IMG/VR virus record: IMGVR_UViG_3300024999_000030
Span: 62,001 to 126,000 of that record
DNA: 64,000 nucleotides
Reading direction: 5' to 3' (one strand)
The notes under the pieces were generated by a model that was not told the origin of the DNA, did no database searches, and worked only from the letters and a program-made list of their open reading frames with translations. Within the stretch, counting starts at the first letter, position 1. The number at the start of each line of letters is the position of its first letter. This document shows, piece by piece, positions 1 through 64,000 of the stretch. The translations under genes were made by a program, and so were the position numbers.

Positions 1-1
1 G

Positions 2-772
2 GGGAAGGGAACTGTTTCTTCTACTGTAACTGGCGCTAGAGGCGCAGCTCGGGTTGGTTCTGGTGGCTCACCTCCAGGCACTATTAGAGGTCAATATGGG
101 GAAACGAGAATAGACAGTAGAGGTCGTAGATATTTACATAGTGGAATTGATATTTCCGGTAAAGAAGGAACAGTATTTCCTTCTCCTGTGACGGGGATAG
201 CCACCTATCACCCAGAGGGTTTTCCTGGATATAAAAATATGGGAAATACGGTTAGCGTAATTACTGGTAACGAGGAGCATGTGTTTGGTCATTTATCTGG
301 TATTCCCGATGGGTTTAAAAACGGTCCAGTAAACATTGGTGAACCAATTGGTCTAGTTGGAAGTACGGGCCGCTCTACGGGCCCGCATATTCATTACGAA
401 GTGAGGAGTTTAGACTCTTCTAATCGTTCACGCACGGCTGGTGGCAGAATAGTTACTATCGAACCACCTCAAAATAATGTTTTATCATTACGCGCAGCGG
501 TAAGTAATCTTCCACCTCGTATTTCGCCCACTGTGCCTAAGTTACCCTCTTCATTGCCAACTAGTGACGTCACTTCATCGTCCAAGTTAATCGCTAGCAA
601 TGAAATGGCAACCAACACTAAAGCCCCTTCTTCGCAGATGGATTCAAATCAAAATGAACCCAAATCAAAGGGGCCCGTTAATAAAACTACAACTGTTAAT
701 GCCGCTCTCATTCAAACCAAAAATGCTCCTCTTGAAAATGAATCTACTGGCGGAACCCCAGGAAGCAAATGA
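2..772 (+). CDS. 5'-truncated virion/tail protein with M23 (LytM-type) metallopeptidase domain and S/T/P-rich C-terminal tail
   Basis: Frame is open from nt 2, upstream of the track's GTG at 188. It has HSGID (HxxxD, nt 137-151) and GSTGRSTGPHIHYEV (HxH), both M23 zinc-ligand motifs. Its stop overlaps the next ATG (ATGA, 769-772). Confidence 0.85.
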   Translation, partial: GKGTVSSTVTGARGAARVGSGGSPPGTIRGQYGETRIDSRGRRYLHSGIDISGKEGTVFPSPVTGIATYHPEGFPGYKNMGNTVSVITGNEEHVFGHLSGIPDGFKNGPVNIGEPIGLVGSTGRSTGPHIHYEVRSLDSSNRSRTAGGRIVTIEPPQNNVLSLRAAVSNLPPRISPTVPKLPSSLPTSDVTSSSKLIASNEMATNTKAPSSQMDSNQNEPKSKGPVNKTTTVNAALIQTKNAPLENESTGGTPGSK

Positions 773-3588
773 ACGAACAAGATAAAAATATTCAACGTGC
801 GACTAAAGCAGCTATAGAATCTTCTAATGTTGCATATGAGTCATATTTACGCGTTCTTCAGCGATTAACGCGGTCCTTTAAGTTAATGGAAAATACTGCT
901 GATGATATGAATAGTATTTTAAATGATCAAATTAAAACTTTATCAGATTCTGGTGTAATAAGAAATCTTACTTCCATGATGAAGAAAAGTGAAAATTTAA
1001 AAATTAAAACAGCTGGCAATTTATTAGAATCTGGAGCTAATCTTATAGACACAGTAACAACATTTGAACAAGCTATGATTAAAACCAAAACTAGTGCAAT
1101 TCAATTAGGAGCCTCTTTTGGGCAAACCACGGAAGAAGTTAGTCGATTTGCTAATGCCACACTTTCTCATATTGGTGAATTAAAATCAACACTACATGTT
1201 CAGCAAGACAGAATAGATCAATATCTTAATACTGTAAAAATGATGGCAGGTTCTTATGCCATGCTTAATGCTCAAATTATTGATTCTAGCGGTAATGTTG
1301 TTGATAATTTACAAAGCACTTTATTTAAATTTAGCAACGCCTTTCAATATGATATTATTCCCCTCACTAAGATGGTATATGGCGCCGCTGGTAGAATGGG
1401 CGCCTCCGATGATCCAAAAATTGCAGCATATAGAATGATGGAAGCTTGGGTAGATGCAACTAAAATGTTACGTATAGTTGGAATGTCTACCACTAAGGGC
1501 CTTGGAGATTTAGCTTCAATTGTGGCTGGGACAGAAGGTAGTATTGTAGATGGAACTAGGCGCATTGCGAATATTACATCTTTATATACTAGTGTTTTTA
1601 CTATTTTAAGAAATAAGGGACAAGAAGCTTTGACTGATGAATTTACGCGCATTATGGATGATGGAATGCGAAATTTATCTCCAGTTATATCTGGTCTTAT
1701 GGTGTCTGGTGGTTTCGCTAAAAATATTATTGGTGATGTTCAAGATCCATTAGTTGGCGGTATGATGTTGCGTGCTGCAGTTCGAGCTGGAAAGGATTTA
1801 AGAACTGGAAAAAATGTTTCCACAAATGATGTTATGGATATGATTATAAACACTCTTGAGGGTTCTGCTAAAACGCCCCTCTTTGTTTGGGGCCCAGAAT
1901 TTACTAAGGGCTTAACTCATTCACAAGCTAACACAGCGGCCAATCAATCTTTGTTGTTTGATCAATTACTGTCTAGTGTCTTTGGAGTTAAAGATAAAAA
2001 CCAAGCAATGTTAATGCGTGGAATTTTAATTGATTATAAAAAAACTAATAAAGTTACAGAAGCTAATTATAAAAAAATGCAACAAACAATGGGAAATGGT
2101 TTAAGTGAAGCTGAAGCAATAGAAAGTATGAAAAGAACCACATTACAGCAAATTTGGGACCATGTTTCTGGTATGTATATGAAAGCGATTGGAATGGCTG
2201 GTAATAATGTAGAATCCACTAAACGTAAATCCGATATATTATTTTCTCTTACTTCTGGATCTAAACAACACTATATAGATACTAGATTGGAAACCTTTCA
2301 AAAGGAAAATAAAACAGATAAAGTAGTGGCTGCAACAGCGCTTGGTAAGCAATGGGAAAATATGAAGCGCGCAGATGTTATGGCTTCTTCTGATCCCATA
2401 CATGGTTCAGAATATATAGCCGACACACTTAAAGAAATTTCTAAGAAATATGCATTACGTGTGAAACTAACTGCTGCGGAAGAGGCAATTTTAAATGACC
2501 CAGCTTCTTCAGCAGAAGCTAAAATGTCAATATATGGTAAGGCACTGGGAATAGTAGTTGCTCAAGATTTGTCGGCATCAGGAATTAAAGACGAAGCATA
2601 CACCCGCGAAGCAATCACTGCATTAAATCCCTGGAGCGTTGAAGCAGAGGCTAATGAAAAACGAGCTAGATTACAGGGAGAAGCCTTGACACCTATGGGT
2701 GGTTCAGGTGGCTCTCTCGCCGCCGCCTTTAAAGAAACAACTCAAGGTAGTTCTACATCTTTAAAAGATATAAAACAACAAGGTATTCCATCTGGAGACA
2801 CCGAGGGAGTTACGATGCACGGCCAGGGCCAAATTCTTAGACACCAAGAAGGAGAGGCTACGATAGGGGCTTCAGATATGTTACGTATTCAGAACATGGG
2901 TGGCTTACAATATATTCTTAGTAAAGCAAAAATGCTTTCTGAAGCTAACCTTTCTGGTGCAGCATTAGATGAATTAAAAGCTGAAGTAGCGGGAGTAGAA
3001 TCTGGACCAGATGGATATTATGCCGCTAATAAGCAAACAAGTGCCACAGGAAAATATCAATTTGTACAAAGCACAGCAAAAGAGCTTTATGAAAAACATA
3101 CGTCGGCATTTTCAAATATGGGTGTTTCCACTCAAGATTTTTCGTCTAAAGAGTCTATGCGCCAAATGATGTTTGGTCCTGAAGGTGCTAAAATTCAAGA
3201 AACAATGATGGGTTTAGCGGTTCAGGATTACGCTAAAGGGCTACGTAATATAAACATACCAGTAACAGCGGAAACTTTAAAATTAGTACATTTTATGGGT
3301 CTTGGTGGTTTTAAAAAATGGATTAAAGAAGGGGCATCATTAGATTATAATCCAACAGCTGGTGGTGTCAAAAATGCTACAGTTGGTCAATATTTAGGAT
3401 TAGGTAGACGTTCTGGAGCAATGGCATCGGCGGTTGCCTCTCAGCTAACTGTTGGTGGAATGGATAATTGGTTTGATGTAGACGCGGGTCCTCAAGAGAT
3501 TAAGATAGATAAATTGATTGCAGCAGTAAACACATCGGGTGCTCGCACTGGTGAAGAATATCGTCTTCAGGCAACTATTAGGTTTTAA
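769..3588 (+). CDS. Tape-measure-like protein with C-terminal lysozyme/lytic-transglycosylase-like domain
   Basis: 939 aa, mostly helical and A/S/M/K-rich. C-terminal AGVESG (catalytic-Glu-like), SATGKYQFVQST and VHFMGLGG match the lysozyme-fold motif order. It precedes the baseplate genes. Confidence 0.7.
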   Translation: MNEQDKNIQRATKAAIESSNVAYESYLRVLQRLTRSFKLMENTADDMNSILNDQIKTLSDSGVIRNLTSMMKKSENLKIKTAGNLLESGANLIDTVTTFEQAMIKTKTSAIQLGASFGQTTEEVSRFANATLSHIGELKSTLHVQQDRIDQYLNTVKMMAGSYAMLNAQIIDSSGNVVDNLQSTLFKFSNAFQYDIIPLTKMVYGAAGRMGASDDPKIAAYRMMEAWVDATKMLRIVGMSTTKGLGDLASIVAGTEGSIVDGTRRIANITSLYTSVFTILRNKGQEALTDEFTRIMDDGMRNLSPVISGLMVSGGFAKNIIGDVQDPLVGGMMLRAAVRAGKDLRTGKNVSTNDVMDMIINTLEGSAKTPLFVWGPEFTKGLTHSQANTAANQSLLFDQLLSSVFGVKDKNQAMLMRGILIDYKKTNKVTEANYKKMQQTMGNGLSEAEAIESMKRTTLQQIWDHVSGMYMKAIGMAGNNVESTKRKSDILFSLTSGSKQHYIDTRLETFQKENKTDKVVAATALGKQWENMKRADVMASSDPIHGSEYIADTLKEISKKYALRVKLTAAEEAILNDPASSAEAKMSIYGKALGIVVAQDLSASGIKDEAYTREAITALNPWSVEAEANEKRARLQGEALTPMGGSGGSLAAAFKETTQGSSTSLKDIKQQGIPSGDTEGVTMHGQGQILRHQEGEATIGASDMLRIQNMGGLQYILSKAKMLSEANLSGAALDELKAEVAGVESGPDGYYAANKQTSATGKYQFVQSTAKELYEKHTSAFSNMGVSTQDFSSKESMRQMMFGPEGAKIQETMMGLAVQDYAKGLRNINIPVTAETLKLVHFMGLGGFKKWIKEGASLDYNPTAGGVKNATVGQYLGLGRRSGAMASAVASQLTVGGMDNWFDVDAGPQEIKIDKLIAAVNTSGARTGEEYRLQATIRF

Positions 3589-3600
3589 TGGGAGATAATT

Positions 3601-4260
3601 ATGGCTGAGTGGAAAAGACACTTAATGGTGTGGGAACTATATGATGGAACTATGGTTGAAATGTATATTAATCCACAACAAGTAGTATTCAATCATACTA
3701 AAAAAATTACATCCACTCGCACAAAGGGCGGGTTTGTTGTGCAATATTGGGGAGACGACCTTGATACTTTACAACTTACGGGCACTACCGGCTCCGCAGG
3801 AATAGAAGCGATTGAGGTATTGTATGATATTTATCGATCTGAACAATTAAGTGAATCTGGTCTTTCCGTTTTAGGCCAAATAGAAAAAAGATATAACAAA
3901 TCTTTAACCACAGACAAAAAACAAGATGATAATTCTCAAACAGCATATCATAGTTCAGATTTAGTGTCACGAGCCACACAGGTGACACTATGGTATGGCA
4001 ATAAAAGATATTATGGTTTTTTCACAAATTTTAGTATTACTGAATCGGCCTCTTCCCCAGGAGAATATACATATACTATTAATTTTACTGTATGGAAGAC
4101 GAAGGGTAGGGATGCCAATTATATGCCTTGGCATAGGACCGTTCAAGGTGAGCTTACCTTTCCCTCTTCAAGGGAAAACGAAAAAGCAGCTCAAAATGTT
4201 TCAACTCAGCAGGCAGCAGATAAACAATCTGCTTCTAAATCACAAATTAGTGAAGATTAA
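3601..4260 (+). CDS. Putative tail-tube initiator / baseplate protein
   Basis: MYINPQQV...TRTKGGFVVQYWG...LTGTTG and YYGFFTNFSITESASSPGEYTYTINF resemble tube-fold initiator proteins. It sits between tape measure and hub. Confidence 0.55.
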   Translation: MAEWKRHLMVWELYDGTMVEMYINPQQVVFNHTKKITSTRTKGGFVVQYWGDDLDTLQLTGTTGSAGIEAIEVLYDIYRSEQLSESGLSVLGQIEKRYNKSLTTDKKQDDNSQTAYHSSDLVSRATQVTLWYGNKRYYGFFTNFSITESASSPGEYTYTINFTVWKTKGRDANYMPWHRTVQGELTFPSSRENEKAAQNVSTQQAADKQSASKSQISED

Positions 4261-4287
4261 AATTTAATTTTAAAAAGGAAAGAATAG

Positions 4288-7200
4288 ATGTCTAATCCCA
4301 ATAATTATTCTATTGTGTTACATAAACCACCTAAAACGCAACCATCTTTACGGGTTAATTGGGAATATTCTCTGATAAATGGCGAAGCCCCTAACACTAG
4401 ATTTCCTTATTATTATCAAGAAAAAGATCAAGTGGGCTCATTTGTTGAGCCTAATGAGTGGAGGAAGGACGAGTCTCCTGGTTCTTCGACTGGAACCTCT
4501 TCAACCCCAGCTGTTAATCCATCCCCCACGGCTACACCAGAAAAAACACAACCTTCAAACGCAGCACCCTTAACCACTCCGTCGTCCGCCTCAGGTGGTC
4601 CAGAAACTATCTCTTGGGATGAGATTTCTGGCGTGGCCCAAACATATCGTAAACAAATGTTAGCTTCTGAATTAACATATACCAGAGAGTGGCGAGATGA
4701 TATTTTGAGAGTACAGGAGGGAAGATATAAAAGCTGGGAAGAAGCAGATGGTACATATTTTTCAGAACCAGGAACTATAGCTAAGGATTTACAACGTATT
4801 CCAGAAATAGATGCTAATAAATCATTAGTTGTTGTTCAAACACCCTCCGCATCTGTATATTTTAGGAAAAAATACTTTAGATTATTAACCTCCGCTGCTG
4901 CTTGGAGCCCTGCCTTTCAATCTGCTGTAACTGACTTGATGATTCAAAAAACAGTTGATATTTCTACTATTGAAGCTCTCACTAAATACAGATATATGTA
5001 TGGTGTGTCTGAAACAGATGCAGAGGGGACACTTACTAAAATAGCTAAAAACCATGGTACTGAAGCACCACAAAGTAAAGAATATAATCATTATCGTGCA
5101 TATTGGTATGGTAAACAAGTTACTGGTATTGATGTCGGTGGGGTTTTAGAAGTAACTAATTTTTCTTCATTAACTACAAATCTTTCCATAGACACTGGCG
5201 ATGCTGGTAGTTGTTCTATCACCTTAGAGGATCCATATAATTTATTATATGTGAGTAAAAAAGATATAGATAATCTATTTGATTATACTAAAGATTTAAA
5301 TAGGCAAGACAGTAAAACACGTCAGGATAGAGTTGATTTAGAAAAAAAACTTACAGATGCTCAAGCGGCGTTGACTATTGCTAATCAAAAAAGAGATAAA
5401 GCAGTTCATGATCTCGCAGCTGTATCGCCAACCACAGAACCATCTGGAAGTGTTACAGCTGCCGCACCAGATAGTGACCAAGTGCTTACTCAATTAGTTA
5501 AATCAATTCAAGTTAAAATTAATGATTCCCGCCGTGGGGGCGGTATACAATCAGTTTGGCCTAATGAATCAATTCCTTTTAATACAGATATTTCATTAAC
5601 AGAAGAAGACATGATTGCTATTTCCAAGGCTTTAATTTCAGAAGATGAAAACGCTATTATGCCTAAAGATAAATTAGATAATTGGTGGAGACAGCAGCTT
5701 AGTACTATTTATGACGACCAGGTTGTTAATCATCAGGAGTGGAGATCTAATATTTCCAAAGTTAGAGTAAGTACAATTGTTGGTGATCATCGTTTATCTT
5801 ATTTATTAAATAATGTTGAGCCCACGTGGTCCAATTTGGTGGCATTATATTATTCTTTACAATCAGACGTTTTCTCCACAGCTTTATCTACTAATCAATG
5901 TGAACAAATAACTTCGGTTCCATTAATGCAAGATATGTGGCATTCTTGGGGTAATAAGGTAATGCAAGATGCCGGTTCTTCAGCATATTTTTTAGATTTA
6001 GGGGTGAGTACAAATGATTGTACATCTACTTGCGGCGCGGCTATTAAAGCAATAGATAGATTTATGGCTTTAGCCACAGCTATGTCTTTAGTATATTCTA
6101 TGGCCTTAGATGTTTTAGATGCTGCTCCACCAGGAGACTCAACCGAGCCATCACCGCCAGAAAAAGAAAAAAATCCATTAGATATAATTAATGATGAAGT
6201 GGCAAATGCTGAAATATCCGTTGTCGATGCTCAAAAGGCTTTAGATAATTTTGATAGTGGACAAATTGAGCAGCGCCCTATAGCAAAACTTAAAAGTGGG
6301 GCTACTTTTACCCGTAAATCCGAAATAGATAATTTGTATAAATTTTTAGTAGGAAGAAGTGTGTTTACGGTAATGGACGAAATTTATGTTTGGATGTCTC
6401 CAGAAAAAGAAAATTTAATGGATTTCAATTTACTTCAGGAATTATACGATAGATATAAATTACTTCAATCTAAAATTAAAGATGGTGTACAAGAAAAGCT
6501 TCAAGAGGACATAGATGCACTTAAACAAGCTAAAGCAGACGAACTTAAAAAAACAGAAGAACCAAAGCCAGTTGAAACCCAAGCACAAGTTCAAGATTGC
6601 CAGTCTTTGATAAAAGAATTGGTGGCTCAAGGTATTGCTGTTATTCAAAGTCTTAGACCTTTAAGTTCACCTATGTGGAATCCTTCTGCCACAGACTTAG
6701 ATCCTGCACAATTATTTTCAACGGAATCTATTGCTCAACTTAAATCATTATGTACATACGATGTTGCTATGGGGCATGTGGATGCTTTTTTAAAAAACTA
6801 TACCATTGGTAATAGAAATTTAGCTCCCGAAACTATATTAACTATGAATTCTGATATGGATGTTTTTATTCCATTTCCTGCCAATTGGGACACTCTTATG
6901 TTTAAATATAGTGGATATTTTTTATATAATTTAACGAAGGGCAGCTCTCAAAGATGGATGGTTTATGCAGAAAACAGCACATCACCATTTGTTGGTGTAT
7001 CTTTTGATAGTCCAAACTTATCTACTTCACAGCTTGCTGAGTTAGCAACATACACTACTGCATATTTAAATTGGCGTTCTCAAATTATTATAGCTCAAAC
7101 TGGAAAATCTAAAATACATAGTGTTATTAATATTAAAAGTATTTTAAATGGTATTATTTCTATTATGCAAATCGTTTTACCTCCAATACATGATGGTCAC

Positions 7201-10161
7201 CAACAACCCCTCTATCTTCCAACAGATACTTTAAGGTTTGTTGGTAACAATAGGGGATCCTGTTGGTATAAAGATAATTTTTGGGATACTTTAGGTTTAT
7301 TTAATTACAATCAAAGCAATGCTCAATGCGCGGAAAACAATAGTGTGACCTATGATGCGGACACTAGTGCAGTGGTGTCAGAGGCTCTTTGGCTGTTGAA
7401 GGATTATTTATCTAGTTTAAATCAATCTTCTAGTGATAATTTTATGTCTTCTCAAGACGCTACAGCCAAAGAAGAAACAACTTCTGTTCAAACTTCTGAC
7501 CCCGCAATTGCTGGTCAGGTTGAAGCGGATGTCTCCGCCGAAGCTAATTCAAATAAACAAATGTCTGAATATTTAGCGGCAAATCAAGCTACACAGGAAT
7601 ATGATAATCAAATTACAGCATATACGGAACAATTAAATCAACTTAATGATTATAAAACAGAAATGGCAGATATTGAAACCAGATTTAAGGCTTTTGGTTT
7701 AAGTCCTACAACTATCCCTAAAGATTTAAGTCAGTTTATGGTGTTTGCTCTTTCTGGGGGAATGCAAGTTTTTAGTGGCGTTGTCACTCGGGTATCAGAA
7801 GCCTATAATGACGGAGTTCATACTGTAAATATTAATGCTTCTTCGGTAATGAGATTTTTAGAAATGACAAGATTTATTAATTCACCATCAGTTACTAACT
7901 TTGGTGGTTATTTGTATGACCCGATTGACGTAGAGGTAAAAGTAGAAACTGACGAGACCGTTACTCCAACGGGACATTTTAGTTGGAGACATGGTCAATA
8001 TTTTGTGGCGGGTAATGCTAACTCTATGGCTATTTTTACAAGCGCATACGACAGAGCTACTGCTTTGGAATCTATGACCTCTGATTACGTTAAACGAGTT
8101 GGGTTAGCCTTTGAGAAGGCACCTCTTCAATCATTGGATTCTGCAAACATTATATCTGTGATTACTACTGGGTTGGCCTTTAATCCACAATTATCCATGA
8201 AAGCCTCTATTCCAGATTCTAATCATTCTTTTAGAAGATATTTGGATACAAAAATTGCACAGTCTCCAATTCCAGATAAATGGATTAATTTATTGCAAAT
8301 TGCCGCCAATGCTCAAAATAAAGCTTTTGGAGATTTCACACCATTTGGATGGATACCAGCAGATATTTCTCTATATGACCCTAAAACATTTAAAGATGAG
8401 CAATATATACATCAAGTAATTATGTTTGATAGCGCGGAAGATTCCACTCCACTTCCATCTCCTCAGGGGGTCCCAAGAACAGAAGCACTTAAAGAAAATG
8501 AAAAATTTAGAGCACTTATTAATGGTGCTATATTTCCAGGTCAAACCCTGTCAGAACAAATTGTGTTATCAACCTATGGTCAAGTCGGAAAGTACAGAAA
8601 TATTGTAGCAACGGGCAAAAGAAGCACCTCGCTTGCTTGGGCTGATATGAAAATTACCGGGGCCCAGATAGACGAAGAATTAGATCAACTTAAAATATTA
8701 GAGTTAAGTAATATTCACAAGGACGATATAACTGAATTTAGAGTTGATAGTGTAATTGGTGGTTATCCAAGTGTAGATGCCCCCGATGATGATGCGTTAT
8801 TAAAATGTATCAATTATAGAGATGCCCAGTTAGCTGTATTGCAAAATAAACGTAGCGATGTAGTTATGAACATAGATCAGAATTTTGTGATTATAGATAT
8901 GACTTATATGGCTAGTATAGCTGTAAGGGCGTTTAATTTTCAAGTCAATCAAAACATGGAACTCTGGGATACGGATAGATTAAATCCTAAACAAATATGT
9001 GAAGACGTCGTAGAGCAATTAGATTGGGAATTTTTTCCAGACGCACAGGGTAATCTTTGGTATAGAAAGCCACAATATAATCGAGTTCCATTGAGTGTGT
9101 TTAAAGAAAAAATTCTACCATATGTTTTATCATTTTTGAAAAACTCACCAGATTTTGCGGAAGCTGGTAGTTGGGCAGATTGGGAAAGACAAATCGGCAC
9201 TGACGCAGCTAGCCAGAGATTATTAAAATATTTACCAGGTATAGATAAATCTTGGGTAAGGGCATATCAATATAAATATTTATTAGCACATTTAGTAGAG
9301 GTGGATTATCCAATTTCAGAAGAAGGTGTGGCTAAGGAAATATTTGGGGATTCTATTCTTCCATCTTCGTCCGCCAGGTCACATTATTATATTAAAGATA
9401 AAAATATATTAAGTTGGTCTTTCGATGAGAGTGAACCTAAATTTTGCCGCTTAAATGTACTGGGCAAATATGATGGACTTACTGATACTCCTGGAATTCC
9501 AGTTTATTTAACTGCAGCTGGAGTGGATTTTGATTTGTGGTATCATTATGGATTTAGAGAAGAAAAAGTACAAAAAGCATTTATAACCAATGCTCAAAGC
9601 CAGGGTATGCCATACGTTTCTGCTTATTTAACCAGGCAGTATTCTGCGCTGCTGAGTGGTTCAATACAAATAATTGGTAATCCGTTTTATCAGACAGGGG
9701 AAGTTATATATGTGGAAAGCCGTAATATGTTATTTTATGTAACAAAAGTGGCTCATAATTTTTCTTATAGTGGTCAATTTACCACTACTCTTTCTTTGGG
9801 GTATGGACACTATCCTGGAGTTTGGATTCCTAATCCATATGATCAAACTGCAGCATTGCTATCTCATGATACTAGATTTTTAACGAGTTATGATGTATCT
9901 AATTTCACTAAATTACTTGAGTTCAAAAGAGATAAAATAAAAAATGCCACGAGCGATCCGTCTAGCAATACTCACTCTGTAGAATGGAATGAAATATGCG
10001 GTTTAAATTGCGATAAAGAGAATATTATTAAGGCTACTTGGGATCCGAGCATAGTTGATAGATTAAGGGCCTCCCTCTATTATGATAGGGCTGAACATGA
10101 ATTAAAATTGGTATCAGAATTAAGATCCGCTACTCAATCTCCAGGACTTACAGAGGGATAA
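4288..10161 (+). CDS. Giant baseplate hub protein (gp27/VgrG/gpD-like) with large helical insertions
   Basis: Hub-type segments QVFSGVVTRVSE, WEFFPDAQGNLWYRKPQYN and GSIQIIGNPFYQTGEVIY...FYVTKVAHNFSYSGQFTTTLSLGYG; synteny agrees. Confidence 0.7.
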   Translation: MSNPNNYSIVLHKPPKTQPSLRVNWEYSLINGEAPNTRFPYYYQEKDQVGSFVEPNEWRKDESPGSSTGTSSTPAVNPSPTATPEKTQPSNAAPLTTPSSASGGPETISWDEISGVAQTYRKQMLASELTYTREWRDDILRVQEGRYKSWEEADGTYFSEPGTIAKDLQRIPEIDANKSLVVVQTPSASVYFRKKYFRLLTSAAAWSPAFQSAVTDLMIQKTVDISTIEALTKYRYMYGVSETDAEGTLTKIAKNHGTEAPQSKEYNHYRAYWYGKQVTGIDVGGVLEVTNFSSLTTNLSIDTGDAGSCSITLEDPYNLLYVSKKDIDNLFDYTKDLNRQDSKTRQDRVDLEKKLTDAQAALTIANQKRDKAVHDLAAVSPTTEPSGSVTAAAPDSDQVLTQLVKSIQVKINDSRRGGGIQSVWPNESIPFNTDISLTEEDMIAISKALISEDENAIMPKDKLDNWWRQQLSTIYDDQVVNHQEWRSNISKVRVSTIVGDHRLSYLLNNVEPTWSNLVALYYSLQSDVFSTALSTNQCEQITSVPLMQDMWHSWGNKVMQDAGSSAYFLDLGVSTNDCTSTCGAAIKAIDRFMALATAMSLVYSMALDVLDAAPPGDSTEPSPPEKEKNPLDIINDEVANAEISVVDAQKALDNFDSGQIEQRPIAKLKSGATFTRKSEIDNLYKFLVGRSVFTVMDEIYVWMSPEKENLMDFNLLQELYDRYKLLQSKIKDGVQEKLQEDIDALKQAKADELKKTEEPKPVETQAQVQDCQSLIKELVAQGIAVIQSLRPLSSPMWNPSATDLDPAQLFSTESIAQLKSLCTYDVAMGHVDAFLKNYTIGNRNLAPETILTMNSDMDVFIPFPANWDTLMFKYSGYFLYNLTKGSSQRWMVYAENSTSPFVGVSFDSPNLSTSQLAELATYTTAYLNWRSQIIIAQTGKSKIHSVINIKSILNGIISIMQIVLPPIHDGHQQPLYLPTDTLRFVGNNRGSCWYKDNFWDTLGLFNYNQSNAQCAENNSVTYDADTSAVVSEALWLLKDYLSSLNQSSSDNFMSSQDATAKEETTSVQTSDPAIAGQVEADVSAEANSNKQMSEYLAANQATQEYDNQITAYTEQLNQLNDYKTEMADIETRFKAFGLSPTTIPKDLSQFMVFALSGGMQVFSGVVTRVSEAYNDGVHTVNINASSVMRFLEMTRFINSPSVTNFGGYLYDPIDVEVKVETDETVTPTGHFSWRHGQYFVAGNANSMAIFTSAYDRATALESMTSDYVKRVGLAFEKAPLQSLDSANIISVITTGLAFNPQLSMKASIPDSNHSFRRYLDTKIAQSPIPDKWINLLQIAANAQNKAFGDFTPFGWIPADISLYDPKTFKDEQYIHQVIMFDSAEDSTPLPSPQGVPRTEALKENEKFRALINGAIFPGQTLSEQIVLSTYGQVGKYRNIVATGKRSTSLAWADMKITGAQIDEELDQLKILELSNIHKDDITEFRVDSVIGGYPSVDAPDDDALLKCINYRDAQLAVLQNKRSDVVMNIDQNFVIIDMTYMASIAVRAFNFQVNQNMELWDTDRLNPKQICEDVVEQLDWEFFPDAQGNLWYRKPQYNRVPLSVFKEKILPYVLSFLKNSPDFAEAGSWADWERQIGTDAASQRLLKYLPGIDKSWVRAYQYKYLLAHLVEVDYPISEEGVAKEIFGDSILPSSSARSHYYIKDKNILSWSFDESEPKFCRLNVLGKYDGLTDTPGIPVYLTAAGVDFDLWYHYGFREEKVQKAFITNAQSQGMPYVSAYLTRQYSALLSGSIQIIGNPFYQTGEVIYVESRNMLFYVTKVAHNFSYSGQFTTTLSLGYGHYPGVWIPNPYDQTAALLSHDTRFLTSYDVSNFTKLLEFKRDKIKNATSDPSSNTHSVEWNEICGLNCDKENIIKATWDPSIVDRLRASLYYDRAEHELKLVSELRSATQSPGLTEG

Positions 10162-10162
10162 T

Positions 10163-10477
10163 ATGACAGATATAGATACACTATTAATCAAATTACGTCA
10201 AGTGGCAGATGCTTTTTCTGGACACGGTTCCATCGACACTTATTTGGTGGTGTTATATGATCCACAGAAAGTAGTTGAACTTCAACAGTCGGGCATCATT
10301 AAATCTATGGCCGAATTAGACACCCTAACAATTAAAAATTGTAATGTGGTAATAGCTGAATTAAAAACCGAATTGGGTAACGCAGCAGACATATTTAATT
10401 TTCATACTGAAACACGTATTGATAGCGTGAGTGGTAACGGTTCTCAACTTTTCATATTTATCGACTATTTCGCTTAA
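10163..10477 (+). CDS. Hypothetical protein (104 aa)
   Basis: ORF tightly packed between hub and spike; no motif recognised. Confidence 0.6.
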   Translation: MTDIDTLLIKLRQVADAFSGHGSIDTYLVVLYDPQKVVELQQSGIIKSMAELDTLTIKNCNVVIAELKTELGNAADIFNFHTETRIDSVSGNGSQLFIFIDYFA

Positions 10478-10489
10478 GGCAAGGAAAAT

Positions 10490-13400
10490 ATGGCAACTGG
10501 ACAAAGGCAATATTCTTTTTCTGATTTAAGATTCGCAACTATTGTTACTGCCAACGGAGATGGTACTTATGATATTTCATATGGAGATAATTCTCCATAT
10601 CAGATTCGTAAGGGAGTAACCTCTTTACTTCCTGGTGCAGGATTTGGTGGTGGTCTACACACTGCTTACGCCCCAGGCGAAGTTGTGGGAGTTATACATG
10701 CAACTTATGGCATACCTTATATTATAGGGGGTTTGCCACTTGCATCTTATAAAGATGGGGTTGATCAAAATACTGGTCAACGTTCAGTCTTTCATTCTAC
10801 ATATAGAACAGGGAAACCTGGTGATCATATTTTAAGTAGTGGTAGTGGTGGCGATGCCGCCGTTGCTGTGCTTGCAAACGGTTCAGTTGTTATAGACGGT
10901 CCCACGGGAGAGGATTATTTTAAACTCTCTCCAGATACACGCTCTACAACTCTAGTCTCACGAAAACACTACCACGCTACAGATGCCTTTAATTTAAGAG
11001 CGGGTTCTACTAAGCGAGATATGTATCGTATTACCAATAAAGATGAAGATTTGAGATTGGATTTAGAAAAGGGCGATGATGCAGATAGAATAGCTTTAAC
11101 AGTAGGGGCTAAAGCTAAACACTTGGCCCTTAGAACAACGGTAGAGTTTGCTGGTAAAAATAGTAAAGACATGAATCAGGCGCCCATCAATAAATCTAAA
11201 AATGAAGGTTTAGCTGAATGTAGAATCGTATATCGTGAATTTGCTGCTTCATATTTAGATCCATTAGATGATCAAATTAAAGCAGAAGACGAGAATAGAA
11301 ATTTTTATAGAAAAGTGTATTTGCGATCTAACACTTTGGAATTAGCAGACAATGATTTGGCTGAGATAGTATATGGCCCACTTGTAGATATTAATGGCTT
11401 AGTATTGGATATTAATCATATGCCAATTCACGCAGACGACTCTGCCTCTCATGCTGAAATTAATACTGTGTTGCTTGAGGGCGTGAGCGTTTCGGGCACT
11501 CAAGAAGATAAGCTTTCTAAAGCTTACCCAACTTTACTTAATAATGCCACTGTACTTAATATTAGGATTAACACACTTGGAACCGACTATAAAAGAGAAA
11601 TGCATCATAGTGATGGTAAAGATGGTGCAAGACGATTTGAGGGCTTAGCTAAGGGTCAAATATCTAAAAACTGGGCCTATGATACGGCGTTGGACAGTGA
11701 TATTTGGAGTAATATTAATCCAGATGACCTAAATGAACTCAAGTCTAACAAGGGTGCATTTTTACCGCCAATATTCGATTTTTCTGTTGATAAAAATGGA
11801 ACTTTTAAATTACATGTTCCAGCCTCTTCATTAACTCATTCAATTGCAGAATGGACTAAATATGACCTTGATGAGACCGCTGAAGTTTCAATACAAAGCA
11901 GTCCAGAAGAAAATCATGTGCGCTCTAAAACTAAAAACTTAGAGCTTTTTCAACGCATTAAACGTTATGGTGGTGAGCTTTATCATCCTGTTCATCAAAC
12001 TTCTTTAAATACGATTGGTGGTGAACTTCGAGTTTTAACAGATAATGTAGGCGTAAAACACTATGCTATGCTTTCTCCTGTTGGAGCTAATGCTGAAACT
12101 GGCACAGCGTCTAGTCAAGAAAAAACTGATTTATTTGATAATGCGTCTGGAGATAGTCACACTAAAGCTTATTGTCCTATAGGTCAATCTGCAAAAATTA
12201 GTTTAGATGGTCGTATGGATCTGTCAATCGGGCGCGATCATGCAGATTGGAAATCTCTTGTAGCGGATTTACGTGGCGGAGCAATTTTACGTTTAGGTAG
12301 AATGTACGATGTACAACCTTGCGAATGCCAAGCTGAGGCTCCGTGGGGAGACACTAAAGTAGCTGCCCGAAGCGGTAAATCTTCTCAAGAAAAAATATTT
12401 AATGATAGACGATCTTTAGTATTTGAAACAGATGGTTCAATTACTGGCACTATAGGCAGGTCCATTGAAAGGGAGTTGAGCCTTGATTTAAACATGAAGG
12501 CTGGATTGAAATTACATATAGGTAAAGCTAATTATGGTATATCGTTACGTAGAAAACTTATTCATTATTTTAGAGATTATAATCCAAACACGACTTTTGA
12601 TATAGATAGTAAAATTAATGTTGGTTATAGATTTTTTGATTCTTCTCAGTCTACTGAGACTTGGGATGAATTTGATGAAGAGAGACATGATAAAATTGCT
12701 TACAATCCCCGTTTAATAGACGGCACCTTTAAGGGAGCTGAACCTCAACCATTTCCCGACGGTAAGGGAAAACAAACGCCAGAGTCAACTAATAAAATAG
12801 CTGATAGATCTCTTGAGGCCGCTGATCCCAAAAATCACCATGAACCCAATAATGTTATTAATAAAAAACTTACTGATGAGGTTCGAAAAGCTAGAATTAA
12901 ACATGGTCTATTTGAAGAAGTGGCCCATGTTGTTAATAATAGACATCGTTCGCAGGGTTTGGGCTCATATGATAGTGAAACTAGAAATAATGATGAAAGA
13001 CTCACTCTCAAGGCAGATGCAAGAGATACAGAAGCCGGTAGCATCAATATTAATACTGAGGCCGATGTGTTACTTACCATCAGAGACGATTTAGATTATA
13101 CTTATCGTAAGGGAAATAGAACTTCTTTACGTCTAGATACTTCTGGTCAGGTTATAGCTTGGTTGGGAGCAGACATAGACGATTATCGCAGTTTATCATT
13201 AGAATGTGATGGAGCCATTCAAACAACGGTTGGAAAAACCAAATATGAAGGTAAATCTTTATATGGTTTATTAAAGGGTGGAATTAAATTAATTGTAGGT
13301 AAAGATAATGAAGATGTAGAACATAATACAGATGAGGGGCTTCAGGGTTATCCATCTTCAAATTCAGACTATCAATACTCGTCTGAGGCTAACCCAGATG

Positions 13401-14095
13401 GCACAGGACCAGCGAACGGTGGAAAGAAATACGAGAAGGTAGGGTATCACCCTCACATTGACCAGGCGACTCGACAGGCAGCGGGAGCCGAAGAACCGCG
13501 CCCACATAAAGATGATTATGCTACCTGGCAAGCTGCAATACAACAAGTTAATTATGAAGGTACCTCTTTAAACTTAAAAACACTTGGCTCCAACTGGTTA
13601 ACGTTGGGAATGAATAAAGATAAAGAATCACTTGTTTTAGATACGGCGGGGTCGGTGATAGCTCAAATTGGTGTAGATAAAAAGAATCGTAGTGCCATTA
13701 TACATTGTGATGGTTCTATGAGTGCTTATTTTGGAAAAGACAATAGACCAGGCGGTGATGGTGGTCGTAGTCTTAATGTCCAAATGGCTGGTGGGGCACA
13801 TATATCAATTAAACCTGGTAATACTAAAACAAATGACTTTGGCGATTCTAATACCGGAGACGGCTTAATTTTAGCTGTTAGTGGTAATGTAAAAATTGTG
13901 GTATTGGAATCTGATTCTGTTCAAGTGGACATTACGACTAAAAAATATCATGAGCAAATTCATGCTACAGATGCAATTGATTTTGTATATGATGCACCAG
14001 AAATTAGACAAACATATAATGGCAATCTCACAAATATAGTTAATGGAGTTAAGATCTATAGTGGAAAAGAGTTAGGGGTCACAGAGGAGAAGTAA
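10490..14095 (+). CDS. Baseplate central spike-like protein (gp5/gpV-like: N-terminal OB-type region, long beta-repeat region)
   Basis: N-terminal ...AYAPGEVVGVIHATYGIPYIIGGLP and KPGDHILSSG resemble gpV/gp5 OB-region motifs. About 12 SLxLxxxGxIxxxIG repeats follow. It lies directly after the hub. Confidence 0.6.
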   Translation: MATGQRQYSFSDLRFATIVTANGDGTYDISYGDNSPYQIRKGVTSLLPGAGFGGGLHTAYAPGEVVGVIHATYGIPYIIGGLPLASYKDGVDQNTGQRSVFHSTYRTGKPGDHILSSGSGGDAAVAVLANGSVVIDGPTGEDYFKLSPDTRSTTLVSRKHYHATDAFNLRAGSTKRDMYRITNKDEDLRLDLEKGDDADRIALTVGAKAKHLALRTTVEFAGKNSKDMNQAPINKSKNEGLAECRIVYREFAASYLDPLDDQIKAEDENRNFYRKVYLRSNTLELADNDLAEIVYGPLVDINGLVLDINHMPIHADDSASHAEINTVLLEGVSVSGTQEDKLSKAYPTLLNNATVLNIRINTLGTDYKREMHHSDGKDGARRFEGLAKGQISKNWAYDTALDSDIWSNINPDDLNELKSNKGAFLPPIFDFSVDKNGTFKLHVPASSLTHSIAEWTKYDLDETAEVSIQSSPEENHVRSKTKNLELFQRIKRYGGELYHPVHQTSLNTIGGELRVLTDNVGVKHYAMLSPVGANAETGTASSQEKTDLFDNASGDSHTKAYCPIGQSAKISLDGRMDLSIGRDHADWKSLVADLRGGAILRLGRMYDVQPCECQAEAPWGDTKVAARSGKSSQEKIFNDRRSLVFETDGSITGTIGRSIERELSLDLNMKAGLKLHIGKANYGISLRRKLIHYFRDYNPNTTFDIDSKINVGYRFFDSSQSTETWDEFDEERHDKIAYNPRLIDGTFKGAEPQPFPDGKGKQTPESTNKIADRSLEAADPKNHHEPNNVINKKLTDEVRKARIKHGLFEEVAHVVNNRHRSQGLGSYDSETRNNDERLTLKADARDTEAGSININTEADVLLTIRDDLDYTYRKGNRTSLRLDTSGQVIAWLGADIDDYRSLSLECDGAIQTTVGKTKYEGKSLYGLLKGGIKLIVGKDNEDVEHNTDEGLQGYPSSNSDYQYSSEANPDGTGPANGGKKYEKVGYHPHIDQATRQAAGAEEPRPHKDDYATWQAAIQQVNYEGTSLNLKTLGSNWLTLGMNKDKESLVLDTAGSVIAQIGVDKKNRSAIIHCDGSMSAYFGKDNRPGGDGGRSLNVQMAGGAHISIKPGNTKTNDFGDSNTGDGLILAVSGNVKIVVLESDSVQVDITTKKYHEQIHATDAIDFVYDAPEIRQTYNGNLTNIVNGVKIYSGKELGVTEEK

Positions 14096-15103
14096 ATGCA
14101 AGTCAGTACTACCCAATATGATATTGAATTTGGCGGTAAGTTAGATGAATTTCTAGGTTCTTTATTTGGAGACTTTGGGTCTGGTGGTTCTGGTCAAGGC
14201 GGACCCGGAGGAGTGACAACAATTACAGAGGCTCTTTCTGCTGCAGAATGTTCTAATAAAGAGCACATTCAACGTGCTCTAGAGGCTGTAGATAAAATGG
14301 ACTTCTGTGTTATGGGCCCGTTAAGAATTTATTTATCTATAGTAAAGGCTTTATCGCAAGTTGTGGGAGCTTCGCTTGGGGCTATAGATTTAGGTCCAAT
14401 CGCTTCTGCTATCTCGATGTTATCTGGATCCATTCAATCTCTTGGCGATATTAACATGGGTATTATTAAAATCCATACAGACATTGCTGTAAGTGCTGCT
14501 GGTATTAAGGGCCAAGGGCTTATGAATATTAAAACTTTAAGCGACTTGAATGTTACTATAGCCGGAAGACAAATGAATCTTAAACAAATGAAAGATAATA
14601 AAAGTGAATTTTCTAAAATAATGAAGGAAACAGCTAAAAATTGGTGGGATTCACAGCAAGCGGTAGTGGCTATTAAAAATACTAAAGACCTTATGAAAAA
14701 GGGTGTTGGTAAAATTAGAAAATTAATTGATGATATGGACACCCAAGAAAAAAAGGCGATGGATAAAGTTAATGATATTTTTAAAATAGCCAATATGCTT
14801 AAGTCTATGATTTGTTCAATTTTTGGATTATTAAGAGCATTTTTATCAGCATTGCAAGCGGCAGGCATCGCTATCGGTATTCAGGGGACAATAGTAGCGG
14901 AAGTGGTTCAGGTGTTGCAGGCTATTCTCTCTGCTTTAGCGGCCTTTTTTGCTGCATTACAAGATATGCTTAATTTTTTAAGTGTGTTAATTACGGAATC
15001 TGAAGGAATTTCTCTTAAAATGTTTGATCATACTCTTTCATTGGTAAAAGAAAAATTCAGAGAACTTAAATACGCCGCATTTGGTGGCCCCGGAGGCGGA
15101 TAA
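14096..15103 (+). CDS. Hypothetical amphipathic/hydrophobic helical virion protein
   Basis: 335 aa with a 61-aa stretch holding only 3 charged residues; GGPGG near both termini. Confidence 0.55.
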   Translation: MQVSTTQYDIEFGGKLDEFLGSLFGDFGSGGSGQGGPGGVTTITEALSAAECSNKEHIQRALEAVDKMDFCVMGPLRIYLSIVKALSQVVGASLGAIDLGPIASAISMLSGSIQSLGDINMGIIKIHTDIAVSAAGIKGQGLMNIKTLSDLNVTIAGRQMNLKQMKDNKSEFSKIMKETAKNWWDSQQAVVAIKNTKDLMKKGVGKIRKLIDDMDTQEKKAMDKVNDIFKIANMLKSMICSIFGLLRAFLSALQAAGIAIGIQGTIVAEVVQVLQAILSALAAFFAALQDMLNFLSVLITESEGISLKMFDHTLSLVKEKFRELKYAAFGGPGGG

Positions 15104-17619
15104 TGTATTGTGCATTTGACGAAGCCGATCTATTAAGTCGCATTAACGATCCAGTTGCCACAATTCGCCTGGGCGGCGTGCAAGAGGCTATTAGAGTGCA
15201 AGCTAATACGCCAGCTATTATAGATGCTTTCAAGGGTCGTATTAATGGTCCAAGTTCAGAATTTGTGTTGGTATCGGGCTCTATAGGTCAAGCAATTATT
15301 AATTCTTGTGTTTATGCTTTGGGACGATTGGGTGACGCCGATTATGTGTCAACAACGGAAGAGGATTATTTAGCAGATCTTATTGATGATCCTCCCATTA
15401 TTAATCAATCTAGAAACGCGGAACCAACGCGTTATCAATATGAGGGCTCAGTAGTTGGAAACGCTTATGAAATAGATAGTGAATTAATGTTGATGGAAAC
15501 TTCAAATTATGATTTTATTTCTTTAGGTGTTGTAGCTGGAGATAAAATTGTAATTAGAGATATATATTTAACAGAATCTCCAATTGATGGAGCTTGGATA
15601 GATAGTTCATTTGTAGATGGAAATTTGGTTTTAGATAAATTATCATTAAATACTTCATCAGGTATTGATGTAGCTACTAGAAACTCTATTATAACTACTA
15701 TGAAGGCTTATAATTGGATAATATCAGAAGTCTCTACAGATGGATATTTTGTTACCGTGGAGAGAAATCCAACTATCCAGCCCTTTAAAGTTACTGATTT
15801 ATATGGTGGAGCATATGTAGATGTTCCTGGGTCTTTTTTTCAAGTAAGTGGCACCCCTGATGATTATGTAGTATATTTTGCGGCTATTCGTTTAGACGCA
15901 TTTGATTATGCTATATATGATTCCTTGGGGATATTAAAATATGAAAGTTACATCGCGGAAGCCCCAGTCATTGACGCAGATAATTCATTATTTCATAAAG
16001 CCCTAACCAAAGCAATAATAGCGGATGCTTTAATAGAATTAGCTGCTCGTAAATATGTTAAGCCAACAACCGTTACGCGAACGTTAAATAATTTATATAC
16101 AGATGCTCTGGCCTCCACGGATCCAGAGTTGGAAATTTCTGCTTATGCCGCCTCAACGTTAACATTAGCACGAAAAGCGGCTAAAAGATATGATGAAGAC
16201 ACGGCAAATTCCATTGATGAAGATGTCCAAACTAAATTTTACAGTCCCGGTTCACCCACATTGGGTTGTAATACCGATGTGTTGGCCGGAGAAGATCCCA
16301 CTAATACGTGCATTACTTATTTTTCACCAATTGTAAATATGCGCTGTGGTAATTTACAGCCGATATATGAAAATAGAACTGTGTCTTTTGGACCAACAGT
16401 ATTTGATAGCTCTGGAAACTTAGTATTAGATGCTGGTGTTCCAGATTTAAACTATCATACAATGTCTTATTCATGGGACTTTGGAGACGAAACAACCTCC
16501 ACGGACCCCTCACCCACTCATACTTATATTATTGCTGGTGTATATGTTGTAACTTTTATTGCTACAGACTTAATTTCTGGTTTAGCCCAAGAGGCAACAT
16601 GTAACGTGGAAGTGTTAACAGAATATGTGAACGTAACAGTGCCCACACACGTTATTCCACAGGAACCATTTTGTATAACAGTCGCATATAGATATGTTGA
16701 AGATTTAACTATAGAACCGTTTGGAATTTCTATAGACGGAAACGGCTGTTATGAAGTTACACTACCTTTACCTGGCACCACACACGGCGCCGTGGGGCCC
16801 ACCGAATTTGACGTAACTGCAGTGGAACCACTTACCCTTAATTTAGAATCTGATGCAGTAAATTGTCCAAATGTATCTAAAAGCTTTACAGCTATTGTTG
16901 CTGGGGGCTTGGAACCATATGAATATGTATGGGCCGTGGATGCTGTTTCTGTTAATGATGTTGGTGAATTATTGGCCGAAGTATTTGAAGAAGGAGAGCA
17001 CACTGTATCAATAGTGGTAACAGATGCCATGGGAACTGTCATTAGTGGAAGTATAGATTTTGTTATTTATCCACGATTGGATGCTTATATTAATTATATG
17101 GTTACTAATGTAATAGGAAATGATAGACTCCCGGGATATACAATTGATTTAGCTCCATGTGTTACTTCTACTGGATTACCAAACCAATATGAATATTCTT
17201 GGGATTTTGGTGATGGAGAAGTGAATTCTGGAGCTGATCAAACACACACTTACACTACTCCTGCCGAATACACCATTTCTTTACATTTAACGGATCCAAA
17301 TGGGTGTTCGGAGACACTGGATGTCAATTCTACAATCTCAATATACGGAGCGCCAATAATTTTATTACGTAATATAACGGAAGATAAACAACTTTGTCCT
17401 CGTAAATTAATTATGGAGATTTCTATTTCGCGTGGCTTAGCTCCACATACATTAACAGTGGACATGGGAGATGGTCAAATTTTATATCCAGTCTCATCAG
17501 GGGGCATATTTTCATTTGAGCATTTTTATGCTCTTTCTGGCACATATACTGTTCGTTTAACTGTCACGGATGCACAAATGATTACATCTGAATTAGATAC
17601 CATAGTGAGTGTGGGATGA
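15103..17619 (+). CDS. PKD-domain virion protein with HEAT-like N-terminus
   Basis: PKD signatures YSWDFGDETT...HTY, YSWDFGDGEV...HTY and VDMGDGQ...EHFY...GTYTVRLTVTD, plus one divergent copy (YEYVWAVD...GEHTVSIVVTD). Confidence 0.75.
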   Translation: MYCAFDEADLLSRINDPVATIRLGGVQEAIRVQANTPAIIDAFKGRINGPSSEFVLVSGSIGQAIINSCVYALGRLGDADYVSTTEEDYLADLIDDPPIINQSRNAEPTRYQYEGSVVGNAYEIDSELMLMETSNYDFISLGVVAGDKIVIRDIYLTESPIDGAWIDSSFVDGNLVLDKLSLNTSSGIDVATRNSIITTMKAYNWIISEVSTDGYFVTVERNPTIQPFKVTDLYGGAYVDVPGSFFQVSGTPDDYVVYFAAIRLDAFDYAIYDSLGILKYESYIAEAPVIDADNSLFHKALTKAIIADALIELAARKYVKPTTVTRTLNNLYTDALASTDPELEISAYAASTLTLARKAAKRYDEDTANSIDEDVQTKFYSPGSPTLGCNTDVLAGEDPTNTCITYFSPIVNMRCGNLQPIYENRTVSFGPTVFDSSGNLVLDAGVPDLNYHTMSYSWDFGDETTSTDPSPTHTYIIAGVYVVTFIATDLISGLAQEATCNVEVLTEYVNVTVPTHVIPQEPFCITVAYRYVEDLTIEPFGISIDGNGCYEVTLPLPGTTHGAVGPTEFDVTAVEPLTLNLESDAVNCPNVSKSFTAIVAGGLEPYEYVWAVDAVSVNDVGELLAEVFEEGEHTVSIVVTDAMGTVISGSIDFVIYPRLDAYINYMVTNVIGNDRLPGYTIDLAPCVTSTGLPNQYEYSWDFGDGEVNSGADQTHTYTTPAEYTISLHLTDPNGCSETLDVNSTISIYGAPIILLRNITEDKQLCPRKLIMEISISRGLAPHTLTVDMGDGQILYPVSSGGIFSFEHFYALSGTYTVRLTVTDAQMITSELDTIVSVG

Positions 17620-19418
17620 TATATCAAGCTAGATGTGTTGACTTTGCTTATGGACATAAAATTGTAGTTAATACTGATAATGTGGATGATTCTACTAGAA
17701 TTATTACGTCTGTGTTTCCCATTGGGTCTAGTTCTCCTTTGAATATTACTAGTAGTGGATTTGAAAATTATGCAAATAGAGATGATTTAAATTTAGCTTT
17801 AAGTGCTGCTATAGAGGTAGCAAAACAATCTCTCGTGCCAGCATTAACACCTTCCGCCCCTCCACTTAACCTTCCAGATCCGTTATCTCCATCTTCTCGT
17901 CCAATGACCTCGGCCCCAGGGCCCACCCAAACCACATTGACCCCCAAAACCGAAGAACTTAAAGCATATAAACAAAGCGTGGGAAATGAAACACCAGCAG
18001 ATGTTGCTCGTGACATGATGGGTATTATTAGTTCTGTAAAAGCTGGTCAGGCCTCATATGTTGATACGGCAGGTCAAGCTAAATGGGAAACCTTGCGTGG
18101 TTCGTTTGAAAGGCTTTTGGGGTTGAAGTCTGATGAAATTCCAGAAGAACAGCTTTTAGCAGGTAGTCAAAAACCTTTTGTATATTTTGTATATGCTCTA
18201 TTGCATGACAAGGGAGTGGTTCAAAGTATTGATGGGCAAGAGGTTTCTGGTCAAGATTTAATTAATAAACTTTATGAGTCTATGATTAAAAGACTTAGAG
18301 AACTAGATGGACATAATTTAGTGGCTACTATGTCGGTGGCAGATGCAATTAGAACCACTGGTACACAAATACTTTCTACTATTGCTTCCGCGAAAGCGGG
18401 AGTAACACCAACCAAACAAAAAATTAGTGATGATTTATCTAAAGGTGTAAATAAAGCTCAAGGAATAATTAACACTATTGAAAGTTTTGCATCTACTTCT
18501 TTTTCTCCTCTTGAACAAAAAGAACTATTTAAAGAAGAGGCAAAATTTGGAAGTATTGACTATCAAAAATTTAGATTTGATAGGAACGATGCGGGTAATG
18601 TGTTTGCCACCACACCAGAAACAGCAAGCCTTATGCAAAATACATCACTCTCCAGCGCATGGTTAAATACCGGTGCGGATACTATGCGTAAACAAAAATT
18701 GGATTTATTAAATCGTAGCCAAGCATATGCAGCTAGGTATAGATTTTCTGGTGATGTATATTCTGTATTAGTAGAGGGGAAGGGGTTGGAAAATGATCCC
18801 AATACGCTCACTATGCGAATGGTTGTATCTTATTTTGCTTCTTGTTTAAAAACCATGAAAGGTACATGCTCAGAGTGTAGGCATTACAATGGGGCCGGTA
18901 GTTATTCTCCATCTAGGGATAATACAAAAGCCCCCTCACCCCCTCTCCAACCAGAATCACATCCATCCGCTGCATGGGACACAATTTATAATCAAGCTAA
19001 ATCTGATTGGGAAAGTGGTAACTATACTAAATATAATAATGTAACTGCTTCTTTGAGTAGAATAATCAGTGGGACAGATTCATCTCAAGAACAAAAAAAT
19101 CAAGCATCACAACTTAAAGAAGAAATTACTAATCAGGTTATAGAAAGGGGAAAGGGTTATGTAATAGTAAAGCACGTTGATACGATGCTTACGACGAGAG
19201 ATGAAGTCCAAGCTGAGCGTGCTAAATTAGCTAAAGCAAAACCGCCCTCCTGTGCCTTAGGTTTCACTAATCCAAATAATACAAATAAAGGACCAGACGA
19301 TTATTGTTGGGTTGATGCAGTGGCACCTGGTCGCGGAGCTAGTGGTATTAAATACGAGTTAAATACTGATATTTCTAAGAAAATTAGAGAATTAGCTAAA
19401 AACTTATCTAAAGGATAA
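17616..19418 (+). CDS. Hypothetical virion protein (600 aa) with P/S/T-rich linkers
   Basis: Long ORF coupled by ATGA overlap within the baseplate cluster. Confidence 0.6.
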   Translation: MIYQARCVDFAYGHKIVVNTDNVDDSTRIITSVFPIGSSSPLNITSSGFENYANRDDLNLALSAAIEVAKQSLVPALTPSAPPLNLPDPLSPSSRPMTSAPGPTQTTLTPKTEELKAYKQSVGNETPADVARDMMGIISSVKAGQASYVDTAGQAKWETLRGSFERLLGLKSDEIPEEQLLAGSQKPFVYFVYALLHDKGVVQSIDGQEVSGQDLINKLYESMIKRLRELDGHNLVATMSVADAIRTTGTQILSTIASAKAGVTPTKQKISDDLSKGVNKAQGIINTIESFASTSFSPLEQKELFKEEAKFGSIDYQKFRFDRNDAGNVFATTPETASLMQNTSLSSAWLNTGADTMRKQKLDLLNRSQAYAARYRFSGDVYSVLVEGKGLENDPNTLTMRMVVSYFASCLKTMKGTCSECRHYNGAGSYSPSRDNTKAPSPPLQPESHPSAAWDTIYNQAKSDWESGNYTKYNNVTASLSRIISGTDSSQEQKNQASQLKEEITNQVIERGKGYVIVKHVDTMLTTRDEVQAERAKLAKAKPPSCALGFTNPNNTNKGPDDYCWVDAVAPGRGASGIKYELNTDISKKIRELAKNLSKG

Positions 19419-19421
19419 TAC

Positions 19422-19433
19422 CTATTAATAAAA
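19422..19433 (+). promoter_or_regulatory. Candidate late promoter CTATTAATAAAA
   Basis: Intergenic. The TATTAATA core ends 26 nt before the GTG of the gp25-like gene. The same motif recurs at 37361 and 63572. Confidence 0.55.
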
Positions 19434-19456
19434 GCTGATAATCTGGAGGGATTTAC

Positions 19457-19933
19457 GTGTCTTTTGACCTTCGAATCGAAAACGGAGACATATCTTTTCA
19501 AAATAGCAAGGTGGAGACGGTAACTAATGAGGATAAGCTAGTTCAGTCCCTCGTTAGAATTCTCTTAACCCCGCTTGGAGAAGTTAGGCTTCGTCCATAT
19601 TATGGAACCAATCTTGGTGGCATTATTGCTCGCCCCCTTATGCCAGATTTTATTTTTATCACAAAAATTGAAGATTCTGTGAAAGAAGCTTTAGAGTTTT
19701 TAATGGCTCAACAGTCCACACAGGCTAGATATCAATATGTGAGTCCCGGAGAAGAGATACGAGAAATTTTAAGTGTTATGGCTGAAAAATCTTTATCTGA
19801 TCCTAGACAAATTAATGTAGGTATTGCTATTAGAGCTGGTAGTGGGGACGTTGTAGCTAAAACCTTTACCATTTCCCCTGGAGCTATAGTACAGGTAACC
19901 GGTGGTGTGGTAACCGAGCGAGGTGGGTTCTAA
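19457..19933 (+). CDS. Baseplate wedge gp25-like protein
   Basis: MSFDLRIENGDI...KLVQSLVRILLTPLGEVRLRPYYGTNL is the typical gp25/GpW pattern. GGAGG RBS; immediately upstream of baseplate J. Confidence 0.8.
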   Translation: MSFDLRIENGDISFQNSKVETVTNEDKLVQSLVRILLTPLGEVRLRPYYGTNLGGIIARPLMPDFIFITKIEDSVKEALEFLMAQQSTQARYQYVSPGEEIREILSVMAEKSLSDPRQINVGIAIRAGSGDVVAKTFTISPGAIVQVTGGVVTERGGF

Positions 19934-22900
19934 TGATTAAAAATTATCAGCAGATAGTGGCTGATTTAAAAGATAAGCTCCGTAGTCGCATTCAGGGAGC
20001 AGATTTAACTGACGGCTCGGTTATTAAGGAATTATTAGATTCTTATGCCGATGAGCTTTCTGGTTTATATGCTGAAGTCAAAAATATGCAAAATCTGCAG
20101 TCAGTAAAAACAGTATTTGGTTCTGATTTAGATAAACTTGCTTCTAATTATTCCATGCAAAGAAAACAAGCACAAACCGCTGGTGGTGTGGTGTTATTAA
20201 CTCGTTCATTGTTATCCCCTGATGAGCGCATAATAGTGCGTTCTGGATCATTGGTATATACCTCTTCCAGTTCTATTGCCACTAATGCTCCAGTCTCTTT
20301 TAGAATTGTGGGTGATGTGGTTATTTCTGGTGCCAATAGAGAGATTTATCGAGCAACAGCAAATCAATATCGTAGTTTTCTAGATGCCAATGGTATTTAC
20401 GATACATATGCAATTGCTGTGTCGGTTACGGCAGTTAATCAGGGATCCACATCCAATGTTGCAAAGGGCTCTATTCGGAAACACGCAATAGCAGCCGTCA
20501 ATAATGTTATTAACTTTGAAACCACTTCTGGTGGAGAAGATTTAGAGTCAGATGATAATTTCAGAAAAAGATTATTATTAGTATTTGCTGGTAGTAATTT
20601 AACCACTATGTTTGGATTGAAATCATTTTTCATGTCCCAACCAACAGTGAGCGACGTTGCTATTATTGGACCAGGCCACCCATTAATGGTCCGAGATGGT
20701 ACGGTTTCCGACGGCGAAACAGTTCTTGTTCCAGGTTCTGGTGGTATGTTGGATGTTTATATCGCAGGTCGAAAACTAGAACGTGGAGAAGAAAATTTCA
20801 TATTTAGTCCCGTAGCGGGCGTGCCTATTACAGATTCTTCTAATGATTATGTGTTGGGTCGTTCTTCCTATATTGATAGATTTTCTGGATTACTAAGAGA
20901 GTTAGATGCCAGCAATAGAAAGTTATTAGCTTCAGACCCACAATTATATGTGCAAGCGCCCATAGCCGACTTAGTTAGCGTTGTTGGTTCTCAGTCTGGA
21001 GCGTTTGAAAAGGATGTCAATTACACACTTATTAAAGATGCTGATAGTGATTCTCCATCCGCCTTTGCTAATAGTAGTTTTGGTTTTGATAGAATTAGAT
21101 GGCTCAAACAAGAAAAAAGTATTATAGCTGAAGACGTTACAAGAACTCGTGACTCTTCTTATGATTTCACTCAATATACCGATTTGACATCTATTGATGA
21201 TATTCATTCACAATTACCGGTTAATCAAGAGCCAGCGATTGTATCTTCTTCCATTGTAAATGAAAATGGAACATTAGTGGCCACTGTGTATACTAGACAT
21301 ATTCCGGTGTCATCAGTTAGTGCGGTGGAGAATTATGATACTGGTGAAAGATATATTATTGAAAGCTATGATTCAAGCGGTAAAATTAAGATTTCTGGTA
21401 GAGCCTTACCTACCACAGATGCCACTGTTTTAATTTCATATACTTGGGATAAATATTTTGATCCGTCTTTTGATTATTCATTAATTGATAATATGATTTA
21501 TTGGACAGATTCATCTGCACCTTTATTGCAAGTTGGTAAAGATGACATTATCAATGGTGTGGTTTTATCAGATACTATCAACATAAGTGGTGTTACTGGT
21601 TCCATTACAGTGCCCAATGAAATAAATTTAACCGTTTCTGCTCGTGGTACGGGTAAACGTATTGCCGTTGTTCAGGGAATTAGTATTACTACGGTAATGA
21701 ATCAATATCAGCGCGTGACATCAAATATTTCTCTCGATGACACTGGAGCGGCTTATGTTTTTAGAGTAATTCCGCCCACTGATGCTTCTGGAATTATTGG
21801 CGGCGTATATGAAAGAGATGTGGTGACGTCATATGTATCATTGGCTCGTAGGGGAGATACTATTGGGCGTGTCTATCCTGAAACAAATCCTTTGTCGCTA
21901 AATGGCACCTTCACTTATCCAGAACCAGTTGTAATGTATAGTAATGACACTATTCAGGAAAATAAAATTGTATCATATTCAACAACTAGCAATGGCCTAC
22001 AGTTATTAATTTCAACTACAGATATAACACAACCACGCCCAGGAGATGATATATATTTATCATTCCTTTGGGAAGTGCGACATCCAGTTTCATCCACATC
22101 CAACACTACACGCCACGCTGATGAGACCGGTACGATTAGAACATATTATGTGTTAGGAACAACGGAAGGGCTCACTGAAGACACAATAAGAAATGTGAAT
22201 AATCCAATGTATGTTAATCCTAATTCTGGTTTAGCTAATATTGGTAACTATGATAGATTGATTTTTGCTGGAGCGATTAGTGGCTCCAACAATGCTCAAT
22301 ATACATATAAGAGATTTGCCACAATAGATAATATTGCAGTATCCACAGATAATTATTCTTTATTTACTGGTGTAACTGTAAGCTTAGTGTCTTCTCCAAT
22401 TTCCTCCACGCGCTATAAAGTAAATTATACATATTCCTCTCCAAAACCCGGTGAGCGCATTTTAACAACATACTTTTATAATAAATCGGTTGGAGACTTA
22501 ACTAAAACTATAGAAAGCGAGCGCATTATTAATACTGACATATTGGTGAAAGCCGCTATCGAAGTCCCATTATTTGTGGCTGTGTCAATAGTGGCCGCAA
22601 GTGGCAGTAATCCAGTTACTATGCAATCTGCTGTATCGAATGCCCTTCTTACCATTATGAATACAGAAAGTTTAGGCGGGACTTTACAACCTTCATATGT
22701 CTCATCTGAACTTTTTAGATTAGTATCGGGCCTCATAAATGTTAATTTTACTAGATTTAGTAAACAAACGGAAACAGGTACAAAAGAAATATTATTAAAA
22801 GATAATGAATATTATAGTTTGAGTTCGTCTAATGCAACAGTCGTCGTGGCTGTGGGCCGTGAAACTGTTGGTAAAGATTATTTTACCGAAGGAGCCACCT

Positions 22901-22989
22901 CCCCAACGCTACAACCTACGGGGCAGGCTTCGACATGTGAGAATGCTCGAAACGTTATTTATAATCCCAAAGAGTGTTCTCCTAGATAA
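19933..22989 (+). CDS. Baseplate J / gp6-like wedge protein (enlarged, 1018 aa)
   Basis: DLTDGSVIKELLD, GSDLDKLASNYSMQRKQAQTAGGVV, AVNQGSTSNV...I and TSGGEDLESDDNFRKR are baseplate J motifs. Confidence 0.85.
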   Translation: MIKNYQQIVADLKDKLRSRIQGADLTDGSVIKELLDSYADELSGLYAEVKNMQNLQSVKTVFGSDLDKLASNYSMQRKQAQTAGGVVLLTRSLLSPDERIIVRSGSLVYTSSSSIATNAPVSFRIVGDVVISGANREIYRATANQYRSFLDANGIYDTYAIAVSVTAVNQGSTSNVAKGSIRKHAIAAVNNVINFETTSGGEDLESDDNFRKRLLLVFAGSNLTTMFGLKSFFMSQPTVSDVAIIGPGHPLMVRDGTVSDGETVLVPGSGGMLDVYIAGRKLERGEENFIFSPVAGVPITDSSNDYVLGRSSYIDRFSGLLRELDASNRKLLASDPQLYVQAPIADLVSVVGSQSGAFEKDVNYTLIKDADSDSPSAFANSSFGFDRIRWLKQEKSIIAEDVTRTRDSSYDFTQYTDLTSIDDIHSQLPVNQEPAIVSSSIVNENGTLVATVYTRHIPVSSVSAVENYDTGERYIIESYDSSGKIKISGRALPTTDATVLISYTWDKYFDPSFDYSLIDNMIYWTDSSAPLLQVGKDDIINGVVLSDTINISGVTGSITVPNEINLTVSARGTGKRIAVVQGISITTVMNQYQRVTSNISLDDTGAAYVFRVIPPTDASGIIGGVYERDVVTSYVSLARRGDTIGRVYPETNPLSLNGTFTYPEPVVMYSNDTIQENKIVSYSTTSNGLQLLISTTDITQPRPGDDIYLSFLWEVRHPVSSTSNTTRHADETGTIRTYYVLGTTEGLTEDTIRNVNNPMYVNPNSGLANIGNYDRLIFAGAISGSNNAQYTYKRFATIDNIAVSTDNYSLFTGVTVSLVSSPISSTRYKVNYTYSSPKPGERILTTYFYNKSVGDLTKTIESERIINTDILVKAAIEVPLFVAVSIVAASGSNPVTMQSAVSNALLTIMNTESLGGTLQPSYVSSELFRLVSGLINVNFTRFSKQTETGTKEILLKDNEYYSLSSSNATVVVAVGRETVGKDYFTEGATSPTLQPTGQASTCENARNVIYNPKECSPR

Positions 22990-23010
22990 AAATCCTAGGG
23001 GCGTGGACCA

Positions 23011-26000
23011 ATGAATAAATTACCTGTGAAGCTAATTGCTGTTACAGCAATAGCTTTAGATGAACTGGAGGCGGTATTTAACCAGCCAGTTAATCCCAAC
23101 CTTACCAATGCTAATTTTGTTATTTCCCCACTTTATGGGGTTGGCAATTTAAACATAGTTTCCATTACACAGTCACTAGATAGTTCTGTAACAATTATAA
23201 TACATACAGATACACAAATACCATTTATGCTGTATCGAGTAGTGACTTCTGGTGTGCGTGCTCTCACTAGTAGTGCTATTATAGAAACAAATTCGGTAGA
23301 CAATATAGCTGTATTTGATGGTTTTGCGACTGATAGTGTTATTTTAGATCGAATGATAGATTCTTTGTCTCCTATGTTAGCTAATAAAACTAAGATAGAA
23401 CCCACCACAGGACAAGAGGTAGAAACTTTTACTAGTAAGCTATTTAGGGTTGTGTCCGATGAATTATCCAGAATTGAAGATGAAATTGGAAAAACTGAAG
23501 CAGATTATTTTATTGGTGTTCAAGTTGACTCTGAAGCTGTAACGCGTGGTCGAGGCCACTATGATAAATTAAATAACATAGGCGCAAATGAAATTACAAG
23601 AGTTGCAAAAGAAAAATCTAGTAAAGCAATTATTAAATCTGATACTTCTTCAGTATTTTTTGATGGAGATGTTCAACTTATAACTCAAAGTATTATGGGG
23701 TCGTTAACCGTGTCTCTAACTCCTAGTTCTGGTTATTTGGAGGTGGACGCTCTTAGTCCCTCCTTAATCAATGCTAGTAGATTTATGTTGGGTTTTCCCG
23801 CTCCCCAAGCTGGAGATAAGAGATATATTCGTTTTGTAAATGCTGAAGAAGCCACTATCACAGCTACCCCATATGTTTTAGAGGTCCAATTGGGGCCTAT
23901 TCTTAAAGTGTTGGCTGTAATGGTCCAAACTGGACCAGTTATGGCAATGTACGATTTGTCTAGTTATGCATTGAAGACTAATTTTTATGATGTTGGAAAT
24001 GCTTATGTTGATGTTAAATTAACAGACACCCAATTTAAATTAAGTCCGGTTTTAGGAGTCCCTCCTCCACAAGCTGGAGATAAAGTTTTTGTGGTATATT
24101 CTTATAATAACTCTACTAGAAAAATTCAGGAAAATTTAAATGTTACCGCTGTAGTTGGCTTACCACCTGCTAGAGTCACCAACACCACATTACCAATTAT
24201 AGGTACACCAGATCCAAATTTAGATCCAGTTTTTAATGAAATAGAAATGGAACAATCTTCAGCTTCTGGCGGCGCATTTTTCATTAACAATGTTGGTTTG
24301 TTATCTTATTCTGGAATTAGTAATGCAACTTCTACTAATACCTCTTTAGTCATTATGAAAAAAGAAGTTGATGTTTTAATTCGTATAGACCATGATTTAA
24401 CTTTAACTGAACTTTCAGATGGTAGATTTGTTTGTTTAAATCCATTTCAACGTGAAGTATCTTGGTCTGTGGTGCGTACTTTAAGCTGGGGCGAGTATAT
24501 GGTAAATTATAGAAATACTCAATCCACTTCAGCTCAAACAGAAATAGCTATTGCACAATTTGATGCAGGGTCGCCCAATGATACACTTTTAGCGGCAAGA
24601 TTGACCGCTTTTCCACAAGTGATATACGTAAGTTATTTGAGATTAGCTACATATGAAGAAGATATTGACTATAGCGTTATTTTAGGTAACGCTAATGTAT
24701 ATGCAAACAACCCATTGATGACTGGCGCGATTGCTTTGCCATCATCTGATTCTAGTCAAATATCAGAAGGCCAGATTGTAAATATAGCCTATCAATATGA
24801 AGATGTTTTTGTTGAGGGCCGGGATTATAATTTATTTGCAAATGTTGAGGAATGTTATGAAAGGGTTGGTTCCTCTATGTTTATAGATGAAGATGGTAAA
24901 TTTAACATTAAAACACAACATAGTCCCATAGAAGAAGTAAACAAAGTATTTAGTGAAGGTACTGGTATCGATTATACAGTTAATCATGTTTATGATGATC
25001 GTATAATTGTAAATGAACCGATTAGTGTTGAAAATGTAATAGAGGTAGTAACATTTAAAGACGTTACAGATGTTATAGAATTAAAGGATGTTGCTGGAGC
25101 CCTTTCACTCTCCCATGCAATGTTACTTAATGAAGCAAAGACAACTATAGGTGGAACTGTATATGATTCAGTATCATTACAAAAAGTTGATAAAATTGCG
25201 ATTAGGACGGCATATCTTAGTGGAACCGATGGGTTTTTATTACAATTCCAAAATAAATTAATTTCCGAAGGTGAAACCGCAGACAGATTTACCGGTATTG
25301 ATACCACTAGTGTATTGTATCCATTTACAATTGATCCATATTTATTAACGGACGCTTATCTTCAAAATCAAGGTCTTTTTGAAGATGTTTTTAATAAAAA
25401 TGATTGTATAAATATTACCACGTTTGTAGGAATCAATGAAGAGCCAACATGTTTTTATGGTACTATTGATTCCTCTGTTTCATTTGAGCCTACAGTTTGC
25501 GTTCATGATACTGGAGCGGTTTGTGACGTTACTGGTACGGCATTTAGTCCCATTGACGGGTATAATGTTGATGCTAATTTATATAAATCTCATTGTAAGT
25601 CTCAGTCTTGTTTTAAATATACATCAGTATTTCATAAAGAAGTACCGTTTATTGATGGTAAAACTGAATTTTATCGGCGTGTTATTGGAGAGGATGGCAT
25701 TCCCCTTGTAGATAAAAATGGACAATATATTTTTACCAGACGTGAAGCTCCAGGGGCTTATTCTATTGATTATATAAACGGGGTTGTTCATGTGGCAATT
25801 GATTCTTGGGCACCGGTCGTGGGTCTTCAGTCTCAAATTGTAGCTAGATATACCACGGCAGCACTTCAAGCTAGACATCAAAATGTCTTAAATGTTAATT
25901 ATGTACAAAAACAAGCAATTTCATCTTCTGCTGGTCAAAACATTCAAAAGACTGCATTAAACTATCTTAAGGTAGATCACATTGATAACGATACAATTTA

Positions 26001-29000
26001 TCTATCTGATGTTTGTCGTTTTGATAATAATATTCATTGTACTAATTACCCATATCCAATGTCACAATTTGAACAAACTTATCAGGGTGCCTTTACTCCT
26101 GCGGGCTGTGTTTACGATCAAACTACTGGTTCTTATAGTTCTTGTGTTAAAATGGACGGTATAATTGCTGCTGATGGAGCTTCACCAGTAGAAGCTGATC
26201 CAGATTTTATTTATCGTAAATCCGCAACGTCTAAAGTGAACAGTATTTGCTTAGAAACCTCTTGTAGGTTTTATAGCGCCTCTGGTAAACAAAAGGATTT
26301 TGCTGGTATTAACGGTCGGGGATTATATTATCAAAATTGCCGTAATTCTTTATGTCCAAATTATCAACCTATTTTATTGGGTAATAATGAAGAAATTCTC
26401 GCTAATTATAATTACGTAGTGGATAATATAGTTGTTGATTATGTCTATGGTGATAATGGTATAGACTGGAGCCCTAATTTATCAGCTTTACGTCAAACTG
26501 CGGGTAGATTTGGCATTGACACAGCAGGAGAAACATATTATGTTTCCTATAAATACGGAGCTAGGGAACCCGCTCTTTATAGTAATTTTGCTTATTTATT
26601 GGGAACAAGAGAGCTGGATGAAAGTTCTAGACGGTGGGCAAAAGAAACCTATAGAAAAGCTATTAGCGGAGTTATCGCTGCCTATCTTAAGGGTCCAACT
26701 TTATTTGGAATAGAAGAACTCGTCAAAACATTTACAGCTACCACACCTGAAATTAAAGAAGGAAACACTCTTGGTTGGCGTTTAGATATTGATCATTTAT
26801 ATAGTTTACCTGCGATATTTACTGGAACTACATTTTATAGTACCTCTACTCCAGTTACGGGCCAATCAGATCCATTTGGTAAGGGTCTTTGGATGCGGGA
26901 CAATAATGCCCTAACATATGATGCTGATGTTAATTTTAGAATTTCTGAAGGTGGGCTAGATTTATTTGTTGGTACAAATTGGTTGCGTAAAAATACATCA
27001 CCTGTTATTTTAGATTTATATCAAAATAATTCTAAAGGTTTACGTGGTGAAGCCATTATTACCGACACCTCAGTTAGTGCTGTGGGATTAGTATATGATC
27101 CTGATTCTGAATCAGCACAAATTTCGCATCAAGCAATTTGGGAAAATGTAATTGATGCCGGAGCAGTTGTATCTTGGAAATCTTTTAGTTTGGGTTCAGC
27201 TATCACCAACGGTAAGGTTAACGAATTTTCTGCAGTTGATGTTGATGTGTGGTTTTTACCCTGGAATGAAGCTGAGTATGGCAGCGAATATTGTGGTATT
27301 GTTGGGCAAGCGGACACTGAGTCTTATGCAACTTGGTATGGAGAAAATTATGGTTATCCAGAAATTGGTCCTCCTTATGCTAGAATTTCTTTAGAAACTT
27401 TTACTGGTACTGACGGTTATTTGTGTCCACATTTAAATATGGAATCGTGTGCTCAAAATACTCCACCAGCATATTGCTTAAACAAAGATTCTTCTGTATT
27501 GTATGTGACGGGTGAGAATGACGAAAACGCAACGATTACTATTGAAAAATTACAAAAAGCCGTTGGTCGTAGAGTCACAATTATTAATGGCGAGCAGGCA
27601 AATAGAAATTATTATGTGTTAGATTATGTTGCTGAAGACACAACGATTGGAAACACAACATATCATGTATATGGATTGCATTTAGATGGCATGTCAGCTA
27701 TGGATTATGCTGAAAACATTGAATACATTATTCACTCATCGCCTATTCAATCTTTATCTTTATCTTTACCTAATTCCAGACATTTACGCGTCAGAATGCA
27801 AATCTCAGTTAATCCATTAAGTGAAACTGGATATGGTGAATATTATAATGAATATCAAGGTTATGGAGAATATTACGGGGAAGTAGAAAATCTAAGTACG
27901 GCTAAACTTGGAATTACTGATATAGTGGTTACTTATAATAATCCAGTGTGTGCGGTTCCAAGTGCTAAAATTACGACTCTGTTTGATGTAAATCATGAAA
28001 ATAGTGGTCCATATAGTAATCGATTATCTATTTTCAAAGATACAGAAAATTTATTACATTTTAGATTATATGAACATGTGGAATTAAACAAAACATCAAT
28101 GTTGAAGCCAATGTCCAGTGGCATTTCTTCTGTGTTTATTTCAGAAGAGGGATGCAGATCTTATTATGAAGTTGTTTTAGATTTAGAAAAATTTGATTTT
28201 GATTTAATGTGGTCTCGTCGAACACGTCAATACATTGCTATGAGTTGGAAATTAAATGATGGAACGCAAACCTGCGCTCAGAAAGATAGTGAAATTCACG
28301 CTTTTATTAATGGCGCTGAAATTAGCACTCAACCAGAAGATGGACAAAGTTTACAAGATTGGATTGAAAATAGAGTGAGTTGGGTAAGAAGGGGAATTTT
28401 GTGTCCCGATGGAACATTAACAGAAACTGATATATTCAATTTATCTAAAAACAATGGGCTTGTTGATGTAGTGAGGGAGGATTCATTTATTCAAAGAGAT
28501 AGGTTTAATACTATAACGCTTTGTGATTCCCCTAAGTATGACACTACTGATATTTCTGTTTGGTTTAATGGTTGGAAAGAAGACACTACTGCCCAATGGG
28601 CACAAACAACTGTAACCCCTGAAAACATTAGTTACTATGGTAATAGACTTATGTTAGAAGCTGTAGATTTAAATAAATTGTGGCCATGCGCATTTATTCT
28701 CAATAGCTATCCATCGGCTGGAAATATTTATGGTGAACCGGTTTCTGGCGTATATACTTCTCAAATATATGATAGTACGATGTTGGGATTGGAGTGGACT
28801 AAATTAGCAATTAAAGCCTCTACATCAAGCCTTCAACGTCGAGGTTATATTATGAGAGATACCATTGGTTGTGGTATTAGTTTAGATGGCTGTACATCAG
28901 AATACTGTGATTATGGATATGATGCATATGGGTATGATGCATATGGCTCTAGCGCGCTTAAATCGTTATTTAAAATTATGTATCGCACTGCGGACTATTC

Positions 29001-29307
29001 TGATACATTGATAACAGAACCATGGATTGAATTAGATCTTATTAATAATATATCCAGTGAAGACGATGGATATGTTTACAGTGATTCAGTGTACGCTTAT
29101 GTTTTAAAATGTGATTGGACAGTAGATTATGAAGCCACATTATCTGGAGTTAACGGTAGATATATTCAATATCGCATAGAAATGTTAACAAATGGTAAGG
29201 ATTCACCGGTAATTTTTTCTGTAGATTTTAATAGTGTTAAAACTTTATTCAGCACTGATTTGAATTTTAATTTATCTGGTCAAGAACTCACGATGTCGTT
29301 AATATAA
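23011..29307 (+). CDS. Giant baseplate wedge/fibre-attachment protein (Ig-like N-terminus, gp7/gpI-like segment, LamG-like region, Cys-rich and Tyr-Gly motifs)
   Basis: Follows J. Ig-like start (VTAIALDELEAVFNQPV...NFVI); TYRKAISGVIAAYLKGPTLFGIEELVKTF resembles the gpI/gp7 helical segment; ends GRYIQYRIEML...SPVIFSV. Confidence 0.6.
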   Translation: MNKLPVKLIAVTAIALDELEAVFNQPVNPNLTNANFVISPLYGVGNLNIVSITQSLDSSVTIIIHTDTQIPFMLYRVVTSGVRALTSSAIIETNSVDNIAVFDGFATDSVILDRMIDSLSPMLANKTKIEPTTGQEVETFTSKLFRVVSDELSRIEDEIGKTEADYFIGVQVDSEAVTRGRGHYDKLNNIGANEITRVAKEKSSKAIIKSDTSSVFFDGDVQLITQSIMGSLTVSLTPSSGYLEVDALSPSLINASRFMLGFPAPQAGDKRYIRFVNAEEATITATPYVLEVQLGPILKVLAVMVQTGPVMAMYDLSSYALKTNFYDVGNAYVDVKLTDTQFKLSPVLGVPPPQAGDKVFVVYSYNNSTRKIQENLNVTAVVGLPPARVTNTTLPIIGTPDPNLDPVFNEIEMEQSSASGGAFFINNVGLLSYSGISNATSTNTSLVIMKKEVDVLIRIDHDLTLTELSDGRFVCLNPFQREVSWSVVRTLSWGEYMVNYRNTQSTSAQTEIAIAQFDAGSPNDTLLAARLTAFPQVIYVSYLRLATYEEDIDYSVILGNANVYANNPLMTGAIALPSSDSSQISEGQIVNIAYQYEDVFVEGRDYNLFANVEECYERVGSSMFIDEDGKFNIKTQHSPIEEVNKVFSEGTGIDYTVNHVYDDRIIVNEPISVENVIEVVTFKDVTDVIELKDVAGALSLSHAMLLNEAKTTIGGTVYDSVSLQKVDKIAIRTAYLSGTDGFLLQFQNKLISEGETADRFTGIDTTSVLYPFTIDPYLLTDAYLQNQGLFEDVFNKNDCINITTFVGINEEPTCFYGTIDSSVSFEPTVCVHDTGAVCDVTGTAFSPIDGYNVDANLYKSHCKSQSCFKYTSVFHKEVPFIDGKTEFYRRVIGEDGIPLVDKNGQYIFTRREAPGAYSIDYINGVVHVAIDSWAPVVGLQSQIVARYTTAALQARHQNVLNVNYVQKQAISSSAGQNIQKTALNYLKVDHIDNDTIYLSDVCRFDNNIHCTNYPYPMSQFEQTYQGAFTPAGCVYDQTTGSYSSCVKMDGIIAADGASPVEADPDFIYRKSATSKVNSICLETSCRFYSASGKQKDFAGINGRGLYYQNCRNSLCPNYQPILLGNNEEILANYNYVVDNIVVDYVYGDNGIDWSPNLSALRQTAGRFGIDTAGETYYVSYKYGAREPALYSNFAYLLGTRELDESSRRWAKETYRKAISGVIAAYLKGPTLFGIEELVKTFTATTPEIKEGNTLGWRLDIDHLYSLPAIFTGTTFYSTSTPVTGQSDPFGKGLWMRDNNALTYDADVNFRISEGGLDLFVGTNWLRKNTSPVILDLYQNNSKGLRGEAIITDTSVSAVGLVYDPDSESAQISHQAIWENVIDAGAVVSWKSFSLGSAITNGKVNEFSAVDVDVWFLPWNEAEYGSEYCGIVGQADTESYATWYGENYGYPEIGPPYARISLETFTGTDGYLCPHLNMESCAQNTPPAYCLNKDSSVLYVTGENDENATITIEKLQKAVGRRVTIINGEQANRNYYVLDYVAEDTTIGNTTYHVYGLHLDGMSAMDYAENIEYIIHSSPIQSLSLSLPNSRHLRVRMQISVNPLSETGYGEYYNEYQGYGEYYGEVENLSTAKLGITDIVVTYNNPVCAVPSAKITTLFDVNHENSGPYSNRLSIFKDTENLLHFRLYEHVELNKTSMLKPMSSGISSVFISEEGCRSYYEVVLDLEKFDFDLMWSRRTRQYIAMSWKLNDGTQTCAQKDSEIHAFINGAEISTQPEDGQSLQDWIENRVSWVRRGILCPDGTLTETDIFNLSKNNGLVDVVREDSFIQRDRFNTITLCDSPKYDTTDISVWFNGWKEDTTAQWAQTTVTPENISYYGNRLMLEAVDLNKLWPCAFILNSYPSAGNIYGEPVSGVYTSQIYDSTMLGLEWTKLAIKASTSSLQRRGYIMRDTIGCGISLDGCTSEYCDYGYDAYGYDAYGSSALKSLFKIMYRTADYSDTLITEPWIELDLINNISSEDDGYVYSDSVYAYVLKCDWTVDYEATLSGVNGRYIQYRIEMLTNGKDSPVIFSVDFNSVKTLFSTDLNFNLSGQELTMSLI
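27829..27882 (+). repeat. Imperfect 30-bp-period repeat encoding GYGEYYNEYQGYGEYYGE
   Basis: ggatatggtgaatattat ... ggttatggagaatattac. Confidence 0.7.
28912..28947 (+). repeat. 15-bp tandem repeat (about 2.4 copies) encoding YGYDA-YGYDA-YG
   Basis: tatggatatgatgca tatgggtatgatgca tatggc. Confidence 0.8.
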
Positions 29308-29320
29308 TGGATATGAAATA

Positions 29321-31207
29321 ATGTCAGATTACTTAGGTCCTCTCCAGAATCCACCCCCAGCCAGAAGTGATGGCATAGGTATAAAATTGTCTTCTGGTAA
29401 TGTTTTATTTGCTGGTGGGTGGGGAATAGATGGAACTTTAATATCTAGCTCTGTTATATATAATATCATAGACAATGGTTTTTATTCCGTTGGGGACCTT
29501 AACGTCTCACGCGCATATGGTCCTCCAGCAATTTTACTTGATGATGGAAACGTATTGGTGGTTGGTGGTTTGACTGGTTCCGATCCCACCTGGCTTAGCA
29601 CAGCATCTTGTGAATTATATAATCCAAATACTGGTCTTTGGACTTTTACTGGCTCCTTGTCTATATCAAGGCAATTTCACGCCATAGTTAAACTTATTGA
29701 TGGTAGGGTATTGGCCATAGGTGGTTCTACCACAGATGGTGGCGGAGGTAGTTTAGACACCTGTGAGATATATGATCCTATTTTGGGAACCTGGTCGCCT
29801 GCGGGCTCATTAAATATTTCTCGTGATGCTGTTGCAGCGGTGAGATTAGTGTCTGGTAAAATATTGGTAGCTAGCTGGAACGAAACCTCTAGTGAAACAT
29901 ATGATCCAGATACAGACACATGGTCAATTGTGGGAGATTTATCTTTACCGCCCCAAAATTCAATAAATTTAAATTTACTAAATAACAATACCGTATTATC
30001 TTCATGTACAGGAACAGACACTTGTGAATTATTTGATCCCAACTCTAACACGTGGTCTGTTACTGGTTCACTCTCTGCTGTGCGATTTTGGGGGGGGGCA
30101 GTTAAACTTTCTGATGGAAATGTTTTAGTTTTTGGGGGCACAACTACTTCAGACTTTACTGGAATTTTAGATTCAGCAGAAATATATAATGTGGCTAGCG
30201 GAACCTGGTCTTTAACAGGATCTATGAATGTTCCAAGAATGGAATTGGGACAAGTAGCCGCTAGCGTACAATATGCCCTTTTAGATGACAATACGGTATT
30301 GGTTTATGGTGGTTGGGGCGGACTTCCAGATGTTCTTCCACTTAGTACTGCAGAAATTTACTATCCTGATTTAGGTACATGGGGACTAGATTCTTATTCA
30401 CCTTGTCTTTCTCCGACTATTGACACACAACCATCAGGGGAAACTATTTCCCTTGGAGATACGGCAATTTTAACTGTGGTGGCGAGTGGCACGTTATCAT
30501 TGTCTTACCAATGGTACGAAGGCCTTAGTGGAGATACGTCAACTCCAGTCGGAACAGATTCAAACACATATACAACTCCAGCTTTAACCACAGAAACCAA
30601 CTATTGGGTAAGGGTTACTGGTCAATGTGATCCACCTGCTGATAGCACTACGGCAACTATAAGTATAAATTCGGAACCATATTTGACTATTATTTCTAAT
30701 GTTTTTGATGGTCCCCCTACTCTTCAAGCAACATGGCCCACTAAAACAATTGTTAATTGTGTGTGGGCGGCTAATGAAGAAATTATAGTTAGTACACCAA
30801 ACACGTTTTTAGTGCCCACTATAGATGCAACATATTCTGTAATTTTAACAGCCTCTGATAGCTCAGTGGGAATTCCAAATGATATTGATGTGACTGTTTC
30901 ATATGTTGATATGAATTTTGAATTAATTACATATAATTCTATTGCTAATGCCTCTAATATAAGTCGTTATGCTACTTTTATTTTTGATATTATAGAAACT
31001 CATGGAAAATATTTTCCACTATCATATGTTAATTTTTCTATATATCAAAATGGAGCCGTAATAGAAGATTTAACAAAAACTTCATCGGAAGTTTCTTATT
31101 CAGAAATATCTAATGGCTGGCGTTTTGTTATTAATGGCGGAGAGATTAAACATAGATTTAAATCTGGTTCCAATATTACAGTCACAATTAACGTTGCTAA
31201 TAATTAA
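29321..31207 (+). CDS. Kelch (7-blade) propeller + Ig-like domain + C-terminal anchor domain; candidate receptor-binding protein
   Basis: Seven Kelch-type blades (VLxxGG...EIYDP..GTW...GSL..R). Then PTIDTQP...SYQWYEG...YWVRVTGQC, an Ig-like domain. The C-terminal domain is shared with 33902..35470. Confidence 0.85.
   Translation: MSDYLGPLQNPPPARSDGIGIKLSSGNVLFAGGWGIDGTLISSSVIYNIIDNGFYSVGDLNVSRAYGPPAILLDDGNVLVVGGLTGSDPTWLSTASCELYNPNTGLWTFTGSLSISRQFHAIVKLIDGRVLAIGGSTTDGGGGSLDTCEIYDPILGTWSPAGSLNISRDAVAAVRLVSGKILVASWNETSSETYDPDTDTWSIVGDLSLPPQNSINLNLLNNNTVLSSCTGTDTCELFDPNSNTWSVTGSLSAVRFWGGAVKLSDGNVLVFGGTTTSDFTGILDSAEIYNVASGTWSLTGSMNVPRMELGQVAASVQYALLDDNTVLVYGGWGGLPDVLPLSTAEIYYPDLGTWGLDSYSPCLSPTIDTQPSGETISLGDTAILTVVASGTLSLSYQWYEGLSGDTSTPVGTDSNTYTTPALTTETNYWVRVTGQCDPPADSTTATISINSEPYLTIISNVFDGPPTLQATWPTKTIVNCVWAANEEIIVSTPNTFLVPTIDATYSVILTASDSSVGIPNDIDVTVSYVDMNFELITYNSIANASNISRYATFIFDIIETHGKYFPLSYVNFSIYQNGAVIEDLTKTSSEVSYSEISNGWRFVINGGEIKHRFKSGSNITVTINVANN
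30090..30098 (+). repeat. G9 homopolymer inside the Kelch gene
   Basis: ttt tgg ggg ggg gca; the longest G run seen in this AT-rich window. Confidence 0.9.
31097..31138 (+). repeat. 42-bp near-identical direct repeat, copy 1 (partner 35357..35398)
   Basis: tattcagaaatatc(t/c)aatgg(c/g)tggcgtttt(g/a)ttattaatggc; 3 mismatches. Confidence 0.85.
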
Positions 31208-31224
31208 AAAATAGGGAGATAGGC

Positions 31225-33888
31225 ATGTCAACGTGGTATATGGATTATGAAAATGGATTAGATGCTACTACCGCCACTCCATATGGATGGTGGAGCGTAG
31301 CGGTAACTGTCACTGGAGGTAGTAGTCCCGTCGCTGGTGACAAGATGACGGGACAAACCAGTGCCAAGGTAGCTTATCTCACAGTGACTCCTGGTGCGTG
31401 GGCTGGCGTAGTTACCTGCTATTTCTATGGGAGGAGTGGGACTTTCGTAGCAGAAAACGTCACCTACGGGAATGAAGGTGGTGGTCCTGGAACTGGTACT
31501 GGATCTATTGCTGGTGATTTGACTTACTGTGCTTGGAAAACCATAACCAACGGAGCCACAGCAGCTAGGATTGCTCCAGGAGACACCATTAGAATAGCAA
31601 AAAGCCTTGCTCCAATTTTAATTTCTGGGGGAGATTGTTCATGGACAGGTGTGACAAATGTTGGTGGAGTTGTTACCGGAACAAAAACTATTAATGCAGC
31701 TACCAATGCCTCTCCCATTGAAATAACAACTATTACAAATCATGGTTACATAACTGGAGACATAGTTCAAATTATAGGAAATACTGTTAATACAGCAGCA
31801 AATGGGGCTTGGGTAATAACCTATGTATCAGATACTAAATTTACACTTGATAATTCAGTGGGAAATGGGGTCGGTGGAGCCGGAACTTCTCGTTTAGTAA
31901 ATGTTAAAGCAGTAAAATTAACCACAGCCCAAACAACAACCATTGATAGATGTGAAGTTGCTTGGACTGTAGACAACACATCCACCGTAACCCGCACCGC
32001 AGTCACCACTCAAGCTAAAGAGGGTGGAGCCTGCATGAAAATTACTAAAGCCACTTATGCGATAAATACATTATATGCACATAAAACTATAACCTCTGTT
32101 GATTTATCCTCTAAGCAAAAAATAACTTTTTGGATTTACAATAGTGCAGCCACCCTAGCAACTCATTGGGTTATTAAATTATGTTCAGATACTGCTGGAG
32201 TCACTGCCGTCGATACGTTTACTCTTCCAGCAATTCCATCTATAAATGTGTGGGTTCCTTTAACTTTAACTAGAGATGGGGGTGGAAATCTTAGTGGAGC
32301 CGGAGGTGGACCAACTAACATTCAATCCATTGCTTTGTATACCGGATCAGTGGTTCCTACTGCGGCTTCATATCTTTATTTAGATAATTTTGAAGCAGCC
32401 ACCAGTACTGGTTTAAATCTCCAAAGCCTTATAAGTAAAAATTCGACAGAACAAGACGGAGATGAGGCTTGGTATGCCATACAAAGCATTAATGGGCGAG
32501 TTGTTTTATTAGAAACAGATCCGTCAACTAAACCAGATTCCATCATTGAGAGGGGTTATTCGGGAGACACAGAAATTGTTCCCACTTACACAAGGGAAAC
32601 TATTAAAACAACATTATCGACCAGTCTTACTGCTAGTGTTCAAGAAATACAGGAGAGTGGAACATCAGGAAATAATATTCAATATCAGGGGGGATATGAC
32701 ACTAATACCAACCTGCAAACTGGGGAAACATTTTTTGATGGATTAAATGGTTTAGGTCGAGGTCTTTTTTCAACAAGCAAAGATTATATAACTCTTAATT
32801 ATTTGAATTTTTATAGATATAATTATGGAACATATTTACTTAGCTGTGATTATTGGAATTTCCAAAACATTAACAACTGTAGTAATAATGGCTCTGGTGG
32901 AGGATATTGGAGTTCTTTTACAAATGGCATAGGCTCTCTTGGATTTTTCAATAATAATGGTGGGATAGGTTTAGATTTTAACAGTAGTAGTCAAGGTAAT
33001 TTATTCACTCTTTTAAAGGGTGTTAGTAATAATACTTCTTATGGTTTGATGATTAATGCATCAGATAATAATGATTTTTCATTAATATCTAATCTTAACA
33101 ATAATAGCTATGGTCTATATTCTATAAATAGTGCGGCTCGTAATAATATACACACTATTACAAATGCAAATTACAATAGTACGTCTGGAATATTTATACA
33201 AAGCATTACAGAGGACGTATTTAATACAATAACTCAAGCAAATTATAATGGACAATATGGTTTACAAATATCCACGGTTTCCCTTAATAATAAGGTTTAT
33301 TCTATTACCACAACTGGTAACGGCACCAATGGTATTTATGTTGCCGTTGGGCCAAATTATGTTTCCAATGCTCTTTGTGCAGAGGGCCTGCCAAGTGCCC
33401 CAATAACCACTGCACTTAATTATCGAGTTTATTTTCCAAAATGGGGGCAAGCAATAGATAGTCATTATTTCTTTACTGATGCGGCAATCGTGAATACTGT
33501 AACTACAGACCCAGAAAGACACACGGCCACTGGAATTGCTTGGAAAATGGCAATTACTGGATCATCTAGAAATAGTTGGTATCCCCTAAAACTTTCTATT
33601 GCTAAGGTGGCCGTACTAAATTCTGGATTAGTTACTGCTCGTGTGTGGGTTAAGAAAACCCATGCAACAAATATTTCTGCTAAATTGTTTATTCAGGGGA
33701 ATCAACTGTCGGGTGTTCCAGAAGATTTAATAGCCACTAAAGCAGACGATGTGAATTACGAAGAATTAACTTTAACTTTTACTCCTTCGGAAACTGGCGT
33801 TATCGAAATTGAATGTTGGGTATGGTCAAATACAGCTTCAATAGTTGATTCTGTATATGCAGACGACTTTACAGTAACGCAAGCGTAA
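31225..33888 (+). CDS. Tailspike/fibre-like protein with parallel beta-helix (about 8 Asn-rich 24-aa coils) and jelly-roll/CBM-like domains
   Basis: Contains INAATNASPIEITT..NHGY.TGD.VQI, a phage tail FCCH-like module. About 24-aa repeats end N..YG/SG/NG (e.g. TITNANYNSTSGIFI, TITQANYNGQYGLQI). C-terminal ARVWVKK...FTPSETGVIEIECW...YADDF is jelly-roll-like. Confidence 0.7.
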   Translation: MSTWYMDYENGLDATTATPYGWWSVAVTVTGGSSPVAGDKMTGQTSAKVAYLTVTPGAWAGVVTCYFYGRSGTFVAENVTYGNEGGGPGTGTGSIAGDLTYCAWKTITNGATAARIAPGDTIRIAKSLAPILISGGDCSWTGVTNVGGVVTGTKTINAATNASPIEITTITNHGYITGDIVQIIGNTVNTAANGAWVITYVSDTKFTLDNSVGNGVGGAGTSRLVNVKAVKLTTAQTTTIDRCEVAWTVDNTSTVTRTAVTTQAKEGGACMKITKATYAINTLYAHKTITSVDLSSKQKITFWIYNSAATLATHWVIKLCSDTAGVTAVDTFTLPAIPSINVWVPLTLTRDGGGNLSGAGGGPTNIQSIALYTGSVVPTAASYLYLDNFEAATSTGLNLQSLISKNSTEQDGDEAWYAIQSINGRVVLLETDPSTKPDSIIERGYSGDTEIVPTYTRETIKTTLSTSLTASVQEIQESGTSGNNIQYQGGYDTNTNLQTGETFFDGLNGLGRGLFSTSKDYITLNYLNFYRYNYGTYLLSCDYWNFQNINNCSNNGSGGGYWSSFTNGIGSLGFFNNNGGIGLDFNSSSQGNLFTLLKGVSNNTSYGLMINASDNNDFSLISNLNNNSYGLYSINSAARNNIHTITNANYNSTSGIFIQSITEDVFNTITQANYNGQYGLQISTVSLNNKVYSITTTGNGTNGIYVAVGPNYVSNALCAEGLPSAPITTALNYRVYFPKWGQAIDSHYFFTDAAIVNTVTTDPERHTATGIAWKMAITGSSRNSWYPLKLSIAKVAVLNSGLVTARVWVKKTHATNISAKLFIQGNQLSGVPEDLIATKADDVNYEELTLTFTPSETGVIEIECWVWSNTASIVDSVYADDFTVTQA

Positions 33889-33901
33889 ATGAGGTAATTG
33901 A

Positions 33902-35470
33902 ATGTCTCTGCCTGGTAGCAACGATTTAATTGGAATGGATTATGCCTTTGAAGCACAACCGTTTGTCCAAATTCCAGCCAAAGCAGAGGCAGGTCCATTA
34001 GATTTATCTTTTAACGCAGAACCCTTTTTACCAGCAAACTTACCAATTAATATATATGGCGATTCATCTGGCTGCACTAGCGTAGCTCTATCTACTGATG
34101 TATATGACGTTTATCGGTGGCAAACTTCTCCTGACAATTCCACTTGGTCTGATATTGTTTTGGCTACAAGTTCAACTTATTCAGTAGTCTCCACTGCTTA
34201 CTATAGGATTTCTGCCAGGGTTACAATTTCTGATCCGTGGCTTTATTCCAATGGATTGTTTGTAACTATTTATGTTGCCCCAATAATGGGTATAATTGGA
34301 GATTCCTCTGATTGTACGTCAGTCACTTTAACGGCAACTGGTTCTGACATTGTTACTTATCAATGGGCTAAAGATGGTAATCCTATTGGTGTAAATAGTG
34401 ATACATATGTTGCCACTGAAAGTGGATCATACACTGTGGCTGGAACCAATTCTAACGGTTGTTATGGAATCTCATCTACTCATGCGGTTGTCATTTATAG
34501 TTTTCCGACTATTTCTATTATTGGAGATGCTTCTGGTTGCGATTCTATATCTCTTTCTACGGCCTCTTCTGGTGTAAATTCTTATCAATGGAAATTAGAT
34601 GGAGTTATTATTAGTGGAGCGGAAAGCAGTACATATATAGCAACTGTAAGTGGTAATTATACTGTTGTCGGAACAAGTGTAAATTCATGCGCTATGGAAT
34701 CGAATAGTCACGCTGTAATTGTGTATGTTGCGCCATCCGCGCCGACAATCAATGTGTCTTTTTATACATTATCCGTACCAGATATTTACATTTCTTATCA
34801 GTGGCGCTTGGAAGGCGTTGATATTTTTAGTGCAACTACTTTTACATATTTAGCTGGATTACCTGGTAATTATTCGGTATTGGTGACCGATTCTAATGGA
34901 TGTTCTGTGATTTCTGAGGAAGTTTATCTTACTATGGATGCATATATTTCCATAACACCAGATTCATTGGGTCCAGCAACATTATCTGCATTATGGCCTG
35001 GTAAAACTATTGCTAGAACTTATTGGTTTTTAGATAATATTATGTTATTTGACACAACAGAAGAGTTATTTTTACCGACAGCTCCAGGATATTATAAAGC
35101 GGCAATGCAATCGATTGATAATTTTACAACTATGACGTCAAATATTTATGTTGCAAGTTCTTATGTTAATCAAGAGCCAGGATTAATATTAAATGGTTCA
35201 GTCTCAACTGGATCAATATTAAGTAGATATACTGATATTATGTTTGATGTAATAGATTCTACTGATAGGGCTATTCCTATTTCGTATATTAATTTCTTTG
35301 TATATCAGAATGGAGGTCTCTTAGAAACTCTTACTAAAGACTCCTCTTATGTGTCATATTCAGAAATATCCAATGGGTGGCGTTTTATTATTAATGGCCC
35401 TACCGTTAATCCCAAATATAGATTCAAAAATGGATCTGTCATAGAAGTAAAAGTTATGATAACCAATTGA
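33902..35470 (+). CDS. Tandem Ig/PKD-like repeat stalk protein with shared C-terminal anchor domain
   Basis: Repeats C.S(V/I)(T/S)L...YQW..DG..I.....Y.AT.SG.YTV....NGC. The C-terminal domain (~80 aa aligned by eye) is paralogous to that of 29321..31207. Confidence 0.75.
   Translation: MSLPGSNDLIGMDYAFEAQPFVQIPAKAEAGPLDLSFNAEPFLPANLPINIYGDSSGCTSVALSTDVYDVYRWQTSPDNSTWSDIVLATSSTYSVVSTAYYRISARVTISDPWLYSNGLFVTIYVAPIMGIIGDSSDCTSVTLTATGSDIVTYQWAKDGNPIGVNSDTYVATESGSYTVAGTNSNGCYGISSTHAVVIYSFPTISIIGDASGCDSISLSTASSGVNSYQWKLDGVIISGAESSTYIATVSGNYTVVGTSVNSCAMESNSHAVIVYVAPSAPTINVSFYTLSVPDIYISYQWRLEGVDIFSATTFTYLAGLPGNYSVLVTDSNGCSVISEEVYLTMDAYISITPDSLGPATLSALWPGKTIARTYWFLDNIMLFDTTEELFLPTAPGYYKAAMQSIDNFTTMTSNIYVASSYVNQEPGLILNGSVSTGSILSRYTDIMFDVIDSTDRAIPISYINFFVYQNGGLLETLTKDSSYVSYSEISNGWRFIINGPTVNPKYRFKNGSVIEVKVMITN
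35357..35398 (+). repeat. 42-bp near-identical direct repeat, copy 2 (partner 31097..31138)
   Basis: Encodes YSEISNGWRF(I/V)ING in both genes. Confidence 0.85.
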
Positions 35471-35477
35471 GGATAAT

Positions 35478-37358
35478 ATGGCTTTAGAAATTGTTTTTAC
35501 TTGGTCGGATAATCCAGAGTTTCGTTGTGTAACAGCTACTGCTACAGATGGATATAGTTCTTATTTATGGAACAATGGAGAAACTGACAGAATTATTACA
35601 ATTACGGAAGATGGTTTATATTATGTAACGGCTGATGCTGAAGAATCTCAACATTATTATATAGATATTAGCGCTAATATTATTAATTCAGAATTGTCTT
35701 TTTCTTTTTCCATTGAATCTATCAACTCTTTACCACCAGGTAAATATGTTTTTGAATATGATACCGGTTTAGATATTAAAATGAAAAAAACTGGTCGTTC
35801 TTTATATTTAGGATCATCTTCATCTCAAATGAAGTATGACTTAGCCCCTCATCTTGGAATTTCAAAACCAAAATATGATTCGGGATATACTTACGATTCG
35901 TATTATCCAGCCGATGCCATTCTCTTAGAGCAGCGTCTTTTGGATAAATCATTTAATAATGATTTGATTTCTAATTCTTTAGGTATTAGTCCAATTAAAA
36001 CTAATAATAGATTGGCTCCATTTATCGATTCAGGCAGACATAATCTTATGGTCGTTCATTTTGATGATTGTTTTGATAATTTTGCACCATTTTATCCATT
36101 ATATTCTGGTGTTTTCTTAGCAGACTCTTTGTTCGGTCAAGCAGGAGTGTTTAGTGGCACGCCCCTGATTGTTCCAAATGTGAAATATTTTAGTGCAACA
36201 ACTGGATCTATACAGTTATGGGCTAAAAGACTCTGTAAAACCAGAGGAACCAAATACTATATAGTTGACATGCAGCCTTTTGTCGGCTCTAATAATTTAG
36301 CTGCTTCTTTTTCCCTTTATATCGATGAGATTGATAATTTAACATTTGAAATTATAGGTTTTACTCCTATATCGGGAACAAATTCTGTACGTACAGATAA
36401 ATATGTAATTCATTGTCCTTTATCCACTAAAGATTTAAATGGCAATGAATATAATCATATAGCTATTACATGGAATAATTCCTCCTCCCCGACTGAAAAT
36501 TTCATGAGACTATATCTTAATGGAGAGTTGCGTAGTTTACTTAAATATGACACAGGCGCTACATTTGGTATTGACGAGGTTACAGCTGAAGAGAGATTGT
36601 TTGGAGATTATGCTGATTCTACATTTATTGGTGGAGATGCCCAAACCCACGAAGTGAAAGCTAGGGTTAATAAGTTTATTGTGGAAAAGTTAGGTGGTAT
36701 CGTAGATCCAAGCACGATTACGATAGGGAATCCCACAGGAAGTAAATTTTCAAGAACCATATCTGGTTTAGAGAGCTTCTTTAATCAATTTATTGATGGC
36801 GTGTCGTATCAAATAGCAACATATGAAAATGAAACATTTACAGTATCCAATCAGGTTTATGGTGGTACTTTTTATGATTGGTTGGGATTAATGAATGAGC
36901 AACCCACTCAAAAATATAATACTGAACCTACAGATTGGCTAGATACTGTTAAAAGTAAAGCTGCGGTAAAGGAAATTAGTGGACAATTTATTGACAATGC
37001 CTCTGATTTTACTCATATTTATATTGGGGAAGATATTAATGGTTTGTATCCTGGTCAAGTTCTCATTGATCAATTGGCCATTACGAATGCTCCGCTTTCA
37101 ACTGCAGAGGTGGCTGCTTTTAAACGTCAGCAACCTGTTTCAATAAGCGACAGTAGAGTAACACTTGGATATGATTTTAATATTGCCGCCATTGAAGCTA
37201 TGACATTTACTAATTTGCAGGACGAATATGGTCGTAATTTTGAGTTTATTGTTAACGTGCTAAATCCTTTCAGTTTTCCATTAGATAAGGCATTGATTAC
37301 AAATCTTATCTCAATGGTTAAACCAGCTAATAGTACGGCTTTTGTGAATTTTGCTTAA
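35478..37358 (+). CDS. LamG/concanavalin-like virion protein ending in a KPA-type wedge motif
   Basis: TGSIQLWAKR, YNHIAITWNN, MRLYLNGE and IDQLAITNAPLS are LamG pattern elements. C-terminus LITNLISMVKPANSTAFVNF. Confidence 0.65.
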   Translation: MALEIVFTWSDNPEFRCVTATATDGYSSYLWNNGETDRIITITEDGLYYVTADAEESQHYYIDISANIINSELSFSFSIESINSLPPGKYVFEYDTGLDIKMKKTGRSLYLGSSSSQMKYDLAPHLGISKPKYDSGYTYDSYYPADAILLEQRLLDKSFNNDLISNSLGISPIKTNNRLAPFIDSGRHNLMVVHFDDCFDNFAPFYPLYSGVFLADSLFGQAGVFSGTPLIVPNVKYFSATTGSIQLWAKRLCKTRGTKYYIVDMQPFVGSNNLAASFSLYIDEIDNLTFEIIGFTPISGTNSVRTDKYVIHCPLSTKDLNGNEYNHIAITWNNSSSPTENFMRLYLNGELRSLLKYDTGATFGIDEVTAEERLFGDYADSTFIGGDAQTHEVKARVNKFIVEKLGGIVDPSTITIGNPTGSKFSRTISGLESFFNQFIDGVSYQIATYENETFTVSNQVYGGTFYDWLGLMNEQPTQKYNTEPTDWLDTVKSKAAVKEISGQFIDNASDFTHIYIGEDINGLYPGQVLIDQLAITNAPLSTAEVAAFKRQQPVSISDSRVTLGYDFNIAAIEAMTFTNLQDEYGRNFEFIVNVLNPFSFPLDKALITNLISMVKPANSTAFVNFA

Positions 37359-37360
37359 AA

Positions 37361-37372
37361 CTATTAATAAAA
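37361..37372 (+). promoter_or_regulatory. Candidate late promoter CTATTAATAAAA
   Basis: Intergenic, 2 nt after the upstream stop. The core ends 25 nt before the ATG at 37395. Confidence 0.55.
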
Positions 37373-37394
37373 TACTAATCTTTGGGGATGAAAT

Positions 37395-40300
37395 ATGAGC
37401 GATACTGTATTGAAACCAACATTTTACAGCGGGCAGAATATATATCGAGATAATTTACAGAGAATTGTATCTTATGATTCCTCTAAACGCACGGCATTAA
37501 TTCTGTCTATGTTTAATAATGGCGTCGTAAATCCAACTCCATATGATTTGAGTGCTATGCGAGTTGTTGTTGATTCCTATCGCAACAATAGTTGTTATTT
37601 AGACTTTCAATCTTCATCTCAGGCTAATAATCCAATCACTATGTCAGCATCTGGCGATCCTCGTATTTTATATGCTCAAAAATTTTATGCTAGAAGTAAC
37701 AATATTCAAAAAGTTAGACTATGGATGTTAGTGGATGTACCCCCAGGCACACAGTTTGGTGAAATTTTTGTAGAAATTAGGGCTCTTGTTGGTTCCGATT
37801 GTACATCCAGCAATAGCTGTAATTGCAATTCAACATTACCCACCGGTGCCAGCCCCCTCATCACTGAACCAGCTTCTCAGGTTTTAGCTAGACGGGTGTT
37901 AGACCACAATACCATTAATAATTCTTTTCCGTATATTGATGTGAGTTTTGCCACAGAGCCACTTGTTTCTAATCTTGATGACAGATCTTTGATGATTCCT
38001 GGTCAATACTATGCTATTGTTATTGGGCGTAATTATTCTACAACCGGAACTTTACAAATTCATGGTAATTTTGGTAATAATCTAGCTAACTTAGAAAGCT
38101 ATGTTACTAAATTTGATCCAACAACCGGACTATGGACAAACTATGAAGGTGATTCAATAGCTTATCAAATTTTTTCTAATACTGTAGAGCTTCTCCCTGG
38201 GGATGGTATTGTTAGTGGTGCATCTATTAACAACCCAACGTACGTAGAAGACTCTGTTGGTAATACAGTGAGATATCATCTAGGAAACTTAGATTTAGCT
38301 CACGTTAAAAACATTGTGAGTGCTGGTGCTGTCGATCAGAATGGCGATGGGCGTAATATGGTTATTGCTCGTATTCGTGAAGTTGAAATGGAATATCAAC
38401 CTAATCCTAGAACGGGTAATCCAAATGCTACTGCAACGGCTGAGGTTATTGAGGCCTCTATTACCACTGAGAGGCTCTGGTCCGAAATGTCCAGTACCGA
38501 TCAAGCCGCTTGGTTGATATTAGCCTATGTTACCGATGAAAACACTAAAACAATTAAGGGATTATATGAACCACCCTGCGATATTAATGCTGCCGCAATT
38601 GCGGGTAATTGGTCTCCAGGTTTAATCAATATTGAAGACGCTAGGGTGTTTGTTCCTCACGCACAGGCCCTTAAATATAGCCTATTAGATGAGCCACCCG
38701 CTAGAGCCATTTCCACTTCTTATAACACTAATTTAATTATTCCTCAAGCTGATTCAACATTGGCATTAGCTTCAGTCTATATTAACACTGAGTCTGGGGC
38801 CCCGAGCAGTGTTTTTAAAACCGGATGTGTAGAGCGCAATCAATTGTCGGTTTTTGATAGTGCCTTTGGAATGACACTTACCACACCACATATGGGTAAG
38901 TATTTATATTATGCGGATGATGCGGGTACTCTTAAAAAATTAAATATCATTCCACCAATGGTTCAAAGTTCTATTGCTAGTGCCGACATTACCTCTGTTC
39001 CAAGGACATTAAATGCCTCTACAACCATTGGGGCCTGCGTGAACGCCAACATGGGTCTACGCGTTAGATTACAGTGGACACCTCCCTCGGACCCGACTTC
39101 TTATCGTGGGTTAGTTATTGTTAGGTCTACGGAAGACTATCCACGCTCTATCGACGATGGAGTAATTATTGCTGTATCTGAAAAAACATTTACTACTTTA
39201 GATGGACGAGTTTATAATTTTGATCCAGTCGGACAAGCAAATCCATGTTGTAATGCTGATAATCCAGAAGCGGGTATTATAGGAAAACGTCGTGGATTAA
39301 ATTCCCCACTTCCAGAATTATCTATGGAATTGGTTAGTGCGATGTCTGGTACTCTTAATAGTTTAAACGATATCGTAGAATATTCCATAATTCCTGGTAC
39401 GGAATTTAATATTAACGTGTCAGCCTTTAATCTTAGTTCCGCTATTCTTCATCCTCGTTTTGATGTTGATATTATATATGCGGGCGGTTCAATAAATCTT
39501 TTGAGGGATTATCAAGCAGTAAATGCTTCCACAATGTATGTGAGTTCTTCAGCTATTAATGATATTATTTTACCTGTTACAATTCCAACTACAATTAACA
39601 ATAGCTCTTTTCCAACCGGATATACATACTTAATGATTAGAGTATATGACGGATTTGTGTCAACTCATCCTCAAATTGGTACTCTTACATTAATTTTGAA
39701 AAATGAAACAGGTGAAAGTTTTAATTCTGGTCTTACTGCTATAGCTGCTCCACTATATGAAAACGACCAAGCTGTGGAAGATTATATTGCAGATTCAACA
39801 ACATTATTATCTGTTTCAGCAATGAGCTTTTTAAATATTTCAGCTATACCGTTTGGTAGATTATCACTTAAATCTCAATGGATGGCTAATTATTACAATG
39901 GCACTACCAATCAAATTGTACCCACAGATTCTATTAATTTAACTCCTTTAGAAACTGTAAATGGATCAGAAATTACAATGGAGACTTTGTTGGATTATGT
40001 TGGAGCTAATGCTTCTGTGGTTCCAGTTTCCATATCTTCTGACACATTTAGATTACAATTTATTGATATTGTTGGCAGTTCCATCGCCATAGGAAATAGC
40101 ACGACAGCCGCTCCTTCAGAATTATTTTTATCTGTTGTAGATGAAACTTCTGAGGCGGATATTAAACCAATTGTGGCATATTATAATCAGGATTTATATT
40201 TAGTTCCACGTCAACAGCTTGTTTTAAATCAAGAGTGCTCTTGCTATGTAGATGCTTACTCTGGAACGGCGTATTCTGCCGGTTTTGTCGGTTGTGAGCG

Positions 40301-40967
40301 GGGATACAATGCTGCAGCTTGTAATAACGGTATGTCCTATAATTTAATTTATTATTATACTGTTTTTACATATAACGATGCTGGACATTTTAGTTATGTT
40401 GACAGTTGCGCTCGCGCTGAATATGGTATTGGTAATGCTTTACCTCCTGGCCCAGTATGTCAACTTGCTATTGTTCCTCAAGCTAGTGGTAATCATGGCC
40501 CACTGTATGATAGCATCTCTTTATCGTGGGTAAATCCAGACGAATCTTCACTTTATGGAGTTAGAATTTACGTTTCTAAATATCGCTATGCTACAAACTT
40601 CGTAGAGCCATTCGATGCCAGCGATCCAATGTATATTTTATATGACTCCGTGTTTACCCCTAATTTAAATGCTATTGTTAATGTTGGTCCGGGTACAAGT
40701 TCAGCTATTATTGATGGGGTGGATAATTTTATAGCAGATCCCGACCATCCCGAACCCGATCCATATTATGGACACACTCAAGGTTATCGTGGTCTTTATA
40801 AGCTTTCTTCTGGCGGAGACGCTGTATTTACTGAATCCTCTACGTCTTCGGCGGTCCAATTTGAGAATGGAGTTATATATCATTATACTGTGTTCACATA
40901 TGATGTAAATGGCAATTACAATACCCCAACTTGTGTGGATAGGGGTCAAGTAAGCTATGCTTTATAA
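37395..40967 (+). CDS. Large virion structural protein with FN3-like domains (1190 aa)
   Basis: N-terminal KPTFYSGQNIYRDNL resembles the start of phage baseplate/fibre proteins. FN3-like strands LQWTPP, ISLSWVNP, YYYTVFTYND and YHYTVFTYDVNGNY. Confidence 0.6.
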   Translation: MSDTVLKPTFYSGQNIYRDNLQRIVSYDSSKRTALILSMFNNGVVNPTPYDLSAMRVVVDSYRNNSCYLDFQSSSQANNPITMSASGDPRILYAQKFYARSNNIQKVRLWMLVDVPPGTQFGEIFVEIRALVGSDCTSSNSCNCNSTLPTGASPLITEPASQVLARRVLDHNTINNSFPYIDVSFATEPLVSNLDDRSLMIPGQYYAIVIGRNYSTTGTLQIHGNFGNNLANLESYVTKFDPTTGLWTNYEGDSIAYQIFSNTVELLPGDGIVSGASINNPTYVEDSVGNTVRYHLGNLDLAHVKNIVSAGAVDQNGDGRNMVIARIREVEMEYQPNPRTGNPNATATAEVIEASITTERLWSEMSSTDQAAWLILAYVTDENTKTIKGLYEPPCDINAAAIAGNWSPGLINIEDARVFVPHAQALKYSLLDEPPARAISTSYNTNLIIPQADSTLALASVYINTESGAPSSVFKTGCVERNQLSVFDSAFGMTLTTPHMGKYLYYADDAGTLKKLNIIPPMVQSSIASADITSVPRTLNASTTIGACVNANMGLRVRLQWTPPSDPTSYRGLVIVRSTEDYPRSIDDGVIIAVSEKTFTTLDGRVYNFDPVGQANPCCNADNPEAGIIGKRRGLNSPLPELSMELVSAMSGTLNSLNDIVEYSIIPGTEFNINVSAFNLSSAILHPRFDVDIIYAGGSINLLRDYQAVNASTMYVSSSAINDIILPVTIPTTINNSSFPTGYTYLMIRVYDGFVSTHPQIGTLTLILKNETGESFNSGLTAIAAPLYENDQAVEDYIADSTTLLSVSAMSFLNISAIPFGRLSLKSQWMANYYNGTTNQIVPTDSINLTPLETVNGSEITMETLLDYVGANASVVPVSISSDTFRLQFIDIVGSSIAIGNSTTAAPSELFLSVVDETSEADIKPIVAYYNQDLYLVPRQQLVLNQECSCYVDAYSGTAYSAGFVGCERGYNAAACNNGMSYNLIYYYTVFTYNDAGHFSYVDSCARAEYGIGNALPPGPVCQLAIVPQASGNHGPLYDSISLSWVNPDESSLYGVRIYVSKYRYATNFVEPFDASDPMYILYDSVFTPNLNAIVNVGPGTSSAIIDGVDNFIADPDHPEPDPYYGHTQGYRGLYKLSSGGDAVFTESSTSSAVQFENGVIYHYTVFTYDVNGNYNTPTCVDRGQVSYAL

Positions 40968-40991
40968 TACAAGACAAAAAAGAGAGGATAC

Positions 40992-42911
40992 ATGGACATT
41001 TTGTATAGCGCCTACGTTGGCTCGACGTCCTCATGGTCGATTGTCGCTAGAAATGTAATTTCCAATTTACTAACCCTTGGTAATAAAATTAGAGTATCTA
41101 GTACCAATGGATGGGAAAACGTACCATCTGAAATAGTATCATTGGCATCTACTCAATTAACCGATCCTGTTTTTCTTGGATATACGGTCCCACATCGTCT
41201 ACCTGCAATTCCTCAAAAATCTAGATTTCTTATTTATAATTACGAATCCTCTTTATTGCCATCTGGATGGGCCTCTATTATCAATCAACATGCTCAACTG
41301 GTATTTCCTGCCTCTGCATATGCAGCTAATATTTTACGCGACAATGGAGTTATATCTGATAAAATTGTGGTGTTACCATATGGCGTAGATACTACAGTTT
41401 TCTCTCCTAATGTTCCCCCAGCTATTCCGCGAGATAAATTCAATTTTTTATATTGTGCAATTCCACACGTTAGAAAGGGTATTGATTTACTATTGAGGGC
41501 CTATTATGAGGCCTTTGACGCTAATGATGCGGTCAGGCTTATTCTTAAAACTTCTAGGCGAACAGCTCCCCCTCAAAGCTTTGTTATAGATATTGATAAA
41601 ACAATAGCAAATGCTAAAGCCCTATTTCCAGGAAAAAATCTTCCAGAAGTAATGGTAATAGATCACACTTACCATAATCTATCGTCTCTCTATACTTCTG
41701 CTTCCGCCTATGTGGCACCCAGCCGATCAGAGGGCTTTGGTATGACTCCACTAGAAGCAATGGCCTGCGGGGTTCCAGTAATAGCCTCAGCCTATGGTGG
41801 CCATTTGGACTTTTTAAATAGTGATAATTCTTATCCAGTTTTAACCCGCGAAGTAGAAGCAACTCACCAGATGCAATATTGGCAATATCAAAGGGGTGCA
41901 AAAATTGGAGAACCAGATGTACAAGATTTAAGAGATAAAATGATCTACGTGTATTCTAACTATGAGAGCACTGTAGATGTTATTCGCAATGGATTAGCAA
42001 CTGTTAAAAAATACAATTGGAAAGATATTATTGTTGGTTTAGATGCTACGATGAGAGATAGTTTAGGTGTAGCTAAATCCAATAAGATTATCCCCCCAAT
42101 TAAAGGAAAGGTTGTTACCACTCTTTCCTCTGCTGCTAAAATAGCTATGACCCCAGGCAATGCCAATAAGATAGATAGGGCAAATGCTAGAAAAATATTA
42201 AAGGGCAGTGCGGCAAATAGTTTAACTACTCCTGGGCAACATTCCGTGGTTGTTGCGGCTAATTCCCTACCAGCTAAAGCAACAAAGCAAAAAATTCTAC
42301 AACAGGCAGTTGTATTAAATACCATGAACATCTCTCCAAAAACCCCATCCACCGCCCTACCAAAGCCCCCACTTCCCATCAATCAACCAACTACACAAGA
42401 CTCAACAGTTGTTTTATCTGCTCCTAGGGATTATATTTTCTTATATAATGGGATTACGAATGATAAATATTCATACATACGCGCTCTCTCTTCGGCAATT
42501 GGAAACACGCGCGGAATGTATGTTATTGATGGTGCCTCTTCCCCATCAAGTAGCGTTGGTGTCCTGCGCGAGGTTTTTAGTTCTAGATCTATAAAATATG
42601 CAGCTAAATGCAAGGCCGTGGCGGCAGAGGCTACTGTTGTTGTCCACCTAAGTGATTTACCTGTATGTGAATATTATTTGAGAGCTATTATGCCAGCATA
42701 TGAAATTTATTATATCACCGACTTACCTATTGATCGTGTAAATTTTGCTGCTTTACCTAGGGGTAAAACAACCGTGATATTAAATGCTCTTCCAGAAAAT
42801 CACAGCTACTCTAATCAAATAGAAACAGAGGGTTGTGTGTATGTAGATACTTTTGACGTGGACCCAGAGACGTTAGTCAATTTACAGTTCACGCAGGGGA
42901 TGATTCTATGA
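40992..42911 (+). CDS. Glycosyltransferase family 4 (GT-B) with P/T/K-rich linker and unknown C-terminal domain
   Basis: VLPYGVD, RKGIDLLLRAY and YVAPSRSEGFGMTPLEAMACGVPVIAS (the GT4 E-x7-E signature). Confidence 0.9.
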   Translation: MDILYSAYVGSTSSWSIVARNVISNLLTLGNKIRVSSTNGWENVPSEIVSLASTQLTDPVFLGYTVPHRLPAIPQKSRFLIYNYESSLLPSGWASIINQHAQLVFPASAYAANILRDNGVISDKIVVLPYGVDTTVFSPNVPPAIPRDKFNFLYCAIPHVRKGIDLLLRAYYEAFDANDAVRLILKTSRRTAPPQSFVIDIDKTIANAKALFPGKNLPEVMVIDHTYHNLSSLYTSASAYVAPSRSEGFGMTPLEAMACGVPVIASAYGGHLDFLNSDNSYPVLTREVEATHQMQYWQYQRGAKIGEPDVQDLRDKMIYVYSNYESTVDVIRNGLATVKKYNWKDIIVGLDATMRDSLGVAKSNKIIPPIKGKVVTTLSSAAKIAMTPGNANKIDRANARKILKGSAANSLTTPGQHSVVVAANSLPAKATKQKILQQAVVLNTMNISPKTPSTALPKPPLPINQPTTQDSTVVLSAPRDYIFLYNGITNDKYSYIRALSSAIGNTRGMYVIDGASSPSSSVGVLREVFSSRSIKYAAKCKAVAAEATVVVHLSDLPVCEYYLRAIMPAYEIYYITDLPIDRVNFAALPRGKTTVILNALPENHSYSNQIETEGCVYVDTFDVDPETLVNLQFTQGMIL

Positions 42912-43987
42912 CGGGCGTTAAATTTGTTGGTAATCCTGAGGATCACACGGGCTATGGACGCGCTTGTCTTAATACTATATTAGCTCTATTAAAGACTAAG
43001 ATTCCTATAACACTTTGCAATATTCGTTTTATACATAACACCAAACAGCCATTACCACCTGAAATCAAGGCACGAATTGATGTTAAGATTCCATATGACA
43101 CTGTTATAGTTCAATGTACTCCTAGTTCATCTGTTCAATTTTTTGAGCCCGGCAAGAAAAACATTATTTATTTTTTTTGGGAAACCGATTGTATTCCAAG
43201 CGTGTGGGTAGATGCCTGTAATAGTGCACAGGAAATTTGGGTGGCGTGTCAAAGTAATAAAGATGCGTGCATAAAAAGTGGAGTTACTACTCCAATACGT
43301 ATTGTGCCACAAGCAATGTCCCTACATACACATTCGCAACGTTTATATTTACCAGGAGTAACACCTAATACATATGTCTTTTATAACATTTTTCAGTGGA
43401 CCCCTAGAAAAAACCCAAGAGCTATGCTACATGCATATTGGAAAGCTTTTACAGCAATGGATGATGTGTTGTTAGTTGTTAAAACATATGGTTCATCAGA
43501 TAACAATCAAGATGTAGAACGAATTAAATCGGAAATTAAAAACTATAAAGCTGAATTACAACTATCCTCCTTTCCTAGATTATGGTTTATTCATAAAATT
43601 ATTAGTGATTTTACCATAGAGAGCCTTCATAATACTGCACACTGTTTTGTGTCTAGCTCTAAGGGTGAGGGATGGAATATGTCTCTCGCTACCTCGGCTA
43701 TGCTAAATAAACCAATTATTTCTTCTACCTATGGGGGACTGGTAGACTTTATGTCTCCAGAAGATTATTACTCTGTGGATAGTAGTAAGTGGGAATCAGT
43801 TTCTGGTATGAGTTGGATTCAATGGTACGAGAAAACTCAAAAATGGACAGATCCAAATATTGAGGATTTAAGTCTCAAAATGAGACAGGTTTTTGATGAA
43901 AACGTAAGACATGTTGAATATGAAATTGCAAAAAACATTACACTAGAGGCCGTAGGGGCTCAAATGCGAGAGCTATTATGGAAATAA
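42908..43987 (+). CDS. Glycosyltransferase family 4-like (GT-B)
   Basis: TGYGRA, FFWETD, WTPRKN and CFVSSSKGEGWNMSLATS; paralogous to the upstream GT4. Confidence 0.85.
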   Translation: MTGVKFVGNPEDHTGYGRACLNTILALLKTKIPITLCNIRFIHNTKQPLPPEIKARIDVKIPYDTVIVQCTPSSSVQFFEPGKKNIIYFFWETDCIPSVWVDACNSAQEIWVACQSNKDACIKSGVTTPIRIVPQAMSLHTHSQRLYLPGVTPNTYVFYNIFQWTPRKNPRAMLHAYWKAFTAMDDVLLVVKTYGSSDNNQDVERIKSEIKNYKAELQLSSFPRLWFIHKIISDFTIESLHNTAHCFVSSSKGEGWNMSLATSAMLNKPIISSTYGGLVDFMSPEDYYSVDSSKWESVSGMSWIQWYEKTQKWTDPNIEDLSLKMRQVFDENVRHVEYEIAKNITLEAVGAQMRELLWK

Positions 43988-44571
43988 CAACTTGTATTTT
44001 AGCTAAAAATGCCGCTAATTATATTGATTTGCCGATAAAATCAGCTAAACTTTTTTCATCTGAAGTAATAGTGGCCATAGATTCATTAAGTGATGATGAT
44101 ACTACCGCTAAGGTAGCCGCCTCCGACGTAATTTATTATTCATATGATTTTATTCATTTTGGAGACGCTAGAGATAAACTTATTGATTCTGCACATGGAA
44201 ATTGGATTTTTATGCTTGACGCCGATGAAGACTTGACCGCACAAGATTGCAGTAATATGAAAAAAGCAGCCGGGTGTTGTCCCGAGTGTGATTCGTTTTT
44301 ATTTCCAAGATATCAATGGTTAGATTGGGAAAGAACTAAATATGACCAACCTTATCCAGATTATCAATTGAGATTGTTTAAGCGGCTTCCACATATTAAA
44401 TATGGAAATCAACCAGTACATGAAGCACCTAAGGGTGTAAATAGAACTTCAGTAATACCATTTAATATTCATTTAAATCATTATAATAGAGTGTTTAGGC
44501 AGTGGATAGATTGGCATAACACTGCCATGTTTTATAATATCTTATCTGAAAAATATAAGGATGAAAAATGA
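43978..44571 (+). CDS. Glycosyltransferase family 2 (GT-A)
   Basis: EVIVAIDSLSDDDT, WIFMLDADE (DxD) and PDYQLRLF...VHE. Confidence 0.88.
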   Translation: MEITTCILAKNAANYIDLPIKSAKLFSSEVIVAIDSLSDDDTTAKVAASDVIYYSYDFIHFGDARDKLIDSAHGNWIFMLDADEDLTAQDCSNMKKAAGCCPECDSFLFPRYQWLDWERTKYDQPYPDYQLRLFKRLPHIKYGNQPVHEAPKGVNRTSVIPFNIHLNHYNRVFRQWIDWHNTAMFYNILSEKYKDEK

Positions 44572-45302
44572 TAACTAGTATAGTGAATTCACGTATGTTT
44601 CGGGAAGAATATAATCAATGGATTGATGAGTTTCAAACTATTATAGCTCCAACACCAGAAGAGCAATATAAATTGCAACATTTGAGGTATAGTGATTTTT
44701 TCTTTATACATCAAGCCATGAAGCCGACTGTTACAGATAAAATTTTAGAGCTTGGTGCGTGGCCCACATATGGGTTTCTCTATTTCGCTCAATTTGCCGC
44801 AGAAACAGTTATATCTGATAATTTACAATGGGATTCTGAGAGAGATTTAGCTGGTGTAGATAAATCTCCATCCCCATGGTTGAAAAATTGCGCTTCTTTC
44901 CCTAAAACCGTTGCTGAAAAAATAGACGCATGTAATATTCCATATGACAATTATTTTAATTTTATTTATTCTGTGTCTGTTATAGAACATGTTGTTGATG
45001 ATAATTTAGCTTTGAGGCAAATGTACAAGGCTTTAGCTCCTGGTGGAACAATGATATTAACCACTGAGGTTAATTTGTTTACATCAATGCCTTACCAGCC
45101 AGATGTATATTTTAGAGTATATAAGTTTAGTGAAATTATAGAGCAAATAAGGGCTGCAGGATTTATTGTTTCTAATAATATTGAAGGGGTGGACGCTGAA
45201 GTGGAAGCCATGATGTCCGGTGCCATTAATCATGAGACGGAGCTGAGGCAGCCATATAAACATTTCATGTCAGGCGGTGTAGTATGTCGCAAACCACTAT
45301 AG
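44568..45302 (+). CDS. Class I SAM-dependent methyltransferase
   Basis: ILELGA (motif I), FIYSVSVIEHV and LAPGGTMILT. Confidence 0.85.
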   Translation: MITSIVNSRMFREEYNQWIDEFQTIIAPTPEEQYKLQHLRYSDFFFIHQAMKPTVTDKILELGAWPTYGFLYFAQFAAETVISDNLQWDSERDLAGVDKSPSPWLKNCASFPKTVAEKIDACNIPYDNYFNFIYSVSVIEHVVDDNLALRQMYKALAPGGTMILTTEVNLFTSMPYQPDVYFRVYKFSEIIEQIRAAGFIVSNNIEGVDAEVEAMMSGAINHETELRQPYKHFMSGGVVCRKPL

Positions 45303-45958
45303 ATTATCATTTAAGCGCATTACCAGATTTAATGGAATATCTTGGAGAGACATATGTTCATAGGAATGGACAGGTGGAATTAAGAGATAAATGGTTATCT
45401 TGGCAAGGGGGAGTTTCAGAGTACTATAAAGACTGCGTGAATGATTCATATTTGTTTGATCTATCTCAATGGCACGCCTCTGGTACATTGACTGGTTGGG
45501 GTAATATAATTAAAGATCACGCTCATGGGGTGACATTGGATTTCGGTGGTGGTATAGGTACTTATTCTTTAATTATGGCCTCTTCTGATAAAACCAGTGA
45601 AGTTTGGTTTTATGATATTAATGAGGCTAATGAAAAATTTACCAAATATCGTATAGATAAACATAGTTTAGCTCATAAAGTGAAATATGGAATGCCCACA
45701 ACTCAAGTAGATACAATTGTGGCCATTGACGTTTTAGAGCATATGCCGGATAGAGTTTTAGCTGTTAAAGAGTGGGTTGATAAATTAAATCCTGGTGGTG
45801 TATTAATCTTAACTCACACCACCACAACGAGTGGCGGACAACATCCTATGCATCTTATGACTGATATCGAAATTCCAGTTGTAGCAGCCGCCCTTTCTGT
45901 GTCCTGCACCAAATTAGGCACTTTTTGGCCGCAGGTATGGGTGAAAAATGCACACTAA
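45284..45958 (+). CDS. Class I SAM-dependent methyltransferase
   Basis: TLDFGGGIG, DTIVAIDVLEHM and LNPGGVLIL. Confidence 0.88.
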   Translation: MSQTTIDYHLSALPDLMEYLGETYVHRNGQVELRDKWLSWQGGVSEYYKDCVNDSYLFDLSQWHASGTLTGWGNIIKDHAHGVTLDFGGGIGTYSLIMASSDKTSEVWFYDINEANEKFTKYRIDKHSLAHKVKYGMPTTQVDTIVAIDVLEHMPDRVLAVKEWVDKLNPGGVLILTHTTTTSGGQHPMHLMTDIEIPVVAAALSVSCTKLGTFWPQVWVKNAH

Positions 45959-46574
45959 CAACATACATACTGAAAAAGCATATATGGAAAGAGCACATGG
46001 GCCAGTTAGTCCAGTTTATTATACTGATGGTAGACCCATTACAGTCGGTTATAAATTATTAGATGAGTTATCTATACAGGGTGCCTTGGTTATAGATGTT
46101 GGCGCTTTTGCGGGATTTATAGGTAATTATTGTTTGCAGCGCGGAGCCCGAGTTACATTAATTGATATATTTAAGGGGGCGTTTCCCTCTTTTATGTTTA
46201 GCGTTCAGGGATCCAAAGAACAAATGCCATTTAGAGATAATTTTTTTGATTTTGCTGTATGTGGTGACACATTACATCATGGAGATTTAGATTCAACTCT
46301 ATTGGAAATTTATAGAATTCTTCGTCCAGGTGGCCAATTTATTTCTGTACGGGAGCCCTGTATAGCTTCCTCAGAAGACGAATGGACAGTATTACAAAAG
46401 GACTGCGGTTTAGTTGTTGCAGAGGGTATTTGTGAACGTAGGCCGAATCTAATTCAATATAAACGCGCTCTTACAGTGTTTCCTAAATTTAGTGTTTATA
46501 GTGGTGTGGACTTAACTCCAGCTAAAGATTTAAATTATGGAGATAAGGGCATTGTTATAAAGGCAATAAAATAG
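45948..46574 (+). CDS. Class I SAM-dependent methyltransferase
   Basis: VIDVGAFAG, MPFRDNFFDFAVCGDTLHH and ILRPGG. Confidence 0.88.
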   Translation: MHTNNIHTEKAYMERAHGPVSPVYYTDGRPITVGYKLLDELSIQGALVIDVGAFAGFIGNYCLQRGARVTLIDIFKGAFPSFMFSVQGSKEQMPFRDNFFDFAVCGDTLHHGDLDSTLLEIYRILRPGGQFISVREPCIASSEDEWTVLQKDCGLVVAEGICERRPNLIQYKRALTVFPKFSVYSGVDLTPAKDLNYGDKGIVIKAIK

Positions 46575-46585
46575 GACGGCGAAAA

Positions 46586-47275
46586 ATGAAACTTTCATTA
46601 TGTATGATGACATTAGATGGCGCTGATCGCATTGAAAAATGTTTACTTAATTTTGTTGGAATGGTCGATCAGATTGTTATATGTGTAGATGATAAAACAG
46701 TAGACAGCACAAGAGAGGTAGCGGCTAAAATTACCAATGAGGTATATGATTTTACTTTTGTACATTGGGGACAGGCAAAAGATAATATGTTACAATATCT
46801 CACTGGAGACTGGATACTTCTTATGGACGATGATGAAGATATGTCGATTGAAGATATTGGAATGCTCAAAACTGTAATAGAAACGGCTCCACTAGATGTG
46901 GATCTCTATGTAGTTCCCAGAAGACATTGGTTGGACTTGTCATGTACCAAATTAGATGAAACAAGGCCATACCCAGATTATCAATTAAGACTACATAGAA
47001 ATGTAGATTATATTAAGTGTGGAAATAAATTTGCCCATGCGTCCCCATCTGGGTACAATAAAAGCGAAATTATTCCATATGATATTCACATTAATCATTA
47101 TAATAAGGTGTATCACGACAGAGATTGGCATTTACGTCGTTATCAAATGTATGATGAATTGTTTCATAAATATGAGGGTATATCGTATTTGGAATTTATT
47201 AAAGAACACGTCAATCCGTTAGTACAAAAAATAGAAGAATGTCTTCCGACATTTAAACCAGAGGACAAAGAATGA
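46586..47275 (+). CDS. Glycosyltransferase family 2 (GT-A)
   Basis: LSLCMMTLD, CVDDKTVDST, WILLMDDDE and PYPDYQLRL; paralog of 43978..44571. Confidence 0.88.
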   Translation: MKLSLCMMTLDGADRIEKCLLNFVGMVDQIVICVDDKTVDSTREVAAKITNEVYDFTFVHWGQAKDNMLQYLTGDWILLMDDDEDMSIEDIGMLKTVIETAPLDVDLYVVPRRHWLDLSCTKLDETRPYPDYQLRLHRNVDYIKCGNKFAHASPSGYNKSEIIPYDIHINHYNKVYHDRDWHLRRYQMYDELFHKYEGISYLEFIKEHVNPLVQKIEECLPTFKPEDKE

Positions 47276-47868
47276 TATATAATGCTGATTTTTATTTAAA
47301 TAGAAATAAAATTACACGACCATCAGCTCTTGTGGTTTGTCCAATAGTTTTTGCTTTACTAGATGCCCCACAAACTGTGTGTGATTTTGGGTGTGGAGTA
47401 GGCACTTGGTTAAAAGTGTTTTCTGAGCTTGGAACGCAAGATGTTTTGGGATTAGAGGGAGATTGGCTAGATACTCAATATGTAGTGATTCCATTTGAAT
47501 CGTTGAAAATTACAGACTTATCTTCTACGGTGCAATTAAACAAAATATATGATTTAGCTGTATCTTTAGAGGTGGCTGAGCATATTGATGAAAAATATGC
47601 TGATGTGTTTGTGGATAATATAGCCCAAGCTTCAGATACTATATTGTTTTCTGCGGCAATTCCGGGTCAAGGTGGTGTCAATCATGTTAATGAGCAACCC
47701 CACCAATACTGGATAGATAAATTCGAAAACAGAGGATATGTTACTTTCGATTGCATTAGGTGGAGAATTGCCAATAATCCAAAAGTGTTTCCGTGGTATC
47801 AAAATAATATTTATATTTTTTCACGCAATCCTCGACATTCTATTAAACTCACGACCCTAAGTTCATAA
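47272..47868 (+). CDS. Class I SAM-dependent methyltransferase (surface-glycan-cluster type)
   Basis: VCDFGCGVGTWL, YDLAVSLEVAEHI and PGQGGVNHVNEQPHQYW. Confidence 0.9.
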   Translation: MIYNADFYLNRNKITRPSALVVCPIVFALLDAPQTVCDFGCGVGTWLKVFSELGTQDVLGLEGDWLDTQYVVIPFESLKITDLSSTVQLNKIYDLAVSLEVAEHIDEKYADVFVDNIAQASDTILFSAAIPGQGGVNHVNEQPHQYWIDKFENRGYVTFDCIRWRIANNPKVFPWYQNNIYIFSRNPRHSIKLTTLSS

Positions 47869-47869
47869 C

Positions 47870-47898
47870 TTGCAATTTATCTCGATAGGTATTATATT
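47870..47898 (+). promoter_or_regulatory. Sigma70-like promoter TTGCAA-17-TATATT
   Basis: Exact 17-bp spacer; upstream of the GGAGGT RBS of the radical SAM gene. Confidence 0.6.
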
Positions 47899-47916
47899 AT
47901 TACCTTGGAGGTTAAT

Positions 47917-48726
47917 ATGGTTCCACAGTTAATTCAAATAGAATCCTCCACAGCATGTAGTGCTGCATGTGATTTTTGCCCACATAGTTCACTTCAGAGA
48001 AAAATGGGTTCTATGACGGATGCTTTGTTTTTAAAAATTATTAACGATGCTAATAATATGGGAATAAAGCACATTCTTCTTTTTCTTAATGGTGAGCCTT
48101 TGATTTTTAATCGTTTTTTTTACTGGCTTGAAGAATTGCGTCAGCGGAATATGGTGACTACTATCTTTACTAATGCTTCACATTTAACTGAAGATAAAGC
48201 TCATCGTTTAATTTCTTACGCTGATGTAATTAGAGATATTTTTTTCAGCGTTGCTGGTATAAATAAGGAAACCTGTTTTAATCTTACTGGTTTAGATTTT
48301 GATACGGTGGTTTCTAATGTTAAATATTTTGTGAATCTGAATAATGGTTTAATCCCAATTGCCGCTCATATGCCACTATATAGCAAAACAGTAGCCTTTT
48401 CGAAGCAATGGAAATTATTTTGGTCAGATGTGGTTGGTAGGGCCGATTTAACCGATTATTATAATTTTGCTGGATTAGTCACGCCAGAGAAAAGTCAAAG
48501 AAAAAAAGCGTTTTGTGGTCGCCTTACTCATTTAACAGTGTTATATGATGGTAGGGTGTGTCTGTGCTGTATGGACCCAGAGGGACAAGTAATTTTAGGA
48601 GATCTAAACACTCAGTCTATCACGGAAGTTTATAATGGTGAAATAATGGAAAAATATCGTATGGCCCATCACCGTGGAGACTTTTCTTACCCGTTGTGTT
48701 GTAACTGCAATATGAATGAAGTATAA
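47917..48726 (+). CDS. Radical SAM protein with SPASM/twitch domain
   Basis: CSAACDFC (CxxxCxxC), GEPL, and C-terminal CGRL...YDGRVCLCCMD...CCNC. Start moved from the track's TTG at 47905 to the ATG at 47917 behind GGAGGT. Confidence 0.9.
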   Translation: MVPQLIQIESSTACSAACDFCPHSSLQRKMGSMTDALFLKIINDANNMGIKHILLFLNGEPLIFNRFFYWLEELRQRNMVTTIFTNASHLTEDKAHRLISYADVIRDIFFSVAGINKETCFNLTGLDFDTVVSNVKYFVNLNNGLIPIAAHMPLYSKTVAFSKQWKLFWSDVVGRADLTDYYNFAGLVTPEKSQRKKAFCGRLTHLTVLYDGRVCLCCMDPEGQVILGDLNTQSITEVYNGEIMEKYRMAHHRGDFSYPLCCNCNMNEV

Positions 48727-48727
48727 T
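48699..48727 (+). promoter_or_regulatory. Sigma70-like promoter TTGTAA-17-TATAAT upstream of gmd
   Basis: Consensus -10 with 17-bp spacing, overlapping the end of the radical SAM gene. Confidence 0.45.
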
Positions 48728-48763
48728 ATTGTGGTTATCTAACTTAAGAGGAAAGGAATTGAT

Positions 48764-49738
48764 ATGAAAAAGGCATTAGTTACTGGTATTTATGGACAAG
48801 ATGGTGGTTTTTTAGCAAAACAGCTACTTCAAGAGAACTATGAAGTGTGGGGTGTAAAGCGCCGCTCAGCCTCATCTATTCCATGGCGGCTGGAAGCACT
48901 TGGTATCTTATCTCACCCAAATCTCCATATTATTGAGGGAGATGTAACAGATCCAATTTCCATGTTAGACTGTGTAAAACGCTCTCAACCAGATGAAGTT
49001 TATAATACGGCAGCCATGAGTCATGTGGGAACCTCATTTAAACAGCCTCTTGCCACTGCCCAAATTGATGGGTTGGGAGTTCTAAATATATTAGAGGCTA
49101 TTCGTACATTAGCTCCTGAAGCTAGATTTGTACAGTGTTCCACCTCGGAGCTTTATGGTAATTTACCCCCGGAGCAACAATCTCTAGGCGTATATCATCC
49201 ACGTAGTCCATATGGGGTGGCAAAGCTTTTTGGTTTTTGGACTACAGTTAATTATCGTGAAACATATAATATTTTTGCTTGCAATTCCATTTGCTATAAT
49301 CACGAATCAGCTTTACGCGGCGAAGACTTTGTTACTAGAAAAATTACACTTGGCTTAGCTGATATTGTAGCTGGTAAAAGCAAGGTGATTAAGTTGGGAA
49401 ATATTGATGCTCGTCGAGATTGGCAACATGCTAAAGATGCGTGTCGAGCAATGATTATGATGGCCCGCGCGGATGTAGCGGATGATTTTGTTGTTGCTAC
49501 TGGAGAATCTCATTCTGTACGAGAGTTTATTCAATTGGCGGTGAAGAAAGCTGGCTTAGGAGATGATTGTGAACGTTTTATTGAAATCGATCCACAGTTT
49601 TATCGTCCTGCTGAGGTCCCAGATTTGAAAGGGAATCCAGATAAAATTATGAAAACTTTGGGATGGAAACCTATTACATCTTACGAACAGTTAGTCGAGG
49701 AAATGGTTAATTATGATGTCTTTGGGAAGAAGCCTTGA
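48764..49738 (+). CDS. gmd: GDP-mannose 4,6-dehydratase
   Basis: KKALVTGIYGQDG, AAMSHVGTSF, STSELYG, PRSPYGVAK (YxxxK), NHESALRGEDFVTRKIT, LGNIDARRDW and YRPAEV. Confidence 0.95.
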   Translation: MKKALVTGIYGQDGGFLAKQLLQENYEVWGVKRRSASSIPWRLEALGILSHPNLHIIEGDVTDPISMLDCVKRSQPDEVYNTAAMSHVGTSFKQPLATAQIDGLGVLNILEAIRTLAPEARFVQCSTSELYGNLPPEQQSLGVYHPRSPYGVAKLFGFWTTVNYRETYNIFACNSICYNHESALRGEDFVTRKITLGLADIVAGKSKVIKLGNIDARRDWQHAKDACRAMIMMARADVADDFVVATGESHSVREFIQLAVKKAGLGDDCERFIEIDPQFYRPAEVPDLKGNPDKIMKTLGWKPITSYEQLVEEMVNYDVFGKKP

Positions 49739-49763
49739 CTTTTTCTAACTTTAAAATTATATT
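49735..49763 (+). promoter_or_regulatory. Sigma70-like promoter TTGACT-17-TATATT upstream of the tubulin gene
   Basis: The -35 overlaps the gmd stop codon; exact 17-bp spacer. Confidence 0.7.
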
Positions 49764-49799
49764 CCTCATGTAGAGAGAATCATATGCAAGGAGAAAATT

Positions 49800-51104
49800 A
49801 TGAGTGATAACGAATTTAAGATAGAGGCTACTGGAAATAGTGGCATTCATATCGAGAGTACTGGCGGAGTTAAAATTGAAGCAAAAGCTGGAACTCCGGT
49901 AGAGGTGAGAGGAGTAAAAGTGGGAATGACAGGTGAGCTTGCGATTCGTTTCGGTGTCATCGGTGCCGGGCAGGGAGGCTCTAGAATAGCCGAGGTGTTT
50001 GGTGCGCTGGGTTACCCATCTTGTGCCATTAACACGGCCAAACAAGATCTAAAATATATTAAACTGCCTGAAGACCGTAAACTTTGTATGGAATATGGTC
50101 TTGGCGGCGCAGGACGAGACATTCAATTAGGTGCCGAAGCCTTTACTGCTCATCGAGAATCTGTGCAGGCCCTTATTGATCGCACTTTTTCTGATGATGT
50201 GGACTATGCATTAGTGTGTGTTGGTGGTGGTGGTGGTACGGGATCAGGTGTAGCCGAACAACTTATTACGTTGTTACATTCTTATAATATGCCGGTTGGT
50301 ATGATTTACACTTTACCTCAATCTAATGAAGACGCTTTAACCCACGCTAATGCCGTTAAAGTGTTGGATAAGCTCAGTAAATTGGTTAAGGAAAAAATAC
50401 TCACTACTCTTATCGTGGTAGATAACGCTAAGATTGAAGCCATTTATCCTTCTTTATCTACTGTGGCTTTTTGGCAGAAAGCAAATGGTGACTTAGTTAA
50501 TATTCTCCATCAATTCAATCGTCTTACTGCACAGCCATCTCGTTTTGTATCTCTTGATCCCATGGACTTTGCTAAAATTATAACTGAGGGAGGGTGTACT
50601 GTATATGGAGCAGCTAGACTCTCAGAATATAAAGATGCAGAAAGCCTTGCGCAGACGGTAATTAACAGTGTTAAATCCGGCCTATTAGCCTCTGAATTTA
50701 CTCTATCTGAAGCCACAATGGGTGGATTAATTGTTACTGGTTCATTTGATATGCTTTCAACTGTTCCACAGGAAGATATCAATTATGCTTTATATAATCT
50801 TACTTCTATAGTTGGCCATGCTGGTCTTTATAGAGGAATTTATGATTTAGATTCTACGGATGCTGGACATGGCCTTGTGGTTTATACTATGTTGAGTGGT
50901 CTTGGTGTGCCCCATCGTAGAGTTGAAGCCCTTATCCAACGTGGCGAAGAGGGCGCTCAAGCCCTTGAGATTAAAAAGAATGATCATGCTAAAATGAACG
51001 TTATTGATTCTGATTCTTCCAGCGCCGATAATGACCGTCTTAAAAACATGCAAGCTAAACATGGTCCATTGGGTAAACTTTTGGGAAATAGAAAGAAGCC
51101 TTAA
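49800..51104 (+). CDS. Tubulin/FtsZ-superfamily GTPase
   Basis: GVIGAGQGGSRI (T1), NTAKQDL, GGAGRDIQLG, GGGGGTGSG (signature loop), VVDN and LDPMDF (T7-like loop). AAGGAG RBS. Confidence 0.92.
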   Translation: MSDNEFKIEATGNSGIHIESTGGVKIEAKAGTPVEVRGVKVGMTGELAIRFGVIGAGQGGSRIAEVFGALGYPSCAINTAKQDLKYIKLPEDRKLCMEYGLGGAGRDIQLGAEAFTAHRESVQALIDRTFSDDVDYALVCVGGGGGTGSGVAEQLITLLHSYNMPVGMIYTLPQSNEDALTHANAVKVLDKLSKLVKEKILTTLIVVDNAKIEAIYPSLSTVAFWQKANGDLVNILHQFNRLTAQPSRFVSLDPMDFAKIITEGGCTVYGAARLSEYKDAESLAQTVINSVKSGLLASEFTLSEATMGGLIVTGSFDMLSTVPQEDINYALYNLTSIVGHAGLYRGIYDLDSTDAGHGLVVYTMLSGLGVPHRRVEALIQRGEEGAQALEIKKNDHAKMNVIDSDSSSADNDRLKNMQAKHGPLGKLLGNRKKP

Positions 51105-51113
51105 GGAGAGAAG

Positions 51114-51278
51114 ATGAACTTTATAAAAGGTTTAGGGTCTTTGGGTTTATGGAATTTCATATTTTTCCAGTGGTTTTTTACTAGATTGGCTTTTAAATAT
51201 GATTTAAATACTAATGCTTATCTGGGATGGAAAATTCTTTTCCCGGTAGTTCCATTGACTCGATGGATTTTTAATTAA
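51114..51278 (+). CDS. 54-aa aromatic/hydrophobic small protein (below track cutoff)
   Basis: AAGGAG RBS. MNFIKGLGSLGLWNFIFFQWFFTRLAFKYDLNTNAYLGWKILFPVVPLTRWIFN; ends before the terminator. Confidence 0.7.
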   Translation: MNFIKGLGSLGLWNFIFFQWFFTRLAFKYDLNTNAYLGWKILFPVVPLTRWIFN

Positions 51279-51298
51279 ATTTTTAAGTTAAGTTTTAT

Positions 51299-51322
51299 GG
51301 CGCCCGCAAGGGCGCCTTTTTT
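51299..51322 (+). terminator. Rho-independent terminator
   Basis: GGCGCCC-GCAA-GGGCGCC followed by T6 (7-bp stem, GNRA loop). Confidence 0.92.
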
Positions 51323-51334
51323 GTTTCTTTTAGT

Positions 51335-51344
51335 CTATTAATGA
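51335..51344 (+). promoter_or_regulatory. Candidate late promoter variant CTATTAATGA
   Basis: Directly after the terminator. The context ctattaat(g)ataattgtta resembles 63572. About 30 nt before the ATG at 51374. Confidence 0.4.
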
Positions 51345-51373
51345 TAATTGTTATATGGATTGAGGAAAATATA

Positions 51374-51858
51374 ATGACAAAAATAATTTTTCTTTTTGGA
51401 AAAGAGGCTAAAAAATGTACTAAATGTCAACAAGATAAGTTATTATCAGAATTTCCAAAAAACAAAAGGGAAAAGAATAAAATATTATTAAGAAAGAAAG
51501 CACAAATACGCAGAAAAGCTAGAGCCCTACAAGACCCAGAATATAGATTGCTTCTTTGCTGTAGGAGCCGAATTAGCGATGCTATTAGAAGAAATAGGGG
51601 TTTTAGTGGAAAAAATCAAACCACTAAACAGCTAATAGGATGTTCATTATTACAACTTAGGCAACATATTGAAAGTAAGTGGCAACCGGGAATGACTTGG
51701 GAAAATTATGGTATCCGAGGGTGGCACATAGATCATATTAAACCATGTGCTTCGTTTATTCTAACGGACGAAAAACAATTACAACAATGTTTTTTCATTA
51801 TACAAATCTTCAGCCCTTGTGGTGGAGAGATAATTTAACGAAAGGAGCGAAAACATGA
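51374..51858 (+). pseudogene. Degenerate/frameshifted HNH endonuclease-like gene
   Basis: Has KKCTKC, LIGCS...HIE and MTWENYG..GWHIDHIKPCASF. After a T6 run (51790-51795) the -1 frame continues HYTNLQPLWWRDNLTKG and stops at TGA 51856-58, overlapping the amidase ATG. Confidence 0.8.
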
Positions 51859-52496
51859 AATTTAATACTGATTATTCCGCAACAACCACGGATTATTATC
51901 TGGTGGAAACAGTAAAACAAGGCATAACACTTCATTATACTGCTGGCAGCACTGCTTCTGGAGCCATTAGCACGTTATGTCAACAAGATATGGTATGTGT
52001 GCCTTTTGTGGTGGATAAAGATGGCACTGTCTATCAACTTTTTAATCCAAAATATTATGCTTTTCATTTGGGGATCCGTGGAGCAGCAGAAGGTTATAAA
52101 AAAGGACATTTTGATAAAAAATTTCTAAGTGTGGAAATCGTCAATGAGGGACCATTAAAAAAAGTTGGTTCAGATTATTTATGGTGGCCTAAAAATTGGG
52201 GAGCTAAATATACAGGAAAAGTAGTTAATTATTCTTTTCGTGGTTTTGATTATCATGCGGCATTTCCAGAGGTTCAAATCCAGGCTGTTTGTGAATTAAT
52301 AAAACATCTTTGTACTGAGTTTAATATTTCTAAAAGTTTAGTGCCAAAAGATAAACGTGAATTATTAGATTTAGATTATATGGATACCTTTGAGGGGATA
52401 TGTTCGCATGTTAATTTCAGGTGGGACAAATGGGACATTCCAGGTGAACCAGTCTTTCCGTGGGATAGGCTACAAAAGTATTTAGAAGACAAATGA
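51855..52496 (+). CDS. N-acetylmuramoyl-L-alanine amidase (Amidase_2), probable endolysin
   Basis: ITLHYTAG, FVVDKDGTVYQ, SVEIVNEG and ICSHVNFRWDKWD (zinc ligands H/H/D plus catalytic E). Confidence 0.88.
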   Translation: MKFNTDYSATTTDYYLVETVKQGITLHYTAGSTASGAISTLCQQDMVCVPFVVDKDGTVYQLFNPKYYAFHLGIRGAAEGYKKGHFDKKFLSVEIVNEGPLKKVGSDYLWWPKNWGAKYTGKVVNYSFRGFDYHAAFPEVQIQAVCELIKHLCTEFNISKSLVPKDKRELLDLDYMDTFEGICSHVNFRWDKWDIPGEPVFPWDRLQKYLEDK

Positions 52497-53398
52497 TTGA
52501 AATTACAGATCAGATAACCGGCATATATGAAAAAATTACAATAATCAATGAATTGCATTGGTCGCATAAACTTATGCATATTAATGAAGCTTGGGCTAGG
52601 GCAACAGGTAAAGGCGTTAAAATAGGTATAGTAGATACTGGTTGCGACATTCATCATCCAGATTTAAATGGCGCTATTGTTGGATGTCATAACTTTTCTC
52701 AATCATCGGGGCAATGCGAAGATATGCATGGGCATGGCACACACATAGCGGGTATTATAGCGGCTAAAATTACTGGCTCCGGTGTTTCGGGCGTAGCTCA
52801 TGGAGCTAGTTTATATATCGCAAGAGCTATAGATAATTCTGGAGTAGGAAATCCAGCAAACATAGCTAGGGCTATTGAAGCTTGTATAGATGCTGGATGT
52901 GATGTTATTAATTTATCTCTTGGGTGTCCAGAAGAATACATTCCAATGTCTCGGGCTATTCAACGAGCTACTGAAAAAAATATTATTGTTGTAGCTGCAG
53001 CAGGCAATTGTGGAGATAATAACGTTTCAACGGTAGAAGAACAGTGGCCAGCTAGATTACCATTTGTTATTTCTGTAGCTGCTATTAATAAAAAACTAAT
53101 TAACGCTTCATGGTCAGCTTCTGGTGATATTGAGTTTTCTGCTCCAGGAGTTGATATTTTATCTTGTTATCCAGGTGGTAGGTATGCTACTATGAGTGGC
53201 ACGAGTCAGGCCTGCCCGTTTATAACTGGGGCGTGTGCTCTAATGAAAGAAATAAAACGCGATATAAATAGAGAGCAAATTGTTAAATTGCTGTCGCAGT
53301 ATTCTATGTCTATAGGACATCAAGCCAGCTTTGGGGCCGGGGTGGTTAACGTTGTTGCTGCTTTAGAGTCCCTAGAGGGTATGTTGAAGCGAGGTTAA
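52493..53398 (+). CDS. Subtilisin-family (S8) serine protease with no signal peptide
   Basis: Catalytic triad IVDTG / HGTHIAG / GTSQACP, oxyanion AAGN. Confidence 0.95.
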   Translation: MIEITDQITGIYEKITIINELHWSHKLMHINEAWARATGKGVKIGIVDTGCDIHHPDLNGAIVGCHNFSQSSGQCEDMHGHGTHIAGIIAAKITGSGVSGVAHGASLYIARAIDNSGVGNPANIARAIEACIDAGCDVINLSLGCPEEYIPMSRAIQRATEKNIIVVAAAGNCGDNNVSTVEEQWPARLPFVISVAAINKKLINASWSASGDIEFSAPGVDILSCYPGGRYATMSGTSQACPFITGACALMKEIKRDINREQIVKLLSQYSMSIGHQASFGAGVVNVVAALESLEGMLKRG

Positions 53399-54109
53399 AT
53401 GAGTCAAGCGTCCGACCAAGCACGTGAGGAAATTTTAAAAGAAATCAAAGAGCTGCTTTCTGAAGGTGGTTCAGTTTCTCTTATTCCTAAATTAAGGGTT
53501 CCCAAACCTCCTCTTGCAGACAGAATGGCCGAAAAGCTTACTAATCTAGTAGGTTCCTGGCGCTTTGCACTATCCATGGTCGGCGCAGTTGTTCTATGGT
53601 TTCTTTGCAATATTGGGTTTTTCTTTTTTATGCCCTCTTTTGACCCATATCCATTTAATTTTTTAAATTTAATGTTAGCGGCGGTAGCAGCTTTTCAGGC
53701 TCCAGCTATTTTAATGGCACAAAACGCACAATATAGACGTGATTTACAACGAGAGATCCATCAATATGAAGTTATTTTAGCTGTTGAGGGTGAACTTCGT
53801 GCGTTATATAATAAATTATCTCATCTTGGAACTGATGTCGCTGTTGCTATTGAGGAGCTAGAGTTTTCACAAGATCAATCTAAAAAAGAATTGGGGGAAC
53901 TTTCAAATAATGTATCAAAAAATCTTAGTAGTACTTATGGCTGTCATTTAAAAATGGAAAAACTTCAAGATACAGCAGAAGATATTGTAACTAAAACTTC
54001 CATAATGCTTAGTCTAATTAAGAAACTAAAAGATGCCTCAGATCCATTTCCAATTACAAAAGAGATAAATGATAAAGGAAGGATTTTTCCAGATGATCCA
54101 AAGGGTTAA
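53399..54109 (+). CDS. DUF1003-like membrane protein with C-terminal coiled coil (candidate holin)
   Basis: LADRMAEKLTNLVGSWRF and FDPYPFNFLNLMLAAVAAFQAPAILMAQN match the DUF1003 pattern; two hydrophobic segments. Confidence 0.8.
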   Translation: MSQASDQAREEILKEIKELLSEGGSVSLIPKLRVPKPPLADRMAEKLTNLVGSWRFALSMVGAVVLWFLCNIGFFFFMPSFDPYPFNFLNLMLAAVAAFQAPAILMAQNAQYRRDLQREIHQYEVILAVEGELRALYNKLSHLGTDVAVAIEELEFSQDQSKKELGELSNNVSKNLSSTYGCHLKMEKLQDTAEDIVTKTSIMLSLIKKLKDASDPFPITKEINDKGRIFPDDPKG

Positions 54110-54125
54110 CCAGAAGGAGAAGAAA

Positions 54126-54401
54126 ATGTGGAATAAAATTAAAACCTGTATAATGAATTTAAAACAATGTTTATGCTCTAGCATTAAAGATATTCAGCTG
54201 GAAGAGTTAAAAAAACAATATCAAATGCAATTAAATGAAAATATTCACCTGCATCGTAAATTAGAAGAATGCGAAATTGCTATGCAGGCAGCTAAAGATA
54301 CAGTTACTGAGCTTAGTGATAAATTAAAAAAGACTGCTACAGATGAAATTCGCAAAAAAACTGTACTTCCTAAGAAAAACAATCAAAAACCCAAACGCTA
54401 A
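54126..54401 (+). CDS. Coiled-coil hypothetical protein
   Basis: AAGGAG RBS favours the ATG at 54126 over the track's 54069; heptad-like, with a basic tail. Confidence 0.65.
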   Translation: MWNKIKTCIMNLKQCLCSSIKDIQLEELKKQYQMQLNENIHLHRKLEECEIAMQAAKDTVTELSDKLKKTATDEIRKKTVLPKKNNQKPKR

Positions 54402-54430
54402 TTGACTTTTATCTTTAATAGTTTTATATT
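54402..54430 (+). promoter_or_regulatory. Sigma70-like promoter TTGACT-17-TATATT upstream of the replication operon
   Basis: Starts immediately after the upstream stop; exact 17-bp spacer. Confidence 0.7.
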
Positions 54431-54434
54431 ATAC

Positions 54435-54460
54435 AAGAGGGGTTTTATCCTCTTTTGTAT
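54435..54460 (+). terminator. Possible terminator hairpin closing the lysis operon
   Basis: AAGAGG-8nt-CCTCTT followed by TTGTAT; extends to ATACAAGAGG/CCTC(TT)TTGTAT. Confidence 0.4.
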
Positions 54461-54474
54461 TATTGGAGACAAAT

Positions 54475-56046
54475 TTGTTAACTTTTGTAGTTCAACATAA
54501 TATAACTAAAGTAGAAAAAATAGAGGATGTACCTCAAAGTTTTTTATTTGCATTGAATGATTATCTTAGTTATACCGAACAAGACTATCAATATACTTGG
54601 AGATATAAAAATACAGCCTGGAATGGAAAGAATTATCTTCTAGGCGGACGTTGGAACAAAGATATTTTTGTTCCTAGTTTTAGTTCTTTGAGTTTTAGGT
54701 CTGGTTTATTAAAGCGTGTTTTATATTTTTGCAAACAAAACGATATTGGATATTTAGTAATCGATGAACGTTCTTTTCCAGATTTAAATGATGGGTTACT
54801 GTGGAAGGGAAATTTACGTGATTATCAACAAATAGCCATAGATAGATTTTTAGATTATAAAAAGGGTATTATGGCCGCAGCCACAGGGGCGGGAAAATCT
54901 ATTATTATTACTAATATTGTTAGTCGTCTTAATATTCCCACTGTTATTTTATGCGGGACCATAGACCTTGTTATACAAATGAAAGAACATTTAGAACATG
55001 AGATTCCAGATTCAGCTATTGGAATTGTGGGCGATGGAAAATGTGAAATAGAACAAATTACCGTAAGTACTTGGCAATCTGCAGCAAGATCAATTGACAC
55101 TAGGGCCAAAACTTATTTTTATGACAGACAGGTGTCAGAAAAATTTGACACATCGCATTCTAATAAAATAACCACCATGCTTAAAGCCGCTCAATTAGTT
55201 GTATTAGACGAATCTCATTGTGCGAGAGCTAAAACCATTCAAACGGTTTTGCGTAACATCAACGCACCATATGTGTTGGGCACAAGTGCTACCCCCAAAC
55301 GCGATGAGGGAGATGATTTACTAATAGAAGCTGAGCTTGGTAATATTTTTTATGATATTAGTGCTTCTACTCTTATTGATAAGGGCTGGCTTGTTAGACC
55401 AACCATAGAATATCACTATATAGATAACTCGGCTCGCAGAGGAGAGTGGGACGATTTTCATGCTGTTTATAAACAACTCATTGTCAATAACGATGTTAGG
55501 AATTATATTATTGGAGAGAAGGCTCGTGAAATGGTACGAGCTGGCAGAAAAACATTAATACTGGTAGATTATTTAGAGGAGCACGGTAAGGTACTTGAAG
55601 AGATGCTATCAGATGTTCAAGCTGAATTTTTGAATGCCACTCTTTCATCTAAAAGAAGACAAACACTGTTAAATGCATTTAGAAATGGAGAAATAGATTG
55701 TATGATTGCGACTTCTTTAGCCGATGAGGGTCTCGATGTTCCCATTATTTCTGGTGAAATTTTAGCAGGTGGAAAGCGGGGCAAGACTAAAATAAGGCAA
55801 CGGGTTGGTCGCGTCTTACGTCCCCATGAAGATAAAGTAGATGCTCGTGTTATAGACTTTATAGACGATGGCAAGTTTGTTTTAGATCATAGTGTTGCTA
55901 GAATTGCTGCACTTAAAATGGAACCAGCATTTGACTTAGTGGCGAATAATGTTCCTAAAGAACGTAAAGAAATTATTCTTAAGAAGATTGAAAAAGCTGT
56001 AGGACGGATGAGAAAGGATGAGTTCGATGAGCAAACAACTGGATAA
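54475..56046 (+). CDS. Superfamily 2 DNA helicase (UvsW/XPB-like)
   Basis: ATGAGKS, DESH, SATPKR, ATSLADEGLDVP and QRVGRVLR. Start is probably the TTG at 54475 after GGAG (track gives 54463). Confidence 0.9.
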   Translation: MLTFVVQHNITKVEKIEDVPQSFLFALNDYLSYTEQDYQYTWRYKNTAWNGKNYLLGGRWNKDIFVPSFSSLSFRSGLLKRVLYFCKQNDIGYLVIDERSFPDLNDGLLWKGNLRDYQQIAIDRFLDYKKGIMAAATGAGKSIIITNIVSRLNIPTVILCGTIDLVIQMKEHLEHEIPDSAIGIVGDGKCEIEQITVSTWQSAARSIDTRAKTYFYDRQVSEKFDTSHSNKITTMLKAAQLVVLDESHCARAKTIQTVLRNINAPYVLGTSATPKRDEGDDLLIEAELGNIFYDISASTLIDKGWLVRPTIEYHYIDNSARRGEWDDFHAVYKQLIVNNDVRNYIIGEKAREMVRAGRKTLILVDYLEEHGKVLEEMLSDVQAEFLNATLSSKRRQTLLNAFRNGEIDCMIATSLADEGLDVPIISGEILAGGKRGKTKIRQRVGRVLRPHEDKVDARVIDFIDDGKFVLDHSVARIAALKMEPAFDLVANNVPKERKEIILKKIEKAVGRMRKDEFDEQTTG

Positions 56047-56884
56047 TGCGGTCAAACATCTTACTGTAGAAATTTTAGAAAATCTAGCTCCAGAAGCTGT
56101 GTTGAAAAATGCAGATATGGAATATAGTAAACCTAATATTACAATGGCCCGTCGCGCTATCACCCGATTTAAAAAACAAATGATTAGTGCAGCTAATGCT
56201 GATGCTATTGAAATGGATCCAACTGTCACCAAATTTAAAAATTCCTATATTAAAAACACTCGTGATGTAGCTGATGTACGTGAAAAAGGTAGAGTCCGCG
56301 CATCATCTGATGGCTCTTTAACCCCCATGGAAGAATGGGGGCAATTTGAGTTGCTTTCTTATTTTTTTGAATTATATTATAGTAGGACGGGTAAAGATTA
56401 TCCAATAGAAACTCCTGGTGTAATTTATAGTAGATTTATAAAAAATAAAGGAACGTGGGAACAAAAATCAACTAGGGGTTTAAATGTTATGTCTTTTTTA
56501 TTGAAAAAATTGAATTCTCCAGAATCTGTTAAAGATTATTTAGATTGGTGGTTTGCATATTCATTTACAAGGGGGCAGTCGTTAAATTGGGGATGGTTGG
56601 CTAGTGCGACAATGTTAAGTTCATATACGGTTTACATGACCAATTTACAACATAAAACTGTGGCTCCAGCAACTACAATATCCCCAACTTTACCAATAGA
56701 TTTTATAGGATATATACAGGGGATCGGCGGTATTTTTAATTATATTGGAAATATGAAAACCCATAAAGATTTGCAATATGTATATGCAGCTTGGAAAGAT
56801 AAAATGCAAACGCTTCCATCTCATCCAGTGGTTAAAATGTTAGAAGAAGCCCAAAGCCGTGGCCTATTAGGAGAAAAGAAATGA
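56018..56884 (+). CDS. Hypothetical protein, possible replication initiator
   Basis: Lies upstream of the DnaC-like/DnaB pair; helical and basic; no motif certain. Confidence 0.5.
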   Translation: MSSMSKQLDNAVKHLTVEILENLAPEAVLKNADMEYSKPNITMARRAITRFKKQMISAANADAIEMDPTVTKFKNSYIKNTRDVADVREKGRVRASSDGSLTPMEEWGQFELLSYFFELYYSRTGKDYPIETPGVIYSRFIKNKGTWEQKSTRGLNVMSFLLKKLNSPESVKDYLDWWFAYSFTRGQSLNWGWLASATMLSSYTVYMTNLQHKTVAPATTISPTLPIDFIGYIQGIGGIFNYIGNMKTHKDLQYVYAAWKDKMQTLPSHPVVKMLEEAQSRGLLGEKK

Positions 56885-57273
56885 AGAAATATGTTTTAGT
56901 TAGGGCTGAAGATGGTACGTTATTAGGCGGGGGAATTTATGCTGGCGCTTGGGGGGAAGCTTTTATTAAAATTGAAAGAAGCGATAATGAAACTATTATG
57001 ATAAATGTTTCTAAGGCGATAGCTTTACATTTTTTTGAGGAACCCCCTGAAGCTTTATTAAATTATATGCGTATCACAAATTCTTCTTCCGTTGACCCTC
57101 CTGCTCCTGGAATTGTGGGTACGTCTTCAAGGTCTTCTCGCCCATCCGTAGATCAAGGGGTTCAGGGTTTAGTGGATGCTGGTCCTCCAGGCCACACTTC
57201 TGATGCTTCTGGCGTTGGATTGGCAGATTTGCCCATACCTAAAAAATCTAACAGGCCCAGGAGAAAAACATGA
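56881..57273 (+). CDS. Hypothetical protein with P/S-rich C-terminus
   Basis: ATGA-coupled ORF in the replication operon. Confidence 0.6.
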   Translation: MKKYVLVRAEDGTLLGGGIYAGAWGEAFIKIERSDNETIMINVSKAIALHFFEEPPEALLNYMRITNSSSVDPPAPGIVGTSSRSSRPSVDQGVQGLVDAGPPGHTSDASGVGLADLPIPKKSNRPRRKT

Positions 57274-58025
57274 TAATTGGCAGTAATAGGTCTGTAGTTT
57301 TTAAAAAACTCGCAGAACTCAAAGAACGCACAGTAAATCAGTGTGTTGTTTGTCATGGTGCTGATCCAGGCTGTCGATGTCATGCCCTTATGTTAATGTA
57401 TGAAGCAGCGGCAGCGGCTAATGTGCCAGCAAAATTTTGGAGCATAAAGACAACAGACTTTGGTGTTGGTCAAGAGCAGAATCCAGTCGTTTCAGATTTA
57501 AAAAGTAAATGGATTAAACTAATTTTTGAAATTGAAAACACAGTACAAAATATTCCTTTAATTGTTGTTAGTGGCCCAAATGGCACAGGTAAAACAATGA
57601 TGGCTAGTATCCTCTTGAAGTCTGCTGCTACCGTACGTGGTATTTCACCTCAATATATTTTGTTTAATCAACTCATTTCTCTACATTATTCTAAAGAAGG
57701 CAATAAAGATGAAATTTTGGAAAGATTACATGCATGTGATTTACTTGTTATAGATGAATTCGGAAAAGAGTATACTAAAACTAATCAATTTGGGGAGATA
57801 GATACAACTAGCTCCATTGCCAATTATGCTAAGTTTGTAGCTGAAAACATATTAAAAACCAGAAGCGATGCAAGTTTAACCACGGTGATTATTACCAATG
57901 ACACTATTGATGAGCTTAAGTCTAAATATGGGGGTCCAGGAAGATCTGTAGATTCTATTTTGGCCGCCTCCTCGACTGTAACGCTACATCATGCGGGTAT
58001 AGATTTTAGGAAGGTGAAAATTTGA
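57270..58025 (+). CDS. DnaC/IstB-like AAA+ helicase loader
   Basis: N-terminal CVVC...CRC, Walker A GPNGTGKT, Walker B LLVIDEFGKE and TVIITN; directly upstream of DnaB. Confidence 0.85.
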   Translation: MIIGSNRSVVFKKLAELKERTVNQCVVCHGADPGCRCHALMLMYEAAAAANVPAKFWSIKTTDFGVGQEQNPVVSDLKSKWIKLIFEIENTVQNIPLIVVSGPNGTGKTMMASILLKSAATVRGISPQYILFNQLISLHYSKEGNKDEILERLHACDLLVIDEFGKEYTKTNQFGEIDTTSSIANYAKFVAENILKTRSDASLTTVIITNDTIDELKSKYGGPGRSVDSILAASSTVTLHHAGIDFRKVKI

Positions 58026-59521
58026 TTGATCAAAACATTTCTATAGATGAACATCTACTTTCAATTTTATTACAAGATAAACAACATGTGATTTCCATAT
58101 TAGAAGAAGACAAACTTACTGGAGATTATTTTGATCCTGAGTGGCGCCCAGTCTTTGACAATATTGTTATATACTATAGAAAATTTAAAGAAATATTAGA
58201 TAAAGATAAAGTCTTTGATCAGCTCAAACGTCGCGGAGTATCAAGCGTGGAGTTATCTAAGAGATATGCTATATATCTTTCTCTTGAAAATCTTAAAACG
58301 CCCACTAAAGACTATAAATATTATGTAGATGCTATTAAAACTCGTAAATATAAAATTATGTTGCACGAAGTTGTATCTAAAGCCGATAAAATGTGTAACA
58401 CCATGAATGACCCAATATCAGCGGCAAAAGATTTGGCAAAAGTTGGTAGCGAAATCGCAACACTGTCGGCTCAAGATAGAGTAGTGAGAACTTCTTTAGC
58501 CGAAAGCGCTCCAGTCATGAGCGATAATTATCGTATTGCAAAATCCAATCCAGAAATTATAAGAGGTATAATGACTGGATTCCAAAAATTAGATGAATTA
58601 ACTTGGGGTATAAATCCTGGTGAAGTTTTATTGATAGTCGGGCCGACTGGAGGTGGTAAGTCCATTAGCTTAGTCTCTATGTCTGCATACATCGCTAATG
58701 GTATTAGATATTGTGCAAAATGCGGATTTCAATTGTTTTTACATACTCAAAACAGATGTCCAAAGTGTGGAACTATTTTTGCTACTCCGGGGGATATTTA
58801 TCGAATATCTCCAAAGAATGTAGCCTATGTTTCTATTGAGATGCCAGCGGAAGACTGCTTAAGGAGATTTTGTTCAGCTTCGTTGGGACTTAAGGAGAAA
58901 GAAGTTAGACGTGGCCAGTTAAGCGACCAGGATGAACAAATATATCTTAATTACTTAGAATCAGTTAGAAGTGGAAAGGGACCAGTTGGATTTTATGTTA
59001 TTGATGTGCCAAGAGGTGAAGATATAAACTTTGTCTCTACAGAAATTGACCGTCAGGAAGCCCTACATGGCGTCAGGATGGACGTAGTGGTTATTGACTA
59101 CCTGCAGCTCATGAAAGCTACTACCGGCGACCACAGAGACACTGGCGAAGATTGGAAGGCTCAGACGGCTATTTCTGAAGAGGTACATGAATATGCTAGA
59201 ACTAAACGTATTCCAGTAATCACAGCCGCTCAGTCCACCTCTCTTCGTGGTATTAAAGGCGAAGCTGTAAGATATGGAACCCACCGTGTTTCTAGGGCAG
59301 AGGGCACCGCATTTAATATGAATATTATTGTTCAAATTGAGGACCCATTAGAAAAACAAGAAGAAGAGAAAAAAGAAGATGATACTGAACTAACAATGAA
59401 GTTTTATGTTGTTAAAAATAGAGGCGGAGAAAAGGGTGTCATTGTAATGCAAAAAGATTTTTCAAGAATGCAAATTCATCATATTTTGGATATTTCTTAT
59501 GCGACTTTAGAAGCCTCATAA
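58022..59521 (+). CDS. dnaB: DnaB-like replicative helicase with zinc-ribbon insertion
   Basis: TGFQKLDELTWG, GPTGGGKS, SIEM, VVVIDYLQLM, IPVITAAQ and VVKNRGG; TTG start. Confidence 0.9.
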   Translation: MIDQNISIDEHLLSILLQDKQHVISILEEDKLTGDYFDPEWRPVFDNIVIYYRKFKEILDKDKVFDQLKRRGVSSVELSKRYAIYLSLENLKTPTKDYKYYVDAIKTRKYKIMLHEVVSKADKMCNTMNDPISAAKDLAKVGSEIATLSAQDRVVRTSLAESAPVMSDNYRIAKSNPEIIRGIMTGFQKLDELTWGINPGEVLLIVGPTGGGKSISLVSMSAYIANGIRYCAKCGFQLFLHTQNRCPKCGTIFATPGDIYRISPKNVAYVSIEMPAEDCLRRFCSASLGLKEKEVRRGQLSDQDEQIYLNYLESVRSGKGPVGFYVIDVPRGEDINFVSTEIDRQEALHGVRMDVVVIDYLQLMKATTGDHRDTGEDWKAQTAISEEVHEYARTKRIPVITAAQSTSLRGIKGEAVRYGTHRVSRAEGTAFNMNIIVQIEDPLEKQEEEKKEDDTELTMKFYVVKNRGGEKGVIVMQKDFSRMQIHHILDISYATLEAS

Positions 59522-59617
59522 GTAATATATGTAGTTTGAAGCTCATTGAGAGAACATATTTTGAACACGGAAAGTCACTATTAATACGAATATTTTAGAT
59601 ATCAAATTGGAAAAATC

Positions 59618-59635
59618 GGGGCCGATAACGGCCCC
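59618..59635. other. GC-rich hairpin in the nrdJ leader
   Basis: GGGGCCG-ATAA-CGGCCCC, with no + strand U-tract. Confidence 0.75.
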
Positions 59636-59677
59636 ATCGCCATTAACCAACATAGAGTAGGCAAGGAGAAGAGTGAA

Positions 59678-62647
59678 ATGAACAAGTTAAGTTTATCTCG
59701 AAAAATATTGTCAGATATTACGGTATATGCTAAATATGCTAAATTTATTCCTAAATTAAAACGTAGAGAGACGTGGGAAGAAATTGTAACACGTAATATG
59801 GAAATGCATATAAGAAAATTTCCAAAATTAAAAACAGAAATTGAAGATGCTTTTAAATTAGTATATAGTAAAAAAGTTGTACCTTCGATGAGGTCAATGC
59901 AGTTTGCTGGGAAACCCATAGAGCTGTCTCCTAATCGCGGCTACAATTGTTCTTTTGTTGCTATTGATGATTTTCACGCTTTTTCCGAGACCATGTTTTT
60001 ATTGTTGGGTGGGTCAGGTGTTGGGTTTAGTGTCCAGCGGCACCATGTAGAACAACTGCCAGTAATATATAAGCCAATTAAATCACGGCGCTTTTTGGTC
60101 GGCGACTCAATTGAAGGGTGGGCAGACGCTGTTAAGGCGCTTTTCCGTGCTTATATGTGCGGAAAAACTTTACCAGAATATGATTTTAGAGATATTCGTC
60201 CGAAGGGTGCTCGTCTTATTACATCTGGGGGTAAGGCCCCAGGACCGGAACCTCTAAAAGACTGTTTACATAATATTCAAAAAATTTTAGATAGAAAAGT
60301 GGGTGGATCTAAGTTAACCACATTAGAATGTCATGATATTATGTGTTATATTGCTGATGCTGTTTTAGCTGGGGGAATTCGGCGTGCTGCCATGATTAGT
60401 TTATTTTCTTTTGACGATGAGGACATGCTTACTTGTAAATATGGCAATTGGTATGAATTAAATCCTCAACGTGCAAGAGCTAATAATTCTGTAGTTATTT
60501 TACGTCATCGGATCAAAGAAAAGGAATTTAAACAACTTTGGAAAAAAGTGCAAATGTCAAAAAGTGGAGAGCCAGGTATTTTCTTTACAAATAATAAAGA
60601 AATGGGTATCAATCCTTGTTTATCGGGAGACACTTGGATACATACTACGCAAGGAGCTAAACAAGTTAACGAACTGGTGAATAAAAAATTCACGGCGATT
60701 GTGAATGGAAAACATTTTGATTCTACGGAGTCTGGTTTTTTTAGCACTGGTGTTAAATCGTTGCTATCACTTGAAACAAACAATGGAAACAATTTAAAAT
60801 TGACAAATAATCATAAACTACTTAAGGTTCTTAAACGAACCTCTAAAAAAATTTATACGGATTGGGTAGAAGCTAATCAACTAACCGTTGGAGACGAGAT
60901 TTTGTTGTCTGTTCATGATGGCGTAGCAAAATTTGGTGAAAACAACCCAGGCGATTTTGATCGCGGCTGGTTACTCGGAGAGCTTCTGGGAGATGGTTGT
61001 TTTTCGGGGCCATCCTCCGCTTGTTTAGACTTTTGGGGGCCCTCTGCTCAACATATGTCTTCATTAGCTTATAATAGAATTAAAGGCGTTTTAGAAACTC
61101 GCTCAGATTTCGGTGTTATAGATCAATATCAAAAAGACAAATTACGTATTCGTTGTGTTGCGGTAGCTAATTTAGCAAAACAATATAATATTACGCAAAA
61201 GACAAAGTTATTAACTCCTGCAATTGAAGCTGAGAGTTATGATTTTATTGCTGGATGTTTGAGAGGATTGTTTGATGCGGATGGCACTGTAATAGGAAAT
61301 CAGATTAAGGGAGTATCTATTCGATTGGGACAAGTAAGTTTGAATAATTTACAATGTGCACAAAGAATGTTATCCCGATTGGGAATAGTTTCTAAAATTT
61401 ATAAAAATCGTCACCCCGCTGAATTCAGATATATGCCGGATGGAAAAGGAGGAACAAAAAAATATTGGTGCCAATCTATGAATGAATTAGTAATTTCTGG
61501 ACACAATATGCATGTGTTTCAGTCTGTAGTGGGATTTGATGAACCAGCAAAAGCCACCAAACTTGCGAATTTATTAGGAACATATAAACGAAAGCTTAAT
61601 CGCGAACGTGGTTTAACGACCATCACAAAAATTATTCCCATTGGAGAGGCCGAGGTGTTTGACGCAACTATACCAGGGATTCATGAATTTTGTGCTAACG
61701 GTCTGCGGGCTCATAATTGTTCTGAAATTTCTCTTAAATCGGCACAAATGTGTAACTTAACAGAAGTGAACGTATCCGATGTTCATAGCCAGGAAGACCT
61801 CAATGAACGCTGTCGTGTTGGTGCCTTTATTGGTACATTGCAAGCGAGCTATACTGAGTTTCATTATCTCAGAGATCTTTGGCAAAAAAATTGTGAGAAG
61901 GATGCCTTGCTTGGTGTCGGTATGACTGGAATTTGTTCTGGTGGTATATTAAATTTAAATCTTGAAATGGCAGCAGATATTTGTGTAAAAGAAAATGAGC
62001 GCACCGCTGCTCTTTTAGGTATTAATAAAGCCGCTAGGGTAACTTGCATTAAACCCAGTGGTACCACAAGTTTAGTGTTTGGTTGTTCATCTGGAATTCA
62101 TGAATGGCACGATGAATATTATATTAGAAGAATGCGTATTGGTAAAAATGAAGAATTATACAAATATTTAAGTGAACATTGTCCAGATATTTTAGAAGAT
62201 GATTTTTTTAAGCCTACTATTCAAGCGGTAATTAGTATTCCACAAAAGGCCCCAGAGGGAGCTATTTTAAGAAAACATAGTGATCCAATTAAACTTTTAG
62301 AGCGCGTAAAAAAGTTTTCTCAAGAATGGGTTGTACCTGGACATAACGACGGTGATAACAGACATAATGTTTCGGTTACAGTTAGCTTAAAGGATGATGA
62401 GTATCAAATTACTGGCGAGTGGTTATGGAAAAATAGGGACCATTATACTGGTATTACAGTGCTCCCGCTTGATGATCATTCGTATATGCAAATGCCCTTT
62501 GAATCATGTACTGAAGAGGTGTATGATAAAATGTTACGTAAAATTAAAGATATTGATTTGTCTAAGGTTGTTGAGATAGACGACCACACCACGTTAACAG
62601 AACAGGCGGCATGTGCTGGGGGAGCCTGCACTATTACCAGAGTATAA
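59678..62647 (+). CDS. nrdJ: Class II (B12-dependent) ribonucleotide reductase, monomeric RTPR type, intein-interrupted
   Basis: RETWEE, PSMRSMQ, NCSF, GGSGVGFS, GGIRRAAMI, NP|C-SEI, TCIKPSGT and C-terminal CAGGAC. Confidence 0.92.
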   Translation: MNKLSLSRKILSDITVYAKYAKFIPKLKRRETWEEIVTRNMEMHIRKFPKLKTEIEDAFKLVYSKKVVPSMRSMQFAGKPIELSPNRGYNCSFVAIDDFHAFSETMFLLLGGSGVGFSVQRHHVEQLPVIYKPIKSRRFLVGDSIEGWADAVKALFRAYMCGKTLPEYDFRDIRPKGARLITSGGKAPGPEPLKDCLHNIQKILDRKVGGSKLTTLECHDIMCYIADAVLAGGIRRAAMISLFSFDDEDMLTCKYGNWYELNPQRARANNSVVILRHRIKEKEFKQLWKKVQMSKSGEPGIFFTNNKEMGINPCLSGDTWIHTTQGAKQVNELVNKKFTAIVNGKHFDSTESGFFSTGVKSLLSLETNNGNNLKLTNNHKLLKVLKRTSKKIYTDWVEANQLTVGDEILLSVHDGVAKFGENNPGDFDRGWLLGELLGDGCFSGPSSACLDFWGPSAQHMSSLAYNRIKGVLETRSDFGVIDQYQKDKLRIRCVAVANLAKQYNITQKTKLLTPAIEAESYDFIAGCLRGLFDADGTVIGNQIKGVSIRLGQVSLNNLQCAQRMLSRLGIVSKIYKNRHPAEFRYMPDGKGGTKKYWCQSMNELVISGHNMHVFQSVVGFDEPAKATKLANLLGTYKRKLNRERGLTTITKIIPIGEAEVFDATIPGIHEFCANGLRAHNCSEISLKSAQMCNLTEVNVSDVHSQEDLNERCRVGAFIGTLQASYTEFHYLRDLWQKNCEKDALLGVGMTGICSGGILNLNLEMAADICVKENERTAALLGINKAARVTCIKPSGTTSLVFGCSSGIHEWHDEYYIRRMRIGKNEELYKYLSEHCPDILEDDFFKPTIQAVISIPQKAPEGAILRKHSDPIKLLERVKKFSQEWVVPGHNDGDNRHNVSVTVSLKDDEYQITGEWLWKNRDHYTGITVLPLDDHSYMQMPFESCTEEVYDKMLRKIKDIDLSKVVEIDDHTTLTEQAACAGGACTITRV
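60617..61717 (+). mobile_element. Full-length intein with LAGLIDADG homing endonuclease (367 aa)
   Basis: Starts CLSGDTWI, has LLGELLGDG and LRGLFDADG, ends EVFD...ANGLRAHN. The +1 residue is the active-site Cys of the NPCxE motif. Confidence 0.95.
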
Positions 62648-62676
62648 TTGAAAAAAACCTATTTTAGAGTTATATT
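62648..62676 (+). promoter_or_regulatory. Sigma70-like promoter TTGAAA-17-TATATT
   Basis: Begins immediately after the nrdJ stop; followed by an AAGGAG RBS. Confidence 0.65.
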
Positions 62677-62693
62677 TACATAAGGAGAGCAAA

Positions 62694-62858
62694 ATGACGA
62701 GAGATCAGGTAAAATGTTCCCATTGCGGTGGAGACACAAAGTTTGTAAGAAAATATGAAACAGTGTATATATTTCAGTGTATTCTTTGTCGTAGAAAAAC
62801 TCAAATTATGACTGAAATGATTAGGGAGCCGGAGAAGAAAAAGAATGAGAGGAAATAA
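62694..62858 (+). CDS. 54-aa zinc-ribbon protein (below track cutoff)
   Basis: AAGGAG RBS. MTRDQVKCSHCGG...FQCILCRRK (CxxC...CxxC). Confidence 0.75.
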   Translation: MTRDQVKCSHCGGDTKFVRKYETVYIFQCILCRRKTQIMTEMIREPEKKKNERK

Positions 62859-63369
62859 TTCTAGTTTTATTCGTATTGGTGATGCTATTAAATCTTTCGT
62901 GATTGTACCAGATACAGAACGGACTTATGTGTCGCATTATGTTAATATTGATGGTAAAAATCAAAAGCGAAATTGTCATTGTAATGCGACTTGTCCATAT
63001 TGCCTCAATGGAACGAGTACTTTTAAGGGAGTTTATGCTATTGCTTTAGCTGAAGGCGGTCAGCTTGGGTTTATTGATCTTAAACCCGGCTTGATTAAAC
63101 AGCTTAGTATAACCGCTGCAAAGGAAGGTGTTTCATTAGGTGTATTTTTAAATAAGCGTCTTTTGGGAGTTAGCAGAGAAATTAAAAATCATTATACTGA
63201 ATATCAAATCAATAGTACGATTTTAACTGATGCCGATCATGACGCTTTGATGCGCTCTATTTATGAGGGTAAAAATAGCGATACAATGATGAAATTAATG
63301 GAAAAATTAGAAACGTTAGTCGTTCCAGGATCGGAGAGAGAAGATGGCGGATTCGACAATCAAAATTAA
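62845..63369 (+). CDS. Hypothetical protein with His/Cys cluster, possible gp32-like ssDNA-binding fold
   Basis: SHYV...NCHCNATCPYC followed by beta-rich segments. Confidence 0.45.
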   Translation: MRGNNSSFIRIGDAIKSFVIVPDTERTYVSHYVNIDGKNQKRNCHCNATCPYCLNGTSTFKGVYAIALAEGGQLGFIDLKPGLIKQLSITAAKEGVSLGVFLNKRLLGVSREIKNHYTEYQINSTILTDADHDALMRSIYEGKNSDTMMKLMEKLETLVVPGSEREDGGFDNQN

Positions 63370-63523
63370 TTCAAAGGATATTGAAACATTATATAATATT
63401 ATGATTAAGTATCAAGATTTTTTTATAGATTTAGCTAAAATCGGCGGCACAGAGCATGTACATGACTTCAACACGGTAGCTAAAATTATAAATGATATGT
63501 TGGAGCAGGTAGACAGTCATTAA
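63344..63523 (+). CDS. 59-aa hypothetical protein
   Basis: GGAG RBS; MADSTIKINSKDIETLYN...; ends before the terminator. Confidence 0.55.
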   Translation: MADSTIKINSKDIETLYNIMIKYQDFFIDLAKIGGTEHVHDFNTVAKIINDMLEQVDSH

Positions 63524-63543
63524 AAATAATGTTATATTTCTAA

Positions 63544-63570
63544 AGCTGTTCAGAAATGAACAGCTCTTTT
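63544..63570 (+). terminator. Probable intrinsic terminator
   Basis: AGCTGTTC-AGAAAT-GAACAGCT then CTTTT. Confidence 0.6.
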
Positions 63571-63571
63571 C

Positions 63572-63581
63572 CTATTAATAA
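63572..63581 (+). promoter_or_regulatory. Candidate late promoter CTATTAATAA
   Basis: Directly after the terminator; the core ends 25 nt before the ATG at 63606. Confidence 0.55.
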
Positions 63582-63605
63582 TTGTTAATTTAGCGGAGGT
63601 GTCCT

Positions 63606-63893
63606 ATGGCGTGTGGCGGCTGTGGCGGTTATCGTAAAATTGAAAAACCGGCAGTTCAACAACCGGCGATTTCATCTGTTCCCCAACCTCTTCCACCCCC
63701 ACCCCCTCCTCCAATTTCGGTAACTTCTGTTCCTGGTACACCTACCCCTCCACCAAAACCCAAAACTGTGGTATTGGCTGTTTCATCCACTCCATCTAAA
63801 CCAGTGGACGCACAAGAGGCAGTAACAGACTTGATTAAAAAGAAAAGAGAAGCTCTTTTGGCTCTTAGGCGTAGTCAACAAAGACAATACTAA
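63606..63893 (+). CDS. Small Pro/Ser/Thr-rich protein with N-terminal CGGCGG
   Basis: GGAGGT RBS. MACGGCGG, PLPPPPPPP and a basic helical C-terminus. Confidence 0.75.
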   Translation: MACGGCGGYRKIEKPAVQQPAISSVPQPLPPPPPPPISVTSVPGTPTPPPKPKTVVLAVSSTPSKPVDAQEAVTDLIKKKREALLALRRSQQRQY

Positions 63894-63902
63894 GGAGAAA
63901 AA

Positions 63903-64000
63903 ATGCCAAGTTGTTGTTCTACAGGTTGCTCTTCAGGTTGTAATTCTAATACTTCTGAGTTACTCAAGGTCCCATTTGATGTTTTTGCCTTGACCCCAGA
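63903..64000 (+). CDS. 3'-truncated ORF with Cys-rich N-terminus
   Basis: AAGGAG RBS. MPSCCSTGCSSGCNSN...; runs off the window. Confidence 0.65.
   Translation, partial: MPSCCSTGCSSGCNSNTSELLKVPFDVFALTP

What the first reader, a model, noticed from the sequence alone, without database searches (positions are those of the whole stretch)
19422..63581. Recurrent intergenic CTATTAATA at fixed spacing: candidate phage late promoter one base from T4's TATAAATA
Seen: CTATTAATA at 19422, 37361 and 63572. The TATTAATA core ends 26, 25 and 25 nt before start codons. A variant CTATTAATGA lies at 51335, about 30 nt before its start. Two copies sit 2-3 nt after stop codons and two directly after terminators. 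There is no -35 partner. The genes downstream are structural or lytic where function is recognisable. Known: T4 late promoters are a lone TATAAATA read by gp55. Caveat: at this AT content 1-2 chance copies per window are expected (one lies in a CDS at 53082), but only a small fraction of one in intergenic DNA.
Basis: partly seen in the sequence, partly recalled or inferred. Interest (0 to 1): 0.65.

Follow-up and report, generated by a model that had tools for sequence, protein, structure and literature searches.

The report
Conserved promoter motif of huge phages
The 9-base signal CTATTAATA sits just upstream of virion, lysis and some other genes in this uncultivated 333-kb phage and its relatives. 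It is most likely a promoter read with the help of a phage-made factor: a new consensus for a familiar kind of early-to-late switch.

Summary
The window is part of a 332,730-bp jumbo myovirus from IMG/VR that is distantly related to Bacillus phage G.

- **Window:** 4 of 5 CTATTAATA copies lie in the 1-2% of the window that is non-coding.
- **Genome:** TATTAATA is the commonest intergenic 8-mer (25-27 of 54 copies non-coding). CTATTAAT is the most enriched 8-mer upstream of genes.
- **Anatomy:** the copies point the way the downstream gene points. They are never closer than 24 nt to a start codon, often follow terminators and have no -35 partner.
- **Second class:** TTGAC[TA]-N17-TATATT (host sigma-A type) precedes the DNA polymerase, a recombinase/primase block and tRNA clusters. 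The motif precedes the capsid operon, baseplate, tail and lysis genes.
- **Conservation:** at about 72% DNA identity, 7 of 7 alignable intergenic copies are kept against 1 of 9 coding copies. In relatives with 34-60% GC, CTA[TC][TC]AATA is overwhelmingly intergenic.
- **Machinery:** no phage RNA polymerase, gp55-family sigma or gp45 clamp was found. The phage encodes a full sigma-70-type factor (272 aa), whose own gene carries the motif, and a region-4-only HTH protein.

Verdict: a phage-specific middle/late promoter that resembles T4's late promoter in sequence anatomy (function untested) but does not belong to T4's system. Timing and transcript starts remain untested.

The parts
19422..19430 (+). 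Motif copy CTATTAATA, 3 nt after the stop of the 600-aa ORF and 26 nt before the GTG of the baseplate gene at 19457
   Evidence: Kept exactly in a relative with about 72% DNA identity while the flanks change.
37361..37369 (+). Motif copy CTATTAATA, 2 nt after a stop and 25 nt before the ATG of the 1190-aa ORF at 37395
   Evidence: Conserved in relatives L027 and L029.
51335..51343 (+). Variant copy CTATTAATG directly after a terminator, 30 nt before the ATG at 51374
   Evidence: The variant ending in G is less enriched genome-wide (4 of 12 copies intergenic), so this copy is less certain.
59578..59586 (+).
   Evidence: Conserved in the relative. The leader contains a G+C-rich hairpin at 59617-59636.
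63572..63580 (+). Motif copy directly after a terminator, 25 nt before the ATG of a 95-aa ORF at 63606
   Evidence: The core is kept in the relative; the flanking C becomes A.
53082..53090 (+). Copy inside the CDS 52493-53398; function uncertain
   Evidence: It is the only one of 9 coding copies kept in the relative. It could be an internal promoter or simply conserved codons.
51299..51316 (+). Terminator-like hairpin with a T run just before the variant copy
63544..63565 (+). Terminator-like hairpin with a T run just before the copy at 63572
49735..49763 (+). Contrasting promoter class: TTGACT-N17-TATATT (host sigma-A type)
   Evidence: One of 28 intergenic copies genome-wide, all with a 17-nt spacer.
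54402..54430 (+). Contrasting promoter class: TTGACT-N17-TATATT (host sigma-A type)
19457..19933 (+). Downstream gene: small baseplate / sheath-initiator-like protein, followed by the baseplate-J-like gene at 19933-22989
   Evidence: phrog_2669 at 5.8e-9, a sub-threshold PF10934 match, and phrog_6 / PF04865 for the next gene.
37395..40967 (+). Downstream gene: 1190-aa protein with no family match, followed by a glycosyltransferase
51374..51838 (+). Downstream gene: endonuclease VII-like, followed by an amidase (endolysin) at 51855-52496
   Evidence: phrog_1035 at 2e-9 and PF01510 at 2.4e-14.
59678..62647 (+). Downstream gene: ribonucleotide reductase carrying an intein with a LAGLIDADG domain
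   Evidence: phrog_367 at 6.9e-123, PF14890 and PF14528.
63606..63893 (+). Downstream gene: 95-aa protein with no family match

Best explanation
CTATTAATA (invariant core TATTAATA, usually preceded by C) is the core element of a phage-specific promoter class. It acts like a -10-region element without a -35 partner. Host RNA polymerase most likely reads it once it carries a phage-encoded specificity factor. The best candidate is the 272-aa sigma-70-family protein at genome 270838-271656. That gene carries the motif 24 nt upstream of its own start, which suggests positive feedback. The region-4-only HTH protein encoded in the recombinase/primase block may be a helper or the first trigger. Sigma-A-type promoters (TTGAC[TA]-N17-TATATT) sit in front of replication genes and tRNA clusters and would act early. 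The motif sits in front of capsid, baseplate, tail, lysis and some other units and would act later. Transcripts are predicted to begin about 6-9 nt after the core. That would make the recurrent 24-26 nt spacing the shortest leader that still holds a ribosome-binding site. Shown: the motif's enrichment, orientation, placement and conservation; the second promoter class; the absence of a detectable phage polymerase; the presence of the two sigma-like genes. Inferred: that it is a promoter at all, when it fires, where transcripts start, and which protein reads it.
For: TATTAATA is the commonest intergenic 8-mer, with 25-27 of 54 copies in the 7.6-10.8% of the genome that is non-coding (binomial P about 1e-13 to 1e-14). 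CTATTAAT is the most enriched 8-mer in the sense strand at -90 to -8 of genes (21 against 3.3 expected, P 5e-11). The exact core is needed: 46% of exact copies are intergenic against 0-27% for one-mismatch variants. Copies before minus-strand genes are in minus orientation, in divergent intergenic regions that no upstream gene on that strand transcribes into (12229, 155968, 179782). No copy lies closer than 24 nt to a start codon, and six lie at 24-26 nt. Several follow terminators. Against a relative with about 72% DNA identity, 7 of 7 alignable intergenic copies are kept and 1 of 9 coding copies (Fisher P 0.0014). Contigs whose sigma is only 39-42% identical (GC 43-45%) all carry the motif upstream of that sigma gene, and one carries it after SbcC as here. 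In 7 distant loci (GC 34-60%), 20 of 21 CTA[TC][TC]AATA copies are intergenic, and in each of the four loci that include the capsid gene one lies 59-97 nt upstream of the capsid operon. In 80 further loci (960 kb), 108 copies are intergenic and 81 coding, against 9 and 97 for the reversed control word. Gene partition: the motif precedes the capsid operon, a virion protein, a tail peptidase, a tail-fibre cluster and the baseplate; the sigma-A type precedes the DNA polymerase, the recombinase/primase block and tRNAs. No phage RNA polymerase was found. The sigma spans regions 2-4.
Against: The core is a perfect palindrome, as an operator for a dimeric protein would be. The candidate sigma has a region 4, yet no -35 element is conserved. 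If that sigma reads its own promoter, its first expression is unexplained, because no sigma-A-type promoter was found ahead of its gene block. The motif also precedes a reductase, an AAA ATPase, an Hsp20-like gene and the sigma gene, so it is not strictly 'late'. The 272-aa sigma was not found in more distant, mostly fragmentary relatives that still show the motif family. My gene calls are a simple longest-ORF and ribosome-binding-site heuristic.
Confidence: 0.68

Rival explanations
1. The palindromic core TATTAATA is an operator for a dimeric DNA-binding protein, for instance the region-4-only HTH protein at about 301027-301617. The protein would activate nearby weak promoters, and would shut off early promoters when its site lies in their spacer.
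For: The core is its own reverse complement. Four sigma-A-type promoters carry CTATTAAT[AG] in their spacer at a fixed register, 4-5 nt after the -35. The HTH protein is encoded in a block that follows a sigma-A-type promoter, so it would be made early, and it is conserved in more distant relatives.
Against: The flanks are asymmetric and follow the gene's direction: C before the core in 18 of 23 copies, and A/T then T at +9 after it. An AT-only 8-mer is a palindrome 1 time in 16 by chance. No conserved -10 hexamer that a host holoenzyme could use lies at a fixed distance from the core.
Confidence: 0.17
2. The motif is just a strong -10-like element read by the host's primary sigma without phage help.
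For: It is AT-rich and sits where a -10 would sit. When the base after the core is T, the word TAATAT resembles a -10 hexamer.
Against: No register inside TATTAATA has both an A at hexamer position 2 and a T at position 6; this is seen directly in the sequence, and the importance of those two positions is recalled from established knowledge. The base after the core is not a conserved T (36% clade-wide). There is no TG extension and no -35. The same genome has a very uniform sigma-A-type class with a different -10, TATATT. A copy that overlaps such a -10 kept TATATT but lost the motif in the relative (genome 127125).
Confidence: 0.08
3. The signal acts in RNA, for example as a cleavage site between cistrons, rather than in DNA.
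For: It is strand-oriented and lies between genes, often just after stop codons.
Against: Several copies lie directly after terminators, where little upstream RNA would arrive. Three lie in divergent intergenic regions with no upstream gene on that strand. Some lie in the spacers of sigma-A-type promoters, upstream of any transcript start.
Confidence: 0.04
4. The copies are chance matches in AT-rich spacer DNA.
For: The raw window count is not significant.
Against: Placement, orientation, genome-wide enrichment and conservation across 34-60% GC all argue against it. Non-coding DNA is not more AT-rich than coding DNA.
Confidence: 0.01

Closest known systems
T4-type late promoter (TATAAATA at -13 to -6, read by gp55 with gp33 and the gp45 clamp; PMC1524935)
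   Same: A lone, nearly invariant 8-bp AT-only word with no -35. It lies close upstream of late (virion, lysis) genes and often after terminators. The core differs from T4's at one position.
   Different: No gp55-family sigma and no gp45-type clamp were detected. The candidate reader is a full sigma with regions 2-4. T4's own word is only mildly enriched here. The phage is not T4-like: its closest isolate is Bacillus phage G, with 54% capsid identity.
Sigma cascades of Bacillus phages such as SPO1 (gp28, then gp33/gp34); recalled from general knowledge, not tested here
   Same: Host polymerase is redirected by phage-encoded sigma-family proteins from host-type early promoters to phage-specific ones. 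Strong ribosome-binding sites and sigma-A-like early promoters would fit a Gram-positive-type host, though no host was identified.
   Different: SPO1 middle and late promoters are bipartite (-35 and -10); this motif is a single block. Only one phage-specific class was found here.
Host sigma-A/sigma-70 promoters in the same genome (TTGAC[TA]-N17-TATATT)
   Same: Both classes lie upstream of genes and after terminators. In four places the two are superimposed.
   Different: A different word, a mandatory -35 with an exact 17-nt spacer, and different gene sets: replication genes and tRNAs against virion and lysis genes.
Bacillus phage G, the closest cultured relative
   Same: Related capsid (54%) and baseplate proteins, and it also encodes annotated sigma factors.
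   Different: In its first 50 kb, which include the capsid and portal genes, only 1 of 8 TATTAATA copies is intergenic, and no such word stands out upstream of genes. The motif belongs to a metagenomic subclade, not to phage G.

Membership tests
T4-type late transcription system | Lone 8-bp AT-rich -10-region word without a -35 | tested here: met
   The core is invariant and the alignments of 23-24 copies show no upstream conservation.
T4-type late transcription system | Consensus TATAAATA | tested here: not met
   The enriched word is TATTAATA (46% intergenic). TATAAATA is at 8 of 56 copies.
T4-type late transcription system | gp55-family sigma (about 185 aa, no region 4) | tested here: not met
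   phrog_234 is the gp55 family (T4 gp55 scores 2.9e-69). The genome's only match to it is the 272-aa sigma, at 2.5e-4 in the protein scan and 1.3e-5 in the genome search. That protein fits general sigma-70 better and has a region 4. BLASTP against T4 gp55 gives E 0.012.
T4-type late transcription system | gp45-type sliding clamp as activator | tested here: not met
   PF09116 finds nothing in the genome at E up to 1. A very divergent clamp cannot be excluded.
T4-type late transcription system | gp33 co-activator | not tested
   I did not look for a gp33 family model.
T4-type late transcription system | Transcripts start about 6 nt after the word, late in infection | not testable with these tools
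The phage is uncultivated.
Sigma-70/sigma-A promoter | -35 TTGACA, a 16-18 nt spacer and a -10 hexamer with A at position 2 and T at position 6 | tested here: not met
   No -35. No register in the core gives nAnnnT (seen directly in the sequence). A separate clean sigma-A-type class exists.
Promoter of a phage-encoded RNA polymerase | A phage RNA polymerase gene is present | tested here: not met
   PF00562, PF00623 and PF00940 find nothing (the PF00940 control did not ring either). No DxDGD-type motif occurs in any called ORF. The giant ORFs without matches (3988, 2098 and 1957 aa) leave a small doubt.
Operator of a dimeric HTH regulator | Dyad-symmetric site, symmetric also in its flanks, with position independent of gene direction | tested here: inconclusive
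   The core is a palindrome, but the flanks are asymmetric and follow the gene's direction.

The most novel reading that the evidence does not exclude
A large, uncultivated clade of huge phages (capsid family with more than 1,600 metagenomic members, GC 34-60%) may share an undescribed way of switching host polymerase to late genes. In this reading a single palindromic 8-bp word is read without a -35, by a full-length phage sigma or with a region-4-only HTH partner. The word could fire in both directions, and it is superimposed on host-type promoters wherever expression is needed throughout infection (tRNA clusters). That mechanism would differ from both T4's gp55/gp33/clamp system and SPO1's bipartite promoters.
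Probability: 0.25. Interest if true: 0.7.

Novelty: new variant of a known kind. Interest (0 to 1): 0.55.

Why it matters
Huge phages related to phage G are abundant in metagenomes, but almost nothing is known about how they time gene expression.

- **Annotation:** a sequence-defined promoter class, next to a clean host-type class, gives a way to split these genomes into temporal modules. In this genome most open reading frames tested have no family match.
- **Candidate switch:** it points to two candidate switch proteins, the 272-aa sigma and the region-4-only HTH protein.
- **Bench tests:** it yields simple assays, namely polymerase plus sigma on a 9-bp motif.
- **Evolution:** a T4-like promoter anatomy appears here without T4's proteins. 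That bears on how lone -10-type promoters arise.

Tried and rejected
- **RNA evidence:** No transcript data were obtained.
- **Close relatives among isolates:** megablast of 8 kb against the phage collection found nothing. TerL and baseplate proteins reach isolates only at 22-28% identity.
- **Third promoter class:** dyad and k-mer counts on the 170 intergenic regions lacking both classes gave nothing convincing.
- **A -10 hexamer 6 nt after the core:** T, A, T at +7 to +9 are enriched, but the positions that define a -10 are not. I read them as the start-site context instead.
- **Upstream ORFs to explain G at +16:** none fit consistently.
- **Linking motif variants to the 272-aa sigma:**
  - A single-sequence search of five relatives found nothing.
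  - A profile search of 17 more gave one weak hit.
  - Most of these records are fragments (4-63% complete; the five ranged from 18 to 100%), so this says little.
  - Three loci were not held for whole-record searches.
- **Other sigmas in relatives:** sigma-like genes of about 210 aa exist in five relatives, with no motif directly upstream.
- **Literature:** full-text searches for the words returned no relevant paper.
- **Rfam:** no family matched in the window.
- **Giant ORFs as hidden polymerases:** no PHROG, Pfam or PDB match for the 3988-aa ORF, and no catalytic-loop motif in any called ORF.
Full report
**What the window is.** The window is bases 62001-126000 of a single 332,730-bp IMG/VR virus record, rated 100% complete by CheckV, with 38% GC.
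- Genes are packed on the plus strand. They include baseplate, tail-fibre-like, amidase and reductase genes and several giant ORFs.
- Elsewhere the genome encodes the major head protein (6241-7221), large terminase, portal, a GroEL, a topoisomerase II, a DNA polymerase and a UvsX-like recombinase.
- It also carries about 29 tRNA genes.
- The closest cultured relative is Bacillus phage G, with 54% capsid identity and 28% baseplate identity.
- Genome coordinates below equal window coordinates plus 62000.

**Checking the observation.**
- One intergenic copy at 59578, upstream of the ribonucleotide reductase gene, was missed.
- The raw count of 5 against 2.04 expected is not significant.
- The placement is significant: 4 of the 5 copies lie in the 1.3-1.9% of the window that is non-coding (P about 1e-7).
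- Non-coding DNA has the same GC content as the genome.

**Genome-wide tests.**
- *Most common intergenic word.* With no prior motif, TATTAATA is the most frequent 8-mer in intergenic DNA.
- *Most enriched upstream word.* CTATTAAT is the most enriched 8-mer in the sense strand at -90 to -8 of genes: 21 against 3.3 expected, P 5e-11.
- *Non-coding share.* Of 54 TATTAATA copies, 25-27 are non-coding (P about 1e-13 to 1e-14).
- *Specificity.* One-mismatch variants are 0-27% intergenic against 46% for the exact core.
- *Flank.* The base before the core is C in 18 of 23 aligned copies; A is the commonest exception.
- *No -35.* Nothing is conserved upstream of the core.
- *Distance to starts.* The gap from core to start codon is never below 24 nt. 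It clusters at 24-26 nt in six copies and otherwise runs to about 100 nt.
- *Orientation.* Copies before minus-strand genes are in minus orientation. They lie in divergent intergenic regions with no upstream gene on that strand, which argues for a promoter rather than an RNA-level signal.

**A second, contrasting class.**
- TTGAC[TA]-N17-TATATT occurs 28 times in intergenic DNA, always with a 17-nt spacer. Two of these are in the window, at 49735 and 54402.
- This class precedes the DNA polymerase, a block with the recombinase, primase and an HTH protein, small-ORF regions on both strands and tRNA clusters.
- The motif precedes different genes:
  - the capsid operon (5437);
  - a virion structural protein (58541);
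  - a tail peptidase (60326);
  - a tail-fibre/collar cluster (40053);
  - the baseplate genes (81422);
  - a weakly spanin-like gene and a weakly hub-like gene;
  - in variant form, the endonuclease VII and amidase pair.
- It also precedes a sigma gene, the reductase, an AAA ATPase and an Hsp20-like gene.
- The split fits early against middle/late expression. That timing is an inference from gene content.

**Conservation in close relatives.** Contigs of a relative with about 72% DNA identity cover 78-133 kb and 236-308 kb of this genome.
- All 7 alignable intergenic copies keep the core while their flanks change.
- Only 1 of 9 coding copies is kept, the one at window 53082 (Fisher P 0.0014).
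- A copy that is really the tail of a sigma-A-type -10 (genome 127125) kept TATATT but lost the motif.

**Conservation in distant relatives.**
- Three contigs whose sigma is 39-42% identical (GC 43-45%) all have CTATTAATA upstream of that sigma gene, at 30, 86 and 119 nt. One also has it right after SbcC, as here.
- The capsid protein has more than 1,600 metagenomic relatives.
- In seven loci with 34-60% GC, 20 of 21 CTA[TC][TC]AATA copies are intergenic. In each of the four loci that include the capsid gene, one lies 59-97 nt before the capsid operon. The 60%-GC locus has three CTATCAATA copies.
- In 80 further loci (960 kb, 5.8% non-coding) the family is 108 intergenic to 81 coding. The reversed control word is 9 to 97.
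- 26 of 50 loci of at least 10 kb have two or more intergenic copies.
- The motif is not universal. In only 9 of 60 loci does it lie within 1.3 kb upstream of the capsid gene.
- Phage G does not show it in its first 50 kb.

**Extended anatomy.**
- After the core, T at +9 is found in 19 of 23 copies here and in 66% of 108 clade-wide copies.
- Clade-wide, A at +8 is at 56% and T at +7 at 51%. G is enriched at +16 to +19.
- I read T-A-T as the start-site context: a pyrimidine at -1 and A at +1, about 8 nt after the core.
- I read the G run as the ribosome-binding site of the shortest leaders. This would explain the 24-26 nt spacing. It is inference, not observation.

**Which machinery.**
- No multisubunit or T7-like polymerase domain was found, and no catalytic-loop motif occurs in any called ORF.
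- Two sigma-related genes exist.
  - *The 272-aa protein* aligns with RpoD across regions 2-4 (PDB 6wmr, E 6e-10). It matches a general sigma family (phrog_351) at 5.6e-12 and the gp55 family (phrog_234) only at 2.5e-4.
  - *The shorter protein*, of about 196 aa from its likely start, has only a region-4 HTH. It lies at the end of the recombinase/primase block, 5 nt before a motif copy.
- No gp45-type clamp was found.
- The system therefore resembles T4's late promoter in anatomy but is not a member of T4's system.
- The sigma gene carries the motif in all five lineages examined. That fits positive feedback, or a cascade started by the early-made HTH protein. The sequence cannot decide between the two.

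**Literature.** T4's consensus and factors are taken from PMC1524935. Full-text searches for the motif words found no phage paper.

**Verdict.** This is a real, conserved, oriented signal upstream of genes.
- It is very probably a promoter, at about 0.85.
- It is probably read through a phage-encoded sigma-type factor, at about 0.55-0.7.
- It is a new consensus and a new protein set for a known kind of switch.

Noticed in passing
L003:10881-10909, L003:17340-17368, L003:7276-7310, L004:12744-12772 (genome 30744-30772): Four sigma-A-type promoters carry CTATTAAT[AG] inside their 17-nt spacer at a fixed register, 4-5 nt after the -35. Three of them sit directly before tRNA genes or clusters, and the fourth before a homing endonuclease next to the capsid gene. 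This could mean superimposed early and late promoters for continuous expression, or a shut-off site.
   Followed up: partly
L003:14708-14783: A tRNA with anticodon CTA, which would read the TAG stop codon, lies among about 29 phage tRNA genes. TAG ends 31 of 264 genes of at least 100 aa. Seven same-frame ORF pairs are separated only by a TAG, including 308688-311195 with 311241-311981, which has a motif copy in the gap. I did not test whether TAG is read through late in infection.
   Followed up: partly
L020:6597-18563 (genome 312597-324563): A 3988-aa ORF immediately upstream of the large terminase has no PHROG, Pfam or PDB match. The ORFs of 2098 and 1957 aa in the window (23011-29307 and 4288-10161) also have no match.
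   Followed up: partly
window 59678-62647: The ribonucleotide reductase gene is interrupted by an intein with a LAGLIDADG homing-endonuclease domain (about residues 328-680).
   Followed up: no
window 59617-59636: A G+C-rich hairpin lies in the reductase leader, between the motif copy and the start codon. It scores as a terminator only on the minus strand, where no gene is called. Several other motif-proximal leaders begin with hairpins about 14-30 nt after the core (genome 37152, 155968, 301624, 330451).
   Followed up: no
window 53082-53090: The in-CDS copy, with its A-rich 3' flank, is conserved in the 72%-identity relative, unlike eight other coding copies. It may be an internal promoter about 300 nt before the next gene, or just conserved codons.
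   Followed up: partly
genome 179782-179789 (L012:17782-17789): This copy lies in a divergent region, 33 nt before a minus-strand gene and 20 nt before a plus-strand tRNA-Met. Because the core is a palindrome, it might serve both directions.
   Followed up: no
L033:3852-4118, L034:4480-4749, L036:3329-3631: Relatives carry a ribosomal protein S21 gene in the block that holds the sigma, PhoH-like, DnaG-zinc-ribbon and SbcCD genes.
   Followed up: no
L052-L131 (80 loci around capsid genes): Other words are also strongly intergenic across the wider capsid clade, for instance TAAACCTA / AACCTAGA / ACCTAGAC and TAAGTTAA. This suggests that other lineages use different phage-specific signals.
   Followed up: no
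L021:12706-15378 (genome 326706-329378): The portal protein (890 aa) matches portal families only over its first 340 or so residues. A stretch at 335-409 matches a family labelled thymidylate synthase, so it may hold an insertion or a fusion.
   Followed up: no

What the first reader, a model, noticed from the sequence alone, without database searches (positions are those of the whole stretch)
29321..35470. Modular adhesins with different tips share one C-terminal anchor domain
Seen: the Kelch protein and the Ig-stalk protein end in paralogous domains (SNISRYATFIFDII...PLSYVNFSIYQNG...SYSEISNGWRFVING...RFKSGSNITV versus SILSRYTDIMFDVI...PISYINFFVYQNG...SYSEISNGWRFIING...RFKNGSVIEV). They share a 42-bp DNA repeat with 3 mismatches. 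Inference: this is a plug-in system in which any cargo fused to the tag docks on the virion. The anchor is C-terminal, the reverse of usual tail fibres. The repeat could also allow recombinational tip swapping or deletion of the 4.26 kb between copies.
Basis: partly seen in the sequence, partly recalled or inferred. Interest (0 to 1): 0.72.

Follow-up and report, generated by a model that had tools for sequence, protein, structure and literature searches.

The report
Phage fibre proteins sharing one C-terminal foot
Two accessory tail-region proteins of a 333-kb groundwater jumbo phage end in the same rare two-domain beta-sandwich module. In relatives this module stands alone as a small protein, so it is probably the conserved "foot" onto which a Kelch propeller or an Ig stalk was added, much like the known capsid fibre Hoc.

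Summary
ORF 29321-31207 (Kelch propeller + Ig + module) and ORF 33902-35470 (four Ig repeats + module) share a ~180-aa C-terminal module: 42% identity, E 1e-37. A 42-nt DNA stretch matches at 39/42, 4,260 bp apart.

The module is two Ig-like beta-sandwiches (AF2 pLDDT 85). The last ~95-aa domain matches no Pfam, PHROG, NCBIfam or PDB family. Among 1.84 billion representative proteins it occurs only in about ten proteins of one jumbo-phage clade, always as the extreme C-terminus.

In relatives the first copy sits in the same place, directly after the 2,098-aa giant protein, as a stand-alone 175-183-aa protein. In one lineage it is a pseudogene. The second copy always precedes the 626-aa protein and carries 2 to 6 Ig repeats. 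A distant member carries a Rax2-type propeller. Conservation rises towards the C-terminus.

This supports a conserved C-terminal foot with variable N-terminal cargo, the logic already described for T4 Hoc. Docking itself is inferred: the one co-fold gave no verdict. "Any cargo" overstates the case.

The DNA repeat follows from an identical peptide plus AT-biased codons (scan-corrected p about 0.2). It is absent in a relative, and contigs from four runs show no deletion junction. Modest interest: a new variant of a known kind.

The parts
23011..29307 (+). Giant 2,098-aa structural protein. Its last ~200 aa form a domain conserved in all relatives. The A-type module gene always follows it directly.
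   Evidence: ORF. No Pfam/PHROG match. Homologues at 58-84% identity lie directly upstream of the A-type module in L003, L004/5, L007, L011 and L014.
29321..30385 (+). Kelch beta-propeller (residues 1-355 of the 628-aa protein), the N-terminal cargo. It starts at the first residues, with no N-terminal anchor segment.
   Evidence: Kelch_1 8e-25, Kelch_6 5e-24. About 35% identity to many cellular Kelch proteins, no close donor. No paralogue in the genome.
30413..30664 (+). Ig_7 (CHU_C-associated type) Ig-like linker domain, residues 365-448.
   Evidence: PF19081 6e-8.
30665..30928 (+). A-type module, domain 1 (Ig-like), residues 449-536.
   Evidence: Alignments. AF2 model. This half resembles common Ig repeats of many proteins.
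30929..31207 (+). A-type module, domain 2 (the conserved terminal ~92-aa beta-sandwich, the actual shared 'foot') plus stop codon.
   Evidence: 52% identical to the B copy and 53-79% to orthologues, the most conserved segment. No family match.
31097..31138 (+). Copy 1 of the 42-nt DNA repeat (codes YSEISNGWRFVING).
   Evidence: Codon test.
31225..33888 (+). 887-aa right-handed beta-helix, tailspike-like protein between the two module genes. This is the hypervariable slot of the locus.
   Evidence: Relatives carry Beta_helix/NosD. 43-55% identity with large indels to the 1,192-aa protein of L003, and replaced by an unrelated ~600-aa protein in L004/L011/L014.
33902..34057 (+). N-terminal 52 residues of the 522-aa protein. 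Conserved only in the closest relative.
   Evidence: 75% identity to L003, no match in L011 or L015.
34058..34909 (+). Stalk of four ~75-aa Ig/PKD-like repeats (residues 53-336).
   Evidence: DNA repeat families with 213-228-nt spacing. PKD_3 and Hoc-like/tail PHROG matches. Repeat number is 2 to 6 in relatives.
34910..35173 (+). B-type module, domain 1 (Ig-like), residues 337-424.
35174..35470 (+). B-type module, domain 2 (terminal beta-sandwich) plus stop codon.
   Evidence: 60-74% identity to orthologues against 33-64% for the stalk.
35357..35398 (+). Copy 2 of the 42-nt DNA repeat.
35478..37358 (+). 626-aa protein with a ConA-like (Laminin_G_3) domain. The B-type module gene always precedes it directly.
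   Evidence: Homologues at 42-87% identity lie directly downstream of the B-type gene in L003, L008 and L011.
37395..40967 (+). Conserved 1,190-aa structural protein closing the fibre block.
   Evidence: 76-88% identity in L003 and L011.
19457..22989 (+). Baseplate context: gp25-like sheath initiator (158 aa) and gp6/Baseplate_J-like wedge protein (1,018 aa) just upstream.
   Evidence: phrog_43/2669 and PF10934. phrog_6 2e-33 and PF04865 2e-14.

Best explanation
The window is the baseplate and fibre block of a 333-kb contractile-tailed jumbo phage from groundwater. Two accessory proteins of this block are built on one rare ~180-aa C-terminal module. The module has an Ig-like domain (d1) followed by a family-specific terminal ~95-aa beta-sandwich (d2). 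The module is the ancestral, self-sufficient unit: in relatives the first copy is a stand-alone ~180-aa protein. It most likely holds the protein on the virion, probably on a conserved neighbour in the tail or baseplate. Candidates are the C-terminal domain of the 2,098-aa protein for the A copy and the 626-aa protein for the B copy. N-terminal parts were added in front of it and project outwards as weak, glycan-type adhesins. In this phage they are a Kelch propeller plus one Ig domain on A and four Ig repeats on B. The layout therefore works like Hoc: a conserved C-terminal foot with variable N-terminal display. Shown: homology, domain layout, synteny, the cargo-less and pseudogene forms, the conservation gradient, and the strictly terminal position of d2. 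Inferred: virion association, the docking role, the partner, and adhesin function. The 42-nt DNA repeat is a by-product of an identical peptide in an AT-rich genome.
For: Homology of the two ends. Only two copies in the genome. In relatives L003, L004/5/6+L014 and L007 the gene directly after the 2,098-aa homologue is the module alone, 175-183 aa. The exact Kelch fusion is recorded on 17 contigs, and the assemblies compared are identical over the region. B-type proteins carry 2, 4, 4 and 6 Ig repeats. The distant member P0024 has a Rax2-type propeller + Ig + module in a syntenic locus. Identity to orthologues rises from the N-terminus (75%/none/none) through the stalk (64/42/33%) and d1 (66/46/47%) to d2 (74/63/60%). 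In 1.84e9 representatives d2 is found only in this clade and only as the last domain, whereas d1 alone matches common Ig repeats. The AF2 model has pLDDT 85 and shows two beta-sandwiches. The baseplate context is clear. No terminators or other signals separate the genes. The Hoc precedent is a conserved C-terminal binding domain plus a variable Ig string, with paralogues of different length in one genome (PMC10385173).
Against: There is no direct evidence that either protein is in the virion or that the module binds anything. Fold searches give only generic tandem Ig/FN3 matches. The A copy is a pseudogene in L011/L012, so it is dispensable, and its role could be other than structural. The N-terminal 52 aa of the B protein are as conserved as the module in the closest relative. 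Beta-sandwich domains at C-termini of phage fibres are often ligand-binding tips. The sample is small, about five lineages.
Confidence: 0.5

Rival explanations
1. The module is the distal, host-binding end: a small lectin- or adhesin-like tip. Attachment to the virion is through other parts. These would be the N-terminal peptide of the B protein, or d1 in the stand-alone form.
For: C-terminal beta-sandwich tips are the rule in phage fibres (general knowledge). Fold neighbours include CBM- and FN3-bearing glycoside hydrolases. The N-terminal 52 aa of the B protein are 75% conserved in L003.
Against: The N-terminus is unrelated in L011 and L015 while the module is kept. The Kelch protein starts with propeller blades and has no N-terminal anchor segment. 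The stand-alone form has nothing but the module. d2 is the most conserved segment, and the A and B copies keep 52% identity, whereas receptor tips are normally the most variable part.
Confidence: 0.2
2. They are Hoc-like capsid decoration fibres: the module docks on capsomers rather than on the tail.
For: The Ig stalk matches Hoc-like PHROGs 2973 and 4069. RB49 Hoc Ig domains are among the fold matches, Z 8.0. The layout is the same as Hoc (PMC10385173).
Against: The matches concern only generic Ig domains. The module alone hits no Hoc family and no PDB chain of Hoc. The Hoc binding domain is a four-stranded sheet plus a three-helix bundle, whereas d2 is all-beta. The genes sit inside the baseplate/fibre block, each tightly next to a conserved fibre-block gene.
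Confidence: 0.12
3. The module is a non-structural assembly factor, a tail-fibre chaperone-like protein encoded right after the fibre it helps to fold.
For: A small gene directly downstream of a giant fibre-like gene is the usual place of fibre assembly chaperones (general knowledge). It is dispensable in one lineage.
Against: It is fused in frame to Kelch, Rax2-type propeller or Ig stalks, which are surface-type domains. It has a tandem Ig fold. It matches no chaperone family.
Confidence: 0.08
4. The 42-nt repeat is a functional recombination site for swapping tips or deleting the 4.26 kb between the copies.
For: The copies are direct, in the same codon phase and 4,260 bp apart, so a crossover would give an in-frame chimera.
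Against: The longest exact run is 14 nt. Codon identity is within expectation. In L003 the best A-versus-B 42-mer is only 35/42 and lies at another place. Contigs of four runs and a second IMG/VR record show no junction. The deletion would also remove the tailspike-like gene.
Confidence: 0.03

Closest known systems
T4 Hoc and Hoc-like decoration fibres (PMC10385173)
   Same: A conserved C-terminal virion-binding domain carries a variable N-terminal string of Ig-like domains. The number of Ig domains varies. Some phages encode two paralogues of different length. The authors already noted that the binding domain can display other ligands.
   Different: There is no sequence or fold relation between d2 and the Hoc binding domain: all-beta versus sheet plus three-helix bundle. 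The genes lie in the baseplate/fibre block, not with head genes. One copy exists cargo-less. One cargo is a full Kelch propeller. Binding and its target are unproven here.
T5 pb10 decoration protein (PMC5292684)
   Same: A two-part decoration protein: one capsid-anchoring domain plus an exposed Ig-like domain.
   Different: Its anchor is N-terminal and its Ig domain C-terminal, the opposite polarity. It is unrelated in sequence.
Classic tail fibres and tailspikes with N-terminal docking modules (T4 gp12/gp37, P22 tailspike, branched tailspikes of CBA120/G7C; from general knowledge)
   Same: A modular design: a conserved docking part plus an exchangeable host-facing part, encoded after the baseplate genes.
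   Different: In these the conserved docking part is N-terminal and the variable part C-terminal. Here conservation rises towards the C-terminus, and the N-terminus is variable or absent.
Type IX secretion C-terminal domains (Ig-like sorting tags on diverse cargos)
   Same: A ~90-aa Ig-like C-terminal tag follows very diverse beta-rich cargos, including Kelch, propellers and CHU_C-associated Ig domains. T9SS CTD structures appear among fold matches to d1.
   Different: No match to the CTD models in Pfam or NCBIfam. No N-terminal signal peptide in any member (sequences). The fold matches are to d1, not to the terminal d2.
Accessory carbohydrate-binding modules on siphophage baseplates (evolved Dit, Tal extensions, BppA; PMC9128512 abstract, and general knowledge)
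   Same: Non-essential adhesin-type domains added to tail-tip structures, present or absent between close relatives.
   Different: Those are insertions or extensions within core baseplate proteins. Here separate small proteins are built on a dedicated module.

Membership tests
Hoc (highly immunogenic outer capsid protein) family | C-terminal domain homologous to the T4 Hoc capsid-binding domain (residues 281-376) | tested here: not met
   A profile of the module against all PDB chains at E up to 10 lists no Hoc chain. The module alone hits no PHROG at E up to 1. Hoc-like PHROG hits of the 522-aa protein cover only Ig residues 166-282.
Hoc (highly immunogenic outer capsid protein) family | Fold of the binding domain: four-stranded beta-sheet with a three-helix bundle | tested here: not met
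   The AF2 model (pLDDT 85) is all-beta apart from one 3-residue helix. The Hoc fold is as described in PMC10385173.
Hoc (highly immunogenic outer capsid protein) family | N-terminal string of Ig-like domains | tested here: met
   Four ~75-aa Ig/PKD-like repeats in the 522-aa protein.
Hoc (highly immunogenic outer capsid protein) family | Binds the centre of major-capsid-protein hexamers | not testable with these tools
   No virion structure or binding assay is available.
Kelch-repeat beta-propeller | Several Kelch motifs above the Pfam gathering score | tested here: met
   Kelch_1 86 bits (cut-off 20.1), Kelch_6 84 bits (cut-off 25.3), residues ~1-355 of the 628-aa protein.
Type IX secretion substrates (CTD-tagged) | C-terminal domain matching Por_Secre_tail or CHU_C type models | tested here: not met
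   No such hit in Pfam at E up to 1 or NCBIfam at E up to 0.1.
Type IX secretion substrates (CTD-tagged) | N-terminal Sec signal peptide | tested here: not met
   By inspection, no member starts with a hydrophobic signal segment. No predictor was run.
Tail fibre/tailspike with N-terminal virion anchor | Conserved N-terminal docking segment with a variable C-terminal part | tested here: not met
   The N-terminal 52 aa of the B protein have no counterpart in L011 or L015. The Kelch protein has no N-terminal segment. Identity rises towards the C-terminus.
Tail-fibre assembly chaperones | Match to a known chaperone family (Tfa, gp38, gp57-type) | tested here: not met
   No Pfam, PHROG or NCBIfam match of the stand-alone module. 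Absence of a match does not exclude an unknown chaperone type.
Contractile-tail baseplate gene block | Neighbouring tube initiator, sheath initiator (gp25-like) and Baseplate_J (gp6-like) genes on the same strand | tested here: met
   PF23980, PF10934/phrog_43, and PF04865/phrog_6 at 3601-4260, 19457-19933 and 19933-22989.

The most novel reading that the evidence does not exclude
The terminal ~95-aa domain is a dedicated, portable docking tag for the tail or baseplate of a jumbo-phage clade. It would be a tail-side counterpart of the Hoc capsid-binding domain, unrelated to it in fold. Two diverged copies would each recognise their own conserved neighbour. Whole folded domains (Kelch or Rax2-type propellers, Ig stalks) placed in front of it would be displayed on the particle.
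Probability: 0.35. Interest if true: 0.55.

Novelty: new variant of a known kind. Interest (0 to 1): 0.4.

Why it matters
If the module is a docking foot, it is a second, independently evolved case of Hoc logic: a conserved C-terminal anchor with variable N-terminal display. Here it sits in the tail region of a huge phage, and the cargo-less ancestor is still visible in relatives. That makes the steps of domain accretion on phage appendages unusually readable. It also defines a new small domain family absent from Pfam and PHROGs. It could serve as a display handle, but the clade is uncultivated. The family is tiny and the concept has precedent, so the general impact is modest.

Tried and rejected
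1. Co-fold of the last 259 aa of the 2,098-aa protein with the A-type module, using my own shallow alignments: no verdict (score 0.07 against a mark of 0.32). It is neither support nor evidence against binding.

2. First AF2 run with four sequences: pLDDT 57, unusable. The nine-sequence run was used instead.

3. Fold searches in PDB, BFVD, a wide VIA search, AFDB clusters and the ESM Atlas returned only generic tandem Ig/FN3 matches and no informative family.

4. Host inference from the 887-aa protein. Its only phage-collection hit is Methanosarcina virus MetMV. However, the family has more than 368 metagenomic members, including bacterial MAGs, so I make no host call. Searches of the genome for PCNA, family B polymerase, MCM and sigma-70 found nothing.

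5. Foreign origin of the Kelch cargo from composition. Overall GC differs (0.41-0.44 against 0.30), but GC3 of the cargo (0.27) is like that of neighbouring genes. The difference lies in amino-acid composition, so I make no claim.

6. A tree to show that A and B are old paralogues was unresolved with 10 short rows. The A/B assignment rests on synteny only.

7. Hits P0012 and P0022 to part of d2 are low-complexity repeat artefacts.

8. Scans of genome contigs with the module and with the 887-aa protein found nothing.

9. Promoter and terminator scans were not above shuffles, and there was no Rfam match in 22-42 kb.

10. The T9SS-tag reading is rejected.

11. The read test for the deletion could only use assembled contigs, which cannot show rare variants.
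Full report
**Context.** The window is bases 62,001-126,000 of a 332,730-bp IMG/VR virus record rated complete. The record comes from groundwater metagenomes. Every long ORF lies on the + strand. Upstream of the finding are these genes:
- a tape-measure end with a peptidase domain
- a tube-initiator-like protein
- a gp25-like sheath initiator (19457-19933)
- a gp6/Baseplate_J-like wedge protein (19933-22989)

After these come six tightly spaced genes: 2,098 aa, 628 aa, 887 aa, 522 aa, 626 aa and 1,190 aa. Intergenic gaps are 7-36 nt. No terminator or promoter signal rises above shuffles. The finding therefore lies in the baseplate and fibre block of a contractile-tailed jumbo phage.

**The observation.** The 628-aa protein has a Kelch propeller (residues ~1-355), one Ig_7 domain (365-448) and a C-terminal ~180 aa. 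The 522-aa protein has 52 N-terminal residues, four ~75-aa Ig/PKD-like repeats and a C-terminal ~186 aa. The two C-terminal regions align at 42% identity over 186 columns, E 1e-37.

The DNA repeat is real. Positions 31097-31138 and 35357-35398 match at 39/42. The copies are 4,260 bp apart and in the same codon phase. It codes for a peptide identical at 13 of 14 residues. Given the local AT-biased codon usage, 7.0 identical codons are expected and 10 are seen (p 0.05; 0.22 after allowing for a scan along the module). The longest exact run is 14 nt. So the protein homology is highly significant, and the DNA repeat is its by-product.

**What the module is.** With nine family members as the alignment, AlphaFold gives a confident model (pLDDT 85). 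It shows two beta-sandwich domains joined by a linker. Fold searches return only generic tandem Ig/FN3 proteins: Fc receptors, titin Z1Z2, SiiE, Hoc Ig domains and FN3 pairs of glycoside hydrolases. TM-scores are low because the inter-domain angle differs. Pfam, PHROGs, NCBIfam and a PDB sequence-profile search give nothing for the module beyond a weak PKD-like signal in its first half.

An exhaustive profile search of 1.84 billion representative proteins found 23 hits. Re-scoring them shows three groups:
- Most match only the first domain (d1), a common Ig repeat.
- Three (P0012, P0022 and P0026) give only marginal fragment matches inside the second domain. P0012 and P0022 are low-complexity repeat artefacts.
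- The second domain (d2, the last ~95 aa) is matched only by members of this family. In every full-length member it is the last domain, in single copy.

The 333-kb genome has exactly two copies.

**Relatives.** Contigs were recovered by exact look-up and by pattern scans. They show a conserved locus. The table compares it across lineages.

| Lineage | Gene directly after the 2,098-aa homologue (A slot) | Following gene | B-type protein, directly before the 626-aa homologue |
|---|---|---|---|
| Window (also L010, and own record L013) | 628 aa: Kelch + Ig + module | 887-aa beta-helix protein | 522 aa, 4 Ig repeats |
| L003 (173-kb contig) | 182 aa, module alone | 1,192-aa homologue, 43-55% identical with large insertions | 674 aa, 6 Ig repeats |
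| L004/5/6, L014 | 181-183 aa, module alone | unrelated ~600-aa protein | not on the contig |
| L007 | 175 aa, module alone | no match to window proteins | not on the contig |
| L011/L012 | pseudogene | unrelated ~600-aa protein | 532 aa, 4 Ig repeats |
| L015 | not on the contig | not on the contig | 358 aa, 2 Ig repeats |
| L008 | not on the contig | not on the contig | 153 aa, diverged module |

Supporting details:
- The 2,098-aa homologues are 58-84% identical to the window protein.
- The L011/L012 pseudogene has an internal deletion and a frameshift.
- Only the window's lineage carries Kelch + Ig in front of the A copy. This exact protein is recorded on 17 contigs. L010 is 100% identical to the window over 20.5 kb, and contigs of four runs are identical over 30400-36200.
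- The 626-aa homologues next to the B copy are 42-87% identical.
- The upstream end of the 153-aa form in L008 is ambiguous.

One distant member, P0024 (701 aa), has a Rax2/DUF5122-type propeller, Ig repeats and the module. It lies in a locus with the same order: giant protein, small protein, module protein, two large proteins, glycosyltransferase. Its DNA could not be fetched.

**Conservation gradient.** The table gives identity of the 522-aa protein's segments to its orthologues.

| Segment | L003 | L011 | L015 |
|---|---|---|---|
| N-terminal 52 aa | 75% | no match | no match |
| Ig stalk | 64% | 42% | 33% |
| d1 | 66% | 46% | 47% |
| d2 | 74% | 63% | 60% |

For the A copy, d2 is 79, 53 and 61% identical to its orthologues, and d1 is 70, 47 and 41%. 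Between the A and B copies in the window, d2 is 52% identical and d1 32%. The conserved unit is therefore the terminal domain.

**Interpretation.** A protein that is nothing but the module must carry its essential interaction in the module. Cargo is added only at its N-terminus, and repeat number and cargo type vary. The module is the most conserved part and is always terminal. In phage appendages the conserved end is normally the end held by the virion, and the variable end faces the host. I therefore read the module, and chiefly d2, as a C-terminal foot. The Kelch propeller and Ig stalks would be displayed, accessory adhesin-type parts.

The strict adjacency of the A copy to the 2,098-aa gene, and of the B copy to the 626-aa gene, suggests paralogue-specific partners. 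This is inference from gene order only. One co-fold, of the 2,098-aa C-terminus with module A, gave no verdict and counts neither way. The pseudogene in L011/L012 shows that the A copy is dispensable, as expected of an accessory decoration. Virion association itself is not shown.

**Comparison with what is known.** The layout has a clear precedent. [quoted passage not shown] Hoc relatives differ in Ig number. Some phages encode two Hoc paralogues of different length, and use of the binding domain to display other ligands has been noted (PMC10385173). The present module is not a Hoc family member. It has no sequence match to Hoc. The Hoc binding domain is a four-stranded sheet with a three-helix bundle, whereas d2 is all-beta. 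The genes also lie in the baseplate block. It thus works like Hoc, probably on another part of the particle, using an unrelated domain.

A type IX secretion tag was considered, because Ig_7 domains and Ig-like C-terminal tags go together in Bacteroidota. I rejected it: no CTD model matches and no member has a signal peptide (and the sequences). A chaperone role and a distal-tip role remain as rivals with lower weight.

**The recombination idea.** A crossover between the repeats would give an in-frame chimera and delete the tailspike-like gene and the Ig stalk. Nothing supports this:
- The identity is within codon-bias expectation.
- In L003 the best A-versus-B 42-mer is only 35/42 and lies at another position.
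- The second IMG/VR record is 100% identical and colinear over 20.5 kb.
- Contigs from four runs span the region without any junction.

Contigs cannot exclude rare variants. Raw reads would be needed for that.

**Verdict.** This is a small, previously unnamed domain family confined to one clade of groundwater jumbo phages. It shows stepwise N-terminal accretion of adhesin-type domains onto a conserved C-terminal module. It is a new variant of a known design, not a new kind of system. The 'any cargo' and 'recombination cassette' claims are not supported.

Noticed in passing
window 40992-49738: Directly after the fibre genes lies a sugar-modification cluster. It holds a GT1/GT4 glycosyltransferase (639 aa), a GT-like protein (359 aa), two GT2 enzymes, four SAM methyltransferases, a radical SAM/SPASM enzyme and a GDP-mannose 4,6-dehydratase. 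It may glycosylate virion proteins or alter the host surface. The GT after the fibre block is conserved in L003, L011 and the P0024 contig.
   Followed up: partly
window 49800-51104: A tubulin/TubZ-like protein (Tubulin domain 7e-13, TubZ-like C-terminal domain 3e-6). The same kind of protein is used by some jumbo phages to position replication.
   Followed up: no
window 31225-33888: The 887-aa beta-helix tailspike-like protein has a single hit among 50,697 phage records: Methanosarcina virus MetMV AZF89914.1, 37.6% identity over 81%, E 2e-108. Its family has more than 368 metagenomic members, including bacterial MAGs, so this says little about the host.
   Followed up: partly
L011 951-1369 (same in L012): The A-type module is a pseudogene here. 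A 91-aa ORF has an internal deletion that joins d1 to d2, followed by a frameshifted 44-aa ORF holding the end of d2.
   Followed up: yes
L011 61-936: The giant-protein homologue carries RCC1-like propeller repeats just before its conserved C-terminal domain. The giant protein therefore also swaps internal beta-propeller modules between lineages.
   Followed up: no
L011 3208-3474 and L015 64-342: A short degenerate ORF upstream of the B-type gene repeats the first ~30 residues of that gene. It looks like a remnant of a duplication or replacement at the 5' end.
   Followed up: no
L003 13948-17470: The homologue of the 1,190-aa protein is called as two overlapping genes (135 + 1,043 aa), which suggests a frameshift or assembly error in that contig.
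   Followed up: no
L011 5243-8239: The homologue of the 626-aa protein is 998 aa long. It has ~370 extra N-terminal residues, and the remaining 625 aa are 77% identical.
   Followed up: no
window 15103-17619: An 838-aa protein with at least three PKD domains (PKD_4 1e-35), located between the tail-tube and baseplate genes. It is another Ig-decorated structural protein of this phage.
   Followed up: no
window 30665-31204 and 34910-35467: Both module segments have unusually low GC (0.30 and 0.32; GC3 0.15 and 0.19) against 0.38 for the genome and 0.41-0.44 for the Kelch and Ig parts fused to module A.
   Followed up: partly

What the first reader, a model, noticed from the sequence alone, without database searches (positions are those of the whole stretch)
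40992..49738. Ten-gene glycan factory attached to the tail module: probable virion glycosylation (methylated deoxysugar shield)
Seen: 2 GT4, 2 GT2, 4 small-molecule SAM methyltransferases, a radical SAM/SPASM enzyme and Gmd. The first eight overlap or nearly abut, start 24 nt after the last structural gene, and no terminator is visible. No signal peptides or TM anchors are evident. Known: Gmd makes the precursor of GDP-fucose, D-rhamnose and perosamine. Chloroviruses encode Gmd and build methylated capsid glycans, and some mycobacteriophages glycosylate virion proteins with their own GTs. Inference: this phage builds a complex O-methylated glycan on its particle. Alternatives are host-surface conversion or DNA hypermodification.
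Basis: partly seen in the sequence, partly recalled or inferred. Interest (0 to 1): 0.85.

Follow-up and report, generated by a model that had tools for sequence, protein, structure and literature searches.

The report
Swappable sugar-building island, giant groundwater phage
A 333-kb groundwater phage carries ten intact, soluble sugar-handling enzymes right after its last tail-region gene; close relatives keep three core genes but swap the rest, so the phage probably coats something, most likely its own particle, with a variable methylated sugar chain, though the target is unproven.

Summary
Window 40992-49738 encodes ten same-strand, overlapping or abutting genes: two paralogous GT4 glycosyltransferases, two paralogous GT2s, four SAM methyltransferases, a small radical-SAM enzyme and Gmd. 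None has a membrane segment, and there is no terminator before 51299.

New findings:
- The ten genes are not one evolutionary unit. In seven distinct island layouts of this jumbo-phage family, GT4-1 and GT4-2 always sit 24-30 nt after the last large structural gene. In one layout an extra gene intervenes. A Gmd ortholog sits just before a TubZ-like tubulin gene in all four other layouts whose right edge was read. Between them, 0 to at least 10 genes are exchanged wholesale, even between phages whose flanking proteins are 85% identical.
- A colinear cassette (GT4, Gmd, GT2, MT, radical SAM) occurs in an unrelated phage. A GT2-TPR, radical-SAM and MT trio lies inside the tail-fibre module of a third phage.
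- The GT2s are closest to the protein/peptide glycosyltransferases GmaR and SunS. GT4-2 matches only chlorovirus B736L among solved structures. The radical-SAM enzyme is BtrN-like, so probably sugar-modifying.

Virion glycosylation is the best-supported reading (about 0.45) but unproven. Host-envelope remodelling and DNA glycosylation remain open.

The parts
37361..37372 (+). Conserved intergenic motif CTATTAATAAAA, a candidate promoter or regulatory site, just upstream of the 1190-aa gene that heads the array
   Evidence: Three exact copies in the window, two of them in gaps before structural genes. With one mismatch there are 7 matches against 2.1 expected. The same motif lies in the same gap in relatives L004 and L009. 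Its function is inferred.
37395..40967 (+). Last large gene of the structural block (1190 aa, no family hit). It is the left anchor of the island and a candidate acceptor.
   Evidence: No Pfam, PHROG or GenBank-phage hit. An ortholog of 1025-1252 aa, split into 135 + 1043 aa in L009, lies upstream of GT4-1 in all nine contigs read (truncated). Immediate adjacency (24-30 nt) holds in the contigs whose junction was read. In L003/L004 a 344-aa gene intervenes, and L020's gene call is 5'-truncated. The upstream neighbours are Laminin_G_3, Kelch/Ig and baseplate proteins.
40992..42911 (+). GT4-1. Three parts: a GT-B glycosyltransferase domain (residues 1-360), a basic disordered linker (about 361-510, net charge +15), and a small variable C-terminal domain (about 511-639).
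   Evidence: Pfam, PHROG and NCBIfam hits. EX7E motif at 247-255. Alignment A1. The GT domain is 78-80% identical to close relatives, against 21-44% for the linker and C-terminal domain. The C-terminal domain has no family. The AF2 model was poor (pLDDT 45).
42908..43987 (+). GT4-2, a paralog of GT4-1 and a core gene that evolves fast
   Evidence: phrog_2170 at 1e-14. Its only PDB relative is chlorovirus NY-2A B736L (8.8e-8 for the single sequence, 1.6e-10 for the profile). It is 42-52% identical in relatives whose flanking genes are 76-87% identical.
43978..44571 (+). GT2-a, a 197-aa GT-A catalytic domain only
   Evidence: Pfam hit just below the cutoff. phrog_13126. Best NCBIfam and PDB hits are SunS (3.6e-7 and 6.7e-6), then GmaR. 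DxD at residue 81.
44568..45302 (+). SAM methyltransferase MT1
   Evidence: Methyltransf_11/23. phrog_22502. 29% identical to the methyltransferase of the L013 cassette.
45284..45958 (+). SAM methyltransferase MT2
   Evidence: Methyltransf_23/12/11. Weak PDB hit to a D-glucose O-methyltransferase (0.0044).
45948..46574 (+). SAM methyltransferase MT3
   Evidence: Methyltransf_11 at 6.4e-14.
46586..47275 (+). GT2-b, a 229-aa GT-A catalytic domain and paralog of GT2-a
   Evidence: Pfam 1.6e-9. Its only PDB hit is GmaR, the Listeria flagellin O-GlcNAc transferase, at 8.9e-11. Its nearest cellular relatives are GT2 domains of large GT2+TPR proteins.
47272..47868 (+). SAM methyltransferase MT4
   Evidence: Methyltransf_23 at 5.4e-9. 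GCGVG motif.
47917..48726 (+). BtrN-like radical-SAM enzyme with one auxiliary-cluster (twitch/abridged SPASM) domain. The start is revised from 47905.
   Evidence: Pfam. BtrN is the only PDB sequence hit. The AF2 model has pLDDT 96.5. The top Foldseek hit is BtrN (4e-15, TM 0.75), followed by SuiB, DesII and BlsE. Conserved Cys residues are listed. The family has 110 metagenomic members and none in GenBank phages.
48764..49738 (+). GDP-mannose 4,6-dehydratase (Gmd), a core gene at the right edge of the island
   Evidence: PF16363 at 1.1e-108. TIGR01472 scores 346 bits, below the 415-bit equivalog cutoff. Orthologs 60-67% identical sit just before the tubulin gene in L010, L018 and L020.
49800..51104 (+). 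TubZ-like tubulin. It is the conserved right boundary of the island and apparently co-transcribed, but is not itself a glycan gene.
   Evidence: Pfam Tubulin plus TubZ-like_C. It holds the same position in relatives.
51299..51316 (+). First strong intrinsic terminator downstream of the array
   Evidence: Seven G-C pairs followed by a T run. It is the only such site in 36-53 kb.

Best explanation
This is a soluble, cytoplasmic glycan-assembly line encoded by a roughly 333-kb groundwater jumbo myovirus.

Shown:
- The locus has a conserved core of GT4-1, GT4-2 and Gmd.
- An insertion slot between GT4-2 and Gmd holds a different cassette in each relative. Here it holds GT2-a, three methyltransferases, GT2-b, a fourth methyltransferase and a BtrN-like radical-SAM enzyme.

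Inferred mechanism:
1. Gmd converts host GDP-mannose to GDP-4-keto-6-deoxymannose. This is reduced to a GDP-6-deoxyhexose (D-rhamnose or L-fucose), either by Gmd itself, as in chlorovirus PBCV-1, or by a host reductase.
2. The two GT4s lay down a base glycan from GDP-sugars on a phage-made acceptor.
3. The two GT2s extend the glycan.
4. The four methyltransferases O-methylate it.
5. The radical-SAM enzyme oxidises or rearranges one sugar.

The acceptor is most likely a virion protein of the tail or fibre apparatus, modified in the cytoplasm before assembly. The result would be a strain-variable sugar coat on the particle.
For: Enzyme identities and intact motifs.

All ten proteins lack membrane segments, and the window has no flippase, polymerase, initiating phosphoglycosyltransferase or exporter.

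Synteny. In seven distinct island layouts from nine contigs, the order is: large structural gene, GT4-1, GT4-2, a variable island of 0 to at least 10 genes, then the tubulin gene. Where both are read, a Gmd ortholog precedes tubulin. In L003/L004 a 344-aa gene intervenes before GT4-1. L009's flanking proteins are 85-87% identical to the window's, yet its insert is entirely different.

Independent lineages. L013 carries a colinear homologous cassette: GT4 32%, Gmd 50%, GT2 33%, MT 29% and radical SAM 53% identical. It is flanked upstream by a partly read 679-aa protein (weak PTL_trimer hit) and downstream by lysis genes. L014 has MT, GT2+TPR and radical-SAM genes directly after a collagen-like tail-fibre gene (phrog_5073, 2.5e-82), with virion genes following.

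Acceptor hints. The best solved relatives of GT2-a and GT2-b are SunS and GmaR, both protein/peptide glycosyltransferases. Seven of nine sampled nearest cellular relatives are GT2+TPR proteins. GT4-2's only solved relative is chlorovirus B736L, which binds GDP-mannose (PMC9614988).

The radical-SAM enzyme is closest in sequence, size and fold to BtrN. DesII and BlsE, both sugar-acting, are also among the top hits.

Precedents: mycobacteriophage virion glycosylation by an O-methyltransferase plus three GTs (PMC11600133, PMC12363180), and chlorovirus and mimivirus virion glycans (PMC9614988).

No C5-MT, TET/5mYOX or thymidylate-synthase-like gene was found in the window or 10 kb either side.
Against: - No acceptor protein or sequon was identified. 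The window's structural proteins have no collagen-like or Ser/Thr-rich tracts.
- The site is a junction between the structural and replication modules, a typical place for accessory genes, so adjacency alone is weak evidence.
- In L015 and L016 the GT/radical-SAM pair lies among non-structural genes. In L016 it is a few genes from 7-deazaguanine (QueD/QueE/FolE) genes.
- The GT2 similarity to GmaR and SunS covers mainly the donor-binding half, and the window's GT2s lack TPR domains.
- The acceptor of B736L is unknown (PMC9614988).
- GT4-1's bacterial relatives are large multidomain GT4s, an architecture I recall from polysaccharide synthesis (one search lists only architectures).
- The GT4-1 linker is strongly basic, which could fit nucleic-acid binding.
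- Sigma70-like promoter matches precede the radical-SAM, Gmd and tubulin genes, and an identical form precedes a helicase gene. This hints at non-late expression of part of the locus.
- No 4-reductase for the Gmd product is encoded.
Confidence: 0.45

Rival explanations
1. Host-envelope remodelling. The soluble GTs, methyltransferases and Gmd act at the cytoplasmic face on the host's undecaprenyl-linked O-antigen, capsule or LPS-core intermediates. Host transporters export these, changing the infected cell's surface to block superinfection or stop progeny re-adsorbing.
For: Published reading of polymorphic GT and NDP-sugar clusters in jumbo and cyanophages (PMC7824862, PMC12801897). Gmd is common in cyanomyoviruses and huge phages. 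GT4-1's cellular relatives are large multidomain GT4/GT2 proteins, an architecture I recall from polysaccharide synthesis (one search gives architectures only). From memory, the Gmd, GT4 and methyl-cap logic matches the ABC-transporter-dependent D-rhamnan and mannan O-antigen pathways. Possible early-type promoters before the radical-SAM and Gmd genes.
Against: No membrane protein, initiating transferase, flippase, polymerase or exporter among the ten genes or their neighbours. The core is welded to the structural block in every relative. Related cassettes lie inside the tail-fibre module in L014 and next to a partly read tail-like protein in L013. The GT2s group with protein-acting GT2s, not with lipid-carrier GT2s such as GtrB or DPMS-type enzymes.
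Confidence: 0.2
2. DNA hypermodification. The GTs attach a methylated oligosaccharide to hydroxymethyl-pyrimidines, or another modified base, in phage DNA to defeat host nucleases.
For: Phage GT-A and GT-B enzymes do build mono- to tri-saccharides on 5hmC, sometimes in neighbourhoods that contain structural genes (bioRxiv 10.1101/2023.12.21.572611). The GT4-1 linker is basic, net +15. L016 has a GT8/radical-SAM pair near 7-deazaguanine genes. dUTPase and a faint dNMP-kinase hit lie 10 kb downstream.
Against: No C5-cytosine methyltransferase, 5mYOX/TET or thymidylate-synthase-like hydroxymethylase in the 64-kb window or 10 kb either side. The four methyltransferases are small-molecule class-I types, not DNA methylases. 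Neither GT4 hits T4 beta-GT among solved structures. Four GTs, four methyltransferases and a radical-SAM enzyme exceed any DNA glycan described in that work.
Confidence: 0.15
3. Another soluble target. The glycan may be built on a non-virion phage or host protein, or on a small molecule (a glycoside-type metabolite). The position next to tail genes would then only reflect a plasticity hotspot.
For: The island content turns over like accessory genes at a junction. BtrN, DesII and BlsE all act in small-molecule sugar pathways. L015 carries the GT2, radical-SAM and methyltransferase trio among unrelated genes.
Against: The cluster has no aglycone-forming or scaffold enzymes. The core GT4 pair and Gmd are vertically conserved, not sporadic. 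Composition is fully phage-like: island GC is 0.33-0.41 against 0.37 +/- 0.03 for the rest.
Confidence: 0.15

Closest known systems
Mycobacteriophage virion glycosylation (Che8, Corndog, Myrna; Freeman et al. 2023, as cited in PMC11600133 and PMC12363180)
   Same: A tailed phage encodes its own soluble GTs plus an O-methyltransferase. Cluster O phages have one O-methyltransferase and three tandem GTs. The glycans decorate virion proteins.
   Different: This locus is much larger, with four GTs, four methyltransferases, a radical-SAM enzyme and Gmd. It makes its own nucleotide-sugar. It has a conserved core plus a swappable slot. No mycobacteriophage appeared among the tblastn hits of GT4-1. The target here is unproven.
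Chlorovirus capsid glycosylation machinery (PBCV-1 GMD A118R, GT/MT protein A064R, MT A061L; NY-2A B736L)
   Same: A virus-encoded Gmd draws on host GDP-mannose. Soluble GTs and methyltransferases build methylated rhamnose- and fucose-containing glycans. GT4-2's only solved relative is B736L, which binds GDP-mannose (PMC9614988).
   Different: Chloroviruses are eukaryotic viruses whose genes are scattered rather than arrayed. Their glycans are N-linked to the capsid protein. They have no radical-SAM enzyme. B736L's own acceptor is unknown.
Mimivirus clade-specific fibril glycosylation clusters
   Same: These are compact clusters of sugar-nucleotide enzymes and GTs whose content differs between related viruses. 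They sit beside a gene for a fibril component (PMC9614988).
   Different: The sugars are UDP-based and the enzyme families differ. The host is eukaryotic. Here variation occurs between phages whose flanking proteins are 85% identical.
LPS-like GT and NDP-sugar clusters of large cyanomyoviruses and other jumbo phages (P-SSM2, S-SCSM1, S-SCSM2R)
   Same: Gmd and many GTs in a large myovirus; polymorphic between relatives; function unresolved (PMC7824862).
   Different: Those clusters are usually read as host-surface modifiers and are not anchored to the tail block. Their Gmd is only about 46% identical. They lack the GT-A/radical-SAM/methyltransferase cassette.
Bacterial cytoplasmic protein-glycosylation enzymes GmaR (Listeria flagellin O-GlcNAc transferase) and SunS (sublancin S-glycosyltransferase), and flagellin glycosylation islands
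   Same: These are soluble GT2 catalytic domains acting on folded or peptide substrates before export. They are the best solved relatives of both window GT2s. From memory, strain-variable islands lie next to the filament gene.
   Different: The window's GT2s lack the TPR domains of GmaR and SunS. The similarity lies mostly in the donor-binding half.
BtrN, 2-deoxy-scyllo-inosamine dehydrogenase (twitch radical-SAM enzyme)
   Same: Same size, a CX3CX2C motif plus one auxiliary cluster, and the top match by both sequence and fold.
   Different: Only 18% identical. The family here is a distinct, uncharacterised, metagenome-only family tied to GT-A genes in phages.

Membership tests
Phage virion-glycosylation systems (mycobacteriophage type) | Phage-encoded soluble glycosyltransferases, with an O-methyltransferase in some | tested here: met
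   Four GTs and four methyltransferases, none with a membrane segment
Phage virion-glycosylation systems (mycobacteriophage type) | Glycan covalently attached to virion proteins | not testable with these tools
   Needs glycoproteomics of particles or co-expressed proteins
Phage virion-glycosylation systems (mycobacteriophage type) | Sequence relatedness of the GTs to Che8 gp110 / Corndog gp38-type GTs | tested here: not met
   tblastn of GT4-1 against 50,697 phage records hit Streptomyces, Rhodococcus and Arthrobacter phage GTs at about 25% identity. No Mycobacterium phage appears among the organism groups listed. Only GT4-1 was tested.
Chlorovirus-type autonomous virion glycosylation | Virus-encoded GDP-mannose 4,6-dehydratase feeding virus-encoded GTs | tested here: met
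   Gmd at 48764-49738. GT4-2 is related to the GDP-mannose-binding B736L.
Chlorovirus-type autonomous virion glycosylation | Glycan found on the major capsid protein | not testable with these tools
   No particle or protein data. The capsid gene lies outside the window.
GDP-mannose 4,6-dehydratase (Gmd) | Full-length match to the family profile above the curated threshold | tested here: inconclusive
   Pfam PF16363 scores 364 bits, far above its cutoff. The NCBIfam equivalog TIGR01472 scores 346 bits, below its 415-bit cutoff.
GDP-mannose 4,6-dehydratase (Gmd) | SDR cofactor motif GxxGxxG and catalytic YxxxK | tested here: met
   GIYGQDG at residue 8 and YGVAK at residue 150
Twitch/SPASM radical-SAM enzymes, BtrN-like | CX3CX2C radical-SAM cluster plus C-terminal Cys ligands for an auxiliary cluster | tested here: met
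   C14/C18/C21 together with C200, C217, C218, C261 and C264 are invariant in 47 homologs
Twitch/SPASM radical-SAM enzymes, BtrN-like | Fold match to BtrN | tested here: met
   Foldseek top hit 4m7t, E 4e-15, TM 0.69/0.75, from a model with pLDDT 96.5
Twitch/SPASM radical-SAM enzymes, BtrN-like | Oxidises a secondary alcohol of a sugar or cyclitol | not testable with these tools
   Needs an enzyme assay
Phage DNA glycan-hypermodification gene clusters | GT next to a C5-cytosine methyltransferase plus 5mYOX/TET, or next to a thymidylate-synthase-like hydroxymethylase | tested here: not met
   None found in the 64-kb window or 10 kb either side. The other roughly 250 kb of the genome was not examined.
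Phage DNA glycan-hypermodification gene clusters | GT-B enzyme resembling T4 beta-glucosyltransferase | tested here: not met
   Sequence searches of solved structures gave MshA, sucrose-phosphate synthase-like proteins and B736L, not T4 BGT. No fold comparison was possible because the GT4-1 model was poor.
Seroconversion / envelope-polysaccharide modules (Gtr, Wzx/Wzy, ABC-exported) | Membrane-embedded transferase, flippase, polymerase or exporter in the module | tested here: not met
   No hydrophobic segment in any of the ten proteins. Neighbouring genes are structural, tubulin, lysis and replication genes.
GmaR/SunS-type protein-glycosylating GT2 | GT-A catalytic domain closest to GmaR/SunS | tested here: met
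   GT2-b against GmaR at 8.9e-11, its only hit. GT2-a against SunS at 6.7e-6 and GmaR at 1.2e-4.
GmaR/SunS-type protein-glycosylating GT2 | Fused TPR substrate-binding domain | tested here: not met
   The window GT2s are 197 and 229 aa, catalytic domain only. TPR is present in the L014 homolog, as faint precomputed Pfam hits only, and in 7 of 9 nearest cellular relatives.

The most novel reading that the evidence does not exclude
Jumbo phages of this family carry a 'glyco-serotype' locus. It has a fixed anchor (GT4-GT4 ... Gmd) welded to the tail block and a slot where whole sugar-tailoring cassettes are exchanged between co-occurring phages. This would give each strain a different methylated, radical-SAM-modified deoxysugar coat on its fibres, making it a phage counterpart of bacterial O-antigen or flagellin glycosylation islands. 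Within it, the GT-A, BtrN-like radical-SAM and methyltransferase trio would be a mobile, previously undescribed sugar-tailoring cassette shared by unrelated phages.
Probability: 0.3. Interest if true: 0.8.

Novelty: new variant of a known kind. Interest (0 to 1): 0.55.

Why it matters
In the literature I read, self-glycosylation of phage particles has been shown only for a few mycobacteriophages. Large GT clusters in jumbo phages are usually assumed to alter the host surface.

This locus offers a clean comparative system. It has a fixed three-gene core beside the tail genes and a slot that differs even between phages with 85% identical neighbouring proteins. It also contains a recurring, uncharacterised radical-SAM/GT/methyltransferase cassette.

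If the target is the virion, surface glycan variation would be a general axis of phage diversity. It would bear on host recognition, on adsorption to non-host material, on grazing and on immune recognition of therapeutic phages. It would also yield a new sugar-modifying radical-SAM activity. If the target is DNA or the host envelope, the locus still defines a new cassette-exchange hotspot.

Tried and rejected
- Megablast of 36-56 kb against 50,697 GenBank phages gave no match. tblastn of the 1190-aa protein and of the radical-SAM enzyme against the same set also gave none.
- The AF2 model of GT4-1 from a 10-sequence alignment was poor (pLDDT 45), so no fold search was run on it. Its C-terminal domain stays unassigned; Pfam at E <= 1 found nothing.
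- A shared sigma70-like motif (TTGACT-N17-TATATTAT) is not enriched window-wide: 4 matches against 2.1 expected. Only its placement in gaps is suggestive.
- A search for collagen-like or Ser/Thr-rich acceptor tracts in the window's structural proteins found none.
- Composition gives no sign of recent foreign origin for the island.
- The word-indexed search with GT2-b found only three relatives. The exhaustive search was needed.
- The metagenome scan added only one further relative, of a layout already seen.
- The 'moraphage' jumbo lineage (PMC12619734) was considered as the source and set aside, since no tubulin is reported there. The phage was seen in many assemblies, the one read being a groundwater metagenome (PRJNA268031).
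- PF20706 'GT4-conflict' was considered as a functional clue and rejected. It co-hits nearly all GT4 homologs and scores below Glycos_transf_1.
- The full text of Freeman et al. 2023 is not held, so it is cited only through papers that describe it.

Full report
**What is there**

The window is part of a roughly 332.7-kb phage contig. It was recovered repeatedly from many assemblies; the one read is a groundwater metagenome (IMG/VR UViG_3300024999_000030; ENA ERZ909590, PRJNA268031).

Upstream of the finding lies a long + strand block of structural genes. It includes an M23-peptidase protein, a tail-tube-initiator-like protein, gp25-like and gp6-like baseplate proteins, and Kelch/Ig, PKD and Laminin_G_3 proteins. 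It ends with a 1190-aa protein that has no family (37395-40967).

The ten ORFs follow after a 24-nt gap with a ribosome-binding site. The first eight overlap by 4-19 nt or are 11 nt apart. Pfam, PHROGs and NCBIfam agree on the classes:
- GT4-1 (639 aa)
- GT4-2 (359 aa)
- GT2-a (197 aa)
- MT1, MT2 and MT3
- GT2-b (229 aa)
- MT4
- a radical-SAM/SPASM enzyme
- Gmd

Two assignments fall below Pfam's own cutoffs (GT4-2 and GT2-a). Both are secured by paralogy: GT4-1/GT4-2 at 3e-22 and GT2-a/GT2-b at 1.5e-42. PHROG and PDB hits agree. Catalytic motifs are intact. None of the ten has a membrane segment.

**Transcription context**

The only strong intrinsic terminator in 36-53 kb is at 51299-51316. 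It lies after the next gene, a TubZ-like tubulin, and after a 54-aa hydrophobic ORF.

A 12-nt motif, CTATTAATAAAA, sits in the gap before the 1190-aa gene. It holds the same position in two relatives. The 1190-aa gene, the island and the tubulin gene may therefore form one transcription unit.

However, sigma70-like matches (TTGnnn-17-TATAnT) occupy each of the three gaps before the radical-SAM, Gmd and tubulin genes. The same form precedes a helicase gene. The motif is not enriched window-wide, so this is only a hint that part of the locus is also expressed with non-structural genes. The radical-SAM gene probably starts at ATG 47917, behind a GGAGG.

**Comparative anatomy (the main new result)**

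Homologs of GT4-1 were found on eight other contigs of the same phage family. Their contexts were read.

In every case the gene order is the same:
1. a large structural gene of 1025-1252 aa (split into 135 + 1043 aa in L009; one contig starts inside the gene)
2. a 24-30 nt gap (in L003/L004 a 344-aa gene intervenes)
3. GT4-1
4. GT4-2
5. a variable island
6. the TubZ-like tubulin gene, where the right edge was read

The island content differs by contig:

| Contig | Genes between GT4-2 and tubulin |
|---|---|
| L003/L004 | none |
| L010/L018 | Gmd only |
| L020 | GT, MT24, GT4, MT, Gmd |
| Window | the seven genes described above, then Gmd |
| 344-kb ENA contig | ten genes, partly similar to the window's |
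| L009 | at least ten mostly different genes |
| ERZ1426829 / ERZ1426827 contigs | two UDP-galactopyranose mutases, epimerases, an HldE-like kinase/nucleotidyltransferase and others |

Gmd orthologs are 60-67% identical. That is as conserved as tubulin (60%) and more conserved than the structural protein (41-44%). They sit directly before tubulin in L010, L018 and L020. A 323-aa Gmd-family gene holds the same place on the 344-kb contig, by precomputed Pfam only, since no DNA was available.

So the core is GT4-1 + GT4-2 + Gmd, and the slot between GT4-2 and Gmd is exchanged wholesale. L009's flanking proteins are 85-87% identical to the window's, yet nothing in its slot matches at 1e-6 apart from a weak N-terminal hit of the radical-SAM enzyme (25% identity, 1e-7).

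Rates also differ within the core. The GT domain of GT4-1 evolves like the flanks (78-80% identical). Its basic linker and C-terminal domain are 21-44% identical, and GT4-2 is 42-52% identical. Composition is fully phage-like.

**The cassette outside this family**

The radical-SAM enzyme belongs to a family of about 110 proteins of roughly 260-290 aa. All are metagenomic, and none is in GenBank phages at 1e-8. Four contexts were read:
- L013, a 68-kb phage contig. It holds a colinear homologous set: GT4 32%, Gmd 50%, GT2 33%, MT 29% and radical SAM 53% identical, then an MT24. A partly read 679-aa protein (weak PTL_trimer hit) lies at the upstream end, and Trypsin/XhlA lysis genes lie downstream.
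- L014, a 167-kb circular phage. MT24, GT2+TPR and radical-SAM genes lie directly after a collagen-like tail-fibre gene (phrog_5073, 2.5e-82) and before more virion genes.
- L015. GT2, radical-SAM and MT24 genes among non-structural genes.
- L016. A GT8/radical-SAM pair a few genes from QueD/QueE/FolE.

A GT-A gene immediately upstream of the radical-SAM gene, or separated from it only by a methyltransferase as in the window and L013, is therefore the constant feature. Association with tail genes is frequent but not universal.

**What the enzymes resemble**

- GT2-b's only solved relative is GmaR, the Listeria flagellin O-GlcNAc transferase (8.9e-11). GT2-a's best relatives are SunS, a peptide S-glycosyltransferase, and GmaR.
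- The exhaustive search found 5086 relatives of GT2-b. The nearest are GT2 domains inside large proteins, and 7 of 9 sampled also carry TPR repeats.
- GT4-2's only solved relative, by single sequence and by profile, is chlorovirus NY-2A B736L. B736L binds GDP-mannose best, and its acceptor is unknown (PMC9614988).
- GT4-1 gives only generic GT4 hits.
- The radical-SAM enzyme gave a model with pLDDT 96.5. Its top structural match is BtrN, followed by SuiB, DesII, BlsE and anSME. It is BtrN-sized, has no extra peptide-recognition domain, and has five conserved auxiliary Cys. This favours a sugar or cyclitol substrate.
- The methyltransferases are small-molecule class-I types, with one weak hit to a glucose O-methyltransferase.
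- No 4-reductase for the Gmd product is encoded. PBCV-1 GMD can itself make GDP-D-rhamnose (PMC9614988), or a host enzyme could supply the step. This point is inference.

**Interpretation**

Shown: an intact, soluble glycan-assembly line with a conserved GDP-sugar core and a swappable tailoring cassette.

Inferred: the product is an O-methylated oligosaccharide containing a 6-deoxyhexose.

The acceptor is not shown. A virion (tail or fibre) protein is the best-supported candidate, for five reasons:
- The core is invariably anchored to the structural block.
- In L014 a related cassette lies inside the tail-fibre module, and in L013 it lies beside a partly read protein with a weak PTL_trimer hit.
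- The GT2s have affinities with protein-acting enzymes, and GT4-2 with a chlorovirus GT.
- Lipid-carrier and export functions are absent.
- Base-hydroxymethylating genes are absent across 84 kb.

Precedents exist in mycobacteriophages, chloroviruses and mimiviruses (PMC11600133, PMC12363180, PMC9614988).

Against this reading:
- The site is a module junction.
- L015 and L016 carry the pair away from structural genes.
- Sigma70-like promoter matches precede part of the locus.
- The GT4-1 linker is strongly basic.
- Bacterial relatives of GT4-1 have a multidomain GT4 architecture that, from memory, is typical of polysaccharide synthesis.
- No acceptor motif was found.

I put virion glycosylation at about 0.45, host-envelope remodelling at about 0.2 (the published default for jumbo-phage GT clusters, PMC7824862), DNA glycan hypermodification at about 0.15 (bioRxiv 10.1101/2023.12.21.572611), and other soluble targets at about 0.15.

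**Novelty**

Phage-encoded Gmd and GT clusters are known (PMC12801897, PMC7824862), and so is virion glycosylation. Three things are new here:
- the architecture, with a fixed core beside the tail genes and a cassette slot that differs between near-identical phages;
- the size and chemistry of the cassette;
- a recurrent, uncharacterised module of a GT-A and a BtrN-like radical-SAM enzyme, usually with a methyltransferase, shared by unrelated phages.

I file it as a new variant of a known kind, with moderate interest. The phage is uncultured, but the key question can be tested by co-expression.

Noticed in passing
window 49800-51104: TubZ/PhuZ-like tubulin (Pfam Tubulin plus TubZ-like_C) directly after the island. 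It is conserved at 60-84% identity in relatives and apparently shares the island's transcription unit.
   Followed up: partly
window 51114-51278 and 51299-51316: An unannotated 54-aa hydrophobic ORF after the tubulin gene, followed by the only strong intrinsic terminator in 17 kb.
   Followed up: no
window 19422-19433, 37361-37372, 53082-53093; L004 5034-5045; L009 6421-6432; L011 17250-17261: The exact 12-mer CTATTAATAAAA recurs, mostly in short intergenic gaps, and is positionally conserved in relatives. It is a candidate phage promoter or regulatory motif.
   Followed up: partly
window 54402-54432: A perfect TTGACT-17-TATATTAT promoter-like site fills the gap before the UvsW/ResIII-type helicase gene. 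Similar sites precede the radical-SAM, Gmd and tubulin genes.
   Followed up: partly
window 59678-62647; L011 19555 onward: The ribonucleotide reductase carries an intein with a LAGLIDADG endonuclease. The GyrB gene 10 kb downstream of the window also carries an intein. The DnaB-like helicase (58022-59521) has a zinc-ribbon insert.
   Followed up: no
L004 8827-9973: In this relative a 344-aa gene is inserted between the large structural gene and GT4-1. It is followed by a 23-residue duplicate of that structural protein's C-terminus, which looks like a recombination scar at the island's left anchor.
   Followed up: no
L009 6454-9976: The ortholog of the 1190-aa protein is split into 135-aa and 1043-aa ORFs that overlap by 17 nt. 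This is a frameshift, programmed or an assembly error.
   Followed up: no
window 29321-31207 and 33902-35470: Two structural proteins end in nearly the same C-terminal sequence and hit the same region of the relative. One has Kelch repeats plus an Ig-like domain, the other PKD/Ig-like domains. They may be paralogous fibre or decoration proteins with a shared C-terminal module.
   Followed up: no
window 51341-52496: The endonuclease-VII-like gene has no tblastn counterpart in any relative read. The Amidase_2 gene has none in L004, but 35-37% identical counterparts sit after tubulin in L010, L018 and L020. This is a second small variable spot just right of the tubulin gene.
   Followed up: no
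L016 7322-14429: In an unrelated 101-kb phage-like contig, a GT8/radical-SAM pair lies near QueD, a QueE-like radical-SAM gene, GTP cyclohydrolase I and an Mtd_N (diversity-generating retroelement target) gene.
   Followed up: no
window 42072-42521 (GT4-1 residues about 361-510): A long disordered, strongly basic linker (net charge +15) with two invariant arginines (R396, R400) in an otherwise hypervariable stretch. Its partner is unknown.
   Followed up: partly
L011 15578-17239: The phage encodes a GroEL-type chaperonin (Cpn60_TCP1), and a dUTPase, about 3-5 kb beyond the window's right end.
   Followed up: no
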